A stretch of 44,502 nt of DNA from Patescibacteria group bacterium (GTDB lineage: Bacteria; Patescibacteriota; Minisyncoccia; Portnoybacterales; UBA2143), in the NCBI GenBank assembly GCA_018829245.1, contig JAHJUH010000067.1:1-44502 (forward strand). The letters are read 5' to 3'. The notes beneath the pieces were generated by a model. That model did no database searches. It saw only the letters and a list, made by a program, of their open reading frames with translations, and had not been told where the DNA came from. This document shows positions 1-44,502 of the stretch, in pieces. The position numbers and the translations under genes were made by a program. Position 1 is the stretch's first letter. Each line of letters opens with the position of its first letter.

Positions 1-1
1 C

Positions 2-130
2 GCTTCCGTTGATGACAGCATCGAAAAACTCCAATACGAACTTTATTACATCAAACATCGTTCTCTTGTTTTAGATTTGAGCGTTCTTCTAAGAACAATT
101 AAGATTGTTTTAATGGGAGGTGGGAGATAA
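2..130 (+). CDS. C-terminal fragment of a polyprenyl-phosphate sugar-phosphate transferase (bacterial sugar transferase family); 5' end lies outside the window
   Basis: Frame 2 is open from the window edge to TAA at 128-130. The translation ASVDDSIEKLQYELYYIKHRSLVLDLSVLLRTIKIVLMGGGR carries the C-terminal YYI-x3-S-x2-LD-x5-T signature typical of WbaP/PglC-type initiating transferases. GGAGGTGGGAG in its last codons acts as the Shine-Dalgarno for the next gene. Confidence 0.7.
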   Translation, partial: ASVDDSIEKLQYELYYIKHRSLVLDLSVLLRTIKIVLMGGGR

Positions 131-132
131 AT

Positions 133-984
133 ATGAAAATATCAATAATTATCCCAGTTTATAATGAAGAAGAAGGAATTAAAAAAGTAATTGATGATTT
201 AAAGGTGTGTTTACCTAATCAGGAAATTATTGTGGTTGATGATTACTCCACTGACCAGACTAATCAGATAATAAAAAACATAAGTGATATTAAGATTATC
301 ACTCATACAAGAAATCAAGGATATGGAGCTTCTTTAAAATCTGGAATTAGAGAGGCCCAGGGTCAGTATATAATCATTATCGATGGAGATGGCACATACC
401 CCATAGATGCTATTCCAGAATTAATTAAATACGCAGAAGAATATGATATGGTCTCAGGTGCCCGTCAAGGAAAAAATCATGACGCGCGCTGGCTCTACAC
501 TCAAAGAATTGGCAAATTTGTTTTAAAAAAAATAGCTGGATACGTAACTCAAACAAAAATCCCTGATATTAATTGTGGTTTAAGAATTTTTAAAAAAGAA
601 ACTATTAAAAAATTCTGGAACCTTTATCCTCAAGGATTCTCATTTACGACTACTTCTTTAGTGGCTTTTTTATCTAATGATTATCGAGTTAAATTCGTTC
701 CTATTAATTATCATAAAAGAGAAGGCAAATCTACATTAAAGCCATTTAAAAGCTTTACTGCTTTTATTAACTTAATCTTTAAAATATCTTTATTTTTCAA
801 ACCGATTCGAGTCTTTCTTCCTTTAAGTATATCTTTTTTCTTGTTGGCAATCGGTATAGCCGTCTATAGTCTTGTTTGGGATGAAATATTTTATGATACT
901 ACTGTCATCCTTATTTCAGCTATGGCTTTACAAACATTTTTCTTTGGTCTCTTAGCTGAAATAATTGTTCATAATCGAAAATAG
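133..984 (+). CDS. GT2 glycosyltransferase, polyprenol-phosphate sugar synthase type (DPM1/GtrB/ArnC-like) with C-terminal TM helices
   Basis: N-terminus ISIIIPVYNEEEGI, VVDDYSTDQT and the IIDGDG (DxD-type) motif. Two hydrophobic C-terminal helices (FLPLSISFFLLAIGIAVYSLVW, ALQTFFFGLLAEIIV). Strong SD upstream; TAG stop at 982-984. Confidence 0.85.
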   Translation: MKISIIIPVYNEEEGIKKVIDDLKVCLPNQEIIVVDDYSTDQTNQIIKNISDIKIITHTRNQGYGASLKSGIREAQGQYIIIIDGDGTYPIDAIPELIKYAEEYDMVSGARQGKNHDARWLYTQRIGKFVLKKIAGYVTQTKIPDINCGLRIFKKETIKKFWNLYPQGFSFTTTSLVAFLSNDYRVKFVPINYHKREGKSTLKPFKSFTAFINLIFKISLFFKPIRVFLPLSISFFLLAIGIAVYSLVWDEIFYDTTVILISAMALQTFFFGLLAEIIVHNRK

Positions 985-986
985 TT

Positions 987-1640
987 ATGGAATTAGAAAA
1001 TCTAATTAAAACTAGAAGAAGTATTAGAAATTTTACTAATCAACCAGTAGATCTTGAATTAGTAAAAAAAATAATTGAGTTAGGAACCCATGCGCCTTCA
1101 GCCTGCAATATCCAGGGTTGGCATTTCATTATTATTAAAGATCAAAAAATAAAGGATGAAATGATTGATCTGGGTAGTTCGATAATAATTAAAAATGCAC
1201 CAATTGGAATTTTGGTTCTTTACGATCAAAGAACAAAAAATACTGAATACCAAGATCACATTCAAAGTGCTGCTGCTGCCATTCAAAACATTCTTTTATC
1301 CGCTCACGCTCACAATTTAGGAGCCTGCTGGGTTTGCCACTTGCCTCTTAAGGAAAAATTAAAAAAACTATTTAAGATTGAAAAATATTTAGATCCAATT
1401 GCCTATATCATTATGGGCTATCCTCAAAGAGAACCCTATCAAGTAAAAAGAAAATACCAATTAGAAGAAATGATTAGTATCGACAAATTTTATCGAAAAA
1501 CACCTCTTCAATCAACCGAAAAATTGTTAACCCTTAAAAAAAGTTTGTATAAAATATATCGCCATACTCCAACCTGGCTTAAAAAATTATTCTTTAATAA
1601 ATTAATAGATAAAAAATTTGTTAAAAAATTTAAAAACTAA
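987..1640 (+). CDS. Nitroreductase-family flavoprotein with a Lys-rich C-terminal tail
   Basis: RRSIRNF near the N-terminus and PSACNIQGWHF are typical of the nitroreductase fold. About 55 extra basic C-terminal residues. Its stop overlaps the next start (TAATG at 1638-1642). Confidence 0.8.
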   Translation: MELENLIKTRRSIRNFTNQPVDLELVKKIIELGTHAPSACNIQGWHFIIIKDQKIKDEMIDLGSSIIIKNAPIGILVLYDQRTKNTEYQDHIQSAAAAIQNILLSAHAHNLGACWVCHLPLKEKLKKLFKIEKYLDPIAYIIMGYPQREPYQVKRKYQLEEMISIDKFYRKTPLQSTEKLLTLKKSLYKIYRHTPTWLKKLFFNKLIDKKFVKKFKN

Positions 1641-3055
1641 TGAAAGTACTATTTATTAATCCGCCTAATCAAAATGAAATCATTAGCTGTAATCCAGAAA
1701 TTATCAAAAAAGAAAGAGGTTATGACCCTCCTTTGGGAATATTATATCTAGCTGGTTATTTAGAAAAAAATTCTAACCATCAGGTTAGTGTTATTGACGC
1801 TCAAGTAGAAAAACTAAGCTATTCTCAGCTAACTCAAAGGATAGAAGAATCTTCACCTGATGTAGTTGGCATTACAGCTATGACCTTCACATTGATAGAT
1901 GTCATTAAGGTTATTGAATTGGTTAAAAAAATTGACTCTCGAATTAAGATAATATTAGGTGGACCTCATGCTCACATTTATCCCAAAGAAACCCTTGATA
2001 TACCAGGGGTTGATTTTGTTGTTTTAGGCGAAGGAGAAAAACCATTATTAGAATTATTAGAAAATATAGAAAACCCAGAAGAACTTAAGAATATGAAGAA
2101 TATCGCTTTTAAGGACGGAGATCAAATAATTGTTTCTGAATGTCAAGATTATAATCAAAACCTAGACGAACTTCCCTTCCCAGCCATGCACCTAACTCCT
2201 TATAAAAAATACTGGTCTATTTTATCTGGTGATAAAGTCATAACCACTATGTTCACTTCACGCGGTTGTCCTTATCGATGCACTTTTTGTGATCGACCTA
2301 ATATGGGAAAGCTTTTTCGAGCTCGCTCTAGTAAAAATGTGGTTGATGAAATAGAAGAACGTCTCAAAATGGGTATTGAAGAAATATTCATTTATGACGA
2401 TACTTTTACAGTCAACAAACAAAGAGTCATCGATATTTGTGATGAAATTATTAAAAGAAACTTAAAATTCTCATGGGATATTCGAGCTCGAGTAGATACG
2501 GTTAATCAAGAAATACTTGAGAAACTCAAACAAGCTGGCTGTGCTCGAATCCATTACGGAGTAGAATCAGGCACAGAGAAGATATTAAAAGTACTTAATA
2601 AGGGCATTCATCTTGATCAAGTCAAAGAAGTTTTTAGTTTAACTAAAAAAATAGGTATCTCCACTTTTGCTTATTTCATAATCGGCTGTCCAACTGAAAC
2701 AAAAGAAGATATTCTTCAAACTATTAAATTCGCTAAAAAACTAGATACTGATTTTGTCCAAATAACTCTTTTAACTCCATTTCCTGCTACTAAAATCTAT
2801 AACGACGCTTTAGAACAAGGAATAATTAAAGAAGATTATTGGCTAGAATTTGCTAAAAACCCACGTCCTGATTTTAAAACTAAATACTGGACAGAAGAAT
2901 TATCTAATCAGGAATTATTTAAATTTATTAACTATGCTTATAAGCAATTTTATTTAAGGCCTAATTTTATTTTAAAAACACTTAAAGAAATCACCTCTTT
3001 TAATGATTTTGTCAGAAAAGCTAAAGCTGGATTTAAAATTATTTCTATGAAATAA
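1640..3055 (+). CDS. B12-binding domain radical SAM protein (class B), paralog R1
   Basis: N-terminal Rossmann-like B12 domain pattern (MKVLFINPP, PPLGILYLAGYL, DVVGITAM, IILGGPH, VVLGEGE). CxxxCxxC cluster motif GCPYRCTFC. C-terminal YKQFYLRP motif shared with paralogs. Confidence 0.9.
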   Translation: MKVLFINPPNQNEIISCNPEIIKKERGYDPPLGILYLAGYLEKNSNHQVSVIDAQVEKLSYSQLTQRIEESSPDVVGITAMTFTLIDVIKVIELVKKIDSRIKIILGGPHAHIYPKETLDIPGVDFVVLGEGEKPLLELLENIENPEELKNMKNIAFKDGDQIIVSECQDYNQNLDELPFPAMHLTPYKKYWSILSGDKVITTMFTSRGCPYRCTFCDRPNMGKLFRARSSKNVVDEIEERLKMGIEEIFIYDDTFTVNKQRVIDICDEIIKRNLKFSWDIRARVDTVNQEILEKLKQAGCARIHYGVESGTEKILKVLNKGIHLDQVKEVFSLTKKIGISTFAYFIIGCPTETKEDILQTIKFAKKLDTDFVQITLLTPFPATKIYNDALEQGIIKEDYWLEFAKNPRPDFKTKYWTEELSNQELFKFINYAYKQFYLRPNFILKTLKEITSFNDFVRKAKAGFKIISMK

Positions 3056-3068
3056 TAACCAAATATTT

Positions 3069-3833
3069 ATGTCCGATAATTTCTTTCAAAGAATCAAAAA
3101 AGAATATCATCATATCACAAACAAACAATGGATTTTAAAGGATGTTGGTCGCCACTGGGATGAAACTACTGATTATGATGATATTAATGAAAAAACTTAT
3201 AGTTATTTTAGAAGATTCGTTGATGGCTATAATCTTTGCACCATTCCAGATAAAAGTTACCTTTTAGATATTTGTAGCCGAACTGGTAATGGCAGTATTT
3301 ATTTTTATCAAAAAAATAAAGTTAGAAAAGTGGTTTGTGCTGATGTAACAGAAAAAATGCAAAAAATCTGTTCTGATAATTTAACGAACTACCAAATAGA
3401 TTTTGAAACTAAACTATTTTCTAATTTTCCTCTCTCTATTCCAGATAACGAATTCGATGCTATCATCTCTTTTGAAACCCTGGAACATATTTATCCTCCA
3501 AAAACTTTTATTCAAGAATTATCTCGTGTCTTAAAACCCGGGGGCGAACTTCTTTTAACCTGCCCCAATGTTTTATGGGAACCAATTCATTGGCTAGCTG
3601 CTATTTTCAATATTCATCATAGCGAAGGACCACATCGTTTTAGAACTAGAAAAAATATCCTTAAAATGCTTGAGTCGGCTAGTTTAAAAATGGAAAAAGA
3701 AAAAACAACTATATTAATACCAGGAGGGCCTAAGTTTTTGATTAAATTTGGAGAATGGTTTGAAAAAAAATTTGAAAAAACTTTAATGCCTTATCTTGGT
3801 CTAAGACGGATTTTTATCTGTCGGAAATATTAA
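3069..3833 (+). CDS. Class I SAM-dependent methyltransferase
   Basis: Motif I-like LLDICSRTGNG, acidic loop CADV, FDAIISFETLEH and LKPGGELLL, typical of the Methyltransf_11/25 fold. Confidence 0.75.
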   Translation: MSDNFFQRIKKEYHHITNKQWILKDVGRHWDETTDYDDINEKTYSYFRRFVDGYNLCTIPDKSYLLDICSRTGNGSIYFYQKNKVRKVVCADVTEKMQKICSDNLTNYQIDFETKLFSNFPLSIPDNEFDAIISFETLEHIYPPKTFIQELSRVLKPGGELLLTCPNVLWEPIHWLAAIFNIHHSEGPHRFRTRKNILKMLESASLKMEKEKTTILIPGGPKFLIKFGEWFEKKFEKTLMPYLGLRRIFICRKY

Positions 3834-3837
3834 TTTT

Positions 3838-4476
3838 ATGAGACTCCCCAAAAAACAAAATGTTTCTACTAATAATCCTGAAAATCCATTACAACGCTAT
3901 TACCAACCATTTATCAGATACTTTTACATCGAAAGGTTAAAAATGGCCTTGAACTTTTTGAAACCTCAAGATAAACAATACGATAAAATTTTAGAAGTGG
4001 GTTATGGGAGTGGCGTATTTTTCCCGGAGCTGACAAAAATCTGCAAAAAACTCTATGGGTTAGAAGTTTTTCCTGAGGCAAAAAAAGAAACGGAACAAAT
4101 GATGGAAAAAGAGAATATTCAAGCAGAATTAACAACGGGAAGTGTCACACAAATGCCATTTGCTGATGATTTCTTTGATGCAATAGTATGTGTCAGCGCC
4201 TTAGAACATTTACAGCCAAATGAAATGGAAAAAGCTATTTCTGAAATTAAACGTGTCACCAAAAATAATGGTTTGATTATTTTAGGTTTTCCATCTGGCC
4301 GAAAGTTAATGCAACTTTATTGCATTTTAATAAAGCGTGATTTACATTTTGACTTTCATCGCTCTGACCATAATTTAATCCTAAAAACAATAACCAAAAA
4401 TTTTCCAATCCAAGAAACAAAAAAGCTCTTCAGCTTTCTGCCTATCTATTATGTAGTTAAATGTCAAAAAAAATGA
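3838..4476 (+). CDS. Class I SAM-dependent methyltransferase
   Basis: ILEVGYGSGVF (motif I), YGLEV, FDAIVCVSALEHL, NNGLIILGFP. Confidence 0.8.
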   Translation: MRLPKKQNVSTNNPENPLQRYYQPFIRYFYIERLKMALNFLKPQDKQYDKILEVGYGSGVFFPELTKICKKLYGLEVFPEAKKETEQMMEKENIQAELTTGSVTQMPFADDFFDAIVCVSALEHLQPNEMEKAISEIKRVTKNNGLIILGFPSGRKLMQLYCILIKRDLHFDFHRSDHNLILKTITKNFPIQETKKLFSFLPIYYVVKCQKK

Positions 4477-5465
4477 AAGAATCAATCGTCTCGTTTTTTT
4501 TATCCAAAATAGATATTAATAAGTTTTCTGATTTCATTAAAAGATCAGTGGTTTTATCTATTCCTTATAAAATAATTGTTCAAAGGTTAATCGATTGGAA
4601 TTTTCCATATCATGTTTTTCTTGAATCAACCAATATATGTAATTTACATTGCAAAATTTGTACAAGGAATATAGCGCCCATAAAACTTGGTTCTATGGAT
4701 TTTGAATTATTTAAAAAGATTGTGAATGAAGCTAGTGTCTATGGCTCCAGAAATTTTTCACTCCATCTTTTTGGCGAACCACTTTTAGCACCAAATATTA
4801 TTCCGATGATTAAATACATCAAACAGAAAAATAATAAAAATACTGTTTTAATCACTACAAATGGAGTATTACTTAATAATAAAATATCTCAAGAAATTAT
4901 TATGAATGGCGTAGACAAAATTATTGTCAGTATTCACGGCGCCAACAAAGAACAATATGAAAATATGACCGGTACTGATAATTTAAATAATGTTGAAGAA
5001 AACATTAAAAATCTAATTAATTTAAAAAACAAAAAGAATAAACCTAAAATATTTTTGCGAATGGTTAGTTTTAAAAAAAATACTACAGAAATAAAAAAAT
5101 TCTATAAAAGATGGTCATCTTATCCAGTTATTATAGACATTAAAGAACCACATAATTTTGGTGGACAAATTGAAACCGGACGCTCAATAGATAGCTTACC
5201 TAAAAGATACCCCTGTTATCACCTTTGGTTAGCCCCAGGAATTAATTGGGATGGACAGGTTTCGATTTGTTGCTGTGACACTTTTAAAGATGCGATTATC
5301 GGCAATGTTAATCAAAATAGCCTACATAAAATTTGGAATGGGGAAAAATTAAAACAATATCGCGATTATCATTTGAGAGGCAAATATGATAAAATTCCCG
5401 TATGTAAAAACTGCGATGTTTGGACAACTTATCCAGATATTTTCTTTGAATATCAAAAAAAATAA
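4461..5465 (+). CDS. Radical SAM protein with C-terminal SPASM-like Cys-rich domain
   Basis: The CNLHCKIC cluster motif follows FLESTNI. C-terminal cysteines are CYHLW, SICCCD and CKNCDVW. The alternative start ATG 4473 would give an ATGA overlap with the upstream TGA stop (4474-4476). Confidence 0.85.
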   Translation: MSKKMKESIVSFFLSKIDINKFSDFIKRSVVLSIPYKIIVQRLIDWNFPYHVFLESTNICNLHCKICTRNIAPIKLGSMDFELFKKIVNEASVYGSRNFSLHLFGEPLLAPNIIPMIKYIKQKNNKNTVLITTNGVLLNNKISQEIIMNGVDKIIVSIHGANKEQYENMTGTDNLNNVEENIKNLINLKNKKNKPKIFLRMVSFKKNTTEIKKFYKRWSSYPVIIDIKEPHNFGGQIETGRSIDSLPKRYPCYHLWLAPGINWDGQVSICCCDTFKDAIIGNVNQNSLHKIWNGEKLKQYRDYHLRGKYDKIPVCKNCDVWTTYPDIFFEYQKK

Positions 5466-5473
5466 AAAAAAAT

Positions 5474-6913
5474 ATGAAAATTTTATTAATTAATCCTCCT
5501 TATATAAACTTTGAAGGAATGAAAGAATCAGGCGGACATATTATGCCCTTTAATTTAGCTTATTTAGCTGCTTATTTGAGACAAAGGAATGATTGTTCGG
5601 TTAAAATTTTTGACACCGAAGCGCTTTCCCTTAATTATTCTGAAATAAAACAATATTTAGCTAAAGAAAAGCCTGATTTGATTGGTTTTACTTGTCTTTC
5701 TCCTACGATTAATCATATTCTTAAAATCTGTCGAATAGTAAAAAAGGATTTAAATCTAAAATCATCAATTGTTTTAGGAGGGATTCATCCAACTATTTTC
5801 CCTAAAGAAACAATTAAAAATCAATATATTGACTTTGTGGTTGTTGGCGAAGGAGAAATCACTTTCACTGAATTAGTCAAAGCTATTCAAGAAAAAAGAA
5901 CTGATTTTGAAAATATTAATGGCTTATATTATAAAAAGAATGGAGAAATTGTTAAAACCCAACCTCGAGAATTAATTTCCGATTTAGATACTATTCCCTT
6001 TCCAGCTCGAGACCTTTTTAATTTAGATCTTTATTCTTCGGCTCCAACTAAAAAATTAACTGATGAACAATGTTCTCCGATTCTAACTAGTCGTGGCTGT
6101 ACTTTTAATTGTATTCATTGTGTTTCTAAGAGTATTTGGCAAAGAAAAATAAGATATCGCAGTTCTGATAATATAATTTCGGAAATTGAAGAATGTATTA
6201 ATAAATATAATATCAAAGAATTTAGTATTCTTGATGATAATTTTACTCTTAATAAATCTAGGGCTATAGAATTTTGTCAAAAAGTAATTGAAAAAAAATT
6301 ACTGATTGCTTGGATTTGTTTTTCTAGAGCGGATGGTATTAATGACCAATTAATAAAAATAATGGCAGAAGCTGGTTGTAAAAAAATATCCTTAGGGCTT
6401 GAATCTGGCTCTCAAAAAATATTGAATTTGATGCGTAAACAAACAACTATCGAACAAGGCAAGAAAGCCGTTGAAATAATCAGAAAAAATAACATTTTGG
6501 TTCACGCTAGTTTTATGATTGGCAATATTGGAGAAACAGAAGAGACCGTTAAGGAAACTATTAATTTTGCTAAAAGTTTAGATTTAGACAATGCTTCTTT
6601 CTTTATTACCTGTCCAGTCCCTGGCTCTGATTTGTATTATTACGCTCAAAATGAAGGTTTTATTGAAAAAAATACTTCCTGGGAAATGTTTGCTCCTTTA
6701 AGTAATACGCCACCTGTTTTAACTCAAAATAATCTCAGCCAAAATGATTTGATTTATTGGCAAAAAAAAGCTTTTCGAAAATTCTATTTTCGGCCTAAAT
6801 ATATTTATCGTAAATTAAAACAGATTAAGTCATGGGAGGGAATTAAAACAATTTTTCAAGGAATTAAAATATTATTAAGAATTCTAATCAAACCCAAAAG
6901 TAGAACTACTTAA
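5474..6913 (+). CDS. B12-binding domain radical SAM protein (class B), paralog R2
   Basis: MKILLINPP, DLIGFTC, IVLGGIHPT, VVVGEGE. Cluster motif GCTFNCIHC. C-terminal FRKFYFRPKY. Confidence 0.9.
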   Translation: MKILLINPPYINFEGMKESGGHIMPFNLAYLAAYLRQRNDCSVKIFDTEALSLNYSEIKQYLAKEKPDLIGFTCLSPTINHILKICRIVKKDLNLKSSIVLGGIHPTIFPKETIKNQYIDFVVVGEGEITFTELVKAIQEKRTDFENINGLYYKKNGEIVKTQPRELISDLDTIPFPARDLFNLDLYSSAPTKKLTDEQCSPILTSRGCTFNCIHCVSKSIWQRKIRYRSSDNIISEIEECINKYNIKEFSILDDNFTLNKSRAIEFCQKVIEKKLLIAWICFSRADGINDQLIKIMAEAGCKKISLGLESGSQKILNLMRKQTTIEQGKKAVEIIRKNNILVHASFMIGNIGETEETVKETINFAKSLDLDNASFFITCPVPGSDLYYYAQNEGFIEKNTSWEMFAPLSNTPPVLTQNNLSQNDLIYWQKKAFRKFYFRPKYIYRKLKQIKSWEGIKTIFQGIKILLRILIKPKSRTT

Positions 6914-6920
6914 AAAAATT

Positions 6921-7871
6921 ATGATTAAAAAGTATTCTTTTATTATAGGAATAATTATATTTCTACTGATTTTGAACAAATTAGGTTTTAGAGAAATGAT
7001 AGATATCTTGACTCAAGTAAATCTTTACTACTTCGGTCTAGCTACTTTCCTTCTTTTACCTATTCTCTTTATCAGAGCTTATCGTTGGAATTATCTTAAA
7101 AAAAAGCAGGGTATTATTTTTAGTCTTAAGGATTCTTTTTTAATTAATAATATTAGCATGATTATCGGCTTAGTTACTCCAGGACGATTGGGAGAACTAA
7201 CTAAAATATTATATTTAAAAAATAAAAATTATTCTATTGGAAAATCATTAGTCAGTGTTCTTCTTGATAGATTAGCTGATTTATTTTTCTTACTATTTTT
7301 TAGTTTAATAAGCCTTATTTTTTTCTTTTCTTATTTTAAAAAAACTATTCTGTTATTAGCTTTAATATTATCTCTTTTTATTCTTGTTTTTATCTTAATT
7401 TCAAAAAATAATCTCGTTCAAATTATTTTGAAAAAAATGTTGGGTTTAATCATCCCATCTAAATTTAAAAAATCATGGCTTTTAAATTACCATGATTTTT
7501 TAAAAAATCTTAAAATCTATACTTTAAACAATTATTTTTCGATTTTATTCATTACTGCTTTTTCTTGGTTAATATACTATTTCCAATCATTCCTTCTCCT
7601 TAAAAGTATTGGAATTAATAATATTCCTTTTTTTTATTTAGCTATAACTGTCACTATAGCTGGATTTGTTACTCTTTTACCTATTTCTATTTCTGGTCTT
7701 GGCACACGCGAAGCAACTCTAATCTTTTTCTTTTCATTTTTCCAAGTTCCCTTAGAAAAAACAATCGGTTTTTCTCTTTTGATTCTATCAACAATAGTAT
7801 CAACCGCTTTAATTGGATTAATTTGTTGGCTATTTAAGCAAGTTCATCAACCAACCCTTGTTACGAGATAA
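6921..7871 (+). CDS. UPF0104 / lysylphosphatidylglycerol-synthase TM-region-like (flippase-like) membrane protein
   Basis: About 8 predicted TM helices. Two repeated loop motifs (TPGRLGELTK and ISGLGTREAT) are characteristic of the MprF-flippase-like family often found next to GT2 genes. Confidence 0.6.
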   Translation: MIKKYSFIIGIIIFLLILNKLGFREMIDILTQVNLYYFGLATFLLLPILFIRAYRWNYLKKKQGIIFSLKDSFLINNISMIIGLVTPGRLGELTKILYLKNKNYSIGKSLVSVLLDRLADLFFLLFFSLISLIFFFSYFKKTILLLALILSLFILVFILISKNNLVQIILKKMLGLIIPSKFKKSWLLNYHDFLKNLKIYTLNNYFSILFITAFSWLIYYFQSFLLLKSIGINNIPFFYLAITVTIAGFVTLLPISISGLGTREATLIFFFSFFQVPLEKTIGFSLLILSTIVSTALIGLICWLFKQVHQPTLVTR

Positions 7872-9542
7872 TTCTGGGATAACTGGCTTTAAAGAATCAG
7901 AAGCAACATTAATAACATTTACTTGATTAACAATCTTTTTTGATAATTCTTCTGAATAACCTAAAATATATTTAACATTGAACTGTTCGAAAGCAAAATC
8001 CAACTCATCTTTAGCTAATAGATTCTCAATGGTTTCAGACCTAAATAAAACAACCGATTTATTAGTTAAATAACTTAAACTATACATAGTGCCTTCACCT
8101 AAGTTAATCGCTATAATTTCGTCATCAGCAATATCAATCTTCCTAATTTCTTGACTATAAGCCTCAATTATTAAGTTATTACTATTATCATAAATCTTAC
8201 TCCAAGCAACATGATTAACTAAAACTAGTTGATATAAAACAGCTAGCAAAATCACCAAATAAATTATGGTGGCTTTTTTATTTTGAACTTGAAAATAATT
8301 ATTAACGATTTTACCTAAAGTTAATAATCCCAAAGAAATCACTAAGGCAATAGCCCAATTAAAATCCATTAAGTGATTCCGGCCGACTAAAGCAACAAAA
8401 GACATCAAAAAGATAGAAGAAGAAACCCAATAGACAAAAAATTGATATAAAGATTTATTTTCCCGCCTCAAAGTATAAAAACCCAATAGAATTAAAAGTA
8501 AAATAAATGGACCTCCAATTTCTTCCAAAGAAACGAATCTAAAAACATGACGAGAACCAAGTGTTAAACCAGCTCTAATTCTATCAACTAAACCTATCTC
8601 TGCAATACCCATATTTTTCAATTCTCTAGTCAAATCTATTTCCTTCATTAAGACAAAATTATCTCCGTTAATTCGTTCCTGAAGATTTTTTATAAACTCC
8701 TCTCGTTCAAAATGATAGGTATAAGGATCTGGATAAACATGACCATAAAAAGCGAAATCAGCTGATTTAACTTTTTCTGATGTTTCGGTAGTAAAAATTT
8801 GCAAATAGACATTATGTTTAATATCAGGCAACCAAACAGAACCCCATAAAATTAGAAAGGGAATAAAAATACAGAATAAATAACGTTTTTGTCCCCTTAG
8901 CCATAAATAGACCAAGAGAAATGGGACAATTAACAACAAAGCCTCTTTAGACAAACAGGCTAAAGCTAAAAAACCACCGGAGATAATTAGATAAAGATAT
9001 TTATACTCTTGTTGTTTGGCAATCCCATAAAAATAGAATAGAAAAAACAAAGATAAAAACAATAAAGCAAATTCATAAACAGAAAAAGCATAGGGTAGCT
9101 GCCAATTGAAAGGTAGAAATATATAAATTAAGGAAAAGATTAAAGCTGTTTTAAAATTAAATAAATAGAGAACGATCCCTGTAAAGATTATTAAAGTCAA
9201 AGCAGAAATAAAAATAGATAAAAGAATTAAATCACTAACTTGAGGTAAGCCAATAAAATTAAATATCTTACTATAAAGTATAGGTGTTAATTTATTACCT
9301 CCAGCTGAAAGAATACTTTGATCCTTAATTGAATTTGAAGAAAGAGCAACGTTAAGATTATTCTCTATTGAATAAAGACCGCTTTGGTGGAGATTACGAG
9401 CCAATAAAGATCCAGTCGACGGACTATTGGAAGAATATCCCTTAAACATGACTGGCGAATACCAAACAACTATTGCTAGAATAAATACAGCTAACAAAAA
9501 TATACTAGTTATTAACAGATTTTTTTTATTTATTTCAGCCAT
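7830..9542 (-). CDS. Large polytopic membrane protein, possible GT-C-fold glycosyltransferase or glycan polymerase
   Basis: 570 aa. Many hydrophobic helices through about residue 440, then a ~130 aa soluble C-terminal domain. No clear acidic first-loop motif, so the family call is tentative. Its 3' end overlaps the convergent gene by 42 nt. Confidence 0.4.
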   Translation of the reverse strand: MAEINKKNLLITSIFLLAVFILAIVVWYSPVMFKGYSSNSPSTGSLLARNLHQSGLYSIENNLNVALSSNSIKDQSILSAGGNKLTPILYSKIFNFIGLPQVSDLILLSIFISALTLIIFTGIVLYLFNFKTALIFSLIYIFLPFNWQLPYAFSVYEFALLFLSLFFLFYFYGIAKQQEYKYLYLIISGGFLALACLSKEALLLIVPFLLVYLWLRGQKRYLFCIFIPFLILWGSVWLPDIKHNVYLQIFTTETSEKVKSADFAFYGHVYPDPYTYHFEREEFIKNLQERINGDNFVLMKEIDLTRELKNMGIAEIGLVDRIRAGLTLGSRHVFRFVSLEEIGGPFILLLILLGFYTLRRENKSLYQFFVYWVSSSIFLMSFVALVGRNHLMDFNWAIALVISLGLLTLGKIVNNYFQVQNKKATIIYLVILLAVLYQLVLVNHVAWSKIYDNSNNLIIEAYSQEIRKIDIADDEIIAINLGEGTMYSLSYLTNKSVVLFRSETIENLLAKDELDFAFEQFNVKYILGYSEELSKKIVNQVNVINVASDSLKPVIPELSRNKGWLMNLLK

Positions 9543-10435
9543 TTATATCTTTTTAAATATTCTTTTAAACAAACTCTCCAATCTCTCATTCCATTTAATC
9601 CTTTTAAATTTAACTTTAAATTAACTAGTTTTTCCGAATAAGGACGAGGAGCAAAATATTCTTTTTTCCAAAAATCAGAAGTCACTTCAGTAAGTTTTAT
9701 TTTACTCTTTGGTTTTAATATATCTAACATTTCCTTAGCCACATCAAAACGAGTAGCTTCTCCCTTGCAAACCATATTATATAAACCAAAAGAACCCTTG
9801 TTTATAACATTAAGCATGTTTTTAGCAAAATCATGAGTATAAGTAGGAGTTCCCAACTTATCACGAACTAAAAATAATTCTTTCTTACCGGCATTAATCT
9901 GATCAATTATCTTTTTAACAAACTTCTTATCTTTTTTTGGCCCACCTCCAATCATCCAACCAGCTCTAAATATAAAATAATTATCTAAACTTTGCTTAAT
10001 TGCAATTTCTCCAGCATATTTTGATTTTGCATAATGATTTATTGGATTAGGTATATCATAATCGTTATAAACATCTTGATTCCCATCATAAGCACCAGCT
10101 GTTGTAATATAAATCATCAAAAGATTATGTTTTTTACATAAATCAATAACATTCTCTGTACCCATTGAATTTGTTCTATATGATTCTTGAGGATTACTCT
10201 CGCAATATTCTAAATCAGTTAAAGCAGCCAAATGGAAAATAGCAGTCGGCTTAAATTTTAAAACTTCTTTTTCTAAAGCATTGTAATCTCTAACATCTAA
10301 ATAAGAAAGCCATTTTTCATTCAGATCTATATCTGTCGCTTTAACCTTACAAACATTAGAAAAAAATGGATAAACAGCATCACCCAGCATACCACCACAA
10401 CCAGTAATTAATATCCTACTTTTTTTTGTTATCAT
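9530..10435 (-). CDS. SDR-family sugar-nucleotide reductase/epimerase (RmlD/dTDP-4-dehydrorhamnose reductase-like)
   Basis: Rossmann motif ILITGCGGMLG, catalytic YAKSK (YxxxK), ~300 aa length typical of RmlD-like proteins. Confidence 0.7.
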   Translation of the reverse strand: MITKKSRILITGCGGMLGDAVYPFFSNVCKVKATDIDLNEKWLSYLDVRDYNALEKEVLKFKPTAIFHLAALTDLEYCESNPQESYRTNSMGTENVIDLCKKHNLLMIYITTAGAYDGNQDVYNDYDIPNPINHYAKSKYAGEIAIKQSLDNYFIFRAGWMIGGGPKKDKKFVKKIIDQINAGKKELFLVRDKLGTPTYTHDFAKNMLNVINKGSFGLYNMVCKGEATRFDVAKEMLDILKPKSKIKLTEVTSDFWKKEYFAPRPYSEKLVNLKLNLKGLNGMRDWRVCLKEYLKRYKWLK

Positions 10436-11384
10436 ATATATGTTTTTTAGTTATCTTTAGTATTGACCAGGGCATTTGAATAACTGACCATAAAAACTTT
10501 GGTGTAAAAATAAAAACATATCTTATTAAAAACGTAATTTTATATGGAGAATATTTTAGATAAAAGATAAACCGATTTCTGTGTTGTATATATTTTACAT
10601 TAACCGAATTTCTTAGATAGCGACCAATCATTTTAAAGTAAATTATAATTTTTGATATTATTCCAACTTCCCTTATTTGAGCTTTTAAATCATCTGAAAA
10701 GAAAAGACTGGTTGTAGCTGACTTCATGTGCCAAACGCCACCAAAGGGTATATAAACCACTTGATAGCCAGCTTTTTTTGCTCTTTGACATAAATCAGCA
10801 TCTTCATAAAAAGCGAAATAAACATCATTAAATAAACCTATCTTATTTATTACTTCTCGTTTAACTATTAAAGCACATCCAGTAATAAAATCAACCTCCT
10901 TTTTAAAATCATCTTTTATTTCTTTATCTGTCAAACCCCTACCCAAAACATAACTATCTCCCTTGTTCCAAAGTATTTTTCCACCAGCAAATAGAATCTT
11001 ATTGGGTTCATTCATAGAATATATTTTGGGACCAATAACACCTATCTGAGGTGATTTTTCTAACTCCTGGACTAAAACTTTAATTAAATCAGGATGAATC
11101 GTTGTGTCGTCATCCAGAAAAAAAAGAATTTCTCCTTTAGCATGTTTAATACCCAAATTATGACCTCCGGTACAACCTAGGTTCTTTTTACTTAAAACTA
11201 ATTTAATCTGAGGAAATTTTCTAGCAATTAGTTCTGGCGTTCCATCTTTTGAATTATTATCAACCACAATGATTTCAAAATCTGGATAATTTGATTTTAA
11301 AACCGACTCAAGACAATTAGAGATATACTTAACCGCATTATTGGTCAAAACATTAACTGATACTTTAGGATAATTTTCTATCAT
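10416..11384 (-). CDS. GT2 glycosyltransferase
   Basis: VSVNVLTNN, IIVVDNNSKDGT, NLGCTGGHNLG, FLDDD (DxD), YEDADLC. Confidence 0.85.
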   Translation of the reverse strand: MIENYPKVSVNVLTNNAVKYISNCLESVLKSNYPDFEIIVVDNNSKDGTPELIARKFPQIKLVLSKKNLGCTGGHNLGIKHAKGEILFFLDDDTTIHPDLIKVLVQELEKSPQIGVIGPKIYSMNEPNKILFAGGKILWNKGDSYVLGRGLTDKEIKDDFKKEVDFITGCALIVKREVINKIGLFNDVYFAFYEDADLCQRAKKAGYQVVYIPFGGVWHMKSATTSLFFSDDLKAQIREVGIISKIIIYFKMIGRYLRNSVNVKYIQHRNRFIFYLKYSPYKITFLIRYVFIFTPKFLWSVIQMPWSILKITKKHIYDNKKK

Positions 11385-12079
11385 AGTTTTTTAAATAGAA
11401 TAATATTCTCTCCTTTTTGCGATATTTTAAAGTTATATTTTTCAATAGCAGAATAGAATGTTTTACTACAACCTTCCCGCCATTTGTCGTGTAATTCAAT
11501 TATCAAAATATTCACCCTATTAAGCCAATCACAATTATGCGAAAAAAATTCTTTCTCTGCTCCTTCTATGTCCATTTTTAGAATATCTATTTCATTATAT
11601 CTATTTACCAATTCATCAATAGTTATGGTTGGGATATCGCCACCCTCTTCCGTCTTAAATCCCCACTCACCTAGACCTGCATCAACTATCTTAAGATTAG
11701 TTTTCTTATACCAAAGTCCTGCTTTAACTAATTCAATCTGTTTATATCTTGAAGTGTTTAATTTCAAAATACTAAAGTTATTTTCTTCCGGTTCTATGGC
11801 TATTACCTTAGCTTTGGGAAATCTATTATGAAAGTAGAGAGTTGAGTATCCTGCGTTAGCTCCAGCATCCACTATAACCTTTGGTTCAATGTTGACTGGG
11901 AAATCATACTCCCTAGAAACAAATATTTGTTTAAATACTTCAATATCAGAGGTATTTTTTCTTATGATTAATGGTTTGAATTTAATAGAATAGTAGATTA
12001 AATAAATTCTATTTCTAAATTCATTAATTATCCCATATTGAGTTTTTGGAATAAATTTTTTAATTATTCTTCGAAGCAT
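11381..12079 (-). CDS. FkbM-family SAM-dependent methyltransferase
   Basis: VIVDAGANAGYSTLYF, VIAIEPEENNF, LKMDIEGAE and ELH, typical of the FkbM family. Confidence 0.75.
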   Translation of the reverse strand: MLRRIIKKFIPKTQYGIINEFRNRIYLIYYSIKFKPLIIRKNTSDIEVFKQIFVSREYDFPVNIEPKVIVDAGANAGYSTLYFHNRFPKAKVIAIEPEENNFSILKLNTSRYKQIELVKAGLWYKKTNLKIVDAGLGEWGFKTEEGGDIPTITIDELVNRYNEIDILKMDIEGAEKEFFSHNCDWLNRVNILIIELHDKWREGCSKTFYSAIEKYNFKISQKGENIILFKKL

Positions 12080-13382
12080 ATTTAAAAATATTTTTAATTA
12101 CTAAAAGATGCGCAATCAAGGAAAGAATAACACTAATAACCAAAGATAGAATAACAGCTATCGTTGAACTATAAATTCTTATTAAAATAAATACTAATAA
12201 TATCATTAAAATAACATGACTAGTATTAATTATAATTGAAGTTTTCATTTTATTAACCGTCCTATAAAAAGCACTAATTCCTACGCCTAAACCAGAAACA
12301 AGCATCATAGGAGATAACCAATAGACTAATTCAATACTAGGAATATATTCTACTCCATAAAAGAATTTTACTAAATAAGGAGCTAAGATAGTAAAAGGAA
12401 TGATTAACAAAGCAGAGATTACACCAGAATAGACAGTTGTTTTCTTAAAATGATCTTTTAGTGTCTGTAGGTTATTTGCATTAGACTTAGGTAATTGAAC
12501 GGCTAGAAGACGAGAAATTGGTTCTAAAATTAATGATGAAATAGCAATATAACTGAAAGCAATTTTAAAATAACCCACTTCCTGTGTAGAAGCAAAAATA
12601 CCTAAAAATATAACTGGCAAAATAGAGACAAGGCGACCTAGGTTCTTATCAAAAGCAATTGAAAAACCAAAATTGAAATATTTACTTAACTTTATTTTTC
12701 TAAAATTTAGAAATATCTCTCTCAAAGAAGGGAAAAGCTCATCTTTTTTAACTAAAGAAGAATAAATAAAAATAGATAGAATTAAAAAAATAAAAGCAGA
12801 AATAAAATGACCCCAAACTATTCCCACTAAACCCCAACCAATAAAAGCAAAAAGAACTGGTAATAAACTATGAATAATTTTTTCAAAACTTTCCAAGATA
12901 GTCAATTGCTTGATTTTGCGAACAACTTGTAAAACAATTATAAGTAAACTATAAATAATACTTAGAAAAACACCCAATAAAATTATTCTTGCCCACTGAC
13001 CTATTTGACTACTGTCATAGAGTCGTTCTGTCAAAAAAGGAGCTAAAATGAAACTTAAAACACCTATAATACAAGTAGCTAAAATAGTAATTTTTAGAAA
13101 ATAAGTTAAAGCATTCTTAATCTCCTGTTTATCTTTTCTGGTATAAGCATCAGCTAAAAGAGTTAAACCGGCATACATTCCTCCCCAATTCATAAAAATC
13201 CCAACCAAACCAACAAAAGCAAAAATTAAGCCATAAGTTCCATATAATTCTGGCTTTAATAAACGAGCTAGAATAATGGAGCCTATTGCCCCTAGAAAAA
13301 TTGATAAAAATTTACCCACTTGCAAAATACCAACATCTTGAACAAATGATATTTTAATAAAATCTTTAAATCTTGAAATCAT
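12060..13382 (-). CDS. wzx: Wzx-type oligosaccharide flippase (polysaccharide biosynthesis protein, MOP superfamily)
   Basis: 440 aa with ~12 hydrophobic helices; length and topology typical of Wzx. It has a degraded paralogous copy at 14565-14960. Confidence 0.7.
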   Translation of the reverse strand: MISRFKDFIKISFVQDVGILQVGKFLSIFLGAIGSIILARLLKPELYGTYGLIFAFVGLVGIFMNWGGMYAGLTLLADAYTRKDKQEIKNALTYFLKITILATCIIGVLSFILAPFLTERLYDSSQIGQWARIILLGVFLSIIYSLLIIVLQVVRKIKQLTILESFEKIIHSLLPVLFAFIGWGLVGIVWGHFISAFIFLILSIFIYSSLVKKDELFPSLREIFLNFRKIKLSKYFNFGFSIAFDKNLGRLVSILPVIFLGIFASTQEVGYFKIAFSYIAISSLILEPISRLLAVQLPKSNANNLQTLKDHFKKTTVYSGVISALLIIPFTILAPYLVKFFYGVEYIPSIELVYWLSPMMLVSGLGVGISAFYRTVNKMKTSIIINTSHVILMILLVFILIRIYSSTIAVILSLVISVILSLIAHLLVIKNIFKYASKNN

Positions 13383-13585
13383 AATGTTTTATATATTTTA
13401 ACACAATTTGAGAAAATCTTTTACTAATCATTTCAGGTATCCTATCTTTAGATTCATTATCAACAATAATAATTTTATAATCCAGATAAATTAATTCTTA
13501 AATAGATTTAAAATAATCAGTTACGTGATTAATGCCATTCCAAATAAGGATAACAATAGAAACTTTAGAATATTTTTTAATTCAT
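13383..13585 (-). pseudogene. Remnant of the N-terminus of a GT2 glycosyltransferase (frameshift, in-frame TAA, 3' truncation)
   Basis: The minus-strand reading gives ATG AAT TAA, then in the +1 frame KKYSKVSIVILIWNGINHVTDYFKSI*ELIYLDYKIIIVDNESKDRIPEMISKRFSQIVLKYIKHY. This is a classic GT2 start, paralogous to 10416-11384. The TAA lies at 13498-13500. Homology ends where wzx starts. Confidence 0.7.
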
Positions 13586-13652
13586 ATTAAATAATTTAAT
13601 TATCTTTAGTTCTAATAGATTCAAAAAATTATTTTTGGCATAGTTAAATTAA

Positions 13653-14561
13653 TTATTTTTTCTTCCTAATATAAACACATAAAATATCTCGAGGATTTAC
13701 ATAAATAGATGTTGATAATAATACTTTTGGAATAAAAAATTTTAATATTTTAGATAAAAAGATACTATAAATCTCCATTCTCTTTATAAAAAATCGTACA
13801 TCAATATACTTTCCTATGTACTTTTGCTTAATAATACAAAAATCTACATCTTGAATAATTTTTTTAATCGTTCGTTTAGAAAAGAAAAATAAATGTTCAA
13901 TATCTTTAAAACCCATCCATTTATCTTTCATAATTCTTGCCGGCAAACTATCTATATCAGGAGTGGCTAAAACTAATAAACCACTTTTTTTTAAAAGGCG
14001 ATAAGCTTTTTGAATATCTTGTTTTGGATCTAAGCTATGTTCAATATAATCCCAAGCAGTAATAATATCGAAGTATTCATCAGGAAAATCGTATTCTAAA
14101 AATAATCCTTGATAAATATTTTTTCTTAAATCTTTTCTTACCATACTAACTGCATAATTAGATATATCCACACCATAAACATCCAATCCAGCACGTTTAG
14201 CAGATTCTAAAAAAAATCCAGTAGCACATCCTATATCAAGAATTTTACCTTTATTTGGATAAATCTTTAATATATCTTTAATTCTTTTTTCTGATGTCTT
14301 AATAATATTAGATTTATCACCTATATAATTCTGATAACCACATACTTGTGAATCATTATTTTTAAAATAAATTTTACTATAAATTGATTTTAACTCTTTT
14401 ATAGATAATTGAGGATGAATAAAAATCAAATTACAATTCAAACAACGATACAAATTATTATTTTGTTTTCTAATATATATACGATATATATTATTTGAAC
14501 CACAAATATTACAAATAAGAGAAGAATGATTTTTTAAACAATTTTTATTAATTTTTTTCAT
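13653..14561 (-). CDS. Class I SAM-dependent methyltransferase with N-terminal four-Cys zinc ribbon
   Basis: CNICGSNN...CLNCNLIF (CxxC-x20-CxxC), then ILDIGCATGFF (motif I), YGVDIS, FDIITAWDYIEH, SGLLVLATP. Confidence 0.8.
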   Translation of the reverse strand: MKKINKNCLKNHSSLICNICGSNNIYRIYIRKQNNNLYRCLNCNLIFIHPQLSIKELKSIYSKIYFKNNDSQVCGYQNYIGDKSNIIKTSEKRIKDILKIYPNKGKILDIGCATGFFLESAKRAGLDVYGVDISNYAVSMVRKDLRKNIYQGLFLEYDFPDEYFDIITAWDYIEHSLDPKQDIQKAYRLLKKSGLLVLATPDIDSLPARIMKDKWMGFKDIEHLFFFSKRTIKKIIQDVDFCIIKQKYIGKYIDVRFFIKRMEIYSIFLSKILKFFIPKVLLSTSIYVNPRDILCVYIRKKK

Positions 14562-14564
14562 AAT

Positions 14565-14960
14565 ACAACTTAATAATTAAAAAATGCAATAATAAAAAAA
14601 TTATATTTATAGCAATTAAAACCCAAACTACAGCTATTAAAGGAGATAAATTTTTAACCAAAACAATCATTAAAATTACTTGAAAAACATTAACTACAAT
14701 TAAAGTCTTCATTTTATTAACTGTCTGATAAAAAAACTAGTCCAACTCCAAAACCAGAGAAGGCAGCGAAAATAGCTAAATAATAAACTAATTGAATGCT
14801 TTTAATATATTCTTTTGTCCATAAAAAAACTAATTAAATAAGAAGATAAAATAATAGAAGTAACTACGCTTAAAAAAATGGAAATAAACTTACCTATTTA
14901 CAAAATATCAACATCTTGAATAAATGATATTTTAATAAAATCTTTAAATTTTGAAATCAT
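14565..14960 (-). pseudogene. Internally deleted, stop-containing remnant of a second wzx flippase gene
   Basis: 14890-14960 matches the wzx 5' end at 13312-13382 at 65 of 71 nt. The reading MISKFKDFIKISFIQDVDIL*IGKF compares with intact MISRFKDFIKISFVQDVGILQVGKF. The rest resembles the wzx 3' end (12060-12400) with stops and frameshifts. The central ~1 kb is missing. Confidence 0.75.
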
Positions 14961-14974
14961 ATTTTATATTTAAA

Positions 14975-16888
14975 TTAATTTTTAATTAAATAGATTTTTG
15001 ATACATAACCATCACTGCTATTATCAAACTTTAATTCCAAATCATTATTACTTAAACACTTCTTCTCTAAATCCTCTGGCCAATATTGATTAACGTAAAG
15101 GTAGTGATAATTCAAAATTTTGAATGATTGATTATCGCAATCTTTTTTAATTTTTTGGAAAATCATTGTTTCAGGTATATTTAAATTCTGTTCACGAAAT
15201 ATTTGAAAAGTAGGAGCAAATCGACCAGTTTGTAAAACAAAGTTTCTATTTGGAAAATAACTAATTTTATTATCAAAAGTAAAAAAAATATCTTCTAAGG
15301 TTGTATTTTCTTTAACCCATAAATATATTTCTGATTCTAAGTAGCTAGGCTCTACTGGTTGACCCCAAAAAGATTCATTACCATCAGGTCTGTAATATGG
15401 TTTGACTGCATGAGCAGTCAAAAAAATCAAACTATCAAAACATATAAAAACAAATAATATTACAAATATAGTTAAAACTAATTTACGATTCATCTTATCA
15501 CAAATAGCTTGATAAATATTTAACAAAAATAAACTGACTAAAATACCCCACAAAGGAGGAACCAAAAAGAGGACTCTCCTAATCTCCCAACTCCATTCCT
15601 TGATATGAATAACAAAAGGGATCACATAGGCAACTAATGAAATTAACCCAATTAACAACAAATACTTATTCTTCTTCTTATAAATATAAATCAAAGCTGG
15701 AATAATTAAAATCAATAATCCCCAGTTTAATATAAAATGATAACTAAAAATACTGACTTTTTGACCAAAATCTATAAAAAATGGGCTAATAGAAATAAAG
15801 AAGTCATAAGAAACAATTTCTCTTTGTTTTTTGAACATTTCTGTAAAAAGACCTCCTTGAAGCATGACTATTGGCCAAGTCAAGATATTAATAAGTAAAA
15901 ATGATTTCCATTCTTTATTAAAGATTGAAAAGATCAAAAAACTAAATAACATTATCACAAAGAAAGTTTCAGCACTAAGAGCTAAGATAGTTAATAAAAT
16001 TGATATTAAAATTGAAAACTTTATCCATTCCTTCTTATTATCCCAAAAATTAACATACAAATACAAAATCAATATTACCACTGGAAAAGCTACGGTTGCC
16101 CAACTTAAAATCATAGATTGAGCAGCCGAAGCTGTAATATGTATTTGCCCATGCATCATATCAGCAATAAAAGCAAAGTTACCATTACCCGACAATAAAT
16201 TAGCTATTCCTTTAAATCCAAAAAAAGAATTTAATCCTCCACCTAAAAGAGCAACTAGGGCTGTTAAATAGGAAAAAAGTTTTTTCTTTGTAAGATAAAA
16301 AACAAAAATAAAAGATAAAGCAAAAAATAATCCATAAGCAATAGCTATTTGAATATCATGAATAAACCATAATTTTATATCAGATATTTTATACATAGAA
16401 GCTCGCCAAAGCTCTGATGCATAATGATATTTAATTGTTTGATCAGGTAAAAAAGGAGCTTTAACGGGAAAATTACCCTGACTAATAGTTGAAGAAAGAG
16501 GCAATTGAGTAAAAGCTACTTCATCTCCATCAATTTCTCTAGCTGCTGAAAAACCAGATAAGATAATAATTAAAGAAAATGTAATTAACAAAGTAAGTCG
16601 CCATTTCTTTTCAAAAGACCAAACAGTTTTCTTATTACTTTTCTTAAGGAATTTAATACCTAGCCCAACTATTAACAAAAATATTAATACTAAATAGAAG
16701 TTAATTCTCACATCTATAAGGTAAGATGTAATATTAAGGATAAAGATATAAAAGAATATTCCAAAAGATAATGATAAAGGAATTAAAAATTCCCGCCTAT
16801 TCTCTTTAAGTAAAAGTCTAGTTAATTGCCAACCAAAAAAGAATAGAATTGAAAAATAAACAAAAATTGAAAAAATTGAATAAAACAT
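14975..16888 (-). CDS. Large polytopic membrane protein, GT-C-like glycosyltransferase or polymerase candidate
   Basis: 637 aa with more than 12 hydrophobic helices. Acidic motif EIDGDEVAF in the first predicted external loop, as in ArnT/PMT-type GT-C enzymes. C-terminal ~140 aa soluble domain. Confidence 0.5.
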   Translation of the reverse strand: MFYSIFSIFVYFSILFFFGWQLTRLLLKENRREFLIPLSLSFGIFFYIFILNITSYLIDVRINFYLVLIFLLIVGLGIKFLKKSNKKTVWSFEKKWRLTLLITFSLIIILSGFSAAREIDGDEVAFTQLPLSSTISQGNFPVKAPFLPDQTIKYHYASELWRASMYKISDIKLWFIHDIQIAIAYGLFFALSFIFVFYLTKKKLFSYLTALVALLGGGLNSFFGFKGIANLLSGNGNFAFIADMMHGQIHITASAAQSMILSWATVAFPVVILILYLYVNFWDNKKEWIKFSILISILLTILALSAETFFVIMLFSFLIFSIFNKEWKSFLLINILTWPIVMLQGGLFTEMFKKQREIVSYDFFISISPFFIDFGQKVSIFSYHFILNWGLLILIIPALIYIYKKKNKYLLLIGLISLVAYVIPFVIHIKEWSWEIRRVLFLVPPLWGILVSLFLLNIYQAICDKMNRKLVLTIFVILFVFICFDSLIFLTAHAVKPYYRPDGNESFWGQPVEPSYLESEIYLWVKENTTLEDIFFTFDNKISYFPNRNFVLQTGRFAPTFQIFREQNLNIPETMIFQKIKKDCDNQSFKILNYHYLYVNQYWPEDLEKKCLSNNDLELKFDNSSDGYVSKIYLIKN

Positions 16889-16892
16889 AAAC

Positions 16893-17996
16893 TTAAGTAT
16901 TCCTATAAACCTCTATATATTCTAACACAATTTCAGACCAATCGTGCTCTTGAGCCCATTTCCTTCCATTCTGACCAATAGTTTTGGCTAAATCAGAATT
17001 AGATAGAATATTTATTATAGCCTTACTTGTTTGACTAATATCATTTTGATTTACCAATAAACCATTATAATTATCCTTAATAGCATCCTCAGCCCCACAA
17101 CCATAAGTTCCAATAACCGGCTTTCCACAAGCATTAGCCTCTAAATAAACTAAACCAAAACCTTCAAACTTACTACCTTCTACATATATTGGTGTTAATA
17201 AAAATAAGTCTGATTGATAATAATGTTTAATTAAATCTCCTTCAAGAACATTTTCTAAAAAAACAACATTTTTTTCTAAAGAATATTTAACAACTATCTT
17301 TTTTAATTCTTCGAAATATTCTTTATTCTTTTGATTGCCAATAATATAATATTTCAAATTAGAATATTTTTTAACTACTTCAGCTATAGCAGAAATAGAT
17401 ATATGATACCCCTTTCGAGATACCAAAGCTCCAACGCTAACGATATTTTTTGTATCCGATTCAAAAGAACCATCTATCTGAAACTTATTGTAATCAACTC
17501 CATTATTAATAATAGTAAGATTATTTAAATCAGGTATTTTTTTTAAAACCTCGTCTTTAGTAAATTGACTAATACAAATTATTTTTTTCGCTTTTTGATA
17601 AACCCGACTGTAGAGACCTCTTAAATACCACCTATTTAAAGCATCAACTGCATAAGTCCCGTGTAGGGTAATTAGAATTGGACGTTGTCGACAGACCAGG
17701 TAAGCTATTAGACCATACGGCTCAGCTAAAACATGGACTATATCTGCCCCTTGAATTAACTTTCTAATCTTAAAAAAATTCTTGATAAGAACATATAACT
17801 TAATCCAACGATTAATAAATAAAGGTGGTAGAACTTTATACTCTTTAACTGAGGGTAAATCATTTATCTGACTTTGAACTGAAGACAGAACTAAAAAATC
17901 TACATTCTCTTTTGAACAATGTTTAATTAAATTAACTGCATAACTTCCCCAACCATCTCTAAGAGACAATTGATTGACTAAAAAACATATTTTCAT
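16893..17996 (-). CDS. GT4 (GT-B fold) glycosyltransferase
   Basis: C-terminal EX7E-type motif FEGFGLVYLEANACGKPVIG plus GLLV. Typical ~370 aa length. Confidence 0.85.
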   Translation of the reverse strand: MKICFLVNQLSLRDGWGSYAVNLIKHCSKENVDFLVLSSVQSQINDLPSVKEYKVLPPLFINRWIKLYVLIKNFFKIRKLIQGADIVHVLAEPYGLIAYLVCRQRPILITLHGTYAVDALNRWYLRGLYSRVYQKAKKIICISQFTKDEVLKKIPDLNNLTIINNGVDYNKFQIDGSFESDTKNIVSVGALVSRKGYHISISAIAEVVKKYSNLKYYIIGNQKNKEYFEELKKIVVKYSLEKNVVFLENVLEGDLIKHYYQSDLFLLTPIYVEGSKFEGFGLVYLEANACGKPVIGTYGCGAEDAIKDNYNGLLVNQNDISQTSKAIINILSNSDLAKTIGQNGRKWAQEHDWSEIVLEYIEVYRNT

Positions 17997-19267
17997 ATCT
18001 TTTTTATTAATCGATAAATTGGTCGACTTATTTTATAAAGAAAAGGTGTTGAAATAATAAATCCTTTTATTTGCCTCATTTTTTCTTTAGCTGCCTTTTT
18101 CCTATCGTATTGCTTGTAAACATTGTAGGTAAAATTCCGAACTTCTTTTTTTATCTGACTAGAACTTAAATCTGGTAATTCTAAAACAGATTCATCCATA
18201 TAACAGTCGATATGACCTTTAGTAATTAATCCCTGTTCAATGCACATTTGGCCCAATAAGGTTTCAGGATAAGGATAGAAAGCAGTTACTTGCATAAAAT
18301 CAGGTTTAATCTTAGCATTGAGGTTAATTGTTTCTTGAATAGTTTCCTTAGTCTCTCCGGGAATACCAATCATATTAAAAGAAAATGTTTTAATTCCCAC
18401 CTTCTTAGCTAAATTAAATAATTCAACAACCTCTTGATCTGAAATACTTCGCCCCAAAACTTCTTTTCTTAAATCTTGATTACCAGTTTCTAAGCCAACC
18501 TTGATCAAATTACAGCCAGCCTTCTTAAAAGCTATTAAAGTCTCTTCATCCACAGCTCCAATTCGAACATTGCATTCAAAACTCATATCAAACTCTTTTG
18601 AATATTTATCACAAAACTCCAAAACCCAATCTTTGTTTAAAGAAAAAGTATCATCATCAATTTTAAAATGTTTAAAATTATATTCCTTCTTAAAATCTCT
18701 AATCTGTTCAACAGCTCGATCAACGCTCATGAATCTTAAATATTGACCTTGACCAGAGTAAATTTTTTTAAAAACATGATTACAACAATAAGTACAGTTA
18801 AAAGGACATCCTCTTGAGAATATAAAGCGTGGAGAGATCTCTCCACCATCAGCTTCCTTAAAATATTTAAAAATTGAATAATCTGGAAAAGGTAATTGAT
18901 CTAAATCAATTAATAAAGGAGCGATATTGTTTTTTATAACCTGATCTTTCCTTTTAAACCAAAAATTATTAATATCTGTATAATCTTTTTTCTGTTCAAT
19001 TCGATTAACCAATTCTAAAAGAGAATCTTCAGCTTCACCAACGCAAATTCCATCAAAACTATCTTCTTCAACTGCTTCTTCTGGTCTAATAGTAGAATGA
19101 ACTCCTCCTAAAAATACTGGAATATCAAATTGGGACTTGATTTTTTTAGCTATCTCAATAGCATAGAAATACTGATGAGAATTCGCCGATAGGCCAATAA
19201 CCTGTGGCTGATATGATTGAATAAAAGAATTAATTTGATCAATTTCTTTTTTATCCTCTATCTCCAA
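17993..19267 (-). CDS. B12-binding domain radical SAM protein, paralog R3. The N-terminus is cut by an in-frame TAG; the ancestral start is at 19375.
   Basis: Cluster motif GCPFNCTYC, VFLGGVH, CVGEAE. The same frame continues upstream to ATG 19375 (MKILFIAPKIGS*AKWLVGISFLSAVLKKAGHKVDLL) with TAG at 19337-19339. The intact ORF begins only at TTG 19267. Confidence 0.75.
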   Translation of the reverse strand: MEIEDKKEIDQINSFIQSYQPQVIGLSANSHQYFYAIEIAKKIKSQFDIPVFLGGVHSTIRPEEAVEEDSFDGICVGEAEDSLLELVNRIEQKKDYTDINNFWFKRKDQVIKNNIAPLLIDLDQLPFPDYSIFKYFKEADGGEISPRFIFSRGCPFNCTYCCNHVFKKIYSGQGQYLRFMSVDRAVEQIRDFKKEYNFKHFKIDDDTFSLNKDWVLEFCDKYSKEFDMSFECNVRIGAVDEETLIAFKKAGCNLIKVGLETGNQDLRKEVLGRSISDQEVVELFNLAKKVGIKTFSFNMIGIPGETKETIQETINLNAKIKPDFMQVTAFYPYPETLLGQMCIEQGLITKGHIDCYMDESVLELPDLSSSQIKKEVRNFTYNVYKQYDRKKAAKEKMRQIKGFIISTPFLYKISRPIYRLIKKI

Positions 19268-19374
19268 TAAATCAACCTTATGTCCAGCCTTTTTTAAAAC
19301 AGCCGAAAGAAAAGATATCCCGACTAACCATTTTGCCTACGAACCAATTTTAGGAGCGATAAATAAGATTTTCA

Positions 19375-20787
19375 TTAGAAGCCAACTCCAATAATATACA
19401 TAAAAGCATCAAAATATTGCTTAAGCTTACTTAAATCCCTTAAACGCTTAAAATGCTTCCAAATATATTTAGGTCTGAAATAAAATTTTTGATAAGCTAA
19501 ATGAAGCATTTTCTTAATCTCTTCTGCATCCTTATACCCATCTGGGATATAGGTTGGAGTAGTTCGACCTTTATACATTGGCACAATCCGCCCACTTTTA
19601 AGAGCATCATCATATAAATCTGTTCCCCATTCAGGATGAGTCGGTAAAAACTGAACATAAGTAAAATCAACATCGCAGGCAAATTCAATCGTTTTTAATG
19701 CTTTGGCTGGTGTTTCGCCTGGTAAGGCCAGCATAATAGAACCACGCGAATCAATTTTCAGCTGATTAGACCATTTAATCGCCTGACGAATTTGATCTAA
19801 GGTGATTCCTTTTCTAATTCTATCCAAAAGATCTTGATTACCGCTCTCTATCCCATAAAATATATTCCAAAGACCCGACTTAGAGGCTCTTTCCATCATT
19901 GATCTATTAATAGTATTAACCCGAGCATAAGCACTCCAGGGAATTTTAATTCCTTCCTTATCTAATAAGTCACAGAACTTATTAACCCAATCTTCGTTAA
20001 CTAAAAAATTATCATCCCAAAAAGCAACCTCTTTAATTTTCTGTGTTTCGATTAAAAATTTGATTTCCTTAATAACTCGTTCCGGTGAATGTCTTCTGTA
20101 TTTTTGAGAAGCCCGACCAGCCTCAAAACAAAAAGTACATCTTCCCCAAGGACAACCACGTGAAGTTAAGATATTGGCTACTGGCATTTTCTTGTATTGC
20201 AAAGGTAAGGGACGATACAAGCTGTAATCGTATAATTCATGAGCCGGAGGCAGAACCTCATCTAAATTAGCGACTGACTCGGCTAAGGGATTCATTTTAA
20301 TTGATCCGTCTTCCAAACGAACTCGGGTCCCAAATACTTCTATTGGCAATTCTTTATTATCTTCATAATAATCAACAACTTCTTCAAATATTCTTTCTCC
20401 TTCACCTAGGACGATCATATCTAATTTAGGAGCTTCTTTGAAAACTAAGTCCGGAAAACAATTAACATGAGGACCACCTAAAACTATAGGCAAATCATAA
20501 TGACCTTTTAAAAAATCTATTAAACTATAAGTCTCTTCAGCTGATGCTGTTACAGCTGAAATCCCAATTAAATCTGGCTTGAATTCGTCAACTTCTCGTC
20601 TAATATCTTCGTTTTCGTAATTTAAAGGAGAAGAATCGATAATTTTTATCTGATGACCTTTTTTAATCAAGGGCGCCGCTAAATACCCCAAAGCTAAGGG
20701 AGGAAAAAATCCAGCTCTTAGTTTTCTTTTTGAGCCATATCCTTTTTCCATTAAATTAAATGGTGGAGTTAATAGCAATATTTTCAT
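19375..20787 (-). CDS. B12-binding domain radical SAM protein (class B), paralog R4, with CX4CX2C cluster spacing
   Basis: MKILLLTPP, PPLALGYLAA, DLIGISAV, IVLGGPH, IVLGEGE. Cluster motif GCPWGRCTFC. C-terminal YQKFYFRPKY. Its stop overlaps the R3 ancestral ATG (TAATG). Confidence 0.9.
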   Translation of the reverse strand: MKILLLTPPFNLMEKGYGSKRKLRAGFFPPLALGYLAAPLIKKGHQIKIIDSSPLNYENEDIRREVDEFKPDLIGISAVTASAEETYSLIDFLKGHYDLPIVLGGPHVNCFPDLVFKEAPKLDMIVLGEGERIFEEVVDYYEDNKELPIEVFGTRVRLEDGSIKMNPLAESVANLDEVLPPAHELYDYSLYRPLPLQYKKMPVANILTSRGCPWGRCTFCFEAGRASQKYRRHSPERVIKEIKFLIETQKIKEVAFWDDNFLVNEDWVNKFCDLLDKEGIKIPWSAYARVNTINRSMMERASKSGLWNIFYGIESGNQDLLDRIRKGITLDQIRQAIKWSNQLKIDSRGSIMLALPGETPAKALKTIEFACDVDFTYVQFLPTHPEWGTDLYDDALKSGRIVPMYKGRTTPTYIPDGYKDAEEIKKMLHLAYQKFYFRPKYIWKHFKRLRDLSKLKQYFDAFMYIIGVGF

Positions 20788-21467
20788 TTAATTATCATCT
20801 TAACAATATACCTTAGAGGCAGCCAATTATATGGAATTCCTTTAATTTTTTGAATAATATAATCCTGACTAACTAATTTTCTTAATTTATTTAAATCAAA
20901 ATTATTTAAATGCCATTCATCATCCATTTTCTTGGAAATATTGGGAAATAAAAAATTAAATACCCTTACCTTCTGCAAGAAGTTTTTGATCTGATTAATT
21001 AATTCTTCATTGGGTACTGAGATAACGATAATACTTGTCTTTTTTGATATTCCCTTTATTTGAGCTAAAACCCTTTCTGGATTTTGAACATGTTCTAAAA
21101 CTTCACTACAATAAATCTTATCGAAATTTTTCTCTTTAACTTTTCCTGGTAGGTTTTCGACATTGGCTTTAATTAATTTAACTGGCAAATGATATTTTCT
21201 TTGTCTAGATAATTTAAGCATAAAATCAGATATGTCTATCCCCCATAATTCCCGTCCAATTTTAATTTTCTCCATAATATTCCCAGCTCCACAACCAATT
21301 TCAATAATCTTATCTTGACTCTCTAGATTTAAATATTTAATGATTTTAGAAGTTCTTTTATTTTCGATAAATTTAATAATAAAATTAGAGCTCTGATGAT
21401 ACTTGTCAGGGTTATACTTCTTAGCCATTTCTTCATTCCAATTTTCAAAATCTTCTTTTATTTTCAT
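20784..21467 (-). CDS. Class I SAM-dependent methyltransferase
   Basis: IIEIGCGAGN (motif I), WGIDIS, FDKIYCSEVLEHV. Confidence 0.8.
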   Translation of the reverse strand: MKIKEDFENWNEEMAKKYNPDKYHQSSNFIIKFIENKRTSKIIKYLNLESQDKIIEIGCGAGNIMEKIKIGRELWGIDISDFMLKLSRQRKYHLPVKLIKANVENLPGKVKEKNFDKIYCSEVLEHVQNPERVLAQIKGISKKTSIIVISVPNEELINQIKNFLQKVRVFNFLFPNISKKMDDEWHLNNFDLNKLRKLVSQDYIIQKIKGIPYNWLPLRYIVKMIIK

Positions 21468-23311
21468 AAATATCTTTTAGCCCAATTTTGGAAAATAATT
21501 AAATTCCACAAAATTTTCCTATTATCTCTTTTATTCCCTAAATGTTCTTTAATTAATTTATTAACAAAATCGTAATCAAACAAATTAGTTTTAGCAATCT
21601 CTTGTTTACTTAAAACTTCCATCATATATTCCTTAAGATCTTTTTTAAGCCAAGAAGTCAAAGGTATACCAAATCCTTTTTTCTTACGATTAATAATGTT
21701 CTTAGGTAGCTTATCTCTCATTGATTCTTTTAAAATATATTTTGTTTTAAGGCCTCTTAATTTATAATCCAAAGGAAGAGAATTAATAAAATCAGCTAAA
21801 TGATGATCTAAAAAAGGAGCTCTTACTTCTAAACTATTATACATACTAGCTCTATCAACCTTAAACAAAATATCATCTTGTAGGTAGTATTTTAGAAACA
21901 AAGCGTTTACTTTATCTAAATAACCCTTATCTTGATAATTTCCTAAAAACTCTTCTGTAAAACTAAATAAATTTTCTTGTTTTATTTCAAAATTAAATAA
22001 CTTATTAATATTATTAGAATAAGCTCCAATATTTAAAAAATCACGATACAAGCCATTAAAACCCAAACTATGACTGTATCTTTTAATTTTATAGGGGAAA
22101 GTTAGATTCTTATCAGAAACAGGTAATATTTTTTCTAAAATACCAGAAAGACCTCTGGTTCTTAAGCTAGCCAAACCCAGTAAGCCAACAATTTTTTGAA
22201 CCTGATGATTAGGATAACCCATTAAAAGCTCATCACCACCATCACCGCCTAAGGCGACTTTGACTTTATCAGCTGTAAATTTTGAAAGTAGATAAGTCGG
22301 TAAAATAGAAGGGTCCCCAAAGGGCTCATCAAGTTTTTCGATAATCTCCGGAATGATGTTTAATAAATCTCTTGAGCTAAATCTCTGATGATAGTGATCT
22401 GTCTTTAAAAACCTAGCTACTTGCTGAGCATAAGAAGATTCATCAAAACTTGATTGATCAAATCCAATAGAAAAAGTTTTGATATCCTCTTTCTGTTTTT
22501 TAGCAAAATAAGCAATAGTTGAAGAATCAATTCCGCCAGACAAAAAGATTCCTACAGGAACATCAGCGACTAGGCGTTTTTCAATAGAACTTTCTAATAA
22601 CTTACCAAACTCTTCTTTAGCTGATTCAAAACCAATATCTTTATTATCAAGCTTTATTTGATAATATTCACTTATCTTAACCTGATTATTCTTAAAAGTT
22701 AAAAATGATCCATTGGCTAATTTGTGAATATTCTTGAAAATAGTTTGGGGTTGAGGGACATAATCAAAAGAAAAATATTGAGTAACTGATTGGGAATCTA
22801 ATTCTTTTTTTGTTAAAGGATGATTTAAAATAGCCTTAAGCTCAGAAGCGAAAATTAAGGTTTTATTTACTAAGGTCCAATAAAGAGGTTTCTGACCGTA
22901 ACGATCTCGAACTAAAATAATTTTTTCCTTTTGACCATCCCAAATAGCTAAAGCAAACATTCCATTAAACTTTTTGAAACAATCAACTCCATCTTCTTCA
23001 TATTGATGGATAATAACTTCACTATCTGTCTGACTCTTGAATTGATGACCCCGAGTAATTAAATTCTCTCTTAACTCTTTAAAATTATAGATTTCTCCAT
23101 TAAAAGCAATTTGAATCATCCCATCTTCACTGCTCATCGGCTGTCGTCCTTGCTGACTTAAATCAATAATAGAAAGGCGTTGATGACCAAGACCAACTTC
23201 GTCCTTAATAAAAAAACCCTCATCATTAGGGCCACGATGTTTCAAGGAACGTGTCATTCTTTTCAGAACATCTTCATTGCCTTGGCCGAGATAACCAGCT
23301 ATTCCACACAT
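21464..23311 (-). CDS. asnB: Asparagine synthase-type glutamine amidotransferase (AsnB family), probably a glycan amidotransferase here
   Basis: N-terminal nucleophile MCGIAGY, PP-loop FLSGGIDSS, ALGGDGGDELLMGY. 615 aa with both domains intact. Confidence 0.9.
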   Translation of the reverse strand: MCGIAGYLGQGNEDVLKRMTRSLKHRGPNDEGFFIKDEVGLGHQRLSIIDLSQQGRQPMSSEDGMIQIAFNGEIYNFKELRENLITRGHQFKSQTDSEVIIHQYEEDGVDCFKKFNGMFALAIWDGQKEKIILVRDRYGQKPLYWTLVNKTLIFASELKAILNHPLTKKELDSQSVTQYFSFDYVPQPQTIFKNIHKLANGSFLTFKNNQVKISEYYQIKLDNKDIGFESAKEEFGKLLESSIEKRLVADVPVGIFLSGGIDSSTIAYFAKKQKEDIKTFSIGFDQSSFDESSYAQQVARFLKTDHYHQRFSSRDLLNIIPEIIEKLDEPFGDPSILPTYLLSKFTADKVKVALGGDGGDELLMGYPNHQVQKIVGLLGLASLRTRGLSGILEKILPVSDKNLTFPYKIKRYSHSLGFNGLYRDFLNIGAYSNNINKLFNFEIKQENLFSFTEEFLGNYQDKGYLDKVNALFLKYYLQDDILFKVDRASMYNSLEVRAPFLDHHLADFINSLPLDYKLRGLKTKYILKESMRDKLPKNIINRKKKGFGIPLTSWLKKDLKEYMMEVLSKQEIAKTNLFDYDFVNKLIKEHLGNKRDNRKILWNLIIFQNWAKRYL

Positions 23312-23316
23312 AATTT

Positions 23317-24258
23317 TTAAAAATTAATCTTTTCTTTAATTGAATAAATCGGCTTATTTTGAGATTCGTAATGGGTTCTTGTTAAAATTTCAGCTAAAAG
23401 ACCCATTAAAATAAATTGAAGACCAACCAAGATTAAGAAAACGGTCAATAATGGAAGCGGGGTTGTAATGAAATAGATGTCCTTAAAAATCTTAAGATAC
23501 AATGCCCAGCATCCAGAAATGAGACCAAAAAATGATAACCAATATCCAATCTTTCCAAAAAAATGCATTGGCTTAGTTGAATAATCAATTAAAAATTTAA
23601 CTGTTAATAAATCAAGAATAACTCGAAATGTTTTAAAAACACTATACTTGGTCTGACCATATTTTCTAGGACGATGATTGACTGGTATTTCGGTAACTTT
23701 AGCTCCATGCCAAGCAGTATAGGCCGGCATAAAACGATGCATCTCACCATAAAGACGAATATCTTTAATGACTTCTTTTTTGTAAGCTTTCATAGTACAT
23801 CCATAATCATGAAGTTTTACTTTAGTAATCAAAGAAATTAAATAGTTAGCAATCCAAGAAGGTATCTTTCTAGTCCATAATTTATCTCGACGATTAACAC
23901 GCCAACCAGAAACAACATCAAAACCTTGATCAACCTTTTCTAAAAATTCAGGGATATCAGCTGGATTATTCTGTAAATCAGCATCCATGGGAATAATAAT
24001 ATCTCCTTGAGATGCATCTATTCCAGCTGACATAGCTGCTGTTTGACCAAAATTTCTCTTAAAACTAATTGTTTTAAAATTATAATCTTGTTGAGCAATC
24101 TCTCTAATGATCTGATTACTATTATCAGTAGAGCCATCATCAATAGCAATTATTTCATATTCAAAAGACAAGTTATTTAAAACCTGTTTAAGTTCTTGAT
24201 ATAAAACTTTAATACTTTCTTCTTCGTTATAAATTGGAATTATGATAGATAATTTCAT
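23317..24258 (-). CDS. GT2 polyprenol-phosphate glycosyltransferase (ArnC/GtrB-like) with C-terminal TM hairpin
   Basis: LSIIIPIYNEEESI, IAIDDGSTDNS, RNFGQTAA, PMDADLQN. Two C-terminal helices (FFGLISGCWALYL, LTVFLILVGLQFILMGLLAEIL). Confidence 0.85.
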   Translation of the reverse strand: MKLSIIIPIYNEEESIKVLYQELKQVLNNLSFEYEIIAIDDGSTDNSNQIIREIAQQDYNFKTISFKRNFGQTAAMSAGIDASQGDIIIPMDADLQNNPADIPEFLEKVDQGFDVVSGWRVNRRDKLWTRKIPSWIANYLISLITKVKLHDYGCTMKAYKKEVIKDIRLYGEMHRFMPAYTAWHGAKVTEIPVNHRPRKYGQTKYSVFKTFRVILDLLTVKFLIDYSTKPMHFFGKIGYWLSFFGLISGCWALYLKIFKDIYFITTPLPLLTVFLILVGLQFILMGLLAEILTRTHYESQNKPIYSIKEKINF

Positions 24259-24263
24259 ATTGC

Positions 24264-25970
24264 TTAGTTAATTTTATATATCTCTATATATGGCCCAGTA
24301 TAGCGGATATTCTTTAAAAGTTGCAAGGGCTGACGCATTTCGTTAACTAAGTCCGTTAAATCAATGCCTACTTCATTAGGATAAAATCTCTGAATCAATT
24401 CTAAGTTGTAGTTTAATTTTGATATTTTTTCTTTAGCTATCTCATTTTCCTGGTTAGTCCACCAATAAGTAATTAGATAATTAAACTGGTTCTGAGATAA
24501 AAAGTTTTCTGGCATTTTTTCTGGTCGATAAAGAATAAAATAATTTGGCTGAGGATATTCTTTCTCATCTAAAGTTAATAAATATCTTTCTCGAGCACTT
24601 ACTGATTTAGGCATAAATTCTGAAAGAAGAATTAAAGATTCTTTATTCTCATTTAGAATTAACCGATTATCAAGTTCGAAGTTAATAATCATTTCTCCAC
24701 CAGGCAAATTACTTTCTATCCAATTCTTAGCTAGAACATATGTATTCGGCTTTAATAGACTAAGATCCCAGTAAAGTGGTGTGAATAGAAATAACAAACA
24801 GAAAATAACAGCTAAACTATTTCTTAGATTTTTAACAAAAATATGTTCTAATAAATAAGAAAAACCATAACCAGCAACAATAGCTAAGAATGGAATGATT
24901 GGTAAAATGTAACGAACTTGTCCCCATTTTAAAAACGGACCTATAGCTAAATAATAAAAAATAATAAATATTCCTATAAAGTAAAAAACTTTTCTTTCTT
25001 TTAGAAATAAGATAGGTAAAGAAATTAAGAATAAAATAACTAATAAAGGTCCATATTCCCAGAGAACTTCTAGATTACGCGTAAAACTCAAACTCTGAAT
25101 CAATGAATTAACAATTGATTGAGAAACATACCCTGAAATAAATTCTTTTTTAAAATAATAACCGATGTAGCGATAAAAGGAATTAGGATGTAAAAGATAA
25201 ATAAAAACAGTTGAAATAAAAACAACTAAATGAGCTAACCAGAATTTCTTATTTTTTAAAAAGATTCCAATAAATCCTTTTCCTTTATTAAGAGAATAAT
25301 GAACAAAAAGAAAACAAAGATAAATTATTCCACCAATAAGATGAGTACCAAATGACAAAGCAACTAAAAATCCAGAAATCAAATAATGCTTCAAATTATC
25401 TTTTTTAAGAGATAACATTATACTTAAATAATAAGTAGCCAAAAGAACTGCTAAAGTTTGGATTATCCAAATTCTACCAAAATGAGACAATTGAACAAGT
25501 ATTAAATTAGTCGCTGTAAAAAAAGCTGCCCACAAAGAAGCTTTCTCATTATTTTTAAACAAAAGTTTAGAAATTTTATAGACTAAATAAACAGATAAAG
25601 AGCCTGCTAAAATAGAAACAAAACGAGCTATAGGCAAAATCATCTTAAAATTAGCGTAATCTAATAAAAACATCTCTTTTAATTCAACTAAACTATGAAC
25701 TATTCCAAAAAGAAAGAAAATAGCAAAATACAATAAATAAAAAGGTAAATAAATATAAGTCACTGGAGCTAGATAATAATTTTCATCAAAATTAGGCCTT
25801 AAACTATGACTATCAATCATTTTAAGAACAGAACTAACAATAGCAGTCTCATCTTCAACTAAATTTAATAACGGATAAGCATATAATACTCCAATACTGT
25901 TTAAGACAAAAGCCAATAAAACAACTATAATAATCTTATTTAATTTAATTTTAGATATTATTTTATTCAT
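24264..25970 (-). CDS. GT-C-fold glycosyltransferase, ArnT/PMT (GT39/GT83)-like
   Basis: 568 aa with ~12 helices. Acidic first-loop motif NLVEDETA. It lies next to an ArnC/GtrB-like GT2 and a small 4-TM protein, the classical three-part arrangement. Confidence 0.65.
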   Translation of the reverse strand: MNKIISKIKLNKIIIVVLLAFVLNSIGVLYAYPLLNLVEDETAIVSSVLKMIDSHSLRPNFDENYYLAPVTYIYLPFYLLYFAIFFLFGIVHSLVELKEMFLLDYANFKMILPIARFVSILAGSLSVYLVYKISKLLFKNNEKASLWAAFFTATNLILVQLSHFGRIWIIQTLAVLLATYYLSIMLSLKKDNLKHYLISGFLVALSFGTHLIGGIIYLCFLFVHYSLNKGKGFIGIFLKNKKFWLAHLVVFISTVFIYLLHPNSFYRYIGYYFKKEFISGYVSQSIVNSLIQSLSFTRNLEVLWEYGPLLVILFLISLPILFLKERKVFYFIGIFIIFYYLAIGPFLKWGQVRYILPIIPFLAIVAGYGFSYLLEHIFVKNLRNSLAVIFCLLFLFTPLYWDLSLLKPNTYVLAKNWIESNLPGGEMIINFELDNRLILNENKESLILLSEFMPKSVSARERYLLTLDEKEYPQPNYFILYRPEKMPENFLSQNQFNYLITYWWTNQENEIAKEKISKLNYNLELIQRFYPNEVGIDLTDLVNEMRQPLQLLKNIRYTGPYIEIYKIN

Positions 25971-26323
25971 TAAAGAGTAATAACAATAATGCCAGCTGAT
26001 ACTAATATAATTCCTATAAGCTTAGAGAGAGTAAATGTTTCATCAAGAAGTAAAACTGAAAATATTAACAAGAGAACAAATCCAGCACTCATAGTTATTG
26101 GATAGATAAAGCTAAGTTCAAATTTCGAAAGAAGATACACATATAGAGTAAAACTGATTCCATAAAAAAGAAGACCCAAAAGAACATAAGACGAACTAAT
26201 TATCTCCAACAACTTAGAAAAGGAAACAATATTAATATCTATATCCATCATTCCTTTTCTTAAACTAAATTGAGCAATGACATTAGAGAATAAAGCACAA
26301 ATAATAATGAAAATTTTAAACAT
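25970..26323 (-). CDS. Small 4-TM SMR/EamA-like protein, ArnE/ArnF-type polyprenyl-phosphate-sugar flippase candidate
   Basis: 117 aa with four hydrophobic helices. Its start overlaps the upstream... its stop overlaps the start of the downstream GT-C gene by 1 nt. Confidence 0.6.
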   Translation of the reverse strand: MFKIFIIICALFSNVIAQFSLRKGMMDIDINIVSFSKLLEIISSSYVLLGLLFYGISFTLYVYLLSKFELSFIYPITMSAGFVLLLIFSVLLLDETFTLSKLIGIILVSAGIIVITL

Positions 26324-26341
26324 AATTTATAGTATATCTCT

Positions 26342-27724
26342 TTATTTTTTTAATACATCTAAAACAAATTTAATTCCTAATTTTACTAAATTGATTTTTT
26401 CTCTCAATCCTCGAGCAACTCTATAAATTTTCCAAATCCTATTAGGTGAAAGATAAAACTTTTTGTAAGCTCGACTAACTTTTTCTTGAACTTCTTTTTC
26501 ACCTTGATCTTGCGATATCTTATTCCATAAATCAACTGACTGAAAATCTGCTTTAATTTGGTTGTACAAAGTAGAACCAGGAAAAGGCGTTGCTAAATAG
26601 AAGTGAGCAAAGGTTAAAGGGAGGGAACAAGCAAATTTGATCGTTTCTTCCATATCGGCCAAGGTCTCTTCAGGATAACCCATAATAAAGTGGCCATCAA
26701 CAACTAAACCAGCCTTATCGGCCTCTACAACAGCCCTCCCACTCCTTTCAACTGTCGCTTGACCTCCTTTATTAGCTATCTTCAACATCTTATCTGTCCC
26801 GAACTCCAAGCCAAAAGCGATTTGCCAACATCCAGCTTCTTTCATTTTTTTAAATAATTCTAAATCTAACTGATCAACTCGAGAATTACAAACCCAGTCA
26901 ATCTTTTGATCTAATCCTTCTGATTTTAAAGCATCAAGAAACTCTTCTAAATAATAACGATCAGCACTAATTAACTCTGTCCAGAATAAAAAATCTTTAA
27001 CACCTAATTCTAGGTTATAATTAATCTCATTAATAATACTTTTAACTGAACGCTTCCTTAACTTTCTACCATAATATGTTTGAGCCGCGCAAAAGTTACA
27101 AGAATAAGGACAACCTCGAGAAAATGATATCAAAGAGAAAGGTCTGTCTTTAATTGGTAAATGGTAATTCTTAAAATCAATATCACTCCAATCAGGAAAT
27201 CCGTAGTCATCTATATTCTCAGAAAAAGGCACTTGAATACTCTCTTTTCCTCTTAATCCAATCCCAGTTACATTTGATAAATCATCTAAAGATTTAACAA
27301 CATTTTTAATCACTGCCTCAGCTTCAGAGATAAAAACGAAATTCAAACTTTGAGCATTTTTAAGCGACTCTTTTGGCAAAGCCATAACATGAATACCAAC
27401 TGCTCCTATTTTAATCTGAGGTAATATTTCCTTAACCTTTTTAGCAAACCAATTACAATCATTCTCAAAAGTTGGGGTTGTTACACTCATAATCATTAAA
27501 TCCGGAGAAAAATCTTTAATTTTCTCGAAGACCTCTTCTTGATTCATTTTAGCCGGTCCAGGATCTAAAACTAAAGTTTCTGAAATATCTCTAATCTGTG
27601 TCTTTAAATAAGCTAAAGTTAAAGGTGGAAAAGGTGCTCCCCAAATATCAAATTGTTGACACCGCCCTTCGCGCACCCAAATTTCATCCTTTTGAGAAGG
27701 CGGATTAATCAATAATGTTTTCAT
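26342..27724 (-). CDS. B12-binding domain radical SAM protein (class B), paralog R5
   Basis: Cluster motif GCPYSCNFC, C-terminal YKKFYLSPNR. The tracked ORF extends to 27775. ATG 27724 (MKTLLINPP) matches the paralog N-termini and forms a TAATG overlap with the upstream stop, so 27724 is preferred. Confidence 0.9.
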   Translation of the reverse strand: MKTLLINPPSQKDEIWVREGRCQQFDIWGAPFPPLTLAYLKTQIRDISETLVLDPGPAKMNQEEVFEKIKDFSPDLMIMSVTTPTFENDCNWFAKKVKEILPQIKIGAVGIHVMALPKESLKNAQSLNFVFISEAEAVIKNVVKSLDDLSNVTGIGLRGKESIQVPFSENIDDYGFPDWSDIDFKNYHLPIKDRPFSLISFSRGCPYSCNFCAAQTYYGRKLRKRSVKSIINEINYNLELGVKDFLFWTELISADRYYLEEFLDALKSEGLDQKIDWVCNSRVDQLDLELFKKMKEAGCWQIAFGLEFGTDKMLKIANKGGQATVERSGRAVVEADKAGLVVDGHFIMGYPEETLADMEETIKFACSLPLTFAHFYLATPFPGSTLYNQIKADFQSVDLWNKISQDQGEKEVQEKVSRAYKKFYLSPNRIWKIYRVARGLREKINLVKLGIKFVLDVLKK

Positions 27725-28392
27725 TAAAATAAATTCTTGATCAAACACCAGACATAACGATGAGCCACTTTCCAAACAACAATACCTGATTCACCAAATT
27801 TTCTTTTGTATTCATGAGAAGGAACTTCAGACGTCTTGTATCCTTTTTTTAAAGCTTTCATAATCATTTCTTGTTCGATAGTAAAAATATTCTCGGTCAT
27901 TCCTATATCTAATCCCGTTTTTCTTCGAATAGCTCTAAAACCATTTTGAGAATCAGTTAAACGAACATCAAATCGATAATTAATAGACAGAGTAATAATA
28001 TCACTCCCAACAATTCGAATAAATTTACCAATATCTCCATGAAGTTCATCACTTCCTCCACGCATTCTTGAACCAACAACTAGGTCAGATTTGCCTTCTT
28101 TAATAGGTTGAATCATAGTGGGAATATCTTTTGGGTCATGAGAACCATCAGCATCAATAAAAACAACAATATCGTGCTTAGCTTCTTTAAGAGCAACTCT
28201 TAAGCCATCTCCTTTACCTTGGCCATTATCTAAGACAACACGAGCTCCATATTTCTCAGCTAACTCCCTCGTCTTGTCGGTTGAATGACCATCAACAACT
28301 AAAACTTCATCACCAAAAGGTAAACACCCTTTAACGATTTCTTCAATCATTTGTTCTTCATTCCTAGTTGGTATAACGACGCTTGTTTTCAT
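27724..28392 (-). CDS. Soluble GT2 glycosyltransferase
   Basis: SVVIPTRNEE, LVVDGHSTDKT, FIDADGSHD (DxD). 222 aa with no TM helices. Confidence 0.85.
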   Translation of the reverse strand: MKTSVVIPTRNEEQMIEEIVKGCLPFGDEVLVVDGHSTDKTRELAEKYGARVVLDNGQGKGDGLRVALKEAKHDIVVFIDADGSHDPKDIPTMIQPIKEGKSDLVVGSRMRGGSDELHGDIGKFIRIVGSDIITLSINYRFDVRLTDSQNGFRAIRRKTGLDIGMTENIFTIEQEMIMKALKKGYKTSEVPSHEYKRKFGESGIVVWKVAHRYVWCLIKNLF

Positions 28393-29746
28393 ATGATTTT
28401 ATAAAATAATAAATTGCATAAATAACAAAAATAAAAAGAAAGGGTTGAAGTGGTAAACGCAGGCGAGCCATAGCTGCCCAGCTAGAGGTAATAAAGAAAT
28501 AGCCAATAATAACCAACATAGCTAAAGCAATTCTTAATAGCTTCTTATTCCTAATCATTAAGACTACACCAATTAAAGCAATTAAATCAATCAAAAGCCA
28601 AAAAATGATGCCTATAATCCTAACCCAAAAAGTTGGCATATTCTTTAAAGAAGAAAATAATGTTTGAAAATCTTTTTGGACTAATAAATTTGATATATTA
28701 ATTGACGAAGAATCACCTAAATCAATATTCCAAAAATTTAGAATATTCGTCCAACCAGAATCAGTAAGCGCAGGCAAGGCCTTAATCAAATGAAACTTCA
28801 AAAAAATTAATGGCTGAGCTCTAATGATTGAAGAATTGATTTCTTTCAAAATTGGAATATATTCATCTTTTAAGTAAATATCATTGAAGTTATCTACGCC
28901 TGCTTTAGTTACAGCTAAATTATTTATATATTCTTCTGCTTGATCAACAGATAAATTAGTAGATAAAGCTAAGAAATTAGGCACGACATTAAAAAAGTAT
29001 AATAAATGAGTCTGATTAGAAATAACATAGCTATCAAACTGAATCTTATTCCTAATACACCAGGGAGCAGTTATAGCTAAAAATACAAACAAGAAAACAA
29101 CTAATATTTTGATGATATTAACTAAAGCAATTTTACGCCAAAGCATTATAAAGGTCATAACAACTATAGCTGGATAAAATAAAAATGCGATTTGCCTGAT
29201 CCAGGCAGCTAAACCTAAAAAGATAGCTGAAAGTATAATATATTTCCATTTCTGATTCTTCCAAGATAAAGCTAAAAGATAAACAGAGAGCATAAATAGG
29301 AAAAGAAAAGGAGTTTCAGACATAACTGTACTAGACCAGAATAAACTAAAAGGTTCGAAAGCCATAAAAATAGCTGAAGCTATTGAAATAGTATTATTAA
29401 AAAACAAACGAGCAAATTTATAAACAAAAACAATAAATAAAGAATAAATTATATTTTGCCAAAGAACAACAAAAAGATATTTAGGAATAATCAGCCAAGA
29501 AATACCCAAAAGGATAGGATAACCTGGAGCCGGAAAAGAATTTGGTATTAACGGTTCAGTTAAACTATTAGTGAAAACTCCTTCAGTTAAAAAGTTCAAG
29601 CCAGCTGGTAAATAAACATCAGCTCCCGCAATAAATCCTTGATCACCTAAAGAGAAAAAAGCAATTAACGAAAAAACAAGACGAGGGATTAAAGCCAAAA
29701 GGAATAAGACAACAACTATTTTATTTTTCTTAAACCAATCATTCAT
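28364..29746 (-). CDS. Polytopic membrane protein, GT-C (ArnT/PMT_2)-like candidate
   Basis: 460 aa with ~11 hydrophobic helices. The first loop carries D/E residues (SLGDQGFIAGADVY). It sits between GT4 and GT2 genes. Confidence 0.5.
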   Translation of the reverse strand: MNDWFKKNKIVVVLFLLALIPRLVFSLIAFFSLGDQGFIAGADVYLPAGLNFLTEGVFTNSLTEPLIPNSFPAPGYPILLGISWLIIPKYLFVVLWQNIIYSLFIVFVYKFARLFFNNTISIASAIFMAFEPFSLFWSSTVMSETPFLFLFMLSVYLLALSWKNQKWKYIILSAIFLGLAAWIRQIAFLFYPAIVVMTFIMLWRKIALVNIIKILVVFLFVFLAITAPWCIRNKIQFDSYVISNQTHLLYFFNVVPNFLALSTNLSVDQAEEYINNLAVTKAGVDNFNDIYLKDEYIPILKEINSSIIRAQPLIFLKFHLIKALPALTDSGWTNILNFWNIDLGDSSSINISNLLVQKDFQTLFSSLKNMPTFWVRIIGIIFWLLIDLIALIGVVLMIRNKKLLRIALAMLVIIGYFFITSSWAAMARLRLPLQPFLFIFVIYAIYYFIKSYENKRRYTN

Positions 29747-30878
29747 TTCCTAAAATAAATCTTAAAATATTCCTGGCTCTTTTTTGCCAACTATACTTTT
29801 GGACATCTTCATAGGCCTGCACTGAGATTCTAACAGAAAAATCAGTGTTTTTCAACGCTCGCTCAATCCCTTTAGCTAGCTCTTGTGGATTGTCCGGCTC
29901 AACTAAAATCGCATTATTTTCACTTAGAACTTCTCTTAAAGACGGCAAATCTGAAGCAACAACTGGACGCCTAGAAGCCATATATTCGAACATTTTTAAA
30001 GGAGAAGTCCAACTTTTTGAAATATCCATCTTTCCTGAATTAGGTATAACTAAAACATCAGCTGATTTTAAATAACAAGGCATTTCTGAATAAGGTCGAT
30101 GTCCTAAAATTAGAATATTATTTAAATTTTTGTTCTTTTTCCTAAATTTTTCTAAATCCTCTTTTGTTCCACCAACAAAAACAATAAATATATCTTTATC
30201 TAAAAATTTAGAAGCATCGGCCAAGACTTGAACTCCCTTCCACTTATATAGATGACTATTAGTTAAAATAATTTTTTTATCTAAAGGTAATCCTAGTTTT
30301 TCTCTAGCTTCTTTTTTTGAAATATTTATATTAAATTTTTCTAGATCAACTCCATCTGGAGCAACTAAAATTTTATCTTTTTGAATCCCTTTTTTAATTA
30401 AAGTATTTTTTAAGATTTCAGTGATAACAATGATCTTATTAGCTTTTTCAAGAATTCTTTTATGTAAGAAAAAATTCTTTGGAAAAGTATGAATTTCATA
30501 AACAAAATTACTTTTGAAAAAACTTAATAAATATAAAGAAAAAGAATCACGAGAATAGATAAGATCCGCTTTTTTAAATAATAGATAAAAACTAGCTAAA
30601 AAGTAAAAAGAAAAAGCTTGAATCCAGGATCCCAAGGATCCCATAACTTTTTCCCAAGGTATCAAATCAAGAGAAAAAATCTTTTTAATTTGAAAAGAAC
30701 GATTAACATCATAATAAATAAAAGGGTCTATACTTTTAAGTAATCTATTAAATCTTTTAGCCACTATTAACTCAACCTCTGCTCTGTTCTTAACAAAGGC
30801 CTCACACATTTTCATAATTTGAATACCGTGCGCTTTTTCTGTCGGCATTCGCATATTAGTAATATAAATAATCTTCAT
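29739..30878 (-). CDS. GT4 (GT-B fold) glycosyltransferase
   Basis: SPLKMFEYMASRRPVVASD motif. The tracked ORF starts at GTG 30893. ATG 30878 (MKIIYITN) gives an ATGA overlap with the upstream TGA and a paralog-like N-terminus. Confidence 0.85.
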   Translation of the reverse strand: MKIIYITNMRMPTEKAHGIQIMKMCEAFVKNRAEVELIVAKRFNRLLKSIDPFIYYDVNRSFQIKKIFSLDLIPWEKVMGSLGSWIQAFSFYFLASFYLLFKKADLIYSRDSFSLYLLSFFKSNFVYEIHTFPKNFFLHKRILEKANKIIVITEILKNTLIKKGIQKDKILVAPDGVDLEKFNINISKKEAREKLGLPLDKKIILTNSHLYKWKGVQVLADASKFLDKDIFIVFVGGTKEDLEKFRKKNKNLNNILILGHRPYSEMPCYLKSADVLVIPNSGKMDISKSWTSPLKMFEYMASRRPVVASDLPSLREVLSENNAILVEPDNPQELAKGIERALKNTDFSVRISVQAYEDVQKYSWQKRARNILRFILGNE

Positions 30879-31963
30879 CCTAAACGACAACACCTTTTAC
30901 AAATAGGCGTTAAATTATTCTTTAATAAATCCAATCTTAATTTCTTAAATTTATTATTGTTCCAAATCTGGCTTAGTGGCTGCTCCAGTAAATTTCCTAA
31001 TTTAGTTTTAATAATCGGACAGAAAATAATATTCCCTTGAGCATCAACTCGGCAAGCAAATAAATCCTTACATCCTACATCTACATTTTCTCTCAAAGAC
31101 CCATTAAAATAGAATAAGGAGTGTCTATCATAAACTCGTGGTTGAATCATAAAGCTGATACCTTTAATACTTCTTACCTTTTTTAATAATTTTTCTATTT
31201 TCTGATGAGAAAAACTATATTGCGTTTCTTCTTTTTCTTCAGTACTAATATCCTCTAAGGGAATACTGAGAGCCCTACTAGACATTAATATTTCTTGAGG
31301 AGTAGAAAAGATTTCAAACTGCCAGGAAAAATTTTGAACACCCTGTTTCTTAAAAATATCAACTATTTCTAATAATTGATCTAAATTTTCCTTAAAAAGA
31401 ACTGTATTAATGCTAACACTAAAATCTTGAGATAACATTTTTAAAGCCTGAGCTGTTCTTTCAAAAGCTGTTTCTGAACCTCTAATCATATTATGTGTCT
31501 CAGGTAAACCATCTATAGAAACACCAATACCTCTAACTGTCTTTTTAAGTTTTTTTAATTTCTTAACTCTTTCCTCATTCAATAAAGTGGCGTTAGTAGA
31601 TAAATGAACTTTTATCTTTCTTCTCTGACATTCTTCTAAAATCTCAAAAATATCAGGATGAACAAAAATTTCTCCACCAATAAAAGAAAGATAATTAACA
31701 GATGGGCCTAAATTATCTAAAATCTTACAAAAATCTTTAAAACTATAATCCGTTTTGATCAGCTTTCGGTCTTCTTTCTGAGTACACATTTTGCAATTAA
31801 GATTGCATTTAAGAGTCAATTCTATAGTTGCTGTTTTGGGTAGCTCGATATTTCCATCAGAAGCCATTTCTTGCTTATTAAAATGATAACTAACTTGCCT
31901 CGCTTTTTGAGCGAATTTCCATAAACCTAATTTCTTTAATGTTTTTTTGATTAATAATCTCAT
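30875..31963 (-). CDS. Radical SAM protein with C-terminal SPASM-like Cys-rich domain
   Basis: Cluster motif CNLNCKMC following IELTLK. C-terminal cysteines are GCKDLFACRVD, IIFCP and PICKRCC. Confidence 0.85.
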   Translation of the reverse strand: MRLLIKKTLKKLGLWKFAQKARQVSYHFNKQEMASDGNIELPKTATIELTLKCNLNCKMCTQKEDRKLIKTDYSFKDFCKILDNLGPSVNYLSFIGGEIFVHPDIFEILEECQRRKIKVHLSTNATLLNEERVKKLKKLKKTVRGIGVSIDGLPETHNMIRGSETAFERTAQALKMLSQDFSVSINTVLFKENLDQLLEIVDIFKKQGVQNFSWQFEIFSTPQEILMSSRALSIPLEDISTEEKEETQYSFSHQKIEKLLKKVRSIKGISFMIQPRVYDRHSLFYFNGSLRENVDVGCKDLFACRVDAQGNIIFCPIIKTKLGNLLEQPLSQIWNNNKFKKLRLDLLKNNLTPICKRCCRLG

Positions 31964-32610
31964 TTTTTAGCAATAACAAAGTAACTTATAGGACAAGGAT
32001 GTAATTTTTTAATTTTTTTAGGAATTAACTTATCAAGCAATAATGCTTTAGCAAAAGCAAAAAAACGAATGAAATTAAAAATGAAAAAACTATGCCATAA
32101 ATTAACTCCAGCTGAAAATCTTTCGCCCAAAGGAATAATTTCGAAATTAGAAAAACCACTTCCTTCTAATAACTTTGTCAGGCCTTGAGAGGTCAATCTT
32201 CGATAATCATTTGGCTCTGGTGCTTCATTGTTTATCAAAGGAGAATTAAAGAAAAAAATTCCGCCTGGCTTTAAAACTCTACGAATTTCCCTTAATAGAT
32301 TTTTTGGCTCCTCAATGATATAGATAGCATTAAATAAAAAGATGTTATCAGCATGATTATCTTTAAAAGGAAGATCGTGATTCAAGTTAGCTACTACATC
32401 AACACCTTCTTTCTCCTTGTAATCAACCTTAATAACCTTATTCTTATCTAGTCCCCAATAACGATAATAACTTGGATTACTGCCAGCTGCTAAATCAATA
32501 GAAATCCCTTTTAGATTCTGACAATGTTTTTGAACTTGCCAGTTAAATAGAATCCGACCTAAACTTTTGCCAGTAAAAACTTCTTTAGTAAAATTGAAAA
32601 ATTTATTCAT
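31960..32610 (-). CDS. Class I SAM-dependent methyltransferase
   Basis: IDLAAGS (degenerate motif I), DNIFLFNAIYIIEE, LKPGGIFFFNSP. Confidence 0.7.
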   Translation of the reverse strand: MNKFFNFTKEVFTGKSLGRILFNWQVQKHCQNLKGISIDLAAGSNPSYYRYWGLDKNKVIKVDYKEKEGVDVVANLNHDLPFKDNHADNIFLFNAIYIIEEPKNLLREIRRVLKPGGIFFFNSPLINNEAPEPNDYRRLTSQGLTKLLEGSGFSNFEIIPLGERFSAGVNLWHSFFIFNFIRFFAFAKALLLDKLIPKKIKKLHPCPISYFVIAKK

Positions 32611-33374
32611 ATATTTAAATTAAATTTAAATTTTGTTTTAAACTCTTCAAAATTAGTTTTTGAATTAATTGATTGACGAGGTAATTTGAATAAATCTACA
32701 TTTTCACTCACTAAACCACTCTTAATGGTTAATCCAGCCTTAAAACCAGACTCTTTTAAAATGTCGACCACTTCTTGATTAAAATTTCCTCGAGGATAAG
32801 CAAAAAAATTACATTTTTTATTAAGCTTTTCTTGAACAATTCTTTTTGATTCTTCTATTTCTCTTTTAGCTTCCATTGGGTTAATTTGACTTAATTCTGA
32901 ATGAGTCAAAGTATGTGGTTGAAAATCAATTAAGCCCGATTGATCCATTTCCTGTATTTGCGGCCAATTAAGCATATCTAAAACAATTTTTTGAGAATCA
33001 CCTATTTTCTGATCAATTAAATCAACTGCTAAAAATATAGTAACTGGGAAATCATATTCTTTAAGAATTGGCCAAACATTAGAATGGTTATTTTGATATC
33101 CATCATCAAAAGTTAAAACAACTGTCTTTTTGGGAATAACTTGTTTTTTTTCTATCCATTCAACTAATTGGCTTAAACTAATAATATTAAACTTCTTTCT
33201 TTTTAAGTATTCTATCTGTCTAATAAATTCTTTTGATTCAACATTAAAAAACAAATTGTTTTCACCTACAGAATGATACATCAAAATTGTTGCCTTGTTA
33301 GAATAAGGTTTTAAAAATAAGAGATAATTAAGACAAAAATAAATAATGTTTTTGATGACTCTTTTTATTCTCAT
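32607..33374 (-). CDS. Polysaccharide deacetylase (CE4, NodB homology domain)
   Basis: VVLTFDDGYQNN (metal/catalytic Asp motif), HTLTH, YPRG. N-terminal signal-anchor-like helix. Confidence 0.85.
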   Translation of the reverse strand: MRIKRVIKNIIYFCLNYLLFLKPYSNKATILMYHSVGENNLFFNVESKEFIRQIEYLKRKKFNIISLSQLVEWIEKKQVIPKKTVVLTFDDGYQNNHSNVWPILKEYDFPVTIFLAVDLIDQKIGDSQKIVLDMLNWPQIQEMDQSGLIDFQPHTLTHSELSQINPMEAKREIEESKRIVQEKLNKKCNFFAYPRGNFNQEVVDILKESGFKAGLTIKSGLVSENVDLFKLPRQSINSKTNFEEFKTKFKFNLNI

Positions 33375-34382
33375 TTATTTAAATTTTAACCAACTAGGAG
33401 GCAAATTTTTTAAGATTTCAATATTAGCGAACGGTTTAATCTGTTTAACTTCTACTTCCTTTGCCCATTGAGTCATTTCTTCTATGCCTTGTTCTAAATT
33501 AATTTTATCCTGATAATTTAAGATATTTTTTACTCTTTTATGATCTGAATAAGCGTATTTGACTTCACTTCTCTCTAATAAATGGTTAATTCTAGTTTTC
33601 TTTCCCATAGCCTTAAATACCAGATCAGCTAATCTATTAACCGTTACCGCTTGATCAGTACCAATGTTAAAAACTTGGTTATATGCTTTTGGTTTAAATA
33701 TTGATTCAGCTATAACTGATGATATGTCTTTGATGTGAGTAAAAGCTCTTTTTTGTTTACCATCACCAAAAATAGTTATTGGTAAATTTTGCATGATTTG
33801 ATTTATAAAAATACCTACCACATTACGATACTTGTCGCTAAGATTCTGTCTTGAACCATAAACATTATGAGGACGAAAAATGATATGATTTAAACCAAAC
33901 ATTTCTTGACTAACTCTTAATTCCATTTCAACCGCATATTTAGCAATACCATACGAATCTTCAGGCTCAGGTATCATTTCTTCAATCATTGGAACTTGGC
34001 CTGGACCATAAACTGCGATTGATGAAGTAAAAACAAAACATTTAACATTATGATTGACTGAAGCGTTAATAAGATTAACGCTACCAACTAAATTATTTTG
34101 ATAGTTATAGTGTTTTATAAAATGGCTTAAACCCTCAGCTGCATAGGCCGCTAAATGAAAAACATAATCAAATTTATTCTCTTTAAATAATTTATTGATC
34201 AATTTGACATCATTAATGCTCCCCTTAACAAATTTAGCCTTAGGATTAACGTTTCTCTTAAAGCCACCACTTAAATCATCTAAAACAATCACTTCCTGGC
34301 CTAATTTGATTAATTCATCGGCTACATAAGAACCAATAAAACCAGCTCCTCCGGTTACTAATACTTTATTTTTCTTTTTCAT
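33375..34382 (-). CDS. NAD-dependent sugar-nucleotide epimerase/dehydratase (extended SDR)
   Basis: VLVTGGAGFIGS Rossmann motif, catalytic YGIAK (YxxxK), 335 aa. Confidence 0.85.
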   Translation of the reverse strand: MKKKNKVLVTGGAGFIGSYVADELIKLGQEVIVLDDLSGGFKRNVNPKAKFVKGSINDVKLINKLFKENKFDYVFHLAAYAAEGLSHFIKHYNYQNNLVGSVNLINASVNHNVKCFVFTSSIAVYGPGQVPMIEEMIPEPEDSYGIAKYAVEMELRVSQEMFGLNHIIFRPHNVYGSRQNLSDKYRNVVGIFINQIMQNLPITIFGDGKQKRAFTHIKDISSVIAESIFKPKAYNQVFNIGTDQAVTVNRLADLVFKAMGKKTRINHLLERSEVKYAYSDHKRVKNILNYQDKINLEQGIEEMTQWAKEVEVKQIKPFANIEILKNLPPSWLKFK

Positions 34383-35427
34383 ATTTTTTTAAAATGTTTA
34401 ATAATTCTAATCCTAAAACGCTAGGACAAAATTTCTTTTTATACAAATCATACCCTTGTCTAGCTAATTTTTCTCTTAATTCTTGATTGTTTTTTAACTC
34501 TAAAATTTTGTTGGCCAAACTTTGAGCATTAGCAATCTGACAAAAAGCTAATTCTTGATTATCTCTAAACGCTTCCATCATTGCCAATGTGTTAGCTGTA
34601 ATAACTGGTTTTCTCATTGCTATGCATTCGTACAATTTATTTGGGATAACTCTCTTAGCTTTAATTGTATCACCAAATATACCTAAACAAATATCTGATT
34701 GAGCAATATATTCCGAAACTTCTTCTACTGGGATAAGATCGACTAATTCTATTCTATCTTGAAGATTAAAATACTCTATTTTCTCCTTAATATTTTTATA
34801 TTCTTGACCATTGCCAATCAAACGAAAAAAGATATTTTCATCTTTTAAAATATTAGCTGCTTCAATAATATACTTAACACCTTGAAGAGGAATATATGTA
34901 CCGTGGAAGTGAACTATAAATTTATCCCGATCTTTTTCAACTATTCTTGGATAAAAAGTAGCATCGTCAGCCCCAATAAAAATACGATTAAACTTAGATG
35001 ATTTTATATTAAATGTCTTAATAAAATAATTTATATGTTCGTTAGTATCTAATAAAATCTCGTCAGCTAATTTACAAGACAACCAATCAAAGAACCAATA
35101 GTATTTTGCTTTTAAGCTCTTTTTTGGAACCAATTTCCTATCAAGAACCATGGAATCATAAAGTGATAAAAAAGCATCAAAAACTATCTTCTTCCGACAA
35201 ATTAATTTAGCTAAAGGAACTATCGTCTGGCCGGGAAACCCAACAACTATAATATCAATTTTTTTTCTTAATTTCCAATATTGTTTAATTAAATCAAAGT
35301 ACTTAGATAACGAATGTTTTTTGCTATTACATTCAATAACCTCAACTCCATTTTTTTTTAAACCAGAAATTAGAATTTTATTTCTAGCATAATCTTTATT
35401 GTAGATACCAAAATAGCAAATAACCAT
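34366..35427 (-). CDS. GT-B fold glycosyltransferase (GT4-like)
   Basis: Two-domain length. C-terminal NKLYECIAMRKPVITAN resembles the EX7E region. The N-terminal domain is divergent. Confidence 0.65.
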   Translation of the reverse strand: MVICYFGIYNKDYARNKILISGLKKNGVEVIECNSKKHSLSKYFDLIKQYWKLRKKIDIIVVGFPGQTIVPLAKLICRKKIVFDAFLSLYDSMVLDRKLVPKKSLKAKYYWFFDWLSCKLADEILLDTNEHINYFIKTFNIKSSKFNRIFIGADDATFYPRIVEKDRDKFIVHFHGTYIPLQGVKYIIEAANILKDENIFFRLIGNGQEYKNIKEKIEYFNLQDRIELVDLIPVEEVSEYIAQSDICLGIFGDTIKAKRVIPNKLYECIAMRKPVITANTLAMMEAFRDNQELAFCQIANAQSLANKILELKNNQELREKLARQGYDLYKKKFCPSVLGLELLNILKKYEKEK

Positions 35428-35429
35428 AT

Positions 35430-36473
35430 TTATTTATAAAGCTTAATAATTCTACCAATTAAATTATCTAAGTTATGATTTTTAACAACTTGTTCTCTTA
35501 AGAACAAGCCTATTCCTTTTAATTGATTACTATTGATTAACTTAAGTATTTTTTGAGATAAATCTTTAGCATCCTTTTCTTTAAAAAGCATCTTGTCTAC
35601 AAAGGGACCTAAATCAGATGCAAAAGTTTTATTACAAACTAAAACTGGCAAACCAGAAGCCATTGATTCAAGAACTGCTTTATCAGGCGAACCAGTTGGA
35701 CAAAGATTAATTGATAAATCTGATTCTTGATAATATCTTGGCAATTCTTGATTGGGGATTAAGCCCTTAAATCTAATAACCTTATCTAACCCTTTATTCT
35801 TAACCATCCATTTTAGCTTATCAAAATATATTTCCTGTTTCTTTATACCCGGCCCACCAATAATATCAACTTTAATATCTATCTTGTCGCGAATAATTTC
35901 GATTGCTTCAATTAAAGTTTCGTAATTTTTAATAGGAGAGATTCTGCCTACAGAAATTACTCTAAAAATATCGTTTTTATTTTTTTGCTCAGCTGGTTTA
36001 AATAATTCCGTATCAATACCATGTCCAACAACTACTTTCTTATCTGACTTTAAACCAAATCCTTCCTGGGTTGGAGTAATAATCTTTTCAGCAAAAAAAG
36101 CCATTAATTTAACTCGCCAATTAATTGCCTTGTGCGAATACCAAGAAACAATTTTTTTCCTACGAAGTTTAGCCAAAGGACCAATTAAAATTGTATATTC
36201 TGGATTTTGATGACAGAAAACACCATCAACTTTTCCAATAAACTTAAAAGCACCTCTATAAAAATTAATGAATTCTCTTAATTTATTCTTACCATTTTCT
36301 TTACCTAAAGAAAAAACTTCAACATTATTAGATAATCCTTTAGTATTTCCTTTTTCTAAGCAAATTACCTTTAAAACATCTACTTGCTGCCCCATCTTCT
36401 TAACCCAACCATAAGTAAATCCAGCTTGGGCATCGTCCCTATCAACTTTTCTTGTGATCATTAGTAATTTCAT
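35430..36473 (-). CDS. GT4 (GT-B fold) glycosyltransferase
   Basis: VGRISPIKN linker motif, SPDKAVLESMASGLPVLV. Confidence 0.8.
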   Translation of the reverse strand: MKLLMITRKVDRDDAQAGFTYGWVKKMGQQVDVLKVICLEKGNTKGLSNNVEVFSLGKENGKNKLREFINFYRGAFKFIGKVDGVFCHQNPEYTILIGPLAKLRRKKIVSWYSHKAINWRVKLMAFFAEKIITPTQEGFGLKSDKKVVVGHGIDTELFKPAEQKNKNDIFRVISVGRISPIKNYETLIEAIEIIRDKIDIKVDIIGGPGIKKQEIYFDKLKWMVKNKGLDKVIRFKGLIPNQELPRYYQESDLSINLCPTGSPDKAVLESMASGLPVLVCNKTFASDLGPFVDKMLFKEKDAKDLSQKILKLINSNQLKGIGLFLREQVVKNHNLDNLIGRIIKLYK

Positions 36474-37048
36474 TTGATTAAATATATATGATAACCGGAT
36501 GGTTGTTGTCCGGAAAAAAACTTATCGAAAAATCTAATTAATGGGGTTAAAATTCTTATCTTTCTTAAGGGAGTTAAATTAAAAACTGTTTCTAAATTTC
36601 CTCGGACTGGACAAATTTCTATTGAATTAAAATCTCTAAATAAATACTTGATTCCATCCTTTGTATATCGATAATAGTCTTTATAACCACCCTTATGAGC
36701 ATGATAAGGATATAAAAAAGGAACATAAACAAGACATTTACCACTATCTTTTAAAACTCGGTAAATTTCTTTAGCTGCTTTCCCCGGTTCTTTAACATGC
36801 TCTAAAACGGCTTTACAAATAATAGCATCAACTGATTTATCTTCAAGAGGAAGATTACAAACATCACCAATAATATCTGGTTGATAACTTGCTTCGATAT
36901 CTAAGGTCTTGTAATCACTGTTTTTAAAAAGTTCTTGATATTTATCTAAATCTTTTTGAAAACGAAAACCACCACCAATATCTAAAATCTTCTTTTCTTT
37001 GGCAATTTCCTTTATCTTATCATCAAAGAATTTTTCCCACTTAATCAT
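36470..37048 (-). CDS. Class I SAM-dependent methyltransferase
   Basis: ILDIGGG (motif I), LDIE, VDAIICKAVLEHV, LKDSGKCLVYVP. The tracked TTG start is at 37063. ATG 37048 gives an ATGA overlap with the upstream TGA. Confidence 0.75.
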   Translation of the reverse strand: MIKWEKFFDDKIKEIAKEKKILDIGGGFRFQKDLDKYQELFKNSDYKTLDIEASYQPDIIGDVCNLPLEDKSVDAIICKAVLEHVKEPGKAAKEIYRVLKDSGKCLVYVPFLYPYHAHKGGYKDYYRYTKDGIKYLFRDFNSIEICPVRGNLETVFNLTPLRKIRILTPLIRFFDKFFSGQQPSGYHIYLIK

Positions 37049-38175
37049 ATTAGATCCTTCCAAAAACTAACTATTTTACCAATAATCTTTTCTTGATTGA
37101 ATCTTTCTTTAACCATTACTTTACCAGCTTGGGCTATTTCCTCAGCTTTATCTGGATTATTAAGTAAATAAAGAACCTTTTTAGCCAAAGCTTCGCTATC
37201 ACCAATCGGTACTAAAAATCCATTGACTCCATCTTTAATTACTTCCTTGGAACCAGTTGTCTCTGTAGCCACGACAGGAAGCCCAGAGGCCATAGCTTCG
37301 ACTAAAACCTTACCAAAGCTCTCTGAGCAAGAAGAAGAGACATAAACATCTGAAGCGTGATAATAGTTAATTAAATCTTCTTGTTTAATTTTTTTAACCG
37401 AATTTAAGATTAAATTATCATCCCCTTTAATTTTACCTGTTAAAGAGATATTAGCTCCTAATTGCCAAAAAGCAAGTTTTTTGTAGTCCTCATAAACTAA
37501 TTCAATCGTTTTATACAATGTCTTATAATCCTTAGAAGGATCTTTTCGTCCGACATTAATAATCGTTTTATGATTCTTATTCTTTAATCTTAACTTATTA
37601 ACTTTTTTCTCATCATATTTTTCAAATTTTTCTACATTAACTGGCGTTGGAATAACTCTAATTTTTTTATTAGGAACACCAACTTTGATTAATTTGTCTT
37701 TAATCCCAGAACTGACAACTCGAACTCCATCAGCTCCACTAACAACAAACTTACTTAATAAAAGAAAAAACCAATTAAACCACCAACGTCCTTTTTCAAA
37801 AAGCCAATATTTATTATTCCAAAAATCACCATGAAAATGGACTAACAAAGGAATCTTAAATCTTTTTTTAACAAACCAACCTGCTAATCCAGTTAAAAAG
37901 GGATCTTGGCAAACAATCAAATCATATTTATCTGGCCAATAAATTCTTTTAGCTATTTCAAAAGCATCAAGAATGTAATTTATCTTATTTTTTGAATTAG
38001 TTGGATGAACCTTTAGATTCTGACCAAATTCTTTCTTTTTAAAACCTTTTTTAGTAAAAACAATAATATCCAATTGCCCAGCTTCTTGAGCATATTTTTG
38101 ATGGCGTTCTAAAACATCGCCGCTATAATCGGCGCCTAATAAAGTCCTATCAATGCTAATCATTAAAATTCTCAT
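37045..38175 (-). CDS. GT4 (GT-B fold) glycosyltransferase
   Basis: SESFGKVLVEAMASGLPVVATETTGSKE and NGFLV. Confidence 0.85.
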   Translation of the reverse strand: MRILMISIDRTLLGADYSGDVLERHQKYAQEAGQLDIIVFTKKGFKKKEFGQNLKVHPTNSKNKINYILDAFEIAKRIYWPDKYDLIVCQDPFLTGLAGWFVKKRFKIPLLVHFHGDFWNNKYWLFEKGRWWFNWFFLLLSKFVVSGADGVRVVSSGIKDKLIKVGVPNKKIRVIPTPVNVEKFEKYDEKKVNKLRLKNKNHKTIINVGRKDPSKDYKTLYKTIELVYEDYKKLAFWQLGANISLTGKIKGDDNLILNSVKKIKQEDLINYYHASDVYVSSSCSESFGKVLVEAMASGLPVVATETTGSKEVIKDGVNGFLVPIGDSEALAKKVLYLLNNPDKAEEIAQAGKVMVKERFNQEKIIGKIVSFWKDLI

Positions 38176-39656
38176 GTTTTTGTGACAAACCTTTTAGCTA
38201 ATTTATAATCCCAAGGAAGCCAGAAACATTTCATTTTCCATCTTAACTGACATAATAATACAAAAAAAAGTTTTAAAAGCTTATTTACTTTAATGGTTGA
38301 ACCCATAGCACTTTCGATTGAATGAGCTCCAAATCTGACATAGGCCTCTAATGATTCTATAAACCCAGGGTTATCAAGCCAAGGAAATTTACTGATATCT
38401 AAATAATTTAATTCATCTTTAACTGTTTCTCCCCACTGATCTAGTGATTCAGGTTCTTGCCAGCCCACGGCTAAGCATTCTTTGTAAAGTTCTGAACCAG
38501 GATAAGGTCTAAAAGCCTGAGGCCCTAAAATTTGAACCTGATCGCCTAATTTAACTAACTCATCAATTAATTCTAATGTTTCCATTACTTCACTTCTAGT
38601 TTCGCCCGGTAAACCAGCCATAAAGGAATATTGGGGAATAATTCCATACTTTAAACACATCTTAGCTGAATTGATTACATCTTCGGGCATAATGTCTTTC
38701 TTAATTTTTTTTAAAATACGAGGACAACCTGATTCTGCACCAAAAGACAGTAGATAGCAACCAGATTCTTTTAACTTTTTAATAAATTCTTCATCAATTA
38801 TTCCTTCTCTTAAATAATTAGCCCGAACAGTTGTTTCCCAGGGTGTAATTAAATCTTCTTCTATCATTCCATTAATAATCTGTTTAGCTCTTTTAATATC
38901 AACAAAAAAGTTTTCATCCCAAAAACGAAGTTTTTTTGCTTTCCCGCCCTGAAAGGGCGAGGTCTCGCCTTTGGCGGAAAAATATTCTTTGTTTTTTATT
39001 ATCCTTATATCTTCTAGAACTTGCTCAGCTGTTCTTGTCCGCCAATGGTTTTTAAGAATAGCGTTGATACAAAAAGTACAGCGATGAGGACAACCTCGAG
39101 AAGTTAAAGAAGGAATTAAATGAAGATTTTCTAAAATTTCTTTAGGCACTAACTCCCAATTAAAAAGAGGCATTTGAGCTGGATCATGTAATTCTCGTGG
39201 TTGGTTAATAATAACCTCATCTCCTGATTGATAGGCAATCCCTTTAATATCATTTAGAGATTTACCATTAACAATATCCAACATAGTTAACTCACCTTCG
39301 CCATAACAGACCATATCAATCAAAAAATGACTAGCTGTTTGTTTAATAAAGAAACTCGGGTGAGGACCACCCCAAATAACCTGACAATCAGAGTTATTTT
39401 CTTTAACTAAACGAGATAATTCTAGGGCCTCTGGAATTTGTGTCGTCATAACTGAAATTCCGACATAATCACAATCTTTAACTTTTTCTTTAACTAAATC
39501 TAAATAATTTTTCTGCCTGACCCCGTCAATGATCTCCACCTTAATATTATAAAAATCTAAATATGTAGCAATACTTAATAATCCAACGGAAATAGAGCTA
39601 TCGTAATTCTCCTTATTAATATTAAAAGCCGGATTGATTAGTAAAACTTTAGACAT
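38172..39656 (-). CDS. B12-binding domain radical SAM protein (class B), paralog R6, carrying a 15-codon GC-rich insert
   Basis: MSKVLLINPA, YVGISVM, VIWGGPHPS, VCYGEGE. Cluster motif GCPHRCTFC. The tracked ORF starts at 39671, but ATG 39656 matches the paralog N-termini. The insert SAKGETSPFQGGKAK lies at 38934-38978. Confidence 0.9.
   Translation of the reverse strand: MSKVLLINPAFNINKENYDSSISVGLLSIATYLDFYNIKVEIIDGVRQKNYLDLVKEKVKDCDYVGISVMTTQIPEALELSRLVKENNSDCQVIWGGPHPSFFIKQTASHFLIDMVCYGEGELTMLDIVNGKSLNDIKGIAYQSGDEVIINQPRELHDPAQMPLFNWELVPKEILENLHLIPSLTSRGCPHRCTFCINAILKNHWRTRTAEQVLEDIRIIKNKEYFSAKGETSPFQGGKAKKLRFWDENFFVDIKRAKQIINGMIEEDLITPWETTVRANYLREGIIDEEFIKKLKESGCYLLSFGAESGCPRILKKIKKDIMPEDVINSAKMCLKYGIIPQYSFMAGLPGETRSEVMETLELIDELVKLGDQVQILGPQAFRPYPGSELYKECLAVGWQEPESLDQWGETVKDELNYLDISKFPWLDNPGFIESLEAYVRFGAHSIESAMGSTIKVNKLLKLFFVLLCQLRWKMKCFWLPWDYKLAKRFVTKT
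38943..38977. repeat. GC-rich multi-hairpin element E1 embedded in frame in radical SAM gene R6
   Basis: CCCGCCCTGAAAGGGCGAGGTCTCGCCTTTGGCGG. CGCCCT pairs with AGGGCG, GGCGAG with CTCGCC, and CGCC with GGCG. GC content is far above the flanking A/T runs. Confidence 0.6.
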
Positions 39657-39657
39657 A

Positions 39658-40818
39658 TTACAAATTCTCAAAAATCATTACTGTTTCTTTAACTAGATCG
39701 TCCCAAGAAAATCTTTTTAAATCTTCCTTGGCATTACTAACCAATCGATTAGCTAGTTCTTGATCATCTAGAATTCGACTAATCGCTTTAAACCATTGTC
39801 CTTTATCCCGATAATCAACTAATAATCCCGTTTGACCGTTTTTAATTGTCTCTAGATTACCACCAGCTTTAGTGGTGATAACAGGTATCCCCACCTTCAT
39901 GGCCTCCAAAATAACAAAGGACATTCCTTCATAATTTGTATTTAAAACAAAAACATCAGCCATTTTTAAATAAGCAACAACTAATTGACGGCTAATCCGA
40001 CCAACAAAAAAAACATTTTCCTCTACATCTAAATCAAGAACTAATTTTTCTAAATTCTTCCTTTCTGGACCCTCGCTAATAATGACGAATTTAATATCTC
40101 CATATTTCTCAATAAGTCGAGGCATAATTTTGATCAACATATCAACACCCTTCCAAGGGGTTAAGCGAGCATTAGTTAGAATAACTCGTCCAGAAATATT
40201 AAGTTCTTTTTTTAAATCTACTTTCAAATCATCGTTTAAATCTAAAAAATCAACTGAGTTGTAAATTACTTTAATTTTCTCCTCGGCTACCCCAATTTTT
40301 TGAGCTAAATCTTTAAGAAAATTACTGACAACAATGACTTTATCAGAATTAAGTAAAATCTTTTTTCTAATTTTTTTACGCTTTTCAATTAAATGAGAGT
40401 ATTGCTTATCCTGAAAAGTTAAAATATCATCTGTAGTTATTCCCTGACTTAAAGCCGTTTCCCAAGCTGAATCACCAACAAACCTAGTCACCAACTTCTT
40501 ACCCAAAAATCTTTTGATCAATAGGGCGGTTAAGCCAGCTGTATATAAATCCTGGTTGTAAATAATATCTGATTTTAAAGCCAACCAAAAACCTTTGATT
40601 AAATAAAGAAAACTTTTTAAAAAAGAAGGCCATTTATCAGAAATAACTTTAACTGAATAAGGATATTTTTTTGCTTCATTTTTATTACCGAAAGTTAAAA
40701 CAGTTACCTGATAACCACGTTCAATAAGATCTTTATTAAGCTCCTTTAATAAGGTTGGTGGTCCACCAACTCCTTTTAAGAAAACTCCAGTTAAAATTAG
40801 AATTCTATTATTTCTCAT
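39658..40818 (-). CDS. GT4 (GT-B fold) glycosyltransferase
   Basis: GVGGPPT near the N-terminus, YEGMSFVILEAMKVGIPVITTKAGGNLE, GLLV. Confidence 0.85.
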   Translation of the reverse strand: MRNNRILILTGVFLKGVGGPPTLLKELNKDLIERGYQVTVLTFGNKNEAKKYPYSVKVISDKWPSFLKSFLYLIKGFWLALKSDIIYNQDLYTAGLTALLIKRFLGKKLVTRFVGDSAWETALSQGITTDDILTFQDKQYSHLIEKRKKIRKKILLNSDKVIVVSNFLKDLAQKIGVAEEKIKVIYNSVDFLDLNDDLKVDLKKELNISGRVILTNARLTPWKGVDMLIKIMPRLIEKYGDIKFVIISEGPERKNLEKLVLDLDVEENVFFVGRISRQLVVAYLKMADVFVLNTNYEGMSFVILEAMKVGIPVITTKAGGNLETIKNGQTGLLVDYRDKGQWFKAISRILDDQELANRLVSNAKEDLKRFSWDDLVKETVMIFENL

Positions 40819-41933
40819 AATTTATTGAAAATATTTTCCATCTTTTGAGCAACGCTATCCCAAGTATATTTTTCCCTAACTAGATTTAACCCATTATTGA
40901 TTAATGTTTCCCTAAGTTCATCATTCCCTAAAATTTCTTTAATCTTTTCGGCAATATCTTGAGGATTATTTACCTCACAAAACAAACCTGTTTTTCTGTC
41001 TTCCAAGAAATCAACTATTCCACCCACGGGCGTAGCGATAATTGGCACTCCAGCCGCCATTGCCTCTAGAAAAGAAATGCCTAGACCCTCAGATAAAGAA
41101 GCTCGAACAAAAACATCGGCTGAAGAATAGTATTTTGCTAAATCTCTATGATTAATCTCCCCTTCAAAAACAACTTTATCTTCAAGATTTAATTTTTTGG
41201 TTAAATTCTTTAACTCTTTTTCTTGTTCTCCACTTCCAATAATTATAATTTTAAATAAAAAATCTAAATATTGTCCGGCTTTAATTAAATCAGCTACGCC
41301 ATTTTTCTTGACTAGGCGAGAGACAGTTAAGATTTTGAGGTCCGACCTTTGCAAAGGTCGGACCTCAAAATCTGATCTAAATACATCTAAATCAACTCCA
41401 TTAGGGACAACTTTGATGGGACATTTTGCTCCCATATTTTTAGCCCAATTAGATAAAAAATTGCTAATCGCCTGGATATAGTCAGTTTGCTTAAAAATCT
41501 GATAAAACCAGTATTTAAAAATACCAACTTTTTTTAAAATTTCTTCTGGAGGATCACCTTCTTGGAGGGTTAATAGCCATGGTATATGAGGAAATTTTTT
41601 CTTAAAACGTAAACCTAAAAACCCACCGAAAGAGGCCATAATAGACCAAACTAGCTTATAATCTCTTTTTTTATTTAAACTTATTGCCTTTTTTAGACCT
41701 AGAAAAGGCAAGAGATATTTATCGAAATTAGAACCAAAACCAACCCGGTAAACATTAATATTATTAATTTTCTCTTCTTCTTTTAACTCTTTCTGTATTT
41801 TGGCTGTGATCATATCAAACTCAAAACCCTCAATTCGGTCTGTTATTTCCTTAACAGCCACTTCTGCCCCACCTATTAAAGGAAAATAAGCCGTAGAAAA
41901 AATTAAAACTTTTGGCACTTGATTATTGGCCAT
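40815..41933 (-). CDS. GT4 (GT-B fold) glycosyltransferase containing a perfect 44-bp palindrome in its interdomain linker
   Basis: IGGAEVAV near the N-terminus, SEGLGISFLEAMAAGVPIIATPVGGIVD. The palindrome at 41330-41373 encodes DFEVRPLQRSDLKI. Confidence 0.85.
   Translation of the reverse strand: MANNQVPKVLIFSTAYFPLIGGAEVAVKEITDRIEGFEFDMITAKIQKELKEEEKINNINVYRVGFGSNFDKYLLPFLGLKKAISLNKKRDYKLVWSIMASFGGFLGLRFKKKFPHIPWLLTLQEGDPPEEILKKVGIFKYWFYQIFKQTDYIQAISNFLSNWAKNMGAKCPIKVVPNGVDLDVFRSDFEVRPLQRSDLKILTVSRLVKKNGVADLIKAGQYLDFLFKIIIIGSGEQEKELKNLTKKLNLEDKVVFEGEINHRDLAKYYSSADVFVRASLSEGLGISFLEAMAAGVPIIATPVGGIVDFLEDRKTGLFCEVNNPQDIAEKIKEILGNDELRETLINNGLNLVREKYTWDSVAQKMENIFNKL
41330..41373. repeat. Perfect 44-bp palindrome E2 (22+22, no loop) inside a GT4 coding sequence
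   Basis: AGATTTTGAGGTCCGACCTTTG|CAAAGGTCGGACCTCAAAATCT. I verified it base by base as its own reverse complement. Confidence 0.9.
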
Positions 41934-41955
41934 ATATGCTTTAATATACTATAAA
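41934..41955. promoter_or_regulatory. 22-bp divergent intergenic region with face-to-face -10-like boxes; candidate leaderless starts
   Basis: ATATGCTTTAATATACTATAAA. On the plus strand TATACT ends 5 nt before ATG 41956. On the minus strand TATATT ends 9 nt before ATG 41933. Neither start has a Shine-Dalgarno. AT-rich sequence makes chance matches likely. Confidence 0.3.
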
Positions 41956-43143
41956 ATGACTAAAAATTCAACTTGCCTCGCCGAAGCAAGGCGTAGGCGG
42001 GTTCTATACATAATTACTAAATCTGTCTGGGGCGGGGCTGCTAAGTACGTCTATGACCTCTCAACTAACCTAATGAGTGGGTTTGATGTGGCTATAGCTG
42101 CTGGCCTGCCTCGTAGCAAGGCGGGTGGACAGGGTCAATTTTATAAAGAGGTAAAAAAAACCAATATCCCCTATTATCAAATCACCAATTTCCAACGAAC
42201 TATTAATCCCTTTAAGGATTTGTTCGCTTTTTTTGAGATTTTAAGCCTCCTTTTCCAGCTAAAGCCAGATATCATCCATGTTAATAGTTCTAAAGCCGGT
42301 GGTATTGTTGGTTTAGCTGGTTTGATTTATAAAGTATTTTATAATAAAGAAATTAAACTTGTTTTTACCGCTCATGGTTGGGCTTTTAATGAAGATCGTC
42401 CTCAATGGCAAATTAGTCTAATTAAATTCTTTAGCAAAGTAACTTCTTTATTTTATGACAAAATAATTTGTGTTTCTGAATATGATCGCCAAATGGCTCT
42501 TAAATATAAAATCGCGCCAGAAAGAAAATTAATTACTATTCATAATGGCATAGATATTAAAAATATTAATTTTCTTTCTAAAGAACAAGCTCAAAAAAAA
42601 TTAATCGGTCGAGAATCTCCTTTACTTATCGGCACAATTGCTGAATGGACTAAGAATAAAGGATTAATTTATTTAATTAAAGCGACTCAGATCCTCGAAT
42701 TAAAAGAAAAAGAATTTGATGTTATTCTCATCGGTAGCGGAGAAAATCCAGATAAAGAAAAAATGTATGATTATGATAAAAAATATAACTTGGATAATGT
42801 CCGCTTAATTGAATTTATGCCTGAGGCAATTAAGTATCTTAAAGGGTTTAATATCTTCATTCTTCCATCTCTTAAAGAAGGATTACCTTATACGATCATT
42901 GAAGCCATGGCCGCTCAGCTACCTATTATTGCCACTAATGTTGGTGGTATTCCAGAAATGATAGAGAATAATATTAATGGTATTTTAATAGAACCAAAAA
43001 ATCCCGATTTAATCGGGGAAAAAATTACTTATCTAATTAACAATCCAGAAAAAGCTCAAGTTATGGCTCAAAAAGCCAGACAAAAAGCAGAACAAAAATT
43101 CAGTTTGAATAAGATGATAGAAAAAACAAAAAAGCTATATTAA
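41956..43143 (+). CDS. GT4 (GT-B fold) glycosyltransferase with two GC-rich motif copies in its 5' region
   Basis: VLYIITKSVWGGAAKYVYDL N-terminal strand, NSSKAGG, KEGLPYTIIEAMAAQLPIIATNVGGIPE. The tracked ORF uses TTG 41926, which would overlap the divergent gene start. ATG 41956 is preferred. Confidence 0.8.
   Translation: MTKNSTCLAEARRRRVLYIITKSVWGGAAKYVYDLSTNLMSGFDVAIAAGLPRSKAGGQGQFYKEVKKTNIPYYQITNFQRTINPFKDLFAFFEILSLLFQLKPDIIHVNSSKAGGIVGLAGLIYKVFYNKEIKLVFTAHGWAFNEDRPQWQISLIKFFSKVTSLFYDKIICVSEYDRQMALKYKIAPERKLITIHNGIDIKNINFLSKEQAQKKLIGRESPLLIGTIAEWTKNKGLIYLIKATQILELKEKEFDVILIGSGENPDKEKMYDYDKKYNLDNVRLIEFMPEAIKYLKGFNIFILPSLKEGLPYTIIEAMAAQLPIIATNVGGIPEMIENNINGILIEPKNPDLIGEKITYLINNPEKAQVMAQKARQKAEQKFSLNKMIEKTKKLY
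41972..42001. repeat. GC-rich hairpin element E3 at the 5' end of a GT4 coding sequence
   Basis: CTTGCCTCGCCGAAGCAAGGCGTAGGCGGG. GCCTCGCC pairs with GGCG(T)AGGC around a 7-nt loop. It shares TGCCTCG and AGCAAGGCG with E4. Confidence 0.7.
42103..42128. repeat. GC-rich hairpin element E4, a second copy of the E3 core in another reading frame
   Basis: GGCCTGCCTCGTAGCAAGGCGGGTGG. CCTGCCT pairs with AGGCGGG (one G-T) around a 7-nt loop. Core TGCCTCG-N1-AGCAAGGCG compares with TGCCTCG-N4-AGCAAGGCG in E3. Confidence 0.7.
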
Positions 43144-43144
43144 A

Positions 43145-44502
43145 ATGAAAGTTATTCTTGTTTCCCCTTCATTTAATGTTCATACTGTTGCACCTCCTTT
43201 AGGACTAGGCTATATTGCCTCAGTCCTTTTGAATAATGGCCACCAAGTTGAAATACTAGATCCTTCAAAAGAAAAGCTGTCTCTTGATGAGATTACCGAG
43301 ATTATAATCACTAAAAATCCAGATGTCTTGGGTTTAAGTATCCTTACTCCCAGATATAATACTAGCAAAGAATTAATTGCTAAGGTTAAAGAAAAAGCAC
43401 CTCAAATTAAAATAATTGTTGGTGGCGCCCATATTTCTGCCTTGCCAGAAATATCAATTCAAGATATCAAAGCCGATTATGCTGCAGTCGGTGAAGGAGA
43501 ATACACTTTACTTGAACTTCTAGAACATCTTCAAGGAAATAGAAAATTAGAAGATATTCCTGGTTTGATATATTATCAAGATGGAATAATTAAATCTAAT
43601 CTTCGACGACCTAATATTGAAAACTTAGATTCAATTCCTTTCCCAGCTTGGCATTTAATGGATCCTCGTGAATATCCACCAATGCCCCATCAATTCTTTT
43701 TTAAAAAATATCCTGTCGCCCCAATCATGACTACTCGAGGTTGTCCTCATATCTGTAGTTTTTGTGCCGCAGAATCAATTTGGGGTAGGAAATATAGGAC
43801 TAGAAGCGTTAAAAATATTGTTGATGAAATTGAACTTTTAGTCACTAAGTATGGAGTTAAAGAAATACATATTGAAGATGATAACTTCACTTTAATTAAA
43901 AAACATGCCCTAGATGTTTGCAATGAGATAATTAGACGTAAATTAGATATTGTTTGGAAATGCCCTAATGGAGTCCGAGCTGATAGCTTAGACGATGAAT
44001 TGCTAGCCAAAATGAAAGAATCTGGTTGTTATCAATTAGCTTTTGGGATTGAATCAGGAAATCAAGAAATACTTAACAGTGTTAATAAACATCTAGACCT
44101 TAAGATTATACCTGAGGCAGTCAGAAGAGCTAAGGATGCTGGATTAGAGGTTCACGGGTTCTTTATGATTGGTTTCCCAAATGAAACATTTCAAACAGCC
44201 ATGGATACAATAAGATTTTCTAGGTCTATTGGTCTTGATGTAGCTAATTATGCTACCTTAGCTTATCTACCTGGGTCAGCTCTTTTTAGGGAATACATTA
44301 AAAACAAAAAAACCGACTCCATAGATTGGGGAAGTATTAACTATTATACACCCCAAGCTACGGTCGGCCTCACTTCAGATCAACTTAAAAAAATTCAAAG
44401 AAAAGCTTTACTTAGATTCTACTTTTCTCCGAAAGTCTTAATCGGTCATCTTTTTAAATTAAAACTTAAACAAATACCCTATTTACCCAAAGCCATGTTT
44501 AA
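43145..44502 (+). CDS. B12-binding domain radical SAM protein (class B), paralog R7; 3' end lies outside the window and it is absent from the ORF track
   Basis: I translated it by hand from ATG 43145 with no stop to the window end. MKVILVSPSF, PPLGLGYIAS, DVLGLSIL, IIVGGAHIS, AAVGEGE. Cluster motif GCPHICSFC, IEDDNF, C-terminal LLRFYFSPKV. Confidence 0.85.
   Translation, partial: MKVILVSPSFNVHTVAPPLGLGYIASVLLNNGHQVEILDPSKEKLSLDEITEIIITKNPDVLGLSILTPRYNTSKELIAKVKEKAPQIKIIVGGAHISALPEISIQDIKADYAAVGEGEYTLLELLEHLQGNRKLEDIPGLIYYQDGIIKSNLRRPNIENLDSIPFPAWHLMDPREYPPMPHQFFFKKYPVAPIMTTRGCPHICSFCAAESIWGRKYRTRSVKNIVDEIELLVTKYGVKEIHIEDDNFTLIKKHALDVCNEIIRRKLDIVWKCPNGVRADSLDDELLAKMKESGCYQLAFGIESGNQEILNSVNKHLDLKIIPEAVRRAKDAGLEVHGFFMIGFPNETFQTAMDTIRFSRSIGLDVANYATLAYLPGSALFREYIKNKKTDSIDWGSINYYTPQATVGLTSDQLKKIQRKALLRFYFSPKVLIGHLFKLKLKQIPYLPKAMF

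Follow-up and report, generated by a model that had tools for sequence, protein, structure and literature searches.

Organization of the locus

The window, meaning the whole stretch of 44,502 nucleotides analyzed here, comes from a 58-kb contig of a MAG representing a very small, uncultivated member of the Patescibacteria and encodes the following features, in order along the sequence.

1..130 (+): PGT 3' end, initiating phosphoglycosyl transferase (Bac_transf, PF02397); 380 aa in the contig (L001 1-1143)
133..984 (+): GT2_a, GT2 resembling polyprenol-phosphate sugar synthases, 2 TM helices at the C terminus; conserved R1 partner
987..1640 (+): FMN nitroreductase-family protein; recurs beside R1 orthologs
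1640..3055 (+): R1, B12-binding + radical SAM; CPYRCTFC
3069..3833 (+): MT_a, class I SAM methyltransferase; domain fused to R1 orthologs in P0037/P0378
3838..4476 (+): MT_b, class I SAM methyltransferase
4461..5465 (+): S1, radical SAM + SPASM; top PDB match BtrN
5474..6913 (+): R2, B12-binding + radical SAM; CTFNCIHC
6921..7871 (+): LPG_synthase_TM flippase-like membrane protein, 7 TM; domain fused to an R1 ortholog in L072
7830..9542 (-): GTC_a, 10-TM, weakly GT-C-like; kept with the R1 module
9530..10435 (-): RmlD-like SDR reductase
10416..11384 (-): GT2_b, soluble GT2
11381..12079 (-): FkbM-family methyltransferase
12060..13382 (-): Wzx/MOP flippase
13653..14561 (-): MT_c, class I methyltransferase
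14975..16888 (-): DUF2298 membrane protein, 12 TM
16893..17996 (-): GT4_a; adjoins R3, also in Portnoybacteria
17993..19375 (-): R3, B12-binding + radical SAM; in-frame TAG
19375..20787 (-): R4, B12-binding + radical SAM; CPWGRCTFC
20784..21467 (-): MT_d, class I methyltransferase
21464..23311 (-): AsnB-type glutamine amidotransferase (EPS type)
23317..24258 (-): GT2_c, ArnC/GtrB-like polyprenol-phosphate sugar synthase with C-terminal TM helices
24264..25970 (-): GTC_b, PMT_2 GT-C-type membrane glycosyltransferase
25970..26323 (-): small EamA/SMR-like membrane protein, 117 aa; candidate ArnE/F-like flippase subunit
26342..27724 (-): R5, B12-binding (marginal) + radical SAM; conserved GT2_d partner
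27724..28392 (-): GT2_d, small AglJ/PpgS/DPM-like GT2, 222 aa
28364..29746 (-): GTC_c, PMT_2/PMT GT-C-type membrane glycosyltransferase
29739..30893 (-): GT4_b
30875..31963 (-): S2, radical SAM + SPASM
31960..32610 (-): MT_e, class I methyltransferase
32607..33374 (-): PgaB/IcaB-like polysaccharide de-N-acetylase
33375..34382 (-): GalE-like NAD-dependent epimerase/dehydratase
34366..35427 (-): GT4_c
35430..36473 (-): GT4_d
36470..37063 (-): MT_f, class I methyltransferase
37045..38175 (-): GT4_e
38172..39656 (-): R6, B12-binding + radical SAM; GT4 genes on both sides
39658..40818 (-): GT4_f
40815..41933 (-): GT4_g
41926..43143 (+): GT4_h
43145..44502 (+): R7, B12-binding + radical SAM; truncated at the window edge (457 aa on the contig)

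By domain counts, the window holds 12 glycosyltransferases (four GT2 and eight GT4) and seven class I/FkbM methyltransferases, as a preliminary description of this DNA had proposed. Membrane proteins include three PMT_2/GT-C-like proteins, a DUF2298 protein, Wzx, the small EamA protein and the LPG_synthase_TM protein, with GT-C-like proteins numbering three to four; GTC_a lacks a significant GT-C match (PMT_2 18 bits versus a cut-off of 26; PDB profile E=0.22), and its hhalign comparison with GTC_c gives 67%. Further tailoring is represented by AsnB, a deacetylase, two SDR epimerase/reductases and a nitroreductase. Neighboring genes on the same strand are spaced by -29 to +18 nt, with two exceptions (270 and 413 nt), in keeping with the translational coupling described earlier. 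The phosphoglycosyl transferase gene said to lead the island is real, but only its final 130 nt lie inside the window. Past the window end, the contig also encodes Wzy_C and a TPR protein, together with one more B12-type radical SAM gene, the eighth (R8), so that the whole island has at least eight B12-domain and two SPASM radical SAM genes. These genes form an integral part of the island. The initiating transferase, Wzx, the three types of glycosyltransferase, the sugar tailoring genes and Wzy_C just outside all agree with the envelope-glycan assignment made previously, and the window probably represents most of a Patescibacteria (CPR) Wzx/Wzy-type island of more than 50 kb for a cell-surface glycan (or glycoconjugate) bearing side branches.

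Domains and divergence of the radical SAM paralogs

All seven B12-type and both SPASM-type assignments are upheld by Pfam matches exceeding the gathering scores: R1-R7 match PF02310 (B12-binding, 33-98 bits) and PF04055 (Radical_SAM, 75-101 bits), and S1 and S2 match PF04055 and PF13186 (SPASM, 54 and 40 bits, respectively). The PF02310 match is strong in R1, R2, R4 and R7 (75-98 bits) and marginal in R5 (33.0 versus 32.1), which lacks the GG motif. Some details of the first listing need correction. In R3, which starts with ATG at 19375, codon 13 is an in-frame TAG (19339-19337) at a position occupied by Gln in the 460-aa R3 orthologs; as TAG is an ordinary stop in four of the 39 genes here, R3 is interrupted in the present assembly. 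The Cys motif of R4 is CX4CX2C rather than CX3CX2C, and R7 overruns the window. R5 and R6 most likely start at 27724 and 39656.

The C-terminal FY(L/F)(R/S)P motif is found, as reported before, in R1, R2, R4, R5 and R7 and is missing from R3 and R6; R8 has it as well. The earlier proposal of at least two subfamilies is borne out by pairwise identities of just 25-35% among the eight paralogs and by a tree that places R1-R5 in one separate conserved orthogroup each. Judged by this divergence, the paralogs are evidently old. None of the eight reaches the NCBIfam cut-offs for HpnJ, BchE or AprD4; the top matches are the non-methylases BchE and HpnJ, and all families, including methylases, score far under their cut-offs. 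In the tree, the HpnJ clade contains none of the paralogs, and no supported grouping links any of them to BchE. The top PDB matches are sugar-acting enzymes: AprD4 for R1 (by sequence and by fold), BtrN and DesII for S1 and BlsE for S2.

Pairing with probable lipid-linked sugar synthases

A new observation is that R1, R4 and R5 are each paired with a polyprenol-phosphate-sugar-synthase-like GT2 of the GtrB/ArnC/DPMS type. The best matches of GT2_a, GT2_c and GT2_d are GtrB, DPMS, ArnC, AglJ, PgfS and PpgS, and GT2_a matches the structures of GtrB (5ekp), DPMS (5mlz) and ArnC (9hwj). The pairing is kept across phyla. Of 18 loci with R1 orthologs (at least 44% identity), drawn from several phyla, 14 have such a GT2 within 5 kb, often immediately upstream and with an LPG_synthase_TM, nitroreductase or GT-C-like gene alongside; the GT2 proximity figure across broader class B relatives is 34%. 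A small GT2 adjoins all six R5 orthologs (46-74% identity), in one case next to DUF2142 and in another, on a 2.3 Mb contig, as an isolated two-gene cassette, and in L167 GT2_c is directly followed by an R4 ortholog. Fusions join an R1 ortholog to the flippase-like LPG_synthase_TM domain (797 aa, L072) and R1 orthologs to methyltransferases (P0037/P0378); an 1879-aa protein has the order rSAM-MT-GT2-MT-GT2-rSAM, and tandem radical SAM proteins also occur. The L072 and P0444 fusions could be partly artefacts of gene calling or assembly, and P0444 is split into 726 and 1191 aa on one ENA contig. Synteny and fusions show functional coupling without defining the substrate. They strengthen the earlier suggestion of a polyprenol-linked intermediate, from which we infer a lipid-linked sugar as the radical SAM substrate; nucleotide sugars, the carrier lipid or the finished polymer could instead be the target.

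That the target is the polyprenol carrier or a membrane lipid, as for the archaeal GDGT enzymes GrsA/B and Gmm or the hopanoid methylases HpnP/HpnR, is improbable. Many characterized B12-domain radical SAM enzymes do modify lipids (PMC13459092), and one relative is fused to a lipid-flippase-like domain. All eight paralogs also end in a basic C-terminal tail (+7 to +15), which ranks first or close to first in amphipathicity along the protein in six of them and lower in R6 and R7. The conserved pairing with sugar-transferring GT2 and GT4 genes within a glycan island argues otherwise, as does a 58-kb contig in which no lipid-synthesis genes were seen, and eight distinct lipid modifications would be hard to fit in a CPR cell. 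Less probable still is modification of proteins or peptides by some paralogs, in the manner of PoyC, QCMT or ApyD. The chief candidate would be R8, with the neighboring secreted repeat proteins as its possible targets: its coding region starts before the preceding gene, for a repeat protein with a signal peptide, has ended. ApyD ranks among the best NCBIfam matches, albeit at about 25% of its cut-off; every paralog in the window sits among glycosyltransferases, and RiPP-type precursor-peptide, protease and transporter genes are absent.

Cobalamin and the type of chemistry

Moving from class B architecture to C-methylated sugars is a step that is not justified, as the best family and structure matches (BchE, HpnJ, AprD4) are non-methylating and far below cut-offs. 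It is rather doubtful that the glycan carries several C-methylated (branched) sugars and that the cell imports cobalamin to make them. Methylation is the commonest reaction of the subclass (PMC11659888; PMC12931638), and besides the strong PF02310 matches, the Rossmann domain of R1 can be aligned with its counterparts in the genuine cobalamin binders QCMT, OxsB, TokK and CysS, but not with that of AprD4. Moreover, R1 F83, conserved among R1 orthologs, aligns with Trp76, the hydrophobic lower-axial residue of TokK (PMC12931638). Against this, AprD4-type relatives, the nearest to R1 in the PDB, do not bind cobalamin (PMC12931638), R1 has Arg, as does OxsB, at the position of TokK Trp215, where no paralog has an aromatic residue, and R5 is scarcely above the PF02310 threshold. 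The island also has seven class I methyltransferases already, and the 79.7 kb searched contain neither a cobalamin riboswitch nor cobalamin genes.

Non-methylating radical chemistry on sugars, with cobalamin absent or a mere electron sink, is the more credible of the two, although still short of an even chance. Candidate reactions are AprD4-like 1,2-diol dehydration/deoxygenation, oxidation, epimerization and ring contraction to a carbocycle (HpnJ, OxsB or calditol-synthase-like). The nearest families and structures (BchE, HpnJ, AprD4, OxsB) are consistent with such chemistry, and a radical SAM protein from a Lawsonia plasmid glycan locus clusters with HpnJ (bootstrap 96%). Members of the Patescibacteria are not known as cobalamin producers, which also favors this reading. 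The unreached cut-offs and the tree placement weigh against it, as does the CX3CX3C-type spacing of AprD4, which the paralogs lack.

Proposed pathway

In the favored reading, the phosphoglycosyl transferase would start a repeat unit on lipid, which eight GT4 enzymes and one soluble GT2 would lengthen, Wzx would flip, and the Wzy_C-family protein would polymerize or ligate. Overlaid on this would be three side-branch systems, each with its own GT2 (GT2_a, GT2_c, GT2_d), with LPG_synthase_TM and the small EamA protein as candidate flippases, GTC_a, GTC_b, GTC_c and DUF2298 as putative GT-C-like transferases, and one dedicated B12-domain enzyme per branch (R1, R4, R5) that may edit the lipid-phosphate-linked monosaccharide at the cytoplasmic membrane face before flipping and transfer. 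The basic, amphipathic C-terminal tails are in line with such a membrane association. R3, R6 and R7 (beside GT4 genes), R2 (beside S1), S1 and S2 may tailor the growing lipid-linked oligosaccharide, and the class I methyltransferases, AsnB and the deacetylase would complete its decoration. The GT2-linked radical enzymes point to unstudied chemical editing of lipid-linked sugars.

Comparison with known systems

The earlier statement that so dense a set of these genes lacks a defined product holds for the literature searched, but the density itself is matched: an equivalent island of like organization, with at least eight B12-type radical SAM genes, occurs in a Portnoybacteria genome, and a Bathyarchaeota locus has seven in 21 kb. 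Lipid-linked sugars are substrates of the radical SAM enzymes HpnJ and Cds (PMC13459092). The GT2, radical SAM and LPG_synthase_TM cassette of the island mirrors the hpnJ-hpnI-hpnL layout, a further point for non-methylating chemistry, and hpnJ-hpnI-LPG-synthase-domain cassettes are annotated in Paraburkholderia and Burkholderia; orthology between HpnI and GT2_a, or between HpnL and the LPG_synthase_TM protein of the window, is not detectable, and the parallel is one of architecture only. The role proposed for the radical SAM enzymes, preceding flipping and transfer, likewise resembles that of ArnD, which acts between ArnC and ArnE/F/ArnT.

Organization and Content of the Locus

The window has a G+C content of about 30% and contains 40 closely packed genes, with no tRNA genes among them. 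Those most relevant to the argument, by window position and strand, are the following.

133-984 (+), GT2_a, family GT2 glycosyltransferase
1640-3055 (+), R1, B12-binding and radical SAM protein
4461-5465 (+), S1, radical SAM and SPASM protein
5474-6913 (+), R2, B12-binding and radical SAM protein
6921-7871 (+), LPG_synthase_TM protein
7830-9542 (-), GTC_a, GT-C-like membrane protein
10416-11384 (-), GT2_b, soluble family GT2 glycosyltransferase
17993-19375 (-), R3, B12-binding and radical SAM protein
19375-20787 (-), R4, B12-binding and radical SAM protein
23317-24258 (-), GT2_c, family GT2 glycosyltransferase
24264-25970 (-), GTC_b, GT-C-like membrane protein
26342-27724 (-), R5, B12-binding and radical SAM protein
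27724-28392 (-), GT2_d, family GT2 glycosyltransferase
28364-29746 (-), GTC_c, GT-C-like membrane protein
30875-31963 (-), S2, radical SAM and SPASM protein
38172-39656 (-), R6, B12-binding and radical SAM protein
43145-44502 (+), R7, B12-binding and radical SAM protein

The preliminary description read R1-R7 as B12-type radical SAM enzymes and S1 and S2 as SPASM-type radical SAM enzymes, and a Pfam profile search bears out both assignments, finding PF02310 and PF04055 in each of the former and PF04055 and PF13186 in both of the latter. PF02310 scores for R1 to R7 in order are 97.6, 79.7, 47.1, 75.2, 33.0, 58.7, and 84.9 bits against a gathering score of 32.1, so that R5 is a marginal match, and the domain of R3 is complete only with read-through of a TAG at codon 13. 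PF04055 scores of the B12-type paralogs range from 75 to 101 bits, and those for SPASM are 53.7 bits in S1 and 39.9 bits in S2 (gathering score, 21.5). A CX3CX2C cluster motif is present in R1, R2, R3, R5, R6, R7, and R8, an eighth paralog past the window end. R4 carries a non-canonical CX4CX2C motif (CPWGRCTFC, residues 212-220) that is kept in its close ortholog on marine contig L167 (CPWGRCTVC), with CX3CX2C in more distant relatives. The C-terminal FY(L/F)(R/S)P motif is distributed as originally described, in R1, R2, R4, R5, and R7. R7 has the domains ascribed to it, but its gene is cut by the window end, and the phosphoglycosyl transferase (PGT) gene reported to precede the island is real, with just its last 130 nt inside the window. 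The likeliest starts of R5 and R6 are at 27724 and 39656.

The TAG in R3 lies in frame at 19339-19337 (-), at a codon specifying Gln in 460-aa orthologs (P0241, P0244, and P0259); the R3 start ATG at 19375 overlaps the stop of R4 (TAATG). Recoding was rejected because TAG is the normal stop for 4 of 39 genes in the window, and a nonsense variant or sequencing error is the more likely explanation. No record of the exact R3 product is present in the protein collection.

Among the remaining genes of the window, glycosyltransferases comprise four of family GT2 and eight of family GT4, accompanied by seven methyltransferases, and the multi-pass membrane proteins include three of PMT_2/GT-C-like type and one DUF2298 protein. 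Further genes encode a Wzx flippase, a 117-aa EamA-like protein, and the LPG_synthase_TM flippase-like protein, and others encode an AsnB-type amidotransferase, a PgaB/IcaB-like deacetylase, GalE-like and RmlD-like SDR proteins, and a nitroreductase. Genes on the same strand overlap or lie no more than 18 nt apart, except for two gaps of 270 and 413 nt, and the window therefore consists of a few very long operons. The LPG_synthase_TM and GTC_a genes converge with their 3' ends overlapping by 42 nt, and the ORFs of the glycosyltransferases GT4_g and GT4_h diverge with 5' ends overlapping by 8 nt (or separated by about 23 nt if the NCBI start is used), arrangements that leave almost no room for promoters. 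The only non-coding stretches longer than 100 nt, at 13383-13652 and 14562-14974, flank the methyltransferase gene MT_c. A promoter/terminator scan found 42 sites against 48.6 expected by shuffling, a result that is uninformative in AT-rich DNA, and promoter-like sites in these two stretches show no excess over the shuffle expectation. No Rfam family, including the cobalamin riboswitch, was found in the window and its flanks. A 115-aa TTG-start ORF at 11484-11831 (+), antisense inside an FkbM methyltransferase gene, is probably spurious.

A 58-kb Patescibacteria group bacterium MAG contig (GCA_043825535.1) that contains the window provides its flanks. Past R7 it encodes a 761-aa Wzy_C-family protein with TPR repeats (PF04932, 73 bits, just outside the window), a TPR protein, R8, and two secreted repeat proteins. 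With a PGT (PF02397), Wzx (PF13440/PF01943), and Wzy_C (PF04932) in one place, the locus therefore has the components of a Wzx/Wzy-type pathway. A search of it revealed no chain-length regulator. Both secreted proteins are encoded upstream of R8 (L005, 42-3023). One has a signal peptide, seven or eight repeats of about 52 aa (ITFGSEY.FN...KFV.AYQD..), and a PEPEPE linker; the second has a Ser/Thr/Gly-rich stretch. They have in common a C-terminal domain of about 110 aa with no Pfam match, and may be located at the cell surface as carriers or binders of the glycan. R8 has a coding region that overlaps the end of the repeat-protein gene.

The density of radical SAM genes is real and recurrent rather than a peculiarity of one assembly. 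An equivalent island, about 56 kb long and adjoining housekeeping genes, is present in the Portnoybacteria genome GCA_028688325.1. It opens with the order Bac_transf, nitroreductase, GT2, R1, MT, R2, rSAM, LPG_synthase_TM, includes a pair of R3 and the glycosyltransferase GT4_a, and has in all at least eight B12-type radical SAM genes and one of SPASM type. A Bathyarchaeota contig has seven B12-type radical SAM genes in 21 kb.

Divergence Among the Radical SAM Paralogs

The class B architecture of the paralogs is established by Pfam domains, a neighbor-joining (NJ) tree, NCBIfam comparisons, and the fold predicted for R1. R1-R8 are only 25-35% identical to each other. Orthologs at 45-90% identity are numerous for R1, R3, and R5 alike, both within Patescibacteria and outside that phylum. 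In the tree (200 bootstraps), R1, R2, R3, R4, and R5 each fall in their own orthogroup with 86-100% support; none of R1-R8 lies inside the HpnJ clade or forms a supported grouping with BchE. The orthogroup of R5 is distinguished by an invariant N-terminal REGRCQQxDxW with a conserved Cys (R5 residues 18-28) and by the absence of the GG motif of the B12-binding domain, with IGIH in place of GGxH. Among 50%-identity cluster representatives, 17,320 are related to R1 at E<=1e-30.

Cobalamin use and methyl transfer by these enzymes are putative. No NCBIfam equivalog cut-off is reached by any of R1-R7, S1, or S2. The top matches of the B12-type paralogs are BchE and HpnJ, at about 25-50% of the respective cut-offs, and that of R7 is a P-methyltransferase family, also below cut-off. 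The preliminary description favored cobalamin-dependent C-methylation, and the Rossmann domain of R1 aligns with those of the cobalamin binders QCMT, OxsB, TokK, and CysS and not with that of AprD4. The closest overall fold to the AlphaFold model of R1 (pLDDT 88) is nevertheless AprD4, followed by MgmA/QCMT, TsrM, OxsB, CysS, and TokK, and none of the paralogs reaches the equivalog cut-off of the methylase families PhpK, HpnR, KedN5, QCMT, or TsrM. AprD4 and ArsL homologs in the class B network bind no cobalamin (PMC12931638). C-methylation is possible, but it is not favored over non-methylating radical chemistry. The positions of TokK Trp76 and Trp215 (PMC12931638) are occupied in R1 by Phe and Arg, a mixed signal, and a methylase versus non-methylase call from these residues was dropped.

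Other properties bear on where and on what the enzymes may act. The C-terminal tails of all eight paralogs are strongly basic (+7 to +15 within the final 50 residues), and in six of the eight no other segment of the protein, or hardly any, is more amphipathic; this holds less for R6 and R7. Such tails fit action at a membrane surface. S1 and S2 are SPASM/twitch enzymes, and their best PDB matches include the sugar-acting enzymes BtrN, DesII, and BlsE. Action on the lipid moiety is less likely, and so is action on proteins.

Pairing of GT2 and Radical SAM Enzymes

Domain content, synteny, and gene fusions establish that GT2 glycosyltransferases and class B radical SAM enzymes form cassettes. 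GT2_a, GT2_c, and GT2_d resemble the polyprenol-phosphate sugar synthases GtrB, DPMS, ArnC, AglJ, PgfS, and PpgS. GT2_a matches GtrB (E 9e-19), DPMS (2e-17), and ArnC (2e-16); GT2_c scores 216 bits against the ArnC model and GT2_d scores 145 bits against AglJ and 81 bits against PpgS, all below the equivalog cut-offs. GT2_a and GT2_c also have C-terminal TM helices. Their radical SAM partners are R1 for GT2_a, R4 for GT2_c, and R5 for GT2_d.

These pairings are retained across distant taxa. A GT2_a-type gene lies within 5 kb of an R1 ortholog (at least 44% identity), mostly directly upstream, in 14 of 18 loci, and three of the four without it are short or truncated contigs. The loci come from Nealsonbacteria, the PVC group, FCPU426, Thermodesulfobacteriota, Polyangia, and others, and LPG_synthase_TM, nitroreductase, the methyltransferase MT_a, and GTC_a recur in them. 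Labels of "Methanosarcinales," "Enterobacterales," and "Rickettsiales" on contigs with close R1 orthologs (co-assembly MAG records L007, L019, L027, L035, and L038) look unreliable; on L007, the ortholog is 81% identical to R1 and the order GT2, nitroreductase, R1 is kept. A GT2 of 222-229 aa adjoins the R5 ortholog in all six cases examined. For more distant class B relatives the corresponding GT2 association is 34% of the matches listed, in a background set of metagenome matches to the pattern RGCPxxCxxC at 25-33% identity that itself includes at least one R5 ortholog. One R5-GT2_d pair stands alone among unrelated genes on a 2.3-Mb contig, and another R5-ortholog/GT2 pair adjoins a gene for a DUF2142 membrane protein. 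On marine contig L167, where the order is AsnB-MT-GT4-PMT_2-GT2-R5-EamA-PMT_2-GT2_c-R4, nothing separates the R4 ortholog from the GT2_c gene that precedes it.

Gene fusions point the same way as synteny. In one 797-aa protein an R1 ortholog and LPG_synthase_TM are joined, and other R1 orthologs are fused to a class I methyltransferase. The 1879-aa protein P0444, found on two JGI contigs and split into 726 and 1191 aa on an ENA contig, has the order rSAM-MT-GT2-MT-GT2-rSAM. Two to four tandem class B modules occur in single proteins related to R1. Some R1 relatives reach 2,000-2,600 aa with several class B matches, four modules being confirmed by Pfam in P0384, and one relative (among P0444, P0384, P0399, P0452, and P0379) has an intein within the radical SAM domain.

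Candidates for the accompanying transport and transfer steps are present in the same locus. Against PMT_2, GTC_b (39.6 bits) and GTC_c (47.1 bits) exceed the cut-off of 26.1, and GTC_a (18.3 bits) falls below it. PDB sequence searches with GTC_a and GTC_b gave no matches; the GTC_a profile matches STT3B weakly (E 0.22) and GTC_c with an hhalign value of 67%, and the structure that AlphaFold predicts for GTC_a when given three paralogs of the window is unusable (pLDDT 36.7). The EamA-like protein, with 3-4 TM segments (30.1 bits against a cut-off of 28.2), and the LPG_synthase_TM protein, which matches the TIGR00374 flippase-like domain (90 bits against 43), are candidate flippases, the former a small one. 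Assignment of the R1-adjacent nitroreductase as BluB, which supplies the cobalamin lower ligand, was rejected at 79 bits against a cut-off of 150; its best PDB matches are generic NADH oxidase/nitroreductases.

A Possible Role for Radical Chemistry in Glycan Decoration

From these associations we infer that the substrate class is lipid-linked sugar. In the proposed pathway, a main-chain repeat unit would be initiated by the PGT, built by GT4 enzymes, flipped by Wzx, and handled by the Wzy_C protein. Three GtrB/ArnC-like branches would make lipid-phosphate monosaccharides, followed by flipping and transfer by GT-C-like enzymes. R1, R4, and R5 may edit these lipid-linked sugars before they are flipped, in the manner of ArnD in the Arn pathway, while R3, R6, and R7 (coupled to GT4 genes), R2 (coupled to S1), and S2 may tailor the growing lipid-linked oligosaccharide. 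Of the initial interpretation, the glycan and lipid-linked context holds, but methylation and cobalamin were over-specific; the shortcut from B12 domain to C-methylase to cobalamin demand is corrected by this analysis.

Cassettes of GT2 and class B radical SAM genes are present in Patescibacteria, DPANN, Bathyarchaeia, Omnitrophota, and further groups. A broader but doubtful generalization is that such cassettes, often with flippase-like and GT-C-like genes, represent a widespread, undescribed glycan-decoration system in which a radical enzyme rewrites a polyprenol-phosphate-linked monosaccharide before export. The rewriting might be, for example, C-alkylation, or contraction of the ring to give a carbocycle, the reaction suggested for HpnJ and calditol synthase. 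If so, non-canonical sugars or carbasugars would be displayed on the cell surface, with islands like that of the window stacking several systems. Enzymes with a B12 domain and a radical SAM core are a very large group, most of it uncharacterized. The locus and its relatives provide a concrete, testable context for a large share of them, since lipid-phosphate sugar synthase genes accompany them in conserved cassettes of two to four genes. If that reading is right, radical chemistry would join the known routes to bacterial and archaeal surface glycans, with relevance to what episymbiotic CPR and DPANN cells display on their surfaces. It would also define minimal gene sets (GT2 plus rSAM) small enough for heterologous reconstitution.

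Comparison with Known Systems

AprD4, a radical SAM enzyme that dehydrates a 1,2-diol in the apramycin pathway (PDB 6FD2), gives R1 its best PDB match both in sequence, across the radical SAM core (E 8e-28), and in predicted fold (TM 0.70-0.73), and the substrate of AprD4 is a sugar. Unlike the role proposed for R1, that of AprD4 lies in secondary metabolism, with a soluble substrate; the N-terminal domain of AprD4 does not align with that of R1, and the enzyme binds no cobalamin (PMC12931638). Against its family model (NF033070, cut-off 500) the paralogs score 43-123 bits, R1 being highest at 123. The N-terminal Rossmann domain and radical SAM barrel are shared by GenK, GenD1, and Fms7, which are cobalamin-dependent sugar C-methyltransferases of aminoglycoside pathways, and by the class B enzymes of solved structure TokK, QCMT/MgmA, TsrM, OxsB, and CysS. 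Carbon atoms of sugars are the methylation sites of GenK and GenD1 (PMC12931638, PMC4340712); identity to these enzymes is only 16-22%, and scores stay below the cut-off of every methylase family. BchE, which cyclizes Mg-protoporphyrin IX monomethyl ester anaerobically, leads the NCBIfam matches of R1 (239 bits) and R2 (247 bits), with about 29% identity over about 93% of R1. The paralogs nevertheless score just 80-247 bits against its cut-off of 481 (TIGR02026), the tree gives no supported grouping, and there are no (bacterio)chlorophyll genes here.

A parallel in architecture is the hopanoid head-group cassette hpnJ-hpnI-(hpnK)-hpnL, which converts bacteriohopanetetrol glucosamine to a cyclitol ether and likewise combines a B12-domain radical SAM enzyme, a lipid-glycosylating GT2, and an LPG_synthase_TM (PF03706) protein. 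For each of the seven paralogs HpnJ ranks first or second among the NCBIfam matches, with near full-length alignment. The radical SAM enzymes described as likely to rework a sugar linked to a lipid are HpnJ and calditol synthase (PMC13459092). The paralogs, however, score 143-227 bits against the HpnJ cut-off of 577.6 (TIGR03471) and lie outside its clade. HpnI and HpnL show no detectable orthology to GT2_a or the window LPG_synthase_TM protein, so that only architecture is shared; no hopanoid genes (hpnI, hpnH, shc) are present in the window or the 58-kb contig, and the acceptor here is presumably the polyprenol phosphate of a polysaccharide pathway. Related glycan-locus rSAM genes also occur in cultured bacteria, on Lawsonia intracellularis plasmid 1 and Solidesulfovibrio carbinolicus pDCAR1, and in the NJ tree HpnJ and the Lawsonia enzyme cluster together (96% bootstrap). 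The plasmid of this cultured pig pathogen (NC_008012.1; 27 kb) is largely a glycan locus that appears to be uncharacterized, with GT2s, two DUF2304 small membrane proteins, DUF2142, the B12-type rSAM that clusters with HpnJ, a second rSAM, and five class I methyltransferases.

The three-component systems of lipid-linked glycosylation GtrA/GtrB/GtrC, ArnC-ArnD-ArnE/F-ArnT, and mycobacterial PpgS/Rv3779 resemble the locus, where GT2s of the GtrB/ArnC/DPMS/PpgS kind cluster with small flippase candidates and candidate PMT_2/GT-C transferases, although the flippase and GT-C assignments here are by weak homology only. In the Arn pathway, ArnD edits an undecaprenyl-phosphate-linked sugar ahead of flipping; here, the editing enzyme would be a radical SAM protein. 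Full-text literature searches turned up no account of a radical SAM enzyme that belongs to a polyprenol-phosphate/GT-C system or of a CPR glycan island with many radical SAM genes, and nothing specific on B12 radical SAM enzymes of glycan loci. Set beside these systems, the locus is a variation on a known logic of glycan decoration, one that is both widespread and experimentally approachable.

What the first reader, a model, noticed from the sequence alone, without database searches (positions are those of the whole stretch)
38934..38978. A 45-nt GC-rich hairpin cassette is inserted in frame into one of seven paralogous radical SAM genes
Seen directly: between the cluster motif and the conserved DDNF strand, six paralogs have about 8-9 residues after the E-I helix:
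- R1 EERLKMGIEEIFIYDDTF
- R2 EECINKYNIKEFSILDDNF
- R3 RDFKKEYNFKHFKIDDDTF
- R4 KFLIETQKIKEVAFWDDNF
- R7 ELLVTKYGVKEIHIEDDNF
- R5 similar

R6 instead reads RIIKNKEYF-SAKGETSPFQGGKAK-KLRFWDENF, which is 15 extra codons. Those codons coincide exactly with the GC-rich block CCCGCCCTGAAAGGGCGAGGTCTCGCCTTTGGCGG. That block contains three mutually exclusive short stems.

Because the paralogs serve as internal controls, this is the clearest case that these elements are insertions that preserve the reading frame.
Basis: partly seen in the sequence, partly recalled or inferred. Interest (0 to 1): 0.65.

Follow-up and report, generated by a model that had tools for sequence, protein, structure and literature searches.

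The report
Mobile double-hairpin repeat inside a gene
A 36-base GC-rich, hairpin-forming repeat has landed in frame in a surface loop of a radical SAM enzyme gene, adding 12 flexible amino acids without breaking it; it is one copy of a very widespread and apparently undescribed family of miniature repeats in uncultured bacteria.

Summary
The insert is 36 nt (12 codons, window 38943-38978, coding strand TCCGCCAAAGGCGAGACCTCGCCCTTTCAGGGCGGG = SAKGETSPFQGG), not 45 nt; the codons for KAK are native.

- **Empty sites:** 112 of the 120 best-matching orthologs, including the closest, read TATTTT|AAAGG.
- **Filled sites:** eight scattered orthologs carry related GC-rich elements at exactly this nucleotide, with no target duplication.
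- **Canonical family:** the element is a dispersed double-hairpin repeat, 30 nt in its canonical form, [TCCGCC-NNN-GGCGGA]x2.
- **Window-type subfamily:** 33-36 nt with centre GGCGAGACCTCGCC.
- **Spread:** both scans hit their 120-locus limit. The canonical form occurs in MAGs labelled Patescibacteria and in at least 12 other groups (phylum- to family-level labels).
- **Target:** canonical copies sit in TTY|RAA sites, mostly without target duplication.
- **Reading frame:** inside long ORFs, 44 of 49 canonical copies are in the one frame that reads SAxGGSAxGG. Target sites are about equally frequent in two frames, so the insert is evidently translated and selected for tolerance.
- **Structure:** compensatory changes preserve the two local hairpins.
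- **Protein context:** the insert maps to a disordered helix-to-strand loop.

The mobilising enzyme is unknown. I rate it a new variant of the REP/RPE kind of intragenic palindromic repeat.

The parts
38943..38978 (-). The inserted element: 36 nt, coding strand TCCGCCAAAGGCGAGACCTCGCCCTTTCAGGGCGGG, translated SAKGETSPFQGG. It is a member of the window-type subfamily with centre GGCGAGACCTCGCC.
   Evidence: It is absent from the closest orthologs L005 and L006, with a clean 36-nt difference. The same architecture occurs in at least 99 distinct copies elsewhere.
38966..38976 (-). Left (5' on the coding strand) hairpin unit, CGCC-AAA-GGCG.
   Evidence: (0 of 100 shuffles contain this unit).
38956..38969 (-). 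Central palindrome GGCGAG-AC-CTCGCC, the signature of the subfamily. It competes with both flanking hairpins.
38945..38959 (-). Right (3' on the coding strand) hairpin unit, CGCCC-TTTCA-GGGCG.
   Evidence: The same unusual loop occurs in another 0.34-GC contig, L248.
38979..38982 (-). Left half of the target site: TTTT on the coding strand (the end of TAT TTT, Tyr-Phe).
   Evidence: The empty site is TATTTT|AAAGG in L005 and L006. The flank logo of 122 canonical copies has T at -4 to -1.
38940..38942 (-). Right half of the target site: AAA on the coding strand (a native Lys codon).
38172..39656 (-). Host gene R6: a B12-binding radical SAM protein of 494 aa counted from the ATG (P0001). The insert is residues 227-238.
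   Evidence: Pfam PF02310 and PF04055, orthologs and the AlphaFold model.
41337..41366 (.). A second, unrelated 30-nt perfect palindrome, GAGGTCCGACCTTTGCAAAGGTCGGACCTC. It is in frame (EVRPLQRSDL) in glycosyltransferase 40815-41933 (-) and flanked by TTTT|AAAA.
   Evidence: (z = -11.3), (also present in orthologs P0121, P0124 and P0174; symmetric double change in strain L214).
41971..42000 (+). A 30-nt GC-rich hairpin insert (TCLAEARRRR as read in the long ORF) at the 5' end of glycosyltransferase 41926-43143. It is absent from the L005 ortholog.
   Evidence: A terminator-like call on the - strand covers 41990-41972.
42106..42126 (+). A 21-nt GC-rich in-frame insert, CTGCCTCGTAGCAAGGCGGGT (LPRSKAG), in the same glycosyltransferase. 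It is absent from both L005 and L006.

Best explanation
The block is one copy of a family of very short (30-36 nt), GC-rich, double-hairpin dispersed repeats. These are REP/RPE-like miniature mobile elements that occur in many uncultured bacterial lineages.

What happened here:
- After the lineage split from its nearest sequenced relatives, a copy of the subfamily with centre GGCGAGACCTCGCC entered the R6 gene.
- It went in between TTT and AAA of the Phe-Lys codon pair, without duplicating the target.
- The element is a multiple of three long and has no stop codon. In this frame it encodes a Ser/Ala/Gly-rich stretch.
- The site is a helix-to-strand loop, so the gene stays open and the insert is translated as 12 extra, probably disordered, residues.

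Why the same site recurs in other lineages: it is the only TTT|AAA in the gene whose junction falls on a codon boundary, and it lies in a permissive loop.

Shown:
- It is an insertion.
- It belongs to a repeat family.
- Canonical copies prefer TTY|RAA sites and mostly lack a target duplication.
- Copies in ORFs are strongly biased to one reading frame.
- The two local hairpins are conserved.

Inferred:
- An enzyme supplied in trans, not yet identified, mobilises the element by recognising the hairpins. This may happen on single-stranded DNA, in the manner of HUH/Y1 transposases, which also leave no target duplication.
- The insert is selectively near-neutral 'selfish' DNA rather than an adaptation of R6.
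For: Insertion:
- 112 of 120 orthologs are empty, and the closest ones read TATTTT|AAAGG.
- Eight filled orthologs each have an empty nearest neighbour in an NJ tree.
- At least two different subfamilies occupy the same nucleotide position, and the canonical type shows several left/right half variants there.
- Of 11 internal indels among the 120 orthologs, 8 are at this site.

Family:
- The canonical pattern hit the 120-locus limit in species-representative genomes, giving 125 copies. Of the first 80 loci, 38 are Patescibacteria and 34 carry at least 12 other group labels.
- The window-type pattern also hit the 120-locus limit in metagenomes. There are 99 distinct copies below 0.62 GC, 84 of them 33 or 36 nt long.
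- Contigs in runs X5 and X9 match only 38940-38980, and L248 matches 38943-38980 with one mismatch.

Target:
- The flank logo reads T .57, T .87, Y, T .96 | core | A .98, R, A .79, A .61.
- 98 of 122 copies have no flanking direct repeat.

Translation and selection:
- Of 49 copies in long ORFs, 44 are in the frame that reads SAxGGSAxGG.
- TTT|AAA sites in long ORFs split 172:213 between the two possible frames. The binomial tail for 44 of 47 is 1e-12.
- Only 39-54% of copies are in or at the edge of ORFs.
- In R6, only the F|K site of 5-8 TTTAAA sites has its junction on a codon boundary.

Structure of the element:
- Loops vary freely, and the loops of the two halves are independent: 24 of 122 are complementary.
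- Double changes that keep Watson-Crick pairs number 7 under the two-hairpin model and 1 under the single long hairpin model.

Protein:
- The AlphaFold model has mean pLDDT 84.9. The insert is coil with pLDDT below 50 at residues 229-240, between helix 210-227 and strand 244-247.

Not an artefact:
- The filled allele sits in 100%-identical contigs from six runs of five studies.
- Relatives about 87% identical, carrying the empty site, occur in the same samples.

Not a terminator or a known RNA.
Against: - No mobilising gene was found or could be sought, because no whole genomes or annotation were available.
- There is no filled/empty polymorphism among close relatives. The 97.2%-identical strain L214 carries the same insert, so current mobility is not shown.
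- The 44.5-kb window holds only this one copy of the family.
- The tree cannot separate repeated gain from gain followed by many precise excisions. Five filled orthologs share the unusual left half TTCGCC/GGCGAA (TTTGCC in L249, GGTGAA in L250), which could mean common descent or allele transfer.
- No RNA or protein data cover the gene, so translation is inferred from the frame bias.
- All carriers are metagenome-assembled genomes. PLSDB plasmids and INPHARED phages hold no copy.
- The compensatory-change sample is small: 18 imperfect copies and about three independent events.
- The TTY|RAA preference is shown for the canonical form only. Window-type copies in higher-GC contigs have other flanks, G-T-C ... 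G-G-Y.
Confidence: 0.8

Rival explanations
1. The loop is ancestral to the R6 family and has been lost precisely many times. The window simply retains it.
For: - Five filled orthologs in four tree positions share the derived left half TTCGCC-AAA-GGCGAA (TTTGCC in L249, GGTGAA in L250), and six of eight share the AAA loop.
- Precise, footprint-free excision is known for single-strand (IS200/IS605-type) transposition (own knowledge).
Against: - It would need well over a dozen independent exact deletions, with no flanking direct repeat to drive them.
- The window copy belongs to a different subfamily (centre GAGACCTC rather than GGATCC), which has more than 100 copies elsewhere.
- The paralogs and 112 of 120 orthologs lack the loop.
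- Even under this model the sequence is still a dispersed-repeat copy.
Confidence: 0.07
2. The cassette is kept because it does something useful. It might act as an mRNA hairpin that tunes translation, folding or stability, as a DNA site for a binding protein, or as a useful flexible linker. On this view it is not a near-neutral selfish insert.
For: - Hairpins are conserved through compensatory changes.
- Deviations at the R6 site in L249 and L250 are G-T wobbles, allowed only on the sense strand.
- The window-type subfamily keeps a conserved T...G at positions -2/+2.
- REPs have documented roles in mRNA stability and gyrase binding, as reviewed in PMC3733652.
Against: - 93% of orthologs do without it.
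- Copies sit in unrelated genes and in intergenic DNA across many phyla.
- Coding copies of the window-type subfamily occur in both orientations, 24 sense and 16 antisense.
- The insert is predicted to be disordered, in a helix-to-strand connection that by (beta/alpha)-barrel topology (inference) lies on the face away from the cluster-binding face.
- Hairpin conservation is equally expected if a transposase must recognise the hairpins.
Confidence: 0.12
3. The element is not transposed by a dedicated enzyme. It is captured as filler DNA when a blunt double-strand break at TTT|AAA is repaired; DraI-type restriction enzymes cut exactly there (own knowledge). Excised or self-annealed palindromic fragments would be ligated in.
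For: - The target is a symmetric hexamer split in the middle, and there is no target duplication.
- The inserts are palindromic, so a single strand can form a blunt duplex.
- Nested and tandem copies exist: L003, L033 and L238.
Against: - Nothing explains why one specific 30-nt sequence, with the same stems in many phyla, would be the filler.
- Positions -2 and +2 of the target are degenerate, so many sites are not TTTAAA.
- Window-type copies in GC-richer genomes lack T/A flanks.
- No restriction-system link was tested.
Confidence: 0.08
4. The insert is removed before the protein is made, or is skipped: an intron-like RNA, a translational bypass ('byp'-like) element, or an intein-like peptide.
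For: GC-rich hairpin inserts of 27-55 nt in AT-rich mitochondrial genes of Magnusiomyces are bypassed by ribosomes (own knowledge). No RNA data here exclude processing.
Against: - Removal would make frame and length irrelevant. Yet 44 of 49 coding copies share one frame, and 84 of 99 window-type copies are multiples of three.
- No Rfam family matches.
- Twelve residues are far too few for an intein.
Confidence: 0.03
5. The insert is an assembly or sequencing artefact, or contamination by a synthetic linker.
For: All carriers are MAGs. The canonical centre GGATCC is a BamHI site, which is common in synthetic linkers.
Against: - The same filled allele was assembled independently in six runs from five studies, 2018-2025, and in JGI, ENA and Logan assemblies.
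- Copies carry mutations, compensatory changes and variable loops.
- Copies show precise in-frame placement and a frame bias that no artefact would produce.
Confidence: 0.01

Closest known systems
Rickettsia palindromic elements (RPE; Ogata et al. 2000, cited as refs 13-14 in PMC3733652)
   Same: - Short palindromic repeats that insert in frame into protein-coding genes of an AT-rich, compact genome.
- They leave the ORFs intact and are translated as extra surface peptides.
- Several families co-exist in one genome.
   Different: - RPE-1 is about 100-150 bp, and RPEs are described in Rickettsia (own knowledge).
- This element is 30-36 nt and is built of two 15-nt GC-only hairpins.
- It occurs in Patescibacteria and many other phyla with the same stems, and has a TTY|RAA target.
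- No sequence relation to RPEs was tested.
REP / BIME / REPIN elements, including intragenic GTAG- and CGTC-tagged REPs (Di Nocera et al. 2013, PMC3733652)
   Same: - Palindromic units of 20-40 bp, dispersed in many copies and often paired in inverted orientation.
- Sometimes mosaic with other motifs (L012 here).
- Occasionally inside ORFs, encoding 20-30 aa as dimers.
- No target duplication reported.
   Different: - The GTAG or CGTC head, the 8-9 bp stems beginning with A-T pairs, the 4-5 nt loops and the CCA tail are all absent.
- The units here abut directly with no spacer.
- No RAYT link is known.
Mitochondrial GC clusters (yeast GC42, PMC4478555) and double-hairpin elements of Allomyces (Paquin et al. 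2000, cited there)
   Same: - GC-rich elements of about 30-45 nt in very AT-rich genomes.
- A folded (for the Allomyces elements, two-hairpin) structure conserved, with substitutions concentrated in loops.
- Tandem and merged copies occur.
- The mobilising machinery is unknown.
   Different: - They are organellar.
- GC42 duplicates an AG target dinucleotide, whereas these elements mostly leave no duplication.
- They lie mostly in intergenic DNA, and no reading-frame bias is described.
IS200/IS605-type single-strand 'peel and paste' transposition and its PATE/REP derivatives (own knowledge)
   Same: - Works-like only: hairpins are the recognised feature.
- Insertion and excision leave no duplication or footprint.
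- Conserved imperfections in hairpins give strand specificity; compare the conserved T...G of the window-type subfamily.
   Different: - Those elements insert on one side of an asymmetric 4-5 nt target and have distinct left and right ends.
- The canonical element here is fully symmetric and sits in the middle of a symmetric target.
- No TnpA or RAYT gene has been tied to it.
MITEs (for example Correia/NEMIS, RUP, Nezha)
   Same: Non-autonomous, short, inverted-repeat DNA that can sit in or next to genes.
   Different: MITEs are 70-300+ bp with terminal inverted repeats and a target-site duplication. Neither the size nor the duplication is met here.

Membership tests
Rickettsia palindromic elements (RPE) | A palindromic repeat inserted in frame into ORFs that stay open, with orthologs lacking it | tested here: met
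   Empty and filled orthologs at DNA level. 44 canonical copies lie in frame in long ORFs.
Rickettsia palindromic elements (RPE) | Size and host of the described families (about 100-150 bp for RPE-1; Rickettsia) | tested here: not met
   The element is 36 nt here and 30-33 nt in typical copies. Hosts are Patescibacteria and other phyla.
Rickettsia palindromic elements (RPE) | Sequence similarity to an RPE consensus | not tested
REP / REPIN (GTAG- or CGTC-tagged) | An imperfect palindrome of 20-40 bp present in many dispersed copies, often as inverted dimers | tested here: met
   Both scans reached their 120-locus limit. The element is an inverted dimer of 15-nt units.
REP / REPIN (GTAG- or CGTC-tagged) | A GTAG or CGTC head, with the stem, loop and tail layout of Di Nocera et al. 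(stems 8-9 bp starting with A-T pairs, loops 4-5 nt, CCA tail for CGTC) | tested here: not met
   Canonical flanks are TTYT...ARAA with 6-bp GC stems and 3-nt loops. The window-type has G(.60)T(.96)C(.91) before CGCC, but 4-6 bp GC stems and no CCA tail.
REP / REPIN (GTAG- or CGTC-tagged) | An associated RAYT (Y1 transposase) gene flanked by the repeats | not testable with these tools
   Only 8-kb unannotated stretches of MAGs were held, with no whole genomes. One two-copy locus (L012) holds unrelated ORFs between the copies.
MITE | A target-site duplication flanking terminal inverted repeats | tested here: not met
   The R6 site shows clean +30 and +36 nt differences. 98 of 122 copies have no flanking direct repeat; 15 have repeats of 5-8 nt against 2.7 expected, mostly in tandem-repeat contexts.
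MITE | Length of roughly 70-300+ bp | tested here: not met
   30-36 nt.
Organellar GC clusters / double-hairpin elements | A GC-rich two-hairpin unit dispersed in an AT-rich genome, with variation concentrated in loops | tested here: met
   The loops are highly variable. Compensatory stem changes number 7 under the two-hairpin model against 1 under the long-hairpin model. The element is 0.69 GC in a 0.33-GC gene.
Organellar GC clusters / double-hairpin elements | A mitochondrial host and, for yeast GC42, duplication of an AG target | tested here: not met
   The hosts are bacterial MAGs, and there is no duplication.
Intron / translational-bypass element / intein | Removed from RNA or protein, so any reading frame and length is tolerated | tested here: not met
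   44 of 49 coding copies share one frame, although target sites split 172:213 between frames (p = 1e-12). 84 of 99 window-type copies are multiples of three. There is no direct RNA or protein test.
Intron / translational-bypass element / intein | A match to a known ribozyme or intron RNA family | tested here: not met
   No Rfam hit near any gathering score.
Intrinsic transcription terminator | A GC hairpin followed by a U-run on the transcribed strand | tested here: not met
   No terminator-like call falls at 38943-38978 on either strand. T-runs precede the hairpins and A-runs follow them in both orientations.
IS200/IS605-type single-strand transposition (works-like, not membership) | Hairpin-bearing ends and insertion without target duplication | tested here: met
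IS200/IS605-type single-strand transposition (works-like, not membership) | An asymmetric target on one side only, distinct left and right ends, and a cognate Y1 transposase | tested here: inconclusive
   The canonical element and its target are symmetric. The window-type subfamily is asymmetric, with a conserved T...G. The transposase could not be sought.

The most novel reading that the evidence does not exclude
These 30-36-nt double hairpins would be a previously unrecognised, pan-bacterial class of minimal mobile DNA, among the shortest known. Their features would be:
- stems identical across at least a dozen phyla of uncultured bacteria;
- movement by a not-yet-identified hairpin-recognising enzyme into TTY|RAA sites, leaving no duplication;
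- long-term shaping (multiple-of-three length, no stop codons, a Gly/Ser/Ala-rich reading) to survive inside genes of gene-dense genomes.

In effect they would be a natural 'flexible linker cassette' that marks permissive loops in proteins.
Probability: 0.35. Interest if true: 0.85.

Novelty: new variant of a known kind. Interest (0 to 1): 0.68.

Why it matters
**Annotation.** CPR/Patescibacteria and other uncultured lineages carry in-frame GC-rich micro-insertions that inflate apparent protein diversity. These can be mistaken for lineage-specific loops. Recognising the family allows them to be masked or used as markers.

**Mobile-DNA biology.**
- An element of only 30 nt keeps the same stems across many phyla.
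- It shows a strong reading-frame bias and a symmetric target without duplication.
- This poses a clear, testable question: what enzyme moves it, and how does it cross phylum boundaries?

**Protein engineering.** Recurrent natural insertion of SAxGGSAxGG or SAxGETSPxGG maps permissive sites in enzymes. Here the site is the helix-to-strand loop after the cluster-binding motif of a class B radical SAM enzyme.

**Evolution.** It extends the 'selfish DNA inside genes' phenomenon, known from Rickettsia and organelles, to the largest uncultured bacterial radiation.

Tried and rejected
- **Known RNA family:** an Rfam search of the region, and of the second copy's context in L248, found nothing.
- **Terminator:** no call at the element.
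- **Phage or plasmid vector:** the canonical pattern has only 2 hits in 2.9 million viral contigs. The window-type pattern and the 41337 palindrome have none. There is no match in PLSDB plasmids or INPHARED phages.
- **RNA evidence:** three metatranscriptomes from the same study hold no contig on the gene.
- **Transposon between paired copies:** the two copies 1.8 kb apart in L012 are part of a roughly 185-nt composite repeat. The ORFs between them did not stand out and were not searched against protein families.
- **CGTC-tagged REP membership:** considered because G-T-C precedes many window-type copies. Rejected on stem, loop and tail layout.
- **Single long hairpin as the conserved structure:** rejected in favour of two local hairpins.
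- **Literature:** exact element and peptide strings, and combinations of REP/RPE terms with CPR terms, found no description. Only open-access text was searched.
- **Solved homolog:** the HMMER alignment to 9ccb placed the insert against a native strand region. I treated this as unreliable and used the ortholog alignment and the AlphaFold model instead.
- **Single 15-nt units:** many isolated CCGCC-NNN-GGCGG hairpins have flanks that extend the stem or a T-run on the opposite strand. They are therefore not reliable family members.
Full report
**1. Observation**

The window is about 30% GC and looks like a Patescibacteria (CPR) glycosylation cluster from groundwater. It has seven B12-binding radical SAM paralogs.

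R6 is the ORF at 38172-39671 on the minus strand. It has Pfam B12-binding and Radical_SAM domains. On the coding strand it reads TCC GCC AAA GGC GAG ACC TCG CCC TTT CAG GGC GGG AAA GCA AAA, which is S A K G E T S P F Q G G K A K.

- A 30-nt sliding scan shows 0.67 GC here, one of the highest values in the window.
- The hairpin unit CGCCNNNGGCG occurs in none of 100 shuffles of the window.
- The coding strand folds better than shuffles: DNA z = -3.1, RNA z = -2.2.
- An alignment with five paralogs gives 14 extra residues in R6 at this point.

**2. It is an insertion, and it is 36 nt**

A protein search returned 2,226 relatives. I aligned the best 120. In 112 of them the sequence runs ...EYF-KGKKLRFWDENF with nothing in between. 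That includes the two closest, at 84-87% amino-acid identity.

Their DNA (L005, L006; 83-84% nucleotide identity) reads GAATATTTT|AAAGGCAAG. The window reads GAATATTTT|TCCGCC...GGCGGG|AAAGCAAAA. The difference is therefore exactly 36 nt (38943-38978).

**3. The same nucleotide position is filled in other lineages**

Eight of the 120 orthologs carry an insert at this exact position. Their DNA is as follows:

| Locus | Insert |
|---|---|
| L001 | TCCGCCCGAGGCGGATCCGCCTCGGGCGGA (a perfect 30-nt palindrome) |
| L002 | TCCTCCCAAGGCGGATCCGCCTCGGGCGGA |
| L004 and L251 | TTCGCCAAAGGCGAATCCGCCTCTGGAGGA |
| L249 | TTTGCCAAAGGCGAATCCGCCTCGGGCGGA |
| L250 | TTCGCCAAAGGTGAATCCGCCTCAGGCGGA |
| L003 | the L004 type with a second, roughly 33-nt copy nested at its centre |

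- In an NJ tree, each filled sequence has an empty nearest neighbour.
- Of 11 internal indels among the 120 proteins, 8 are at this site.
- At least two independent insertions are certain, because the window copy belongs to a different subfamily from the others.
- The exact number of gains cannot be settled here, since gains cannot be separated from precise losses. Five copies share the left half TTCGCC/GGCGAA, which may reflect common descent or allele transfer.

**4. The family**

The canonical unit is two abutting 15-nt hairpins, [TCCGCC-NNN-GGCGGA] twice, with GGATCC at the centre.

- A scan of one genome per species with CCGCCNNNGGCGGATCCGCCNNNGGCGG stopped at its 120-locus limit and gave 125 copies.
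- All carriers are metagenome-assembled genomes.
- Of the first 80 loci, 38 are Patescibacteria of many classes. Another 34 carry other labels: Omnitrophota, Kiritimatiellae, Verrucomicrobiota, Lentisphaerae, Planctomycetales, Ignavibacteria, Bacteroidota, Chloroflexota/Dehalococcoidia, Firestonebacteria, Desulfotomaculaceae, Deltaproteobacteria and 'Gammaproteobacteria'.

The window's variant has the centre GGCGAG-AC-CTCGCC.

- A metagenome scan for that architecture also stopped at 120 loci.
- After removing GC-rich contigs, where chance matches are likely, 99 distinct copies remain.
- Their consensus is (G)TCCGCC-NNN-GGCGAGACCTCGCC-NNNN-GGCGGG. Seventy are 33 nt long and 14 are 36 nt.
- In the sense frame they read SAxGETSPxGG. 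The window copy, SAKGETSPFQGG, is a typical member with one extra loop codon.
- L248 is another 0.34-GC contig with the same unusual loop and one mismatch over 38 nt.
- Contigs in two groundwater runs match only 38940-38980.
- Within the 44.5-kb window there is only this one copy.

**5. Target and absence of duplication**

For 122 canonical copies the flanks are T(.57) T(.87) Y T(.96) | core | A(.98) R A(.79) A(.61). The 30-nt unit therefore sits in TTY|RAA.

- Ninety-eight copies have no flanking direct repeat.
- Fifteen have repeats of 5-8 nt against 2.7 expected, mostly in tandem-repeat surroundings such as L068-L070.
- Because the T-run precedes the hairpins and the A-run follows them on both strands, the element never forms a terminator. 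The terminator scan indeed calls none here.
- Window-type copies in GC-richer contigs do not show T/A flanks. The target rule is therefore firm only for the canonical form and for this site.

**6. Reading frame: evidence for translation and selection**

- Of 49 canonical copies inside long ORFs, 44 start on codon position 1 and read SAxGGSAxGG. Three read FPPxADPPxAE and two read the Arg-rich frame.
- None of the three frames has a stop codon, unless a loop happens to supply one, so ORF detection does not favour one frame.
- TTT|AAA sites in ORFs of at least 300 codons split 172:213 between the two possible frames. The probability of 44 or more out of 47 is 1e-12.
- Only 39-54% of copies are in or at the edge of ORFs. 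These genomes are mostly coding, so this suggests under-representation in genes.
- The peptide is always encoded by the same GC-rich codons, even in AT-rich genomes. What is conserved is therefore the DNA or RNA, not the protein.

Together these points argue that the insert is translated and that unfavourable frames are purged. The same logic explains the R6 hot spot. The empty R6 genes have 5-8 TTTAAA sites, but only the Phe|Lys site has its junction on a codon boundary.

**7. Conserved structure**

- The loops are the variable part. The loops of the two halves are independent of each other: 24 of 122 are complementary, about what chance would give.
- Among 18 imperfect canonical copies, changes on both sides of a pair that keep Watson-Crick pairing number 7 under the two-local-hairpins model and 1 under the single long hairpin model. 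Examples are TCGGCC/GGCCGA, TCAGCC/GGCTGA and TTCGCC/GGCGAA.
- The conserved object is therefore a double hairpin.
- In the window copy the left and right hairpins can coexist. The central palindrome competes with both.

**8. Not an artefact**

- The filled allele is in 100%-identical contigs from six runs in five studies.
- In the same samples, relatives about 87% identical carry the empty site. Their loose end reads GCCTTTAAAATATTCTCTGG.
- A 97.2%-identical strain (L214) has the identical insert.

**9. Protein context**

- An AlphaFold model built on 60 orthologs has mean pLDDT 84.9.
- The insert is residues 227-238 of P0001. Residues 229-240 have pLDDT below 50 and are coil, between helix 210-227 and strand 244-247 (RFWD).
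- In (beta/alpha) radical SAM barrels, helix-to-strand connections lie on the face opposite the cluster and SAM site. This is an inference from the fold, not something measured here.
- The nearest solved relative is 9ccb, at E = 3e-25.

**10. Mechanism**

Shown:
- insertion of a copy of a dispersed repeat;
- a symmetric A/T target, with no duplication;
- conservation of the two hairpins;
- selection on the reading frame.

Inferred:
- The element is mobilised in trans by an unidentified enzyme that recognises the hairpins.
- Single-strand HUH/Y1-type transposition is the best-known process that leaves neither duplication nor footprint. The conserved T...G in the asymmetric window-type subfamily hints at a strand-specific, single-stranded intermediate.
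- The canonical element's full symmetry does not fit the asymmetric ends of IS200/IS605 elements.
- Capture at blunt TTT|AAA breaks is an alternative.

No transposase could be sought with the data at hand. No polymorphism among close strains was seen, so current activity is unproven.

**11. Comparison with known systems**

The kind is known.
- Rickettsia RPEs and intragenic GTAG/CGTC REPs are palindromic repeats found in frame inside genes (PMC3733652).
- Yeast mitochondrial GC42 and the Allomyces double-hairpin elements are GC-rich hairpin elements in AT-rich genomes (PMC4478555).

This family fails the defining features of each: tags and stem layout, size, target duplication, or host. I therefore treat it as a new variant, not a member. 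Searches of open-access text for the element and peptide strings, and for REP/RPE terms combined with CPR terms, found no description. Subscription literature was not searched.

**12.

Among the syntenic genes shared with L005 and L006, indels of at least 4 codons are mostly GC-rich, at 0.50-0.69 in genes of 0.33 GC.
- The neighbouring glycosyltransferase carries an unrelated 30-nt perfect palindrome. It is in frame, flanked by TTTT|AAAA, and also seen in three other orthologs.
- In strain L214 both ends of that palindrome have changed symmetrically. Of all possible two-change outcomes, 1.1% are such a compensated pair.

Noticed in passing
window 41337-41366 (glycosyltransferase 40815-41933, minus strand): A perfect 30-nt palindrome, GAGGTCCGACCTTTGCAAAGGTCGGACCTC, lies in frame (EVRPLQRSDL) and is flanked by TTTT|AAAA. 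It sits in a stretch that varies in length and sequence among orthologs, between the GT4 and GT1 Pfam matches (DNA fold z = -11.3). The same element is at the same place in orthologs P0121, P0124 and P0174, and other orthologs carry different GC-type inserts there. In the 97%-identical strain L214 both ends changed symmetrically (G>A and C>T), which keeps the palindrome. It has no hits in viral contigs.
   Followed up: partly
window 41971-42000 and 42106-42126 (glycosyltransferase 41926-43143, plus strand): Two more GC-rich in-frame inserts (30 nt TCLAEARRRR and 21 nt LPRSKAG) share the core TGCCTCG..AGCAAGGCG and are absent from the L005 and/or L006 orthologs. L006 has a related 21-nt insert (GCTTTGCCTCAGCAAAGGCGA) in the same gene. 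The first overlaps a terminator-like hairpin on the minus strand (41990-41972) and may lie upstream of the true start codon.
   Followed up: partly
L006 6273-6290, with 12 other loci (for example L039, L066, L236, L243): An 18-nt insert, CCTTCGACAAACTCAGGA (PSTNSG), lies in the L006 ortholog of the window's glycosyltransferase. It belongs to another motif, CCTTCGACAAGCTCAGG(A/G)C, that recurs in unrelated contigs from several phyla. This suggests further cross-phylum GC-rich repeat families.
   Followed up: no
L012 4569-4752 and 6390-6572 (Kiritimatiellae MAG); also L009, L035, L059: The canonical 30-nt element is embedded in a composite repeat of about 185 nt, together with other hairpin modules (read as ...ERSEE... 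and ...LRSGQA...). This resembles the mosaic BIME organisation of E. coli REPs.
   Followed up: partly
L238 5678-5900; L033 about 7415-7480; L003 1358-1420: Tandem arrays occur: period 36 running into a contig end in L238, chained half-units in L033, and a copy nested in the centre of another copy in L003. The units can therefore amplify locally or target each other.
   Followed up: no
L068 about 2440-2520, L069 about 7470-7560, L070 about 7340-7410: A minority of canonical copies are flanked by direct repeats of 7-16 nt (for example AGATTGAAGATTAAGAT on both sides in L068). No simple model explains this. The repeats may be variable-length duplications or insertions into short tandem repeats.
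   Followed up: partly
L002 1915-4853 and L250 2311-2682: Small genes with the 23S_rRNA_IVP (four-helix-bundle) Pfam family are interspersed between glycosylation genes in related clusters, three of them in L002. They look like another kind of inserted selfish or defence-related gene.
   Followed up: no
window 1640-44502 (whole cluster): The window holds seven B12-binding radical SAM paralogs and two further radical SAM genes (4461-5465, 30875-31963). They sit among many GT4/GT2 glycosyltransferases, methyltransferases and large membrane proteins with no family assigned here. This is an unusually radical-SAM-rich glycan cluster, conserved in synteny in L001, L002, L005 and L006.
   Followed up: no
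L248 2670-2900: The second copy of the window-type element (one mismatch) sits inside a GC-rich, multi-hairpin stretch of an otherwise 0.34-GC contig. No convincing ORF spans it and no Rfam family matches. It may be an unannotated structured RNA or a cluster of different hairpin repeats.
   Followed up: partly

Follow-up and report, generated by a model that had tools for sequence, protein, structure and literature searches.

RAYTs are transposases of the Y1/HUH type that act on single-stranded DNA, and they are typically single-copy and vertically inherited. To our knowledge, work on the REP/RAYT (TnpA-REP) systems, which are reportedly also treated in Nunvar 2010 and Ton-Hoang 2012, has been confined almost entirely to Proteobacteria, in which the repeats are extragenic by definition. 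As known from the work on REP or REPIN sequences and RAYT genes (Bertels & Rainey 2011, PMC3116915; Messing 2012, PMC3479197), such a system comprises short, GC-rich, multi-copy palindromes, often arranged as inverted doublets that form a hairpin, and a gene for a Y1/HUH transposase, which has the repeats on both sides and lies in conserved synteny, each RAYT lineage having its own repeat. The palindromes of Patescibacteria (CPR) described here share these traits, but differ from the known ones in several respects: their units carry neither a GTAG nor a CGTC tag, every arm forms a dyad of its own (AGGTC-N-GACCT) whose single central base carries the orientation, many copies are perfect and loop-less, and about one third of them are intragenic. 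A search of the literature for a description of REP/RAYT repeats in Patescibacteria found none.

Rickettsia palindromic elements (RPE), reportedly treated in Ogata 2000, had been offered as an analogy in an earlier note made from the sequence of this locus, and the analogy holds insofar as both are in-frame palindromic repeats, although the relevant class turned out to be REP/REPIN-RAYT. RPE-1 spans ~100-150 bp and adds 30-50 aa, whereas the CPR element spans 28-44 bp and encodes 10-14 aa without lengthening its host protein; the two share in-frame translation but no sequence relationship, and their hosts belong to different phyla. Intragenic REPs, documented as exceptions in other phyla (Di Nocera 2013, PMC3733652), are, like RPE, in-frame, translated palindromic repeats in unrelated proteins, and they resemble the CPR element in that repair genes are hit (uvrA there; UvrB and UvrD here) and orthologous sites are occupied in related species, the CPR element differing from both in having a demonstrated link to RAYT genes. 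In-frame MITEs, such as the Coxiella QMITEs (PMC5896051) and the Correia elements of Neisseria, are likewise small, non-autonomous and read through in frame, and in MAG bin-405 the CPR palindrome lies within a 135-bp repeat bearing terminal inverted repeats. However, classical MITEs are derived from insertion sequences with a DDE transposase and show target-site duplications, whereas the CPR enzyme is Y1/HUH, no duplication was seen, and terminal inverted repeats are restricted to the carrier repeat of bin-405. HIP1 of cyanobacteria and DNA-uptake sequences resemble the CPR element in being accommodated through the choice of codons and in their conservation at orthologous positions, but they are single motifs of 8-12 bp found about once per kb lineage-wide, in contrast to the CPR units, which occur in fixed 17-bp-spaced pairs, are patchily distributed and are linked to a transposase.

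The palindrome at 41330-41373 is probably an intragenic REP-class (REPIN-like) element of an AGGTC-N-GACCT family of Patescibacteria that travels with RAYT genes. The family is previously undescribed; its kind, REP/RAYT, is already known.

The palindrome and its site in the glycosyltransferase gene

The window (the whole stretch of DNA analysed, 44.5 kb) contains at 41330-41373, with no strand assigned, the 44-bp sequence AGATTTTGAGGTCCGACCTTTG|CAAAGGTCGGACCTCAAAATCT, whose 22-nt arms pair with zero mismatch and zero loop up to 41329/41374, where A and G do not pair. The perfect, loop-less palindrome inside a coding sequence that the earlier note had pointed out was therefore confirmed. It was ranked first by a search for inverted repeats over the whole window, the perfect runners-up being AT-rich, with 15-nt arms and loops. 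Given the base composition of the window (~30% GC), ~1e-7 perfect palindromes with 22-nt arms would be expected in it (44,500 x 0.29^22, our own calculation). As a REP should, the sequence is a short palindrome able to form a stem-loop, with a predicted energy of -39.4 kcal/mol as RNA (z -7.2 against shuffles) and of -23.1 kcal/mol as a DNA hairpin (z -10.5 against shuffles). An assembly artefact was excluded, as three independent assemblies, ENA ERZ27247128 (L002), JGI Ga0180007 (L087) and Logan SRR29092999 (L001), have the palindrome or a compensated variant of it at the identical codon position.

Positions 41338-41365 hold a 28-bp core, AGGTCCGACCT-TTGCAA-AGGTCGGACCT, which is common to copies in other genes and genomes. 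It includes two dyad units: AGGTC-C-GACCT (41338-41348), which is palindromic over 11 bp with one base at its centre, and AGGTC-G-GACCT (41355-41365), inverted with respect to the first and with the complementary central base, their centres lying 17 bp apart. The outer arms are AGATTTTG on the left (41330-41337) and CAAAATCT on the right (41366-41373); like the core and the units, they have no assigned strand. On the coding strand, the arm at 41330-41337, proximal to ILTVSRL, gives K-I and the first base of the L of the conserved ILTVSRL strand. The idea that the outer arms (ATTTTG) are host codons copied into the palindrome was undercut by the RAYT-adjacent REP of MAG JAHJOV01, which reads CATTTTG-AGGTCGGACCT-CAAAATG; since ATTTTG flanks that REP as well, part of the outer arm is, judging from the sequence, probably element-derived. 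Site-specific outer arms exist too, as illustrated by GAAGATG in the UvrD-type gene of L088.

The host gene (40815-41933, minus strand) is intact and encodes a GT4 glycosyltransferase of 372 aa, with the Pfam domains Glyco_transf_4 and Glycos_transf_1. Read on the minus strand, the palindrome yields DFEVRPLQRSDLKI, residues 188-201 of the protein, and the coding context is as it had been described, between GVDLDVF and ILTVSRL, in the inter-domain linker. In an AlphaFold2 model (mean pLDDT 90.7), residues 189-195 form the only internal segment with values below 50 and, according to this model, the element peptide occupies the only disordered internal loop, which is the linker between the two Rossmann domains. 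The proposal of a DNA-level element accommodated in a permissive protein loop was supported by this position. In contrast, the 14 codons could not be regarded as a clean insertion. Element-free GT4 orthologues have unrelated, AT-rich linkers of 10-27 aa, and the linker with the element is no longer than these, while in RsmA the element-encoded RSDL aligns with the native KADV of B. subtilis KsgA; a clean 14-codon insertion is not supported by linker length and residue alignment. No direct repeat or target-site duplication was seen flanking the 44-bp palindrome. Both this and the zero net lengthening count against a REP-class element, and a simple cut-and-paste insertion fails to account for the latter unless deletions followed.

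An Rfam search with the palindrome gave sub-threshold miRNA-hairpin matches only, and no curated family; a search of IMG/VR for a viral origin gave zero matches, and a literature search by the sequence string returned unrelated primers only. A bidirectional terminator was ruled out, because the T-run precedes the stem on its 5' side and the A-run follows it on the 3' side, whereas a terminator has the reverse order.

A dispersed family and its RAYT genes

The motif belongs to a dispersed multi-copy family: the pattern AGGTCNGACCT-N6-AGGTCNGACCT matches 84 stretches of GTDB genomes, compared to ~0.5 expected, and most of these are Patescibacteria (CPR) MAGs from several lineages. Within the 44.5-kb window, however, the motif is found at this site only, with neither a second copy nor a single unit with at most one mismatch. 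JAHJOV01 and CAIZMI01 each have 13 contigs with the pattern, some 8-kb loci contain up to 15 units, and copy number varies between a single pair in 44 kb and over one unit per kb. The distribution is patchy, covering a few dozen of the many thousands of CPR species representatives. High-GC matches in Amycolatopsis, Kitasatospora, Gordonia and Solirubrobacteraceae, together with arrays in Treponema, were left aside, being probably either unrelated operator- or iteron-like repeats or chance occurrences in GC-rich DNA. The 60-nt arms of L048 extend to the end of a contig and probably reflect an assembly artefact.

Inverted dyad pairs outnumber direct ones 70:22, the arrangement in inverted doublets that characterizes REPINs. 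The units start with N-AGG and the canonical 5' REP tag (GTAG/GTGG or CGTC) is absent from them; the base preceding AGGTC (A, G, T or C) varies together with its partner, and the flanks follow a genome-specific consensus. The 28-mer core is identical in the RsmA genes of L030, L085, L088, L090 and L091, in the UvrD-type helicase gene of L088 and in the bin-405 repeats, and the identical 40-bp palindrome is found in RsmA of L030, L088 and L090. Since unrelated genes and genomes carry the same 28-40 bp sequence, a gene-specific RNA structure was rejected. The 135-bp repeat in which the palindrome of bin-405 is embedded is MITE-like, and elsewhere 8 units, repeated in tandem every 16 bp, adjoin a gene. 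A point against a REP-class element is that single 11-bp dyads and 16-bp-period arrays resemble binding sites of dimeric proteins and cannot form hairpins themselves.

RAYT-type Y1 genes, a kind that the earlier note had proposed to look for, adjoin the units in six related genomes; a search for a RAYT ORF in the window itself, over its 44.5 kb, gave none. Six loci from six genomes contain a Y1_Tnp ORF whose HUH motif reads NHFHLL and whose Tyr motif reads RYIHLNP, and ~0.6 such loci would be expected among 75. The five complete ORFs have units on both sides or within: in L077, L006, L047 and L012 they lie within ~100 bp of the ORF, and in L032 inside and adjoining it. In the sixth locus (L055), the ORF is cut by the contig end and only upstream units are visible. 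NCBIfam NF047646 (REP-associated tyrosine transposase) is the best match for all five proteins tested, one of which scores above the curated cut-off; the best PDB match is E. coli TnpA-REP (4ER8), with weak sequence similarity, and the closest homologues, in Patescibacteria, are named RayT or transposase. The converse approach, starting from four other CPR RAYT genes picked independently of the motif, showed that all four are flanked by perfect or near-perfect palindromes of their own. Among them, the L094 RAYT is 77% identical to that of JAHJOV01 and is accompanied by a sister unit, AGGTT-N-AACCT, which occurs 11 times in 11.6 kb. The synteny around the CPR RAYT is conserved, which agrees with vertical inheritance of the gene. 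At the sequence level, RAYT genes flanked by palindromes are the signature of a REP/RAYT system.

These findings can be integrated in a model based on the described systems. In single-stranded DNA, two inverted 11-bp dyads, 17 bp apart, make up a hairpin with a stem of 13-22 bp, and such hairpins would, by analogy, serve as substrates for RAYT-mediated mobilisation. As the RAYT genes of related genomes are flanked by these same dyads, we infer that the family was spread by a RAYT. CPR genomes have almost no intergenic space, and copies that landed in frame in permissive protein segments could survive; the GT4 copy, which sits in the inter-Rossmann linker predicted to be disordered and is translated, would be one of these.

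In-frame copies are, indeed, found in many unrelated genes, often in essential ones, where they are read as loop peptides, and the in-frame nature of the element proposed from the GT4 copy stood: ORFs of 200 codons or more enclose 29 of the 83 copies (35%), in a departure from the extragenic location of REPs that the window copy, inside the GT4 ORF, exemplifies. The genes concerned encode RsmA, UvrB, a UvrD-type helicase, Der, GlmS and PBP2, as well as MurT, RsmI, a P-type ATPase and WecG. These copies are mostly located within or beside linkers and occur in all three reading frames; intergenic copies exist as well. The notion of a miniature mobile palindromic repeat was therefore supported by the dispersed family, the RAYT association and the in-frame copies.

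Compensatory change and competing explanations

The GT4 palindrome is kept at the same site in at least three diverged lineages, always with perfectly complementary arms, and all the changes in it come as complementary pairs. Compared to the window, GAG->AAG is matched by CTC->CTT in L002, while in L001 CGA->AGA appears with TCG->TCT and TTG->CTG with CAA->CAG. A conserved peptide encoded by diverged DNA, which would have spoken against a DNA-level element, was not seen, the orthologues keeping the palindrome through compensatory changes. The same is observed for the family as a whole: among 82 distinct copies, complementarity at the variable positions greatly exceeds that in shuffles, central bases are Watson-Crick paired in 58 copies (32 expected), and pairing is strictly Watson-Crick, with few G-T pairs. 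In RsmA genes whose DNA is 70% identical, the 30-bp core is 100% identical, with a chance probability of ~5e-5 (0.7^28). In a neighbour-joining (NJ) tree, the three element-bearing GT4 genes do not form one clade, so that the element must have been either gained twice at one site or lost several times, and a single origin of the GT4 copies receives no clear support.

Arm complementarity may persist by selection on the hairpin, for recognition by RAYT or for another DNA-level role, or, alternatively, the arms may be repaired from each other as templates. Because the core is fully conserved in 70%-identical orthologous genes and change is strictly compensatory, it is conceivable, although rather doubtful, that intragenic palindromes at fixed sites of essential genes are kept by selection and are not merely tolerated selfish insertions. 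Were this true, the domesticated REP-RAYT partnership would have a DNA-level role, for instance in replication, repair or recombination, or would provide hairpin-dependent regulation, in either case from inside coding sequence. In a related scenario, equally doubtful, arm-to-arm conversion may actively keep the palindromes perfect and let them grow into host codons.

The complete conservation of the core at orthologous sites of 70%-identical genes also fits the binding site of a host DNA-binding protein, such as an operator or a nucleoid, partition or segregation site like parS, matS or Noc sites (which also occur inside genes), the GT4 copy being kept as a site needed at that chromosomal position. 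A dyad of 11-13 bp around one central base is a typical footprint of a dimeric HTH protein, the array of eight units with a 16-bp period adjoins a gene, and the host proteins show no net insertion. We consider this explanation unlikely, given the patchy distribution among CPR species representatives, a copy number anywhere between one pair in 44 kb and over one unit per kb, the genome-specific flank consensus and the copies within a MITE-like repeat. Furthermore, RAYT genes are consistently flanked by units, and RAYT lineages have sister motifs, as expected for REP-RAYT co-evolution.

Pairing that is strictly Watson-Crick, with few G-T pairs, and a centre that is self-complementary too, which an RNA loop would not need, argue against an RNA-level element of the operon mRNA, whether it were a site for RNase III or processing, served to stabilise the mRNA or made translation pause at the domain boundary. 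The RNA hairpin would be very stable (20-bp stem), the orthologues show compensatory changes, the stem lies exactly at the inter-domain linker, and REPs affect mRNA stability in other bacteria (PMC3733652). Yet unrelated genes carry the same sequence, in all three frames, it is present in intergenic DNA too, and zero Rfam families match it, so that this possibility is highly improbable; an RNA-level effect may be a by-product, and it leaves the family unexplained.

The origin of the palindrome in place by replication template switching (quasi-palindrome correction), as a neutral by-product, would suit a perfect, loop-less palindrome in a gene that is not lengthened, and outer arms that differ by site yet are complementary (AGATTTTG here, GAAGATG in the L088 UvrD-type gene). 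As an origin, it is refuted by identical 28-40 bp copies in unrelated genes and genomes and beside RAYT genes, and it deserves hardly any credence. Template switching is plausible, in contrast, as a mechanism that preserves the perfect complementarity of the arms or extends it. Equally little credence can be given to a DNA-uptake signal accumulating by biased uptake and recombination in competent CPR bacteria, since, despite the natural competence of Saccharibacteria (PMC10187176), the ~1-2 units per kb of some genomes and a motif that overlays native residues without added length, as uptake sequences do, the 44.5-kb window has one pair and zero single units with at most one mismatch, and the units are patchy, not lineage-wide, come in fixed-spacing pairs and are linked to RAYT genes.

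Implications for CPR proteins and the neighbouring element E1

Understood as REP-class elements that travel with RAYT genes, these palindromes would place the same kind of system across the Patescibacteria, a vast and little-understood radiation whose genomes are tiny and tightly packed, and a third of the copies would be written into proteins, RsmA, UvrB, UvrD, Der, GlmS and PBP2 among them. This would account for odd, GC-rich peptide inserts in CPR proteins (…EVRP…, …RSDL…, …GRTS…), and advises annotators and structure predictors to be cautious about element-derived loops. The elements could also serve as markers in strain typing and help to locate assembly breakpoints. Moreover, they offer natural material on how selfish or domesticated DNA persists without intergenic space and on how perfect palindromes are maintained, and the compensatory changes and ultra-conserved cores make both evolutionary questions directly testable.

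Finally, a GC-rich imperfect palindrome, E1 (38940-38981, no strand assigned), encodes a 14-aa insert, FSAKGETSPFQGGK, in the gene for a B12-binding radical SAM protein (38172-39671, minus strand). The earlier note had likened part of E1 to the palindrome arm, and the match is real, with 12 of 15 bases identical at 38959-38973 and ~0.2 such matches expected by chance, but it is weak, lies one base away from where it had been placed and leaves the link tentative. None of the retrieved loci contains a repeat of E1. The sequence of E1 is identical in close relatives, and it is possibly a second intragenic palindromic element, degenerate or unrelated.

The palindrome lies in a protein loop and is kept by compensatory changes

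A repeat search over the whole window singled out positions 41330-41373 as by far its longest inverted repeat: a perfect 44-bp palindrome, consisting of AGATTTTGAGGTCCGACCTTTG and then the exact reverse complement of AGATTTTGAGGTCCGACCTTTG, for which the chance expectation calculated from the window's ~30% GC is ~1e-7. As the earlier note had claimed, it lies inside a coding sequence, namely a minus-strand ORF of 372 aa (40815-41933) that carries both Pfam halves of a GT4 glycosyltransferase. The 44 bp are translated there as DFEVRPLQRSDLKI, and the centre of symmetry falls on the codon boundary between TTG and CAA. Folded as a single strand, the palindrome forms a 20-bp stem with a stability far above that of shuffled controls, and no family in Rfam matches it. 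The GT4 gene is intact and probably functional. In an AlphaFold2 model of the protein, computed from a 33-sequence alignment (mean pLDDT 90.7), residues 189-195 (FEVRPLQ) are the sole internal stretch with a pLDDT below 50, and the C-terminal Rossmann domain has its first strand at residues 199-204 (LKILTV). Therefore, the element fills a flexible inter-domain linker, the permissive loop that had been proposed from the sequence, and extends into a conserved strand. The surrounding region (7830-41933) contains ~30 successive minus-strand ORFs, many with 4-bp overlaps, among them at least four GT4 glycosyltransferases and several B12-binding radical-SAM proteins; its GC skew is negative throughout, and it looks like a single, very long cluster of genes for surface glycans or the cell envelope.

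Homologues of the GT4 protein number in the thousands, the closest being annotated as Patescibacteria and Nealsonbacteria. Aligning 33 of these showed the stretch from GVD..F to ILTVSRL to be the one hypervariable linker, 10-27 aa in length, and the peptide VRPLQRSDL is shared only by P0001 (92% identical) and P0004 (75%). The DNA encoding P0001 (locus L002 and the JGI contig L087; 92% identity over the whole gene) contains a perfect 44-bp palindrome, in which AAG in place of GAG on one arm is balanced by CTT in place of CTC on the other. That encoding P0004 (L001; 76%) contains a perfect 28-bp palindrome, AGGTCAGACCTCTGCAGAGGTCTGACCT, whose four differences from the window core make up two complementary pairs (CGA/AGA with TCG/TCT and TTG/CTG with CAA/CAG). 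The palindrome has thus been kept through paired changes, and it is absent from the ordinary AT-rich linkers of two orthologues that lack the peptide (L092 and L093). The possibility of an assembly artefact, raised in the earlier note, is dispelled because four independent assemblies carry the structure. In a neighbour-joining tree the three element-bearing GT4 genes do not group, which implies either two hits on this site or several losses of the element.

The element belongs to a dispersed family of nested dyads

The 28-bp core is made of two inverted dyads, AGGTC-N-GACCT, with centres 17 bp apart. When the pattern AGGTCNGACCT-N6-AGGTCNGACCT (20 specified bases) was scanned over 185,579 GTDB species genomes, 84 stretches matched, compared with ~0.5 expected by chance, so that the motif does have related copies in other genomes, among which the note had proposed to count. 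Most of them belong to Patescibacteria MAGs (Saccharibacteria, Paceibacterota/Parcubacteria, Curtissbacteria, Levyibacteriota and WWE3) and some to low-GC MAGs labelled Gammaproteobacteria; two MAGs, JAHJOV01 and CAIZMI01, have 13 contigs with the pattern each. A scan of JGI metagenomes with the exact 28-mer core added five loci and one of IMG/VR none, and the 44.5-kb window holds neither a further copy of the motif nor a RAYT (REP-associated tyrosine transposase) gene. The building block of the family is an 11-13 bp dyad, (N)AGGTC-N-GACCT(N'), arranged in pairs or triplets with a period of 16-18 bp, inverted pairs outnumbering direct ones by 70 to 22. Among 82 distinct copies, which are partly related so that the counts are not independent, variable positions were complementary far above column shuffles: Watson-Crick pairs were formed in 70/82 by the base flanking each unit (shuffle expectation 33), in 58/82 by the central bases of the two units (32) and in 64/82 by the outermost spacer bases (29).

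The consensus is specific to each genome. In CAIZMI01 (bin-405), a 40-bp palindrome is embedded in a larger repeat of ~135 bp, whose terminal inverted repeats are GTAACCGCTCACAGGT.../...ACCTGTGAGCGGTTAC; this MITE-like carrier occurs in both orientations and on many contigs (L008, L016, L027, L038, L050, L053, L057, L061 and L063). JAHJOV01 has several units inside composite intergenic repeats of ~200 bp, and the copies in one Saccharibacteria MAG all have cggctgTTATCCACAgg after them. Across Saccharibacteria MAGs (L006 7450-7500; L007, L026, L044, L077, L084), ...GTTATCCACAG... follows every copy and includes the consensus of a putative DnaA box, TTATCCACA. Repeats of TAGGTC(C/G)GACCTA in high-GC actinobacterial loci of Amycolatopsis (L018, L072, L082, L086) and arrays of GGTAGGTCAGACCT-like units in a Treponema MAG (L020, L034) are possibly of operator or iteron type and unrelated to the patescibacterial family. 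A palindrome with 60-nt arms that runs to the end of the fetched stretch (L048, ~1757-1890) is probably a fold-back assembly artefact and not a real element.

The family is associated with RAYT genes in related genomes

Among the ORFs spanning copies, one in L032 encodes a protein with HUH (NHFHLL) and Tyr (RYIHLNP) motifs, and a phmmer search of all ORFs of all fetched loci turned up such a gene at six loci, each of a different genome. The five complete ORFs have dyad pairs at both gene ends or inside the gene: within ~100 bp of both ends in L077, L006, L047 and L012, and inside and adjoining the ORF in L032. The sixth (L055) is interrupted by the contig end, and upstream units alone are visible. 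In L012, eight tandem units of AAGGTCCGACCTCCAA with a 16-bp period (2129-2251) lie directly downstream of the gene. Pfam assigns these ORFs to Y1_Tnp; for five of the five proteins tested the best NCBIfam match was NF047646, REP-associated tyrosine transposase, whose curated cut-off was passed by the JAHJOV01 protein, and the best match of solved structure, a weak one, was E. coli TnpA-REP (4ER8). Close homologues number in the thousands, those with a name being RayT or transposase of Patescibacteria. In JAHJOV01, the REP adjacent to the RAYT gene reads CATTTTG-AGGTCGGACCT-CAAAATG, with a flank identical to that of the window palindrome.

As a guard against ascertainment bias, four further homologues were picked by protein alone, and each of the four genes proved to have perfect or near-perfect palindromes of its own on its flanks. 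The closest (L094, 77% identical to the JAHJOV01 RAYT) is accompanied by 11 copies in 11.6 kb of a sister unit, AGGTT-N-AACCT, a compensated variant of AGGTC-N-GACCT. In L097, a perfect loop-less palindrome of 58-60 bp made of TGGAGC-W-GCTCCA dyads stands on both sides of a different RAYT (4830-4900 and 5500-5570), repeating the nested design of the window element in unrelated sequence. The RAYT genes of L094-L097 and L047 have neighbours in common (NTP_transferase, sigma-70 family, DUF5667 and large LTD/beta-helix proteins), which points to a single-copy RAYT passed on vertically, the behaviour described for RAYTs (PMC5581495).

The window palindrome is best read as a REP-class element that has survived, in frame, within a permissive linker and belongs to a REP-RAYT system new to Patescibacteria. 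The earlier note had inferred a DNA- or RNA-level element; the former is supported by the dispersed family, the RAYT flanking in related genomes and the compensatory changes. As E. coli TnpA-REP (PMC3479197) and REPINs (PMC3116915) suggest by analogy, a RAYT would have spread the family, the hairpin presumably being the selected feature. A host-protein binding site in the dyad, an RNA element, an origin by template switch and an uptake sequence would each explain some of the features, but none of them covers at once the patchy multi-copy distribution, the genome-specific flanks and the RAYT flanking.

The intragenic habit and its relation to known REPs

If an ORF must have at least 200 codons and leave 25 or more on each side of the element, 29 of 83 copies (35%) are intragenic, compared with 66% of random 28-mers from the same loci. 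They use all three reading frames, yielding the peptides EV(R/G)P, RSDL and G(R/P)TS, and several fall at or near the boundaries of Pfam domain matches. Hosts confirmed by Pfam are GlmS, UvrB, UvrD/PcrA, PBP2, MurT, Der/EngA (between the two GTPase domains), RsmI, a P-type ATPase, WecG/TagA and a PEP-utilising enzyme, while RsmA/KsgA was confirmed by a PDB match. The copies in UvrB (L025, aa 502-511) and in a UvrD-type helicase (L088 502-2487, aa 466-475) concern nucleotide-excision-repair and helicase genes, a parallel to the report that intragenic REPs, known in Opitutus, Thauera, Rickettsia (RPE-4, RPE-6) and others, often reside in repair genes (PMC3733652).

The window's 40-bp palindrome, ATTTTG-core-CAAAAT, recurs identically in three RsmA genes, that of JAHJOV01 and those on two metagenome contigs. 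Between RsmA genes with only 70% identity in DNA, the 30-bp core is 100% identical, where ~8 differences would be expected (chance of zero, ~5e-5). Each residue of the RsmA element (DILRSDLCKGRTS…) has its counterpart in DVLKADVKSVIEE… of B. subtilis KsgA, and the linker of the window's GT4 ranks towards the short end among the 33 homologues. On these alignments the element adds no length to either host protein, contrary to the 14-codon insertion that had been envisaged. Entry of a 28-44 bp unit without net gain might be explained by later trimming of variable loops, by replacement via short-patch recombination or by templated conversion.

Intragenic REPs are therefore not categorically new, having been reported before (PMC3733652), although those known differ from the present ones in host phylum and in that the latter bring no net insertion. 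The patescibacterial family also departs from known REPs in its nested-dyad, often loop-less architecture, its high intragenic fraction and its lack of a GTAG or CGTC tag, and no paper in the literature library searched connects REP, REPIN, RAYT or IS200 with Patescibacteria.

A second GC-rich palindrome of the window, the imperfect E1 (38940-38981; CCGCCCTGAAAGGGCGAGGTCTCGCCTTTGGCGG), encodes FSAKGETSPFQGGK, a 14-aa in-frame insert missing from all paralogous B12-binding radical-SAM proteins of the window and related contigs. The sequence has no second copy in the fetched loci, and the close relatives L002 and L087 carry it unchanged. The resemblance to the main element noted earlier does exist (12/15), but is not significant alone; E1 may be a second, decayed intragenic element.

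Follow-up and report, generated by a model that had tools for sequence, protein, structure and literature searches.

The window analysed here is a contig of 44,502 nucleotides from a Patescibacteria group bacterium. On its forward strand, at positions 41956–43143, it carries a gene for a GT4 family glycosyltransferase of 395 amino acids, assigned from the open reading frame and its translation, from matches to Pfam families PF00534 and PF13439 and from an AlphaFold2 model with a mean pLDDT of 88.8, in which strands and helices alternate throughout. The same amino acid sequence stands in NCBI as a MAG protein from a Patescibacteria group bacterium, with the annotation glycosyltransferase family 4. 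Two short segments of this gene, E3 and E4, are the subject of the present study. E3 (41972–42001, forward strand) starts 16 nt past the ATG, has the sequence CTTGCCTCGCCGAAGCAAGGCGTAGGCGGG and is read as (T)CLAEARRRR(V), while E4 (42105–42125, forward strand) is the 21-nt sequence CCTGCCTCGTAGCAAGGCGGG, lying within the region GGCCTGCCTCGTAGCAAGGCGGGTGG at 42103–42128, and is read as (G)LPRSKAG. Peptides that would span the translated insertions are AAGLPRSKAGGQG and NSTCLAEARRRRVLY.

The initial annotation had proposed that one motif occurs twice in this gene and is read in two different frames, and this was borne out. Both segments contain the cores TGCCTCG and AGCAAGGCG, separated by 4 nt in E3 and by 1 nt in E4, as had been stated, and the T of the first core is at codon position 1 in E3 (T-C-L-A-E-A-R-R-R-R) and at codon position 2 in E4 (G-L-P-R-S-K-A-G-G). 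The pattern TGCCTCG-N{1,4}-AGCAAGGCG is found at only two places in the window, 41974–41993 and 42107–42123; 100 dinucleotide-preserving shuffles gave an expectation of 0.00 and none of them yielded a match, such that the shared cores were never reached by chance. Both insertions recur without any difference in the NCBI and ENA assemblies of the contig and in a JGI contig that comes from a different sample and is 97.4% identical, and they are not, therefore, assembly artefacts.

Each copy had also been predicted to fold as a hairpin. The hairpins exist but only that of E3 is exceptional, with an RNA folding energy of −20 kcal/mol (z = −3.8) that was equalled by 0 of 200 shuffles, whereas the value of −13.5 kcal/mol for E4 (z = −1.4) was equalled by 19 of 200, and the case for E4 is therefore one of sequence recurrence and not of folding energy. 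A sliding 44-nt minimum free energy scan placed the four strongest folds of the window within 38.9–42.2 kb, although Markov shuffles also attain −20 kcal/mol, so that energy alone does not discriminate. A strict scan for perfect-stem hairpins was discarded as a detector; it caught only E1 and a 44-nt palindrome, both described below, with E3 and E4 escaping it on account of their bulge and wobble pairs.

The positions of the two segments in the protein agree with those inferred earlier. In the AlphaFold2 model the first beta-strand comprises residues 14–20, downstream from the E3 peptide, and the E4 peptide (residues 51–57) falls in the loop leading from the strand at residues 43–50 to the helix at residues 61–67. 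Values of pLDDT below 50 occur only at residues 1–10 and 54–56, coinciding with the two insertions, in keeping with the suggestion that both positions tolerate extra residues, and the E4 loop is predicted to be a surface loop that is permissive in this sense. In a set of 120 GT4 homologues, the N-terminus most often reads M-A-K-K-S-I-LYIITKS, and LPRSKAG is restricted to this one protein. Across related loci (denoted here by L numbers), the block at the N-terminal site measured 30 nt in the window, 48 nt in L003 and 0 nt in L005, and that at the E4 site 21, 0 and 0 nt, respectively. Relative to L005, E3 adds 30 nt between TCAA and TTCTA, and alignment at the nucleotide level with an 83%-identical relative gave clean insertions of 30 and 21 nt in the window. 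Thus, E3 and E4 are lineage-specific insertions, as had been suspected, and the reading frames of the host genes run unbroken through them. In MAFFT alignments of colinear blocks, an E3-type insertion also distinguishes L025 from L027, which are 95.7% identical, and E3 appears to have been inherited at its site across lineages rather than newly inserted.

The unit to which E4 belongs, CCTGCCTCG-N2/3-GCAAGGCGGG, is 21 or 22 nt long and strand-asymmetric; its stem of 7 bp includes a single conserved T·G wobble, and its loop is of 7–8 nt. E4 is a complete copy of 21 nt; it scores 37 bits over the full length of the covariance model R1, equal to the copies in L006, L014 and the intergenic one in L001. 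For E3 the whole model aligned exactly to 41972–42001 but weakly (17 bits, E about 4), and it is consequently considered a diverged or expanded member of the family with less certainty. Three core-bearing copies are present in 53 kb of this genome, namely E3, E4 and the intergenic copy at 18637–18658 of L001.

A scan of one genome per species matched at least 120 stretches. Among the matches listed, the dinucleotide CC, which was not demanded by the search pattern, directly precedes the unit in 74 of 85 from low-GC genomes and in 4 of 38 from high-GC genomes, the latter being chance matches. The base that follows the unit is variable in the 74 CC-flanked copies among those listed (C in 35, T in 18, G in 12 and A in 9). 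The listed matches include some from Saccharibacteria, Nomura-, Roizman-, Levy-, Collier-, Kerfeld- and Falkowbacteria and WWE3, and also from Bacteroidota, Omnitrophica, Planctomycetia, Bdellovibrionales, Ignavibacteria and Gammaproteobacteria. One match, in L110, falls within the variable arm of a tRNA. To judge from these sequences, the unit occurs in low-GC genomes of many phyla and especially in Patescibacteria. The earlier expectation of further copies was therefore well founded, with that in L001, another in the radical-SAM gene of a 97.4%-identical strain and at least 74 in low-GC genomes.

Most of the low-GC copies lie outside genes: among the matches listed, 57 of the 74 CC-flanked copies are outside long ORFs. 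The 17 listed copies within long ORFs are all of 21 nt, while of the 57 others 43 have 22 nt and only 14 have 21 nt (genic versus non-genic, Fisher p = 1.2e-8), a result that is partly built in because a 22-nt copy within a gene would interrupt the ORF and then count as non-genic. These 17 genic copies, 12 sense and 5 antisense among the matches listed, occupy five of the six frame-orientation classes and yield, in other genes, peptides such as PASRQGG, CLAGKAG, RLAARQ and PALPRGR. The occurrence of the unit in several frames and both orientations upholds the original contention that DNA or RNA, and not peptide, is what is conserved. In the two examples checked, a CCA-adding enzyme and a LeuRS, the copies fall in segments that are missing from aligned solved homologues.

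The neighbourhood of the GT4 gene provides an instance of the unit differing between close strains. A gene on the reverse strand (38172–39671) encodes a B12-binding radical-SAM enzyme, identified from its ORF and from Pfam families PF02310 and PF04055. At 38462–38463 on that strand the window has an empty site where the 97.4%-identical L006 carries the 21-nt unit CCTGCCTCGCGGCAAGGCGGG (on the sense strand of the gene; R1 37.4 bits), which adds LPRGKAG to the protein. This is the only indel across an 8.5 kb alignment with the window, and the unit is absent from this site in all other radical-SAM orthologues examined. Mismatches cluster around the difference, 33 of them within 500 nt, and recombination with a divergent allele may account for it rather than insertion or excision in place. 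At exactly the E4 site, L031 carries the reverse complement of the unit. No target duplication was seen at the E4 site, at the L006 site or at a pair of hairpins in L143 described below, where the filled state is longer than the empty one by exactly 21 or 22 nt, and in this respect the unit insertions differ from MITEs. Nor was a target motif shared by four filled sites (5' bases CTGG, CGGG, TTCG and ACCA), a small sample; an IS200/IS605-style rule, in which insertion takes place 3' of a fixed tetra- or pentanucleotide, therefore fits poorly.

Two other hairpins lie within nearby genes. E1/E2 (38942–38978, reverse strand) is a 36-nt GC-rich double-hairpin insertion in the radical-SAM gene, TCCGCCAAAGGCGAGACCTCGCCCTTTCAGGGCGGG on the sense strand, read as SAKGETSPFQGG, with a folding energy of −19.5 kcal/mol (z = −2.7). 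In 13 orthologues it is missing, the sequence there being EYF-K(G/N)KKLRFWDENFF. The initial annotation had ascribed the same design to E1 as to E3 and E4, and the pattern CCTCGCC-N{3,9}-GGCG is indeed matched in the window by E3 and by 38945–38962 on the reverse strand, with 0 matches expected by chance; despite this similarity of design (CCTCGCC...GGCGGG), membership of the E4 family was rejected, R1 giving no match up to E = 10, and E1/E2 belongs to a separate sequence family, with one look-alike in L085 (CCTCGCCCCTTTGGGGCGGGG) and a partial one in L191. The other hairpin is a palindrome with a perfect 20-bp stem, AGATTTTGAGGTCCGACCTT tgca AAGGTCGGACCTCAAAATCT, at 41330–41373 within another GT4 gene (40815–41933, reverse strand), where it encodes RSDFEVRPLQRSDLKI in a variable linker. 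It folds with −34.1 kcal/mol (z = −9.6) and no second copy was found in the 1.5 Mb of DNA compared. L006 shows a complementary double change in it that leaves the palindrome perfect. Linker length varies among the orthologues of this gene, and L037 and L059 carry other palindromes there. The 44-nt palindrome is an in-frame hairpin of the same class that is unrelated in sequence to the unit.

Several searches were made for a known identity of the unit. Rfam 15 gave nothing at gathering score in the window, and a permissive Rfam search of 38300–42300 and of 18400–18900 in L001 gave only chance-level matches, well below gathering scores; a search for tRNA and tmRNA found nothing. A viral origin was rejected, with just 5 exact matches in 2.9 million viral contigs, and CRISPR repeats, tRNA fragments, introns and translational bypass gained no support, the ORFs being continuous and the units of 3n length. 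The literature search produced no published description of the unit, no paper containing its sequence and none linking Patescibacteria to in-frame palindromes, and nothing of relevance on peptides from junk ORFs of the NTS type.

The extragenic copies often occur together with other hairpins. Units lie at the tip of a longer hairpin in 15% of cases, compared with 2.8% of control positions, and the unit is not private to this genome but widespread, mostly extragenic and often clustered with hairpins of the NTS/Ssn type. This genome has two NTS-like hairpins in L001, at 18580–18606 and 18621–18668, the second with the unit in its loop as a composite at 18624–18668. In L143 a gene for an ssn-like GIY-YIG protein has an empty NTS hairpin upstream and, downstream, the same NTS hairpin plus exactly 22 nt of unit, and such an NTS::unit composite directly flanks the ssn-like gene in both L121 and L143. 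The density of NTS/SRM word matches in unit loci is about 10 times that in GT4 loci. A tblastn search with the ssn-like protein of 95 amino acids matched 5 of 83 unit loci, no GT4 loci and nothing in the window, and no GIY-YIG homologue was found in the 53 kb of this genome searched. Direct adjacency of an ssn-like gene is limited to 2 of 74 loci, where the enclosing canonical NTS hairpin provides the link. When 883 ORFs from 83 low-GC unit loci were clustered, no neighbour family recurred beyond housekeeping genes; the only suggestive family was a 4-locus GIY-YIG cluster.

The closest parallels among known repeats are partial. Rickettsia palindromic elements (RPEs) are about 105–146 bp long and confined to Rickettsia (Ogata et al. 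2000, as reviewed by Delihas 2011, PMC3184786). They resemble the unit in being selfish palindromic repeats of an AT-rich reduced genome that lie in-frame in genes at tolerant positions, and in that their DNA is conserved across different reading frames, as it is for E3 and E4 and the 17 genic copies. They differ in that the unit is of 21–22 nt, occurs in many phyla and is mostly extragenic; the insertions in the window are of 21, 30 and 36 nt. NTS/dRS3 and Ssn-related motifs are oriented hairpin repeats of 20–50 nt tied to the GIY-YIG nuclease Ssn, the NTS having a core ATTCCC-N8-GGGAAT with an oriented CGTCA...CYRG flank and being seldom genic (2% in N. meningitidis); whether Ssn-type nucleases mobilise hairpin repeats was left open (Chenal et al. 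2025, PMC11893778). The unit shares with these motifs the short oriented hairpins, sequence conservation across phyla and intergenic mosaics, but E3, E4 and E1/E2 lack the ATTCCC...GGGAAT core and E3 and E4 lack the GTCA flank. A third parallel is with REPs and their RAYT (Y1) transposases and with the IS200/IS605 'peel-and-paste' elements. REPs, which are extragenic by definition, are GC-rich imperfect palindromes of about 20–40 nt and, like the unit, they are dispersed and strand-asymmetric, generate no target-site duplication and cluster with other repeats; the unit lacks their conserved 5' GT(A/G)G tetranucleotide, its consensus beginning CCTGCC. No RAYT gene was seen, although the clustering of ORFs does not single out Y1 transposases. 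A GTAG in E4 falls in the variable loop. Yeast mitochondrial GC clusters are GC-rich palindromes of 30–50 nt in an AT-rich genome, optional between strains and in some cases in-frame in var1, and hairpin elements exist in fungal and sponge mitochondria too. The GC clusters are alike in invading AT-rich DNA but they are organellar and unrelated in sequence, and no homology is implied.

We consider it probable that E3 and E4 represent copies of a GC-rich hairpin repeat that is dispersed, strand-asymmetric and carried neutrally in genes, and we regard the unit as a selfish hairpin repeat of the REP/RPE kind that is accepted where protein loops are permissive. The insertions themselves, the cross-phylum family, the 3n length of genic copies, their seamless entry, both orientations at one site and the differences between close strains all emerge from the sequence comparisons. 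The unit would be mostly extragenic, often clustered with other hairpin repeats or nested in their loops, and would occasionally land in coding DNA. Copies that survive in genes would be those with a length divisible by three and without stop codons, at tolerant positions such as the N-terminus or a surface loop, and they would be translated in whatever frame and orientation they had landed, to give LPRSKAG for E4 and CLAEARRRR for E3, peptides that probably have no selected function of their own. Spread presumably occurs as single-stranded DNA via a hairpin-specific enzyme acting in trans and encoded elsewhere, for which the obvious candidates are a GIY-YIG nuclease of the Ssn type and a Y1 (RAYT/IS200-like) transposase.

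Alternatively, the hairpins could be selected mRNA structures, with E3, about 15 nt past the AUG, tuning translation initiation or mRNA stability and the coding being incidental. The more stable fold is that of the sense strand, with −20 against −14.2 kcal/mol on the antisense strand for E3 and −13.5 against −10 kcal/mol for E4, the wobble pairs of E1, E3 and E4 are G·U on the sense strand, and many lineages carry different hairpins at the same GT4 N-terminal site, among them one in L048 with a perfect stem of 16 bp, while the empty alleles are without structure there. Nevertheless, we judge this unlikely: the hairpin is entirely absent from close relatives (83–96% identical), the unit elsewhere is mostly intergenic, antisense in 5 of 17 genic copies and reversed at the E4 site in L031, E4 folds no better than shuffles, and a permissive N-terminus accounts for the recurrence without function. 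The insertions could also have been built locally, by template-switching or slippage and quasi-palindrome correction, with no dispersed source. The single copy of the 44-nt palindrome would fit, as would its complementary double change in L006, which arm-to-arm templating predicts, and an AGGCG-T-AGGCG duplication inside E3. Such an origin is nonetheless improbable, given that the same sequence of 21–22 nt, with its T·G wobble and CC prefix, recurs in unrelated genes and phyla, and it leaves both orientations at one site unexplained; local templating may account for the 44-nt palindrome and for later remodelling of E3 but not for the origin of E4.

That the peptides are adaptive, as a basic RRRR tag for membrane association or a Gly/Lys-rich loop near the nucleotide-sugar site, seems very improbable. 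GT4 enzymes act at the membrane, and most N-terminal variants among the GT4 homologues finish in basic residues (ERRRV, WRRRV, RQRRI, KRRRI), but the basic run is simply the 3' arm GGCG-N-AGGCGGG read in one frame, the peptides are absent in the closest relatives, the unit DNA yields unrelated peptides in other genes and model confidence is very low at these residues. A chance likeness of two GC-rich patches, or an assembly artefact, is barely credible, for although short GC-rich sequences easily fold and look alike and the z-score of E4 is only −1.4, no shuffle matched, three independent assemblies are identical and the unrequired CC precedes 74 of the 85 low-GC matches listed.

A dispersed repeat carried neutrally in this way offers a clean example, from bacteria other than Rickettsia, of protein sequence being shaped by selfish DNA, and it has a simple quantitative signature, 21 nt in genes and 22 nt outside. 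Where nested in NTS hairpins beside ssn-like genes, the unit provides a concrete candidate substrate for Ssn-type nucleases or another enzyme. More tentatively, and with considerable doubt on our part, the unit could be active mobile DNA in at least eight phyla, and among the smallest known, a single-stranded hairpin cut and pasted seamlessly in trans by a widespread hairpin-specific enzyme, perhaps one from a clade of the recently discovered Ssn GIY-YIG nucleases. If so, a 21-nt subfamily would colonise essential genes, including those for DnaX, LeuRS, CCA-adding enzyme and glycosyltransferases, without breaking them, and the unit would keep adding loop insertions to the proteins of Patescibacteria and of other bacteria with low GC content. 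Short insertions that lack an explanation and odd peptides such as LPRGKAG, PASRQGG, RLAARQ and CLAGKAG may often be translated hairpin repeats, and recognising them as such would aid annotation, alignment and structure prediction in these organisms.

At 29.7% GC, the window, part of a Patescibacteria group MAG (GCA_043825535.1, contig JBDRRV010000037.1), carries GC-rich hairpin segments at E3 (41972-42001) and E4 (42105-42125) of a GT4 glycosyltransferase gene (41956-43143, plus strand), and an E1/E2 pair (38942-38978, minus strand) inside a B12-binding radical-SAM gene. The initial annotation had reported that E3 and E4 share two sequence cores and are translated in two reading frames, and had argued that the nucleic acid, rather than the peptide, was conserved. 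Direct reading of the window confirmed the sequences and the core spacing, 4 nt in E3 versus 1 nt in E4, and translation the difference in frame; the interpretation is also supported. Exactly two matches to the combined core pattern occur in the window, E3 and E4, and none in 100 dinucleotide-preserving shuffles.

The same-strand gene run extending over 7830-41933 and into L001, a longer version of the contig, is very long and encodes many GT4/GT1 glycosyltransferases and B12-binding radical-SAM enzymes together with SAM methyltransferases, an epimerase, a polysaccharide deacetylase and a Wzy-type polymerase; it is a large surface-glycan biosynthesis cluster, and its last 3.3 kb holds every hairpin insertion seen in the window. 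From about 7 kb onward the cumulative GC skew declines steadily to a minimum near 42 kb (window ~41940), coincident with the minus-to-plus gene switch at the divergent pair 40815-41933(-) and 41956-43143(+); a replication origin could lie here, or transcription alone may account for the skew.

As judged from alignment, E3, E4 and E1/E2 were shown to be insertions. Among 120 aligned GT4 homologues the commonest N-terminus was M-A-K-K-S-I-LYIITKS, and many lineages had additional, differing segments placed precisely after KS and before (I/V)LY, including STCLAEARRRR, STCPPKPWRRR and STWPRHSSTERRR, and shortened remnants such as STRR. The E4 peptide LPRSKAG was present in the window protein alone and absent from all other homologues. 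The N-terminal site holds 30 nt in the window, CTTGCCTCGCCGAAGCAAGGCGTAGGCGGG, and the E4 site 21 nt. In L005 (83% identity to the window protein) both sites are empty, ...AAATCAAT running directly into CCTATAT and GCAGGC into GGACAA, and in L003 (84%) the E4 site is empty and the N-terminal site holds 48 nt, CTTTGCCTCAGCAAAGGCGAGT, made up of an E3-like and an E4-like part. Between TTT and AAA, 13 orthologues lack the 36-nt E1/E2 block. An AlphaFold2 model of the GT4 protein (mean pLDDT 88.8) places E3 before strand 1 and E4 in the loop from strand 43-50 to helix 61-67, with pLDDT <50 restricted to residues 1-10 and 54-56; the insertions were thus shown to occupy permissive sites. A third in-frame insertion within the GT4 family, in homologue P0006 (L010 673-748), contains the hairpin GTCATTGCGAGC...GCTCCTCGCAATGAC and translates to ...RAERSNLEKEQGIAASPSAPRNDN...; an outer hairpin of this repeat type likewise borders an ssn-like gene in L147.

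The element reaches further than the initial annotation could have revealed. A scan of one genome per species for TGCCTCG-N{2,3}-GCAAGGCGGG yielded at least 120 stretches. Among the matches listed, those of high GC had diverse flanks and loops and look like chance. CC, although not part of the search pattern, directly preceded 74 of 85 matches at <=52% GC versus 4 of 38 high-GC ones, and the dominant loop forms were CCG, CG and ACG. Because prefix and loop forms recur in the low-GC matches, the unit is defined, from sequence, as CCTGCCTCG-N2/3-GCAAGGCGGG, of 21 or 22 nt. Its stem is 7 bp long and contains a conserved T·G wobble, and one strand therefore forms the more stable fold. Among the hosts are numerous Patescibacteria lineages as well as Bacteroidota, Omnitrophica, Planctomycetia, Bdellovibrionales, Ignavibacteria and Gammaproteobacteria; only 5 exact copies turned up in viral contigs. 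A covariance model of the unit scored 36-37 bits for E4, the extra copy in the related strain contig L006, L014 and an intergenic copy in the window's own genome (L001 18637-18658), and 17 bits for E3, where the aligned span was exactly the 30-nt insertion; both segments are assigned to the dispersed family, E3 with less certainty as a diverged or expanded member.

Counting as genic those copies well inside an ORF of at least 150 codons, 17 of the 74 CC-flanked units among the matches listed were genic, all of the 21-nt form, the other 57 dividing into 14 copies of 21 nt and 43 copies of 22 nt (Fisher p = 1.2e-8). The comparison has some circularity built in, since an ORF would not survive a 22-nt copy. 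It shows that the form persisting in genes is the frame-neutral one, and genic copies have a length of 3n. Twelve are sense and five antisense, using five of the six frame-orientation classes and encoding PASRQGG, LPRGKAG, RLAARQ, PALPRGR and similar peptides. Host genes include DnaX, the CCA-adding enzyme and LeuRS, and in the latter two the unit lies within a segment missing from aligned solved homologues. The LeuRS unit of a Patescibacteria MAG (L109) lies in an inserted stretch of 42 aa that Thermus LeuRS lacks; the same stretch holds, a few bases away, a partial reverse copy CCGGCGAGGCAGG, which suggests that units can combine to form larger palindromes within genes.

L006, a JGI contig from a different sample, aligns colinearly with window 35977-44502 (97.4% identity), and E1/E2, E3 and E4 are all unchanged in it. 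The sole indel is 21 extra bases in L006 at window position 38462, CCTGCCTCGCGGCAAGGCGGG on the radical-SAM sense strand, equal to E4 with two loop bases changed and adding LPRGKAG in the same frame. Mismatches cluster around this site, and the extra bases could therefore equally well reflect recombination that replaced the allele as an insertion or excision in place. Mismatches between the two contigs are strongly clustered, with about 33 of 210 in 38000-38500 and about 116 of 210 in 40250-41500 (1.25 kb), and neighbouring sequence (38750-40000, for example) shows almost no differences, a pattern that suggests recombination tracts in glycosyltransferase and radical-SAM genes adjoining hairpin elements. 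The pairs L025/L027 (95.7%) and L014/L017 (89%) differ by an E3-type block and further 18- and 30-nt blocks. All in-gene GC-rich blocks recovered from close pairs measured 18, 21, 30 or 33 nt, multiples of three; the 34-nt block of L005 is located at the end of a gene, and there were also a small number of AT-rich indels of 10-11 nt. Another family of in-frame indels, 18 nt long (GTCCTGAGCTTGTCGAAG with its relatives), occurs in either orientation (L014 4156, L015 4874, L024 2009) and is variably present between relatives 86-93% identical.

Unit insertion was shown to be seamless and to occur in both orientations. Proteins P0028 and P0038 of L031 carry CCCGTCTGCCGACGAGGCAGG, the reversed unit, at exactly the E4 site, and the two orientations at this position therefore arose independently. 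The ssn-like GIY-YIG gene of L143 is preceded by a GTCATTCCCGCGAAAGCGGGAATCCAG hairpin and followed by the same hairpin plus exactly 22 nt of unit, the flanking bases not being duplicated. This composite recurs in L121, L141, L142 and L178, and in the window's genome, where it adjoins a second NTS-like hairpin. The latter locus (L001 18580-18668), intergenic and about 6 kb past the window end, ties this genome to the Ssn/NTS repeats described in 2025: it consists of two NTS/dRS3-like hairpins, GTCATTCCCAACTTGATTGGGAATCCAG and CCTGGATTCCCGC...GCGGGAATGAC, inverted with respect to each other, and the loop of the second contains the 22-nt unit. Of the units, 15% capped a longer hairpin, versus 2.8% of control positions, and the density of NTS/SRM-type words in unit loci was about ten times that in GT4 loci. 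A common target sequence was sought at four filled sites and none was found.

Local template-switching best explains a separate perfect palindrome of 44 nt (20-bp stem, 4-nt loop) at 41330-41373 within the GT4 gene 40815-41933(-). It folds at -34 kcal/mol (z = -9.6) and encodes RSDFEVRPLQRSDLKI in a linker of variable length, where orthologues in L037 and L059 carry other palindromes. Both arms have changed together in L006, a G>A in one being matched by the complementary C>T in its partner, and the palindrome therefore remains perfect. Selected mRNA structure keeps some weight as an explanation for the N-terminal site of E3, where hairpins of differing sequence recur about 15 nt past the AUG. 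For the dispersed unit itself we favour movement as ssDNA, which would depend on a trans-acting hairpin-specific enzyme; the encoded peptides and mRNA hairpins would then be passengers.

The outer hairpins enclosing units correspond to NTS/dRS3 or 'Ssn-related motifs', which Chenal et al. 2025 (PMC11893778) linked to the GIY-YIG single-strand nuclease, pointing out an IS-like NTS-ssn-NTS layout and the REP/RAYT parallel. In-frame repeats fused within genes are also known, as RPE, BRE and others (PMC3184786). The unit lacks the sequence features that define NTS and REP, differs in size from RPE and is without the TIR/TSD of a MITE, and is therefore filed under the general kind only; no paper containing its sequence was found among those searched. 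It is a new small palindromic dispersed repeat, undescribed itself though of a known class, that is able to reside in-frame in genes.
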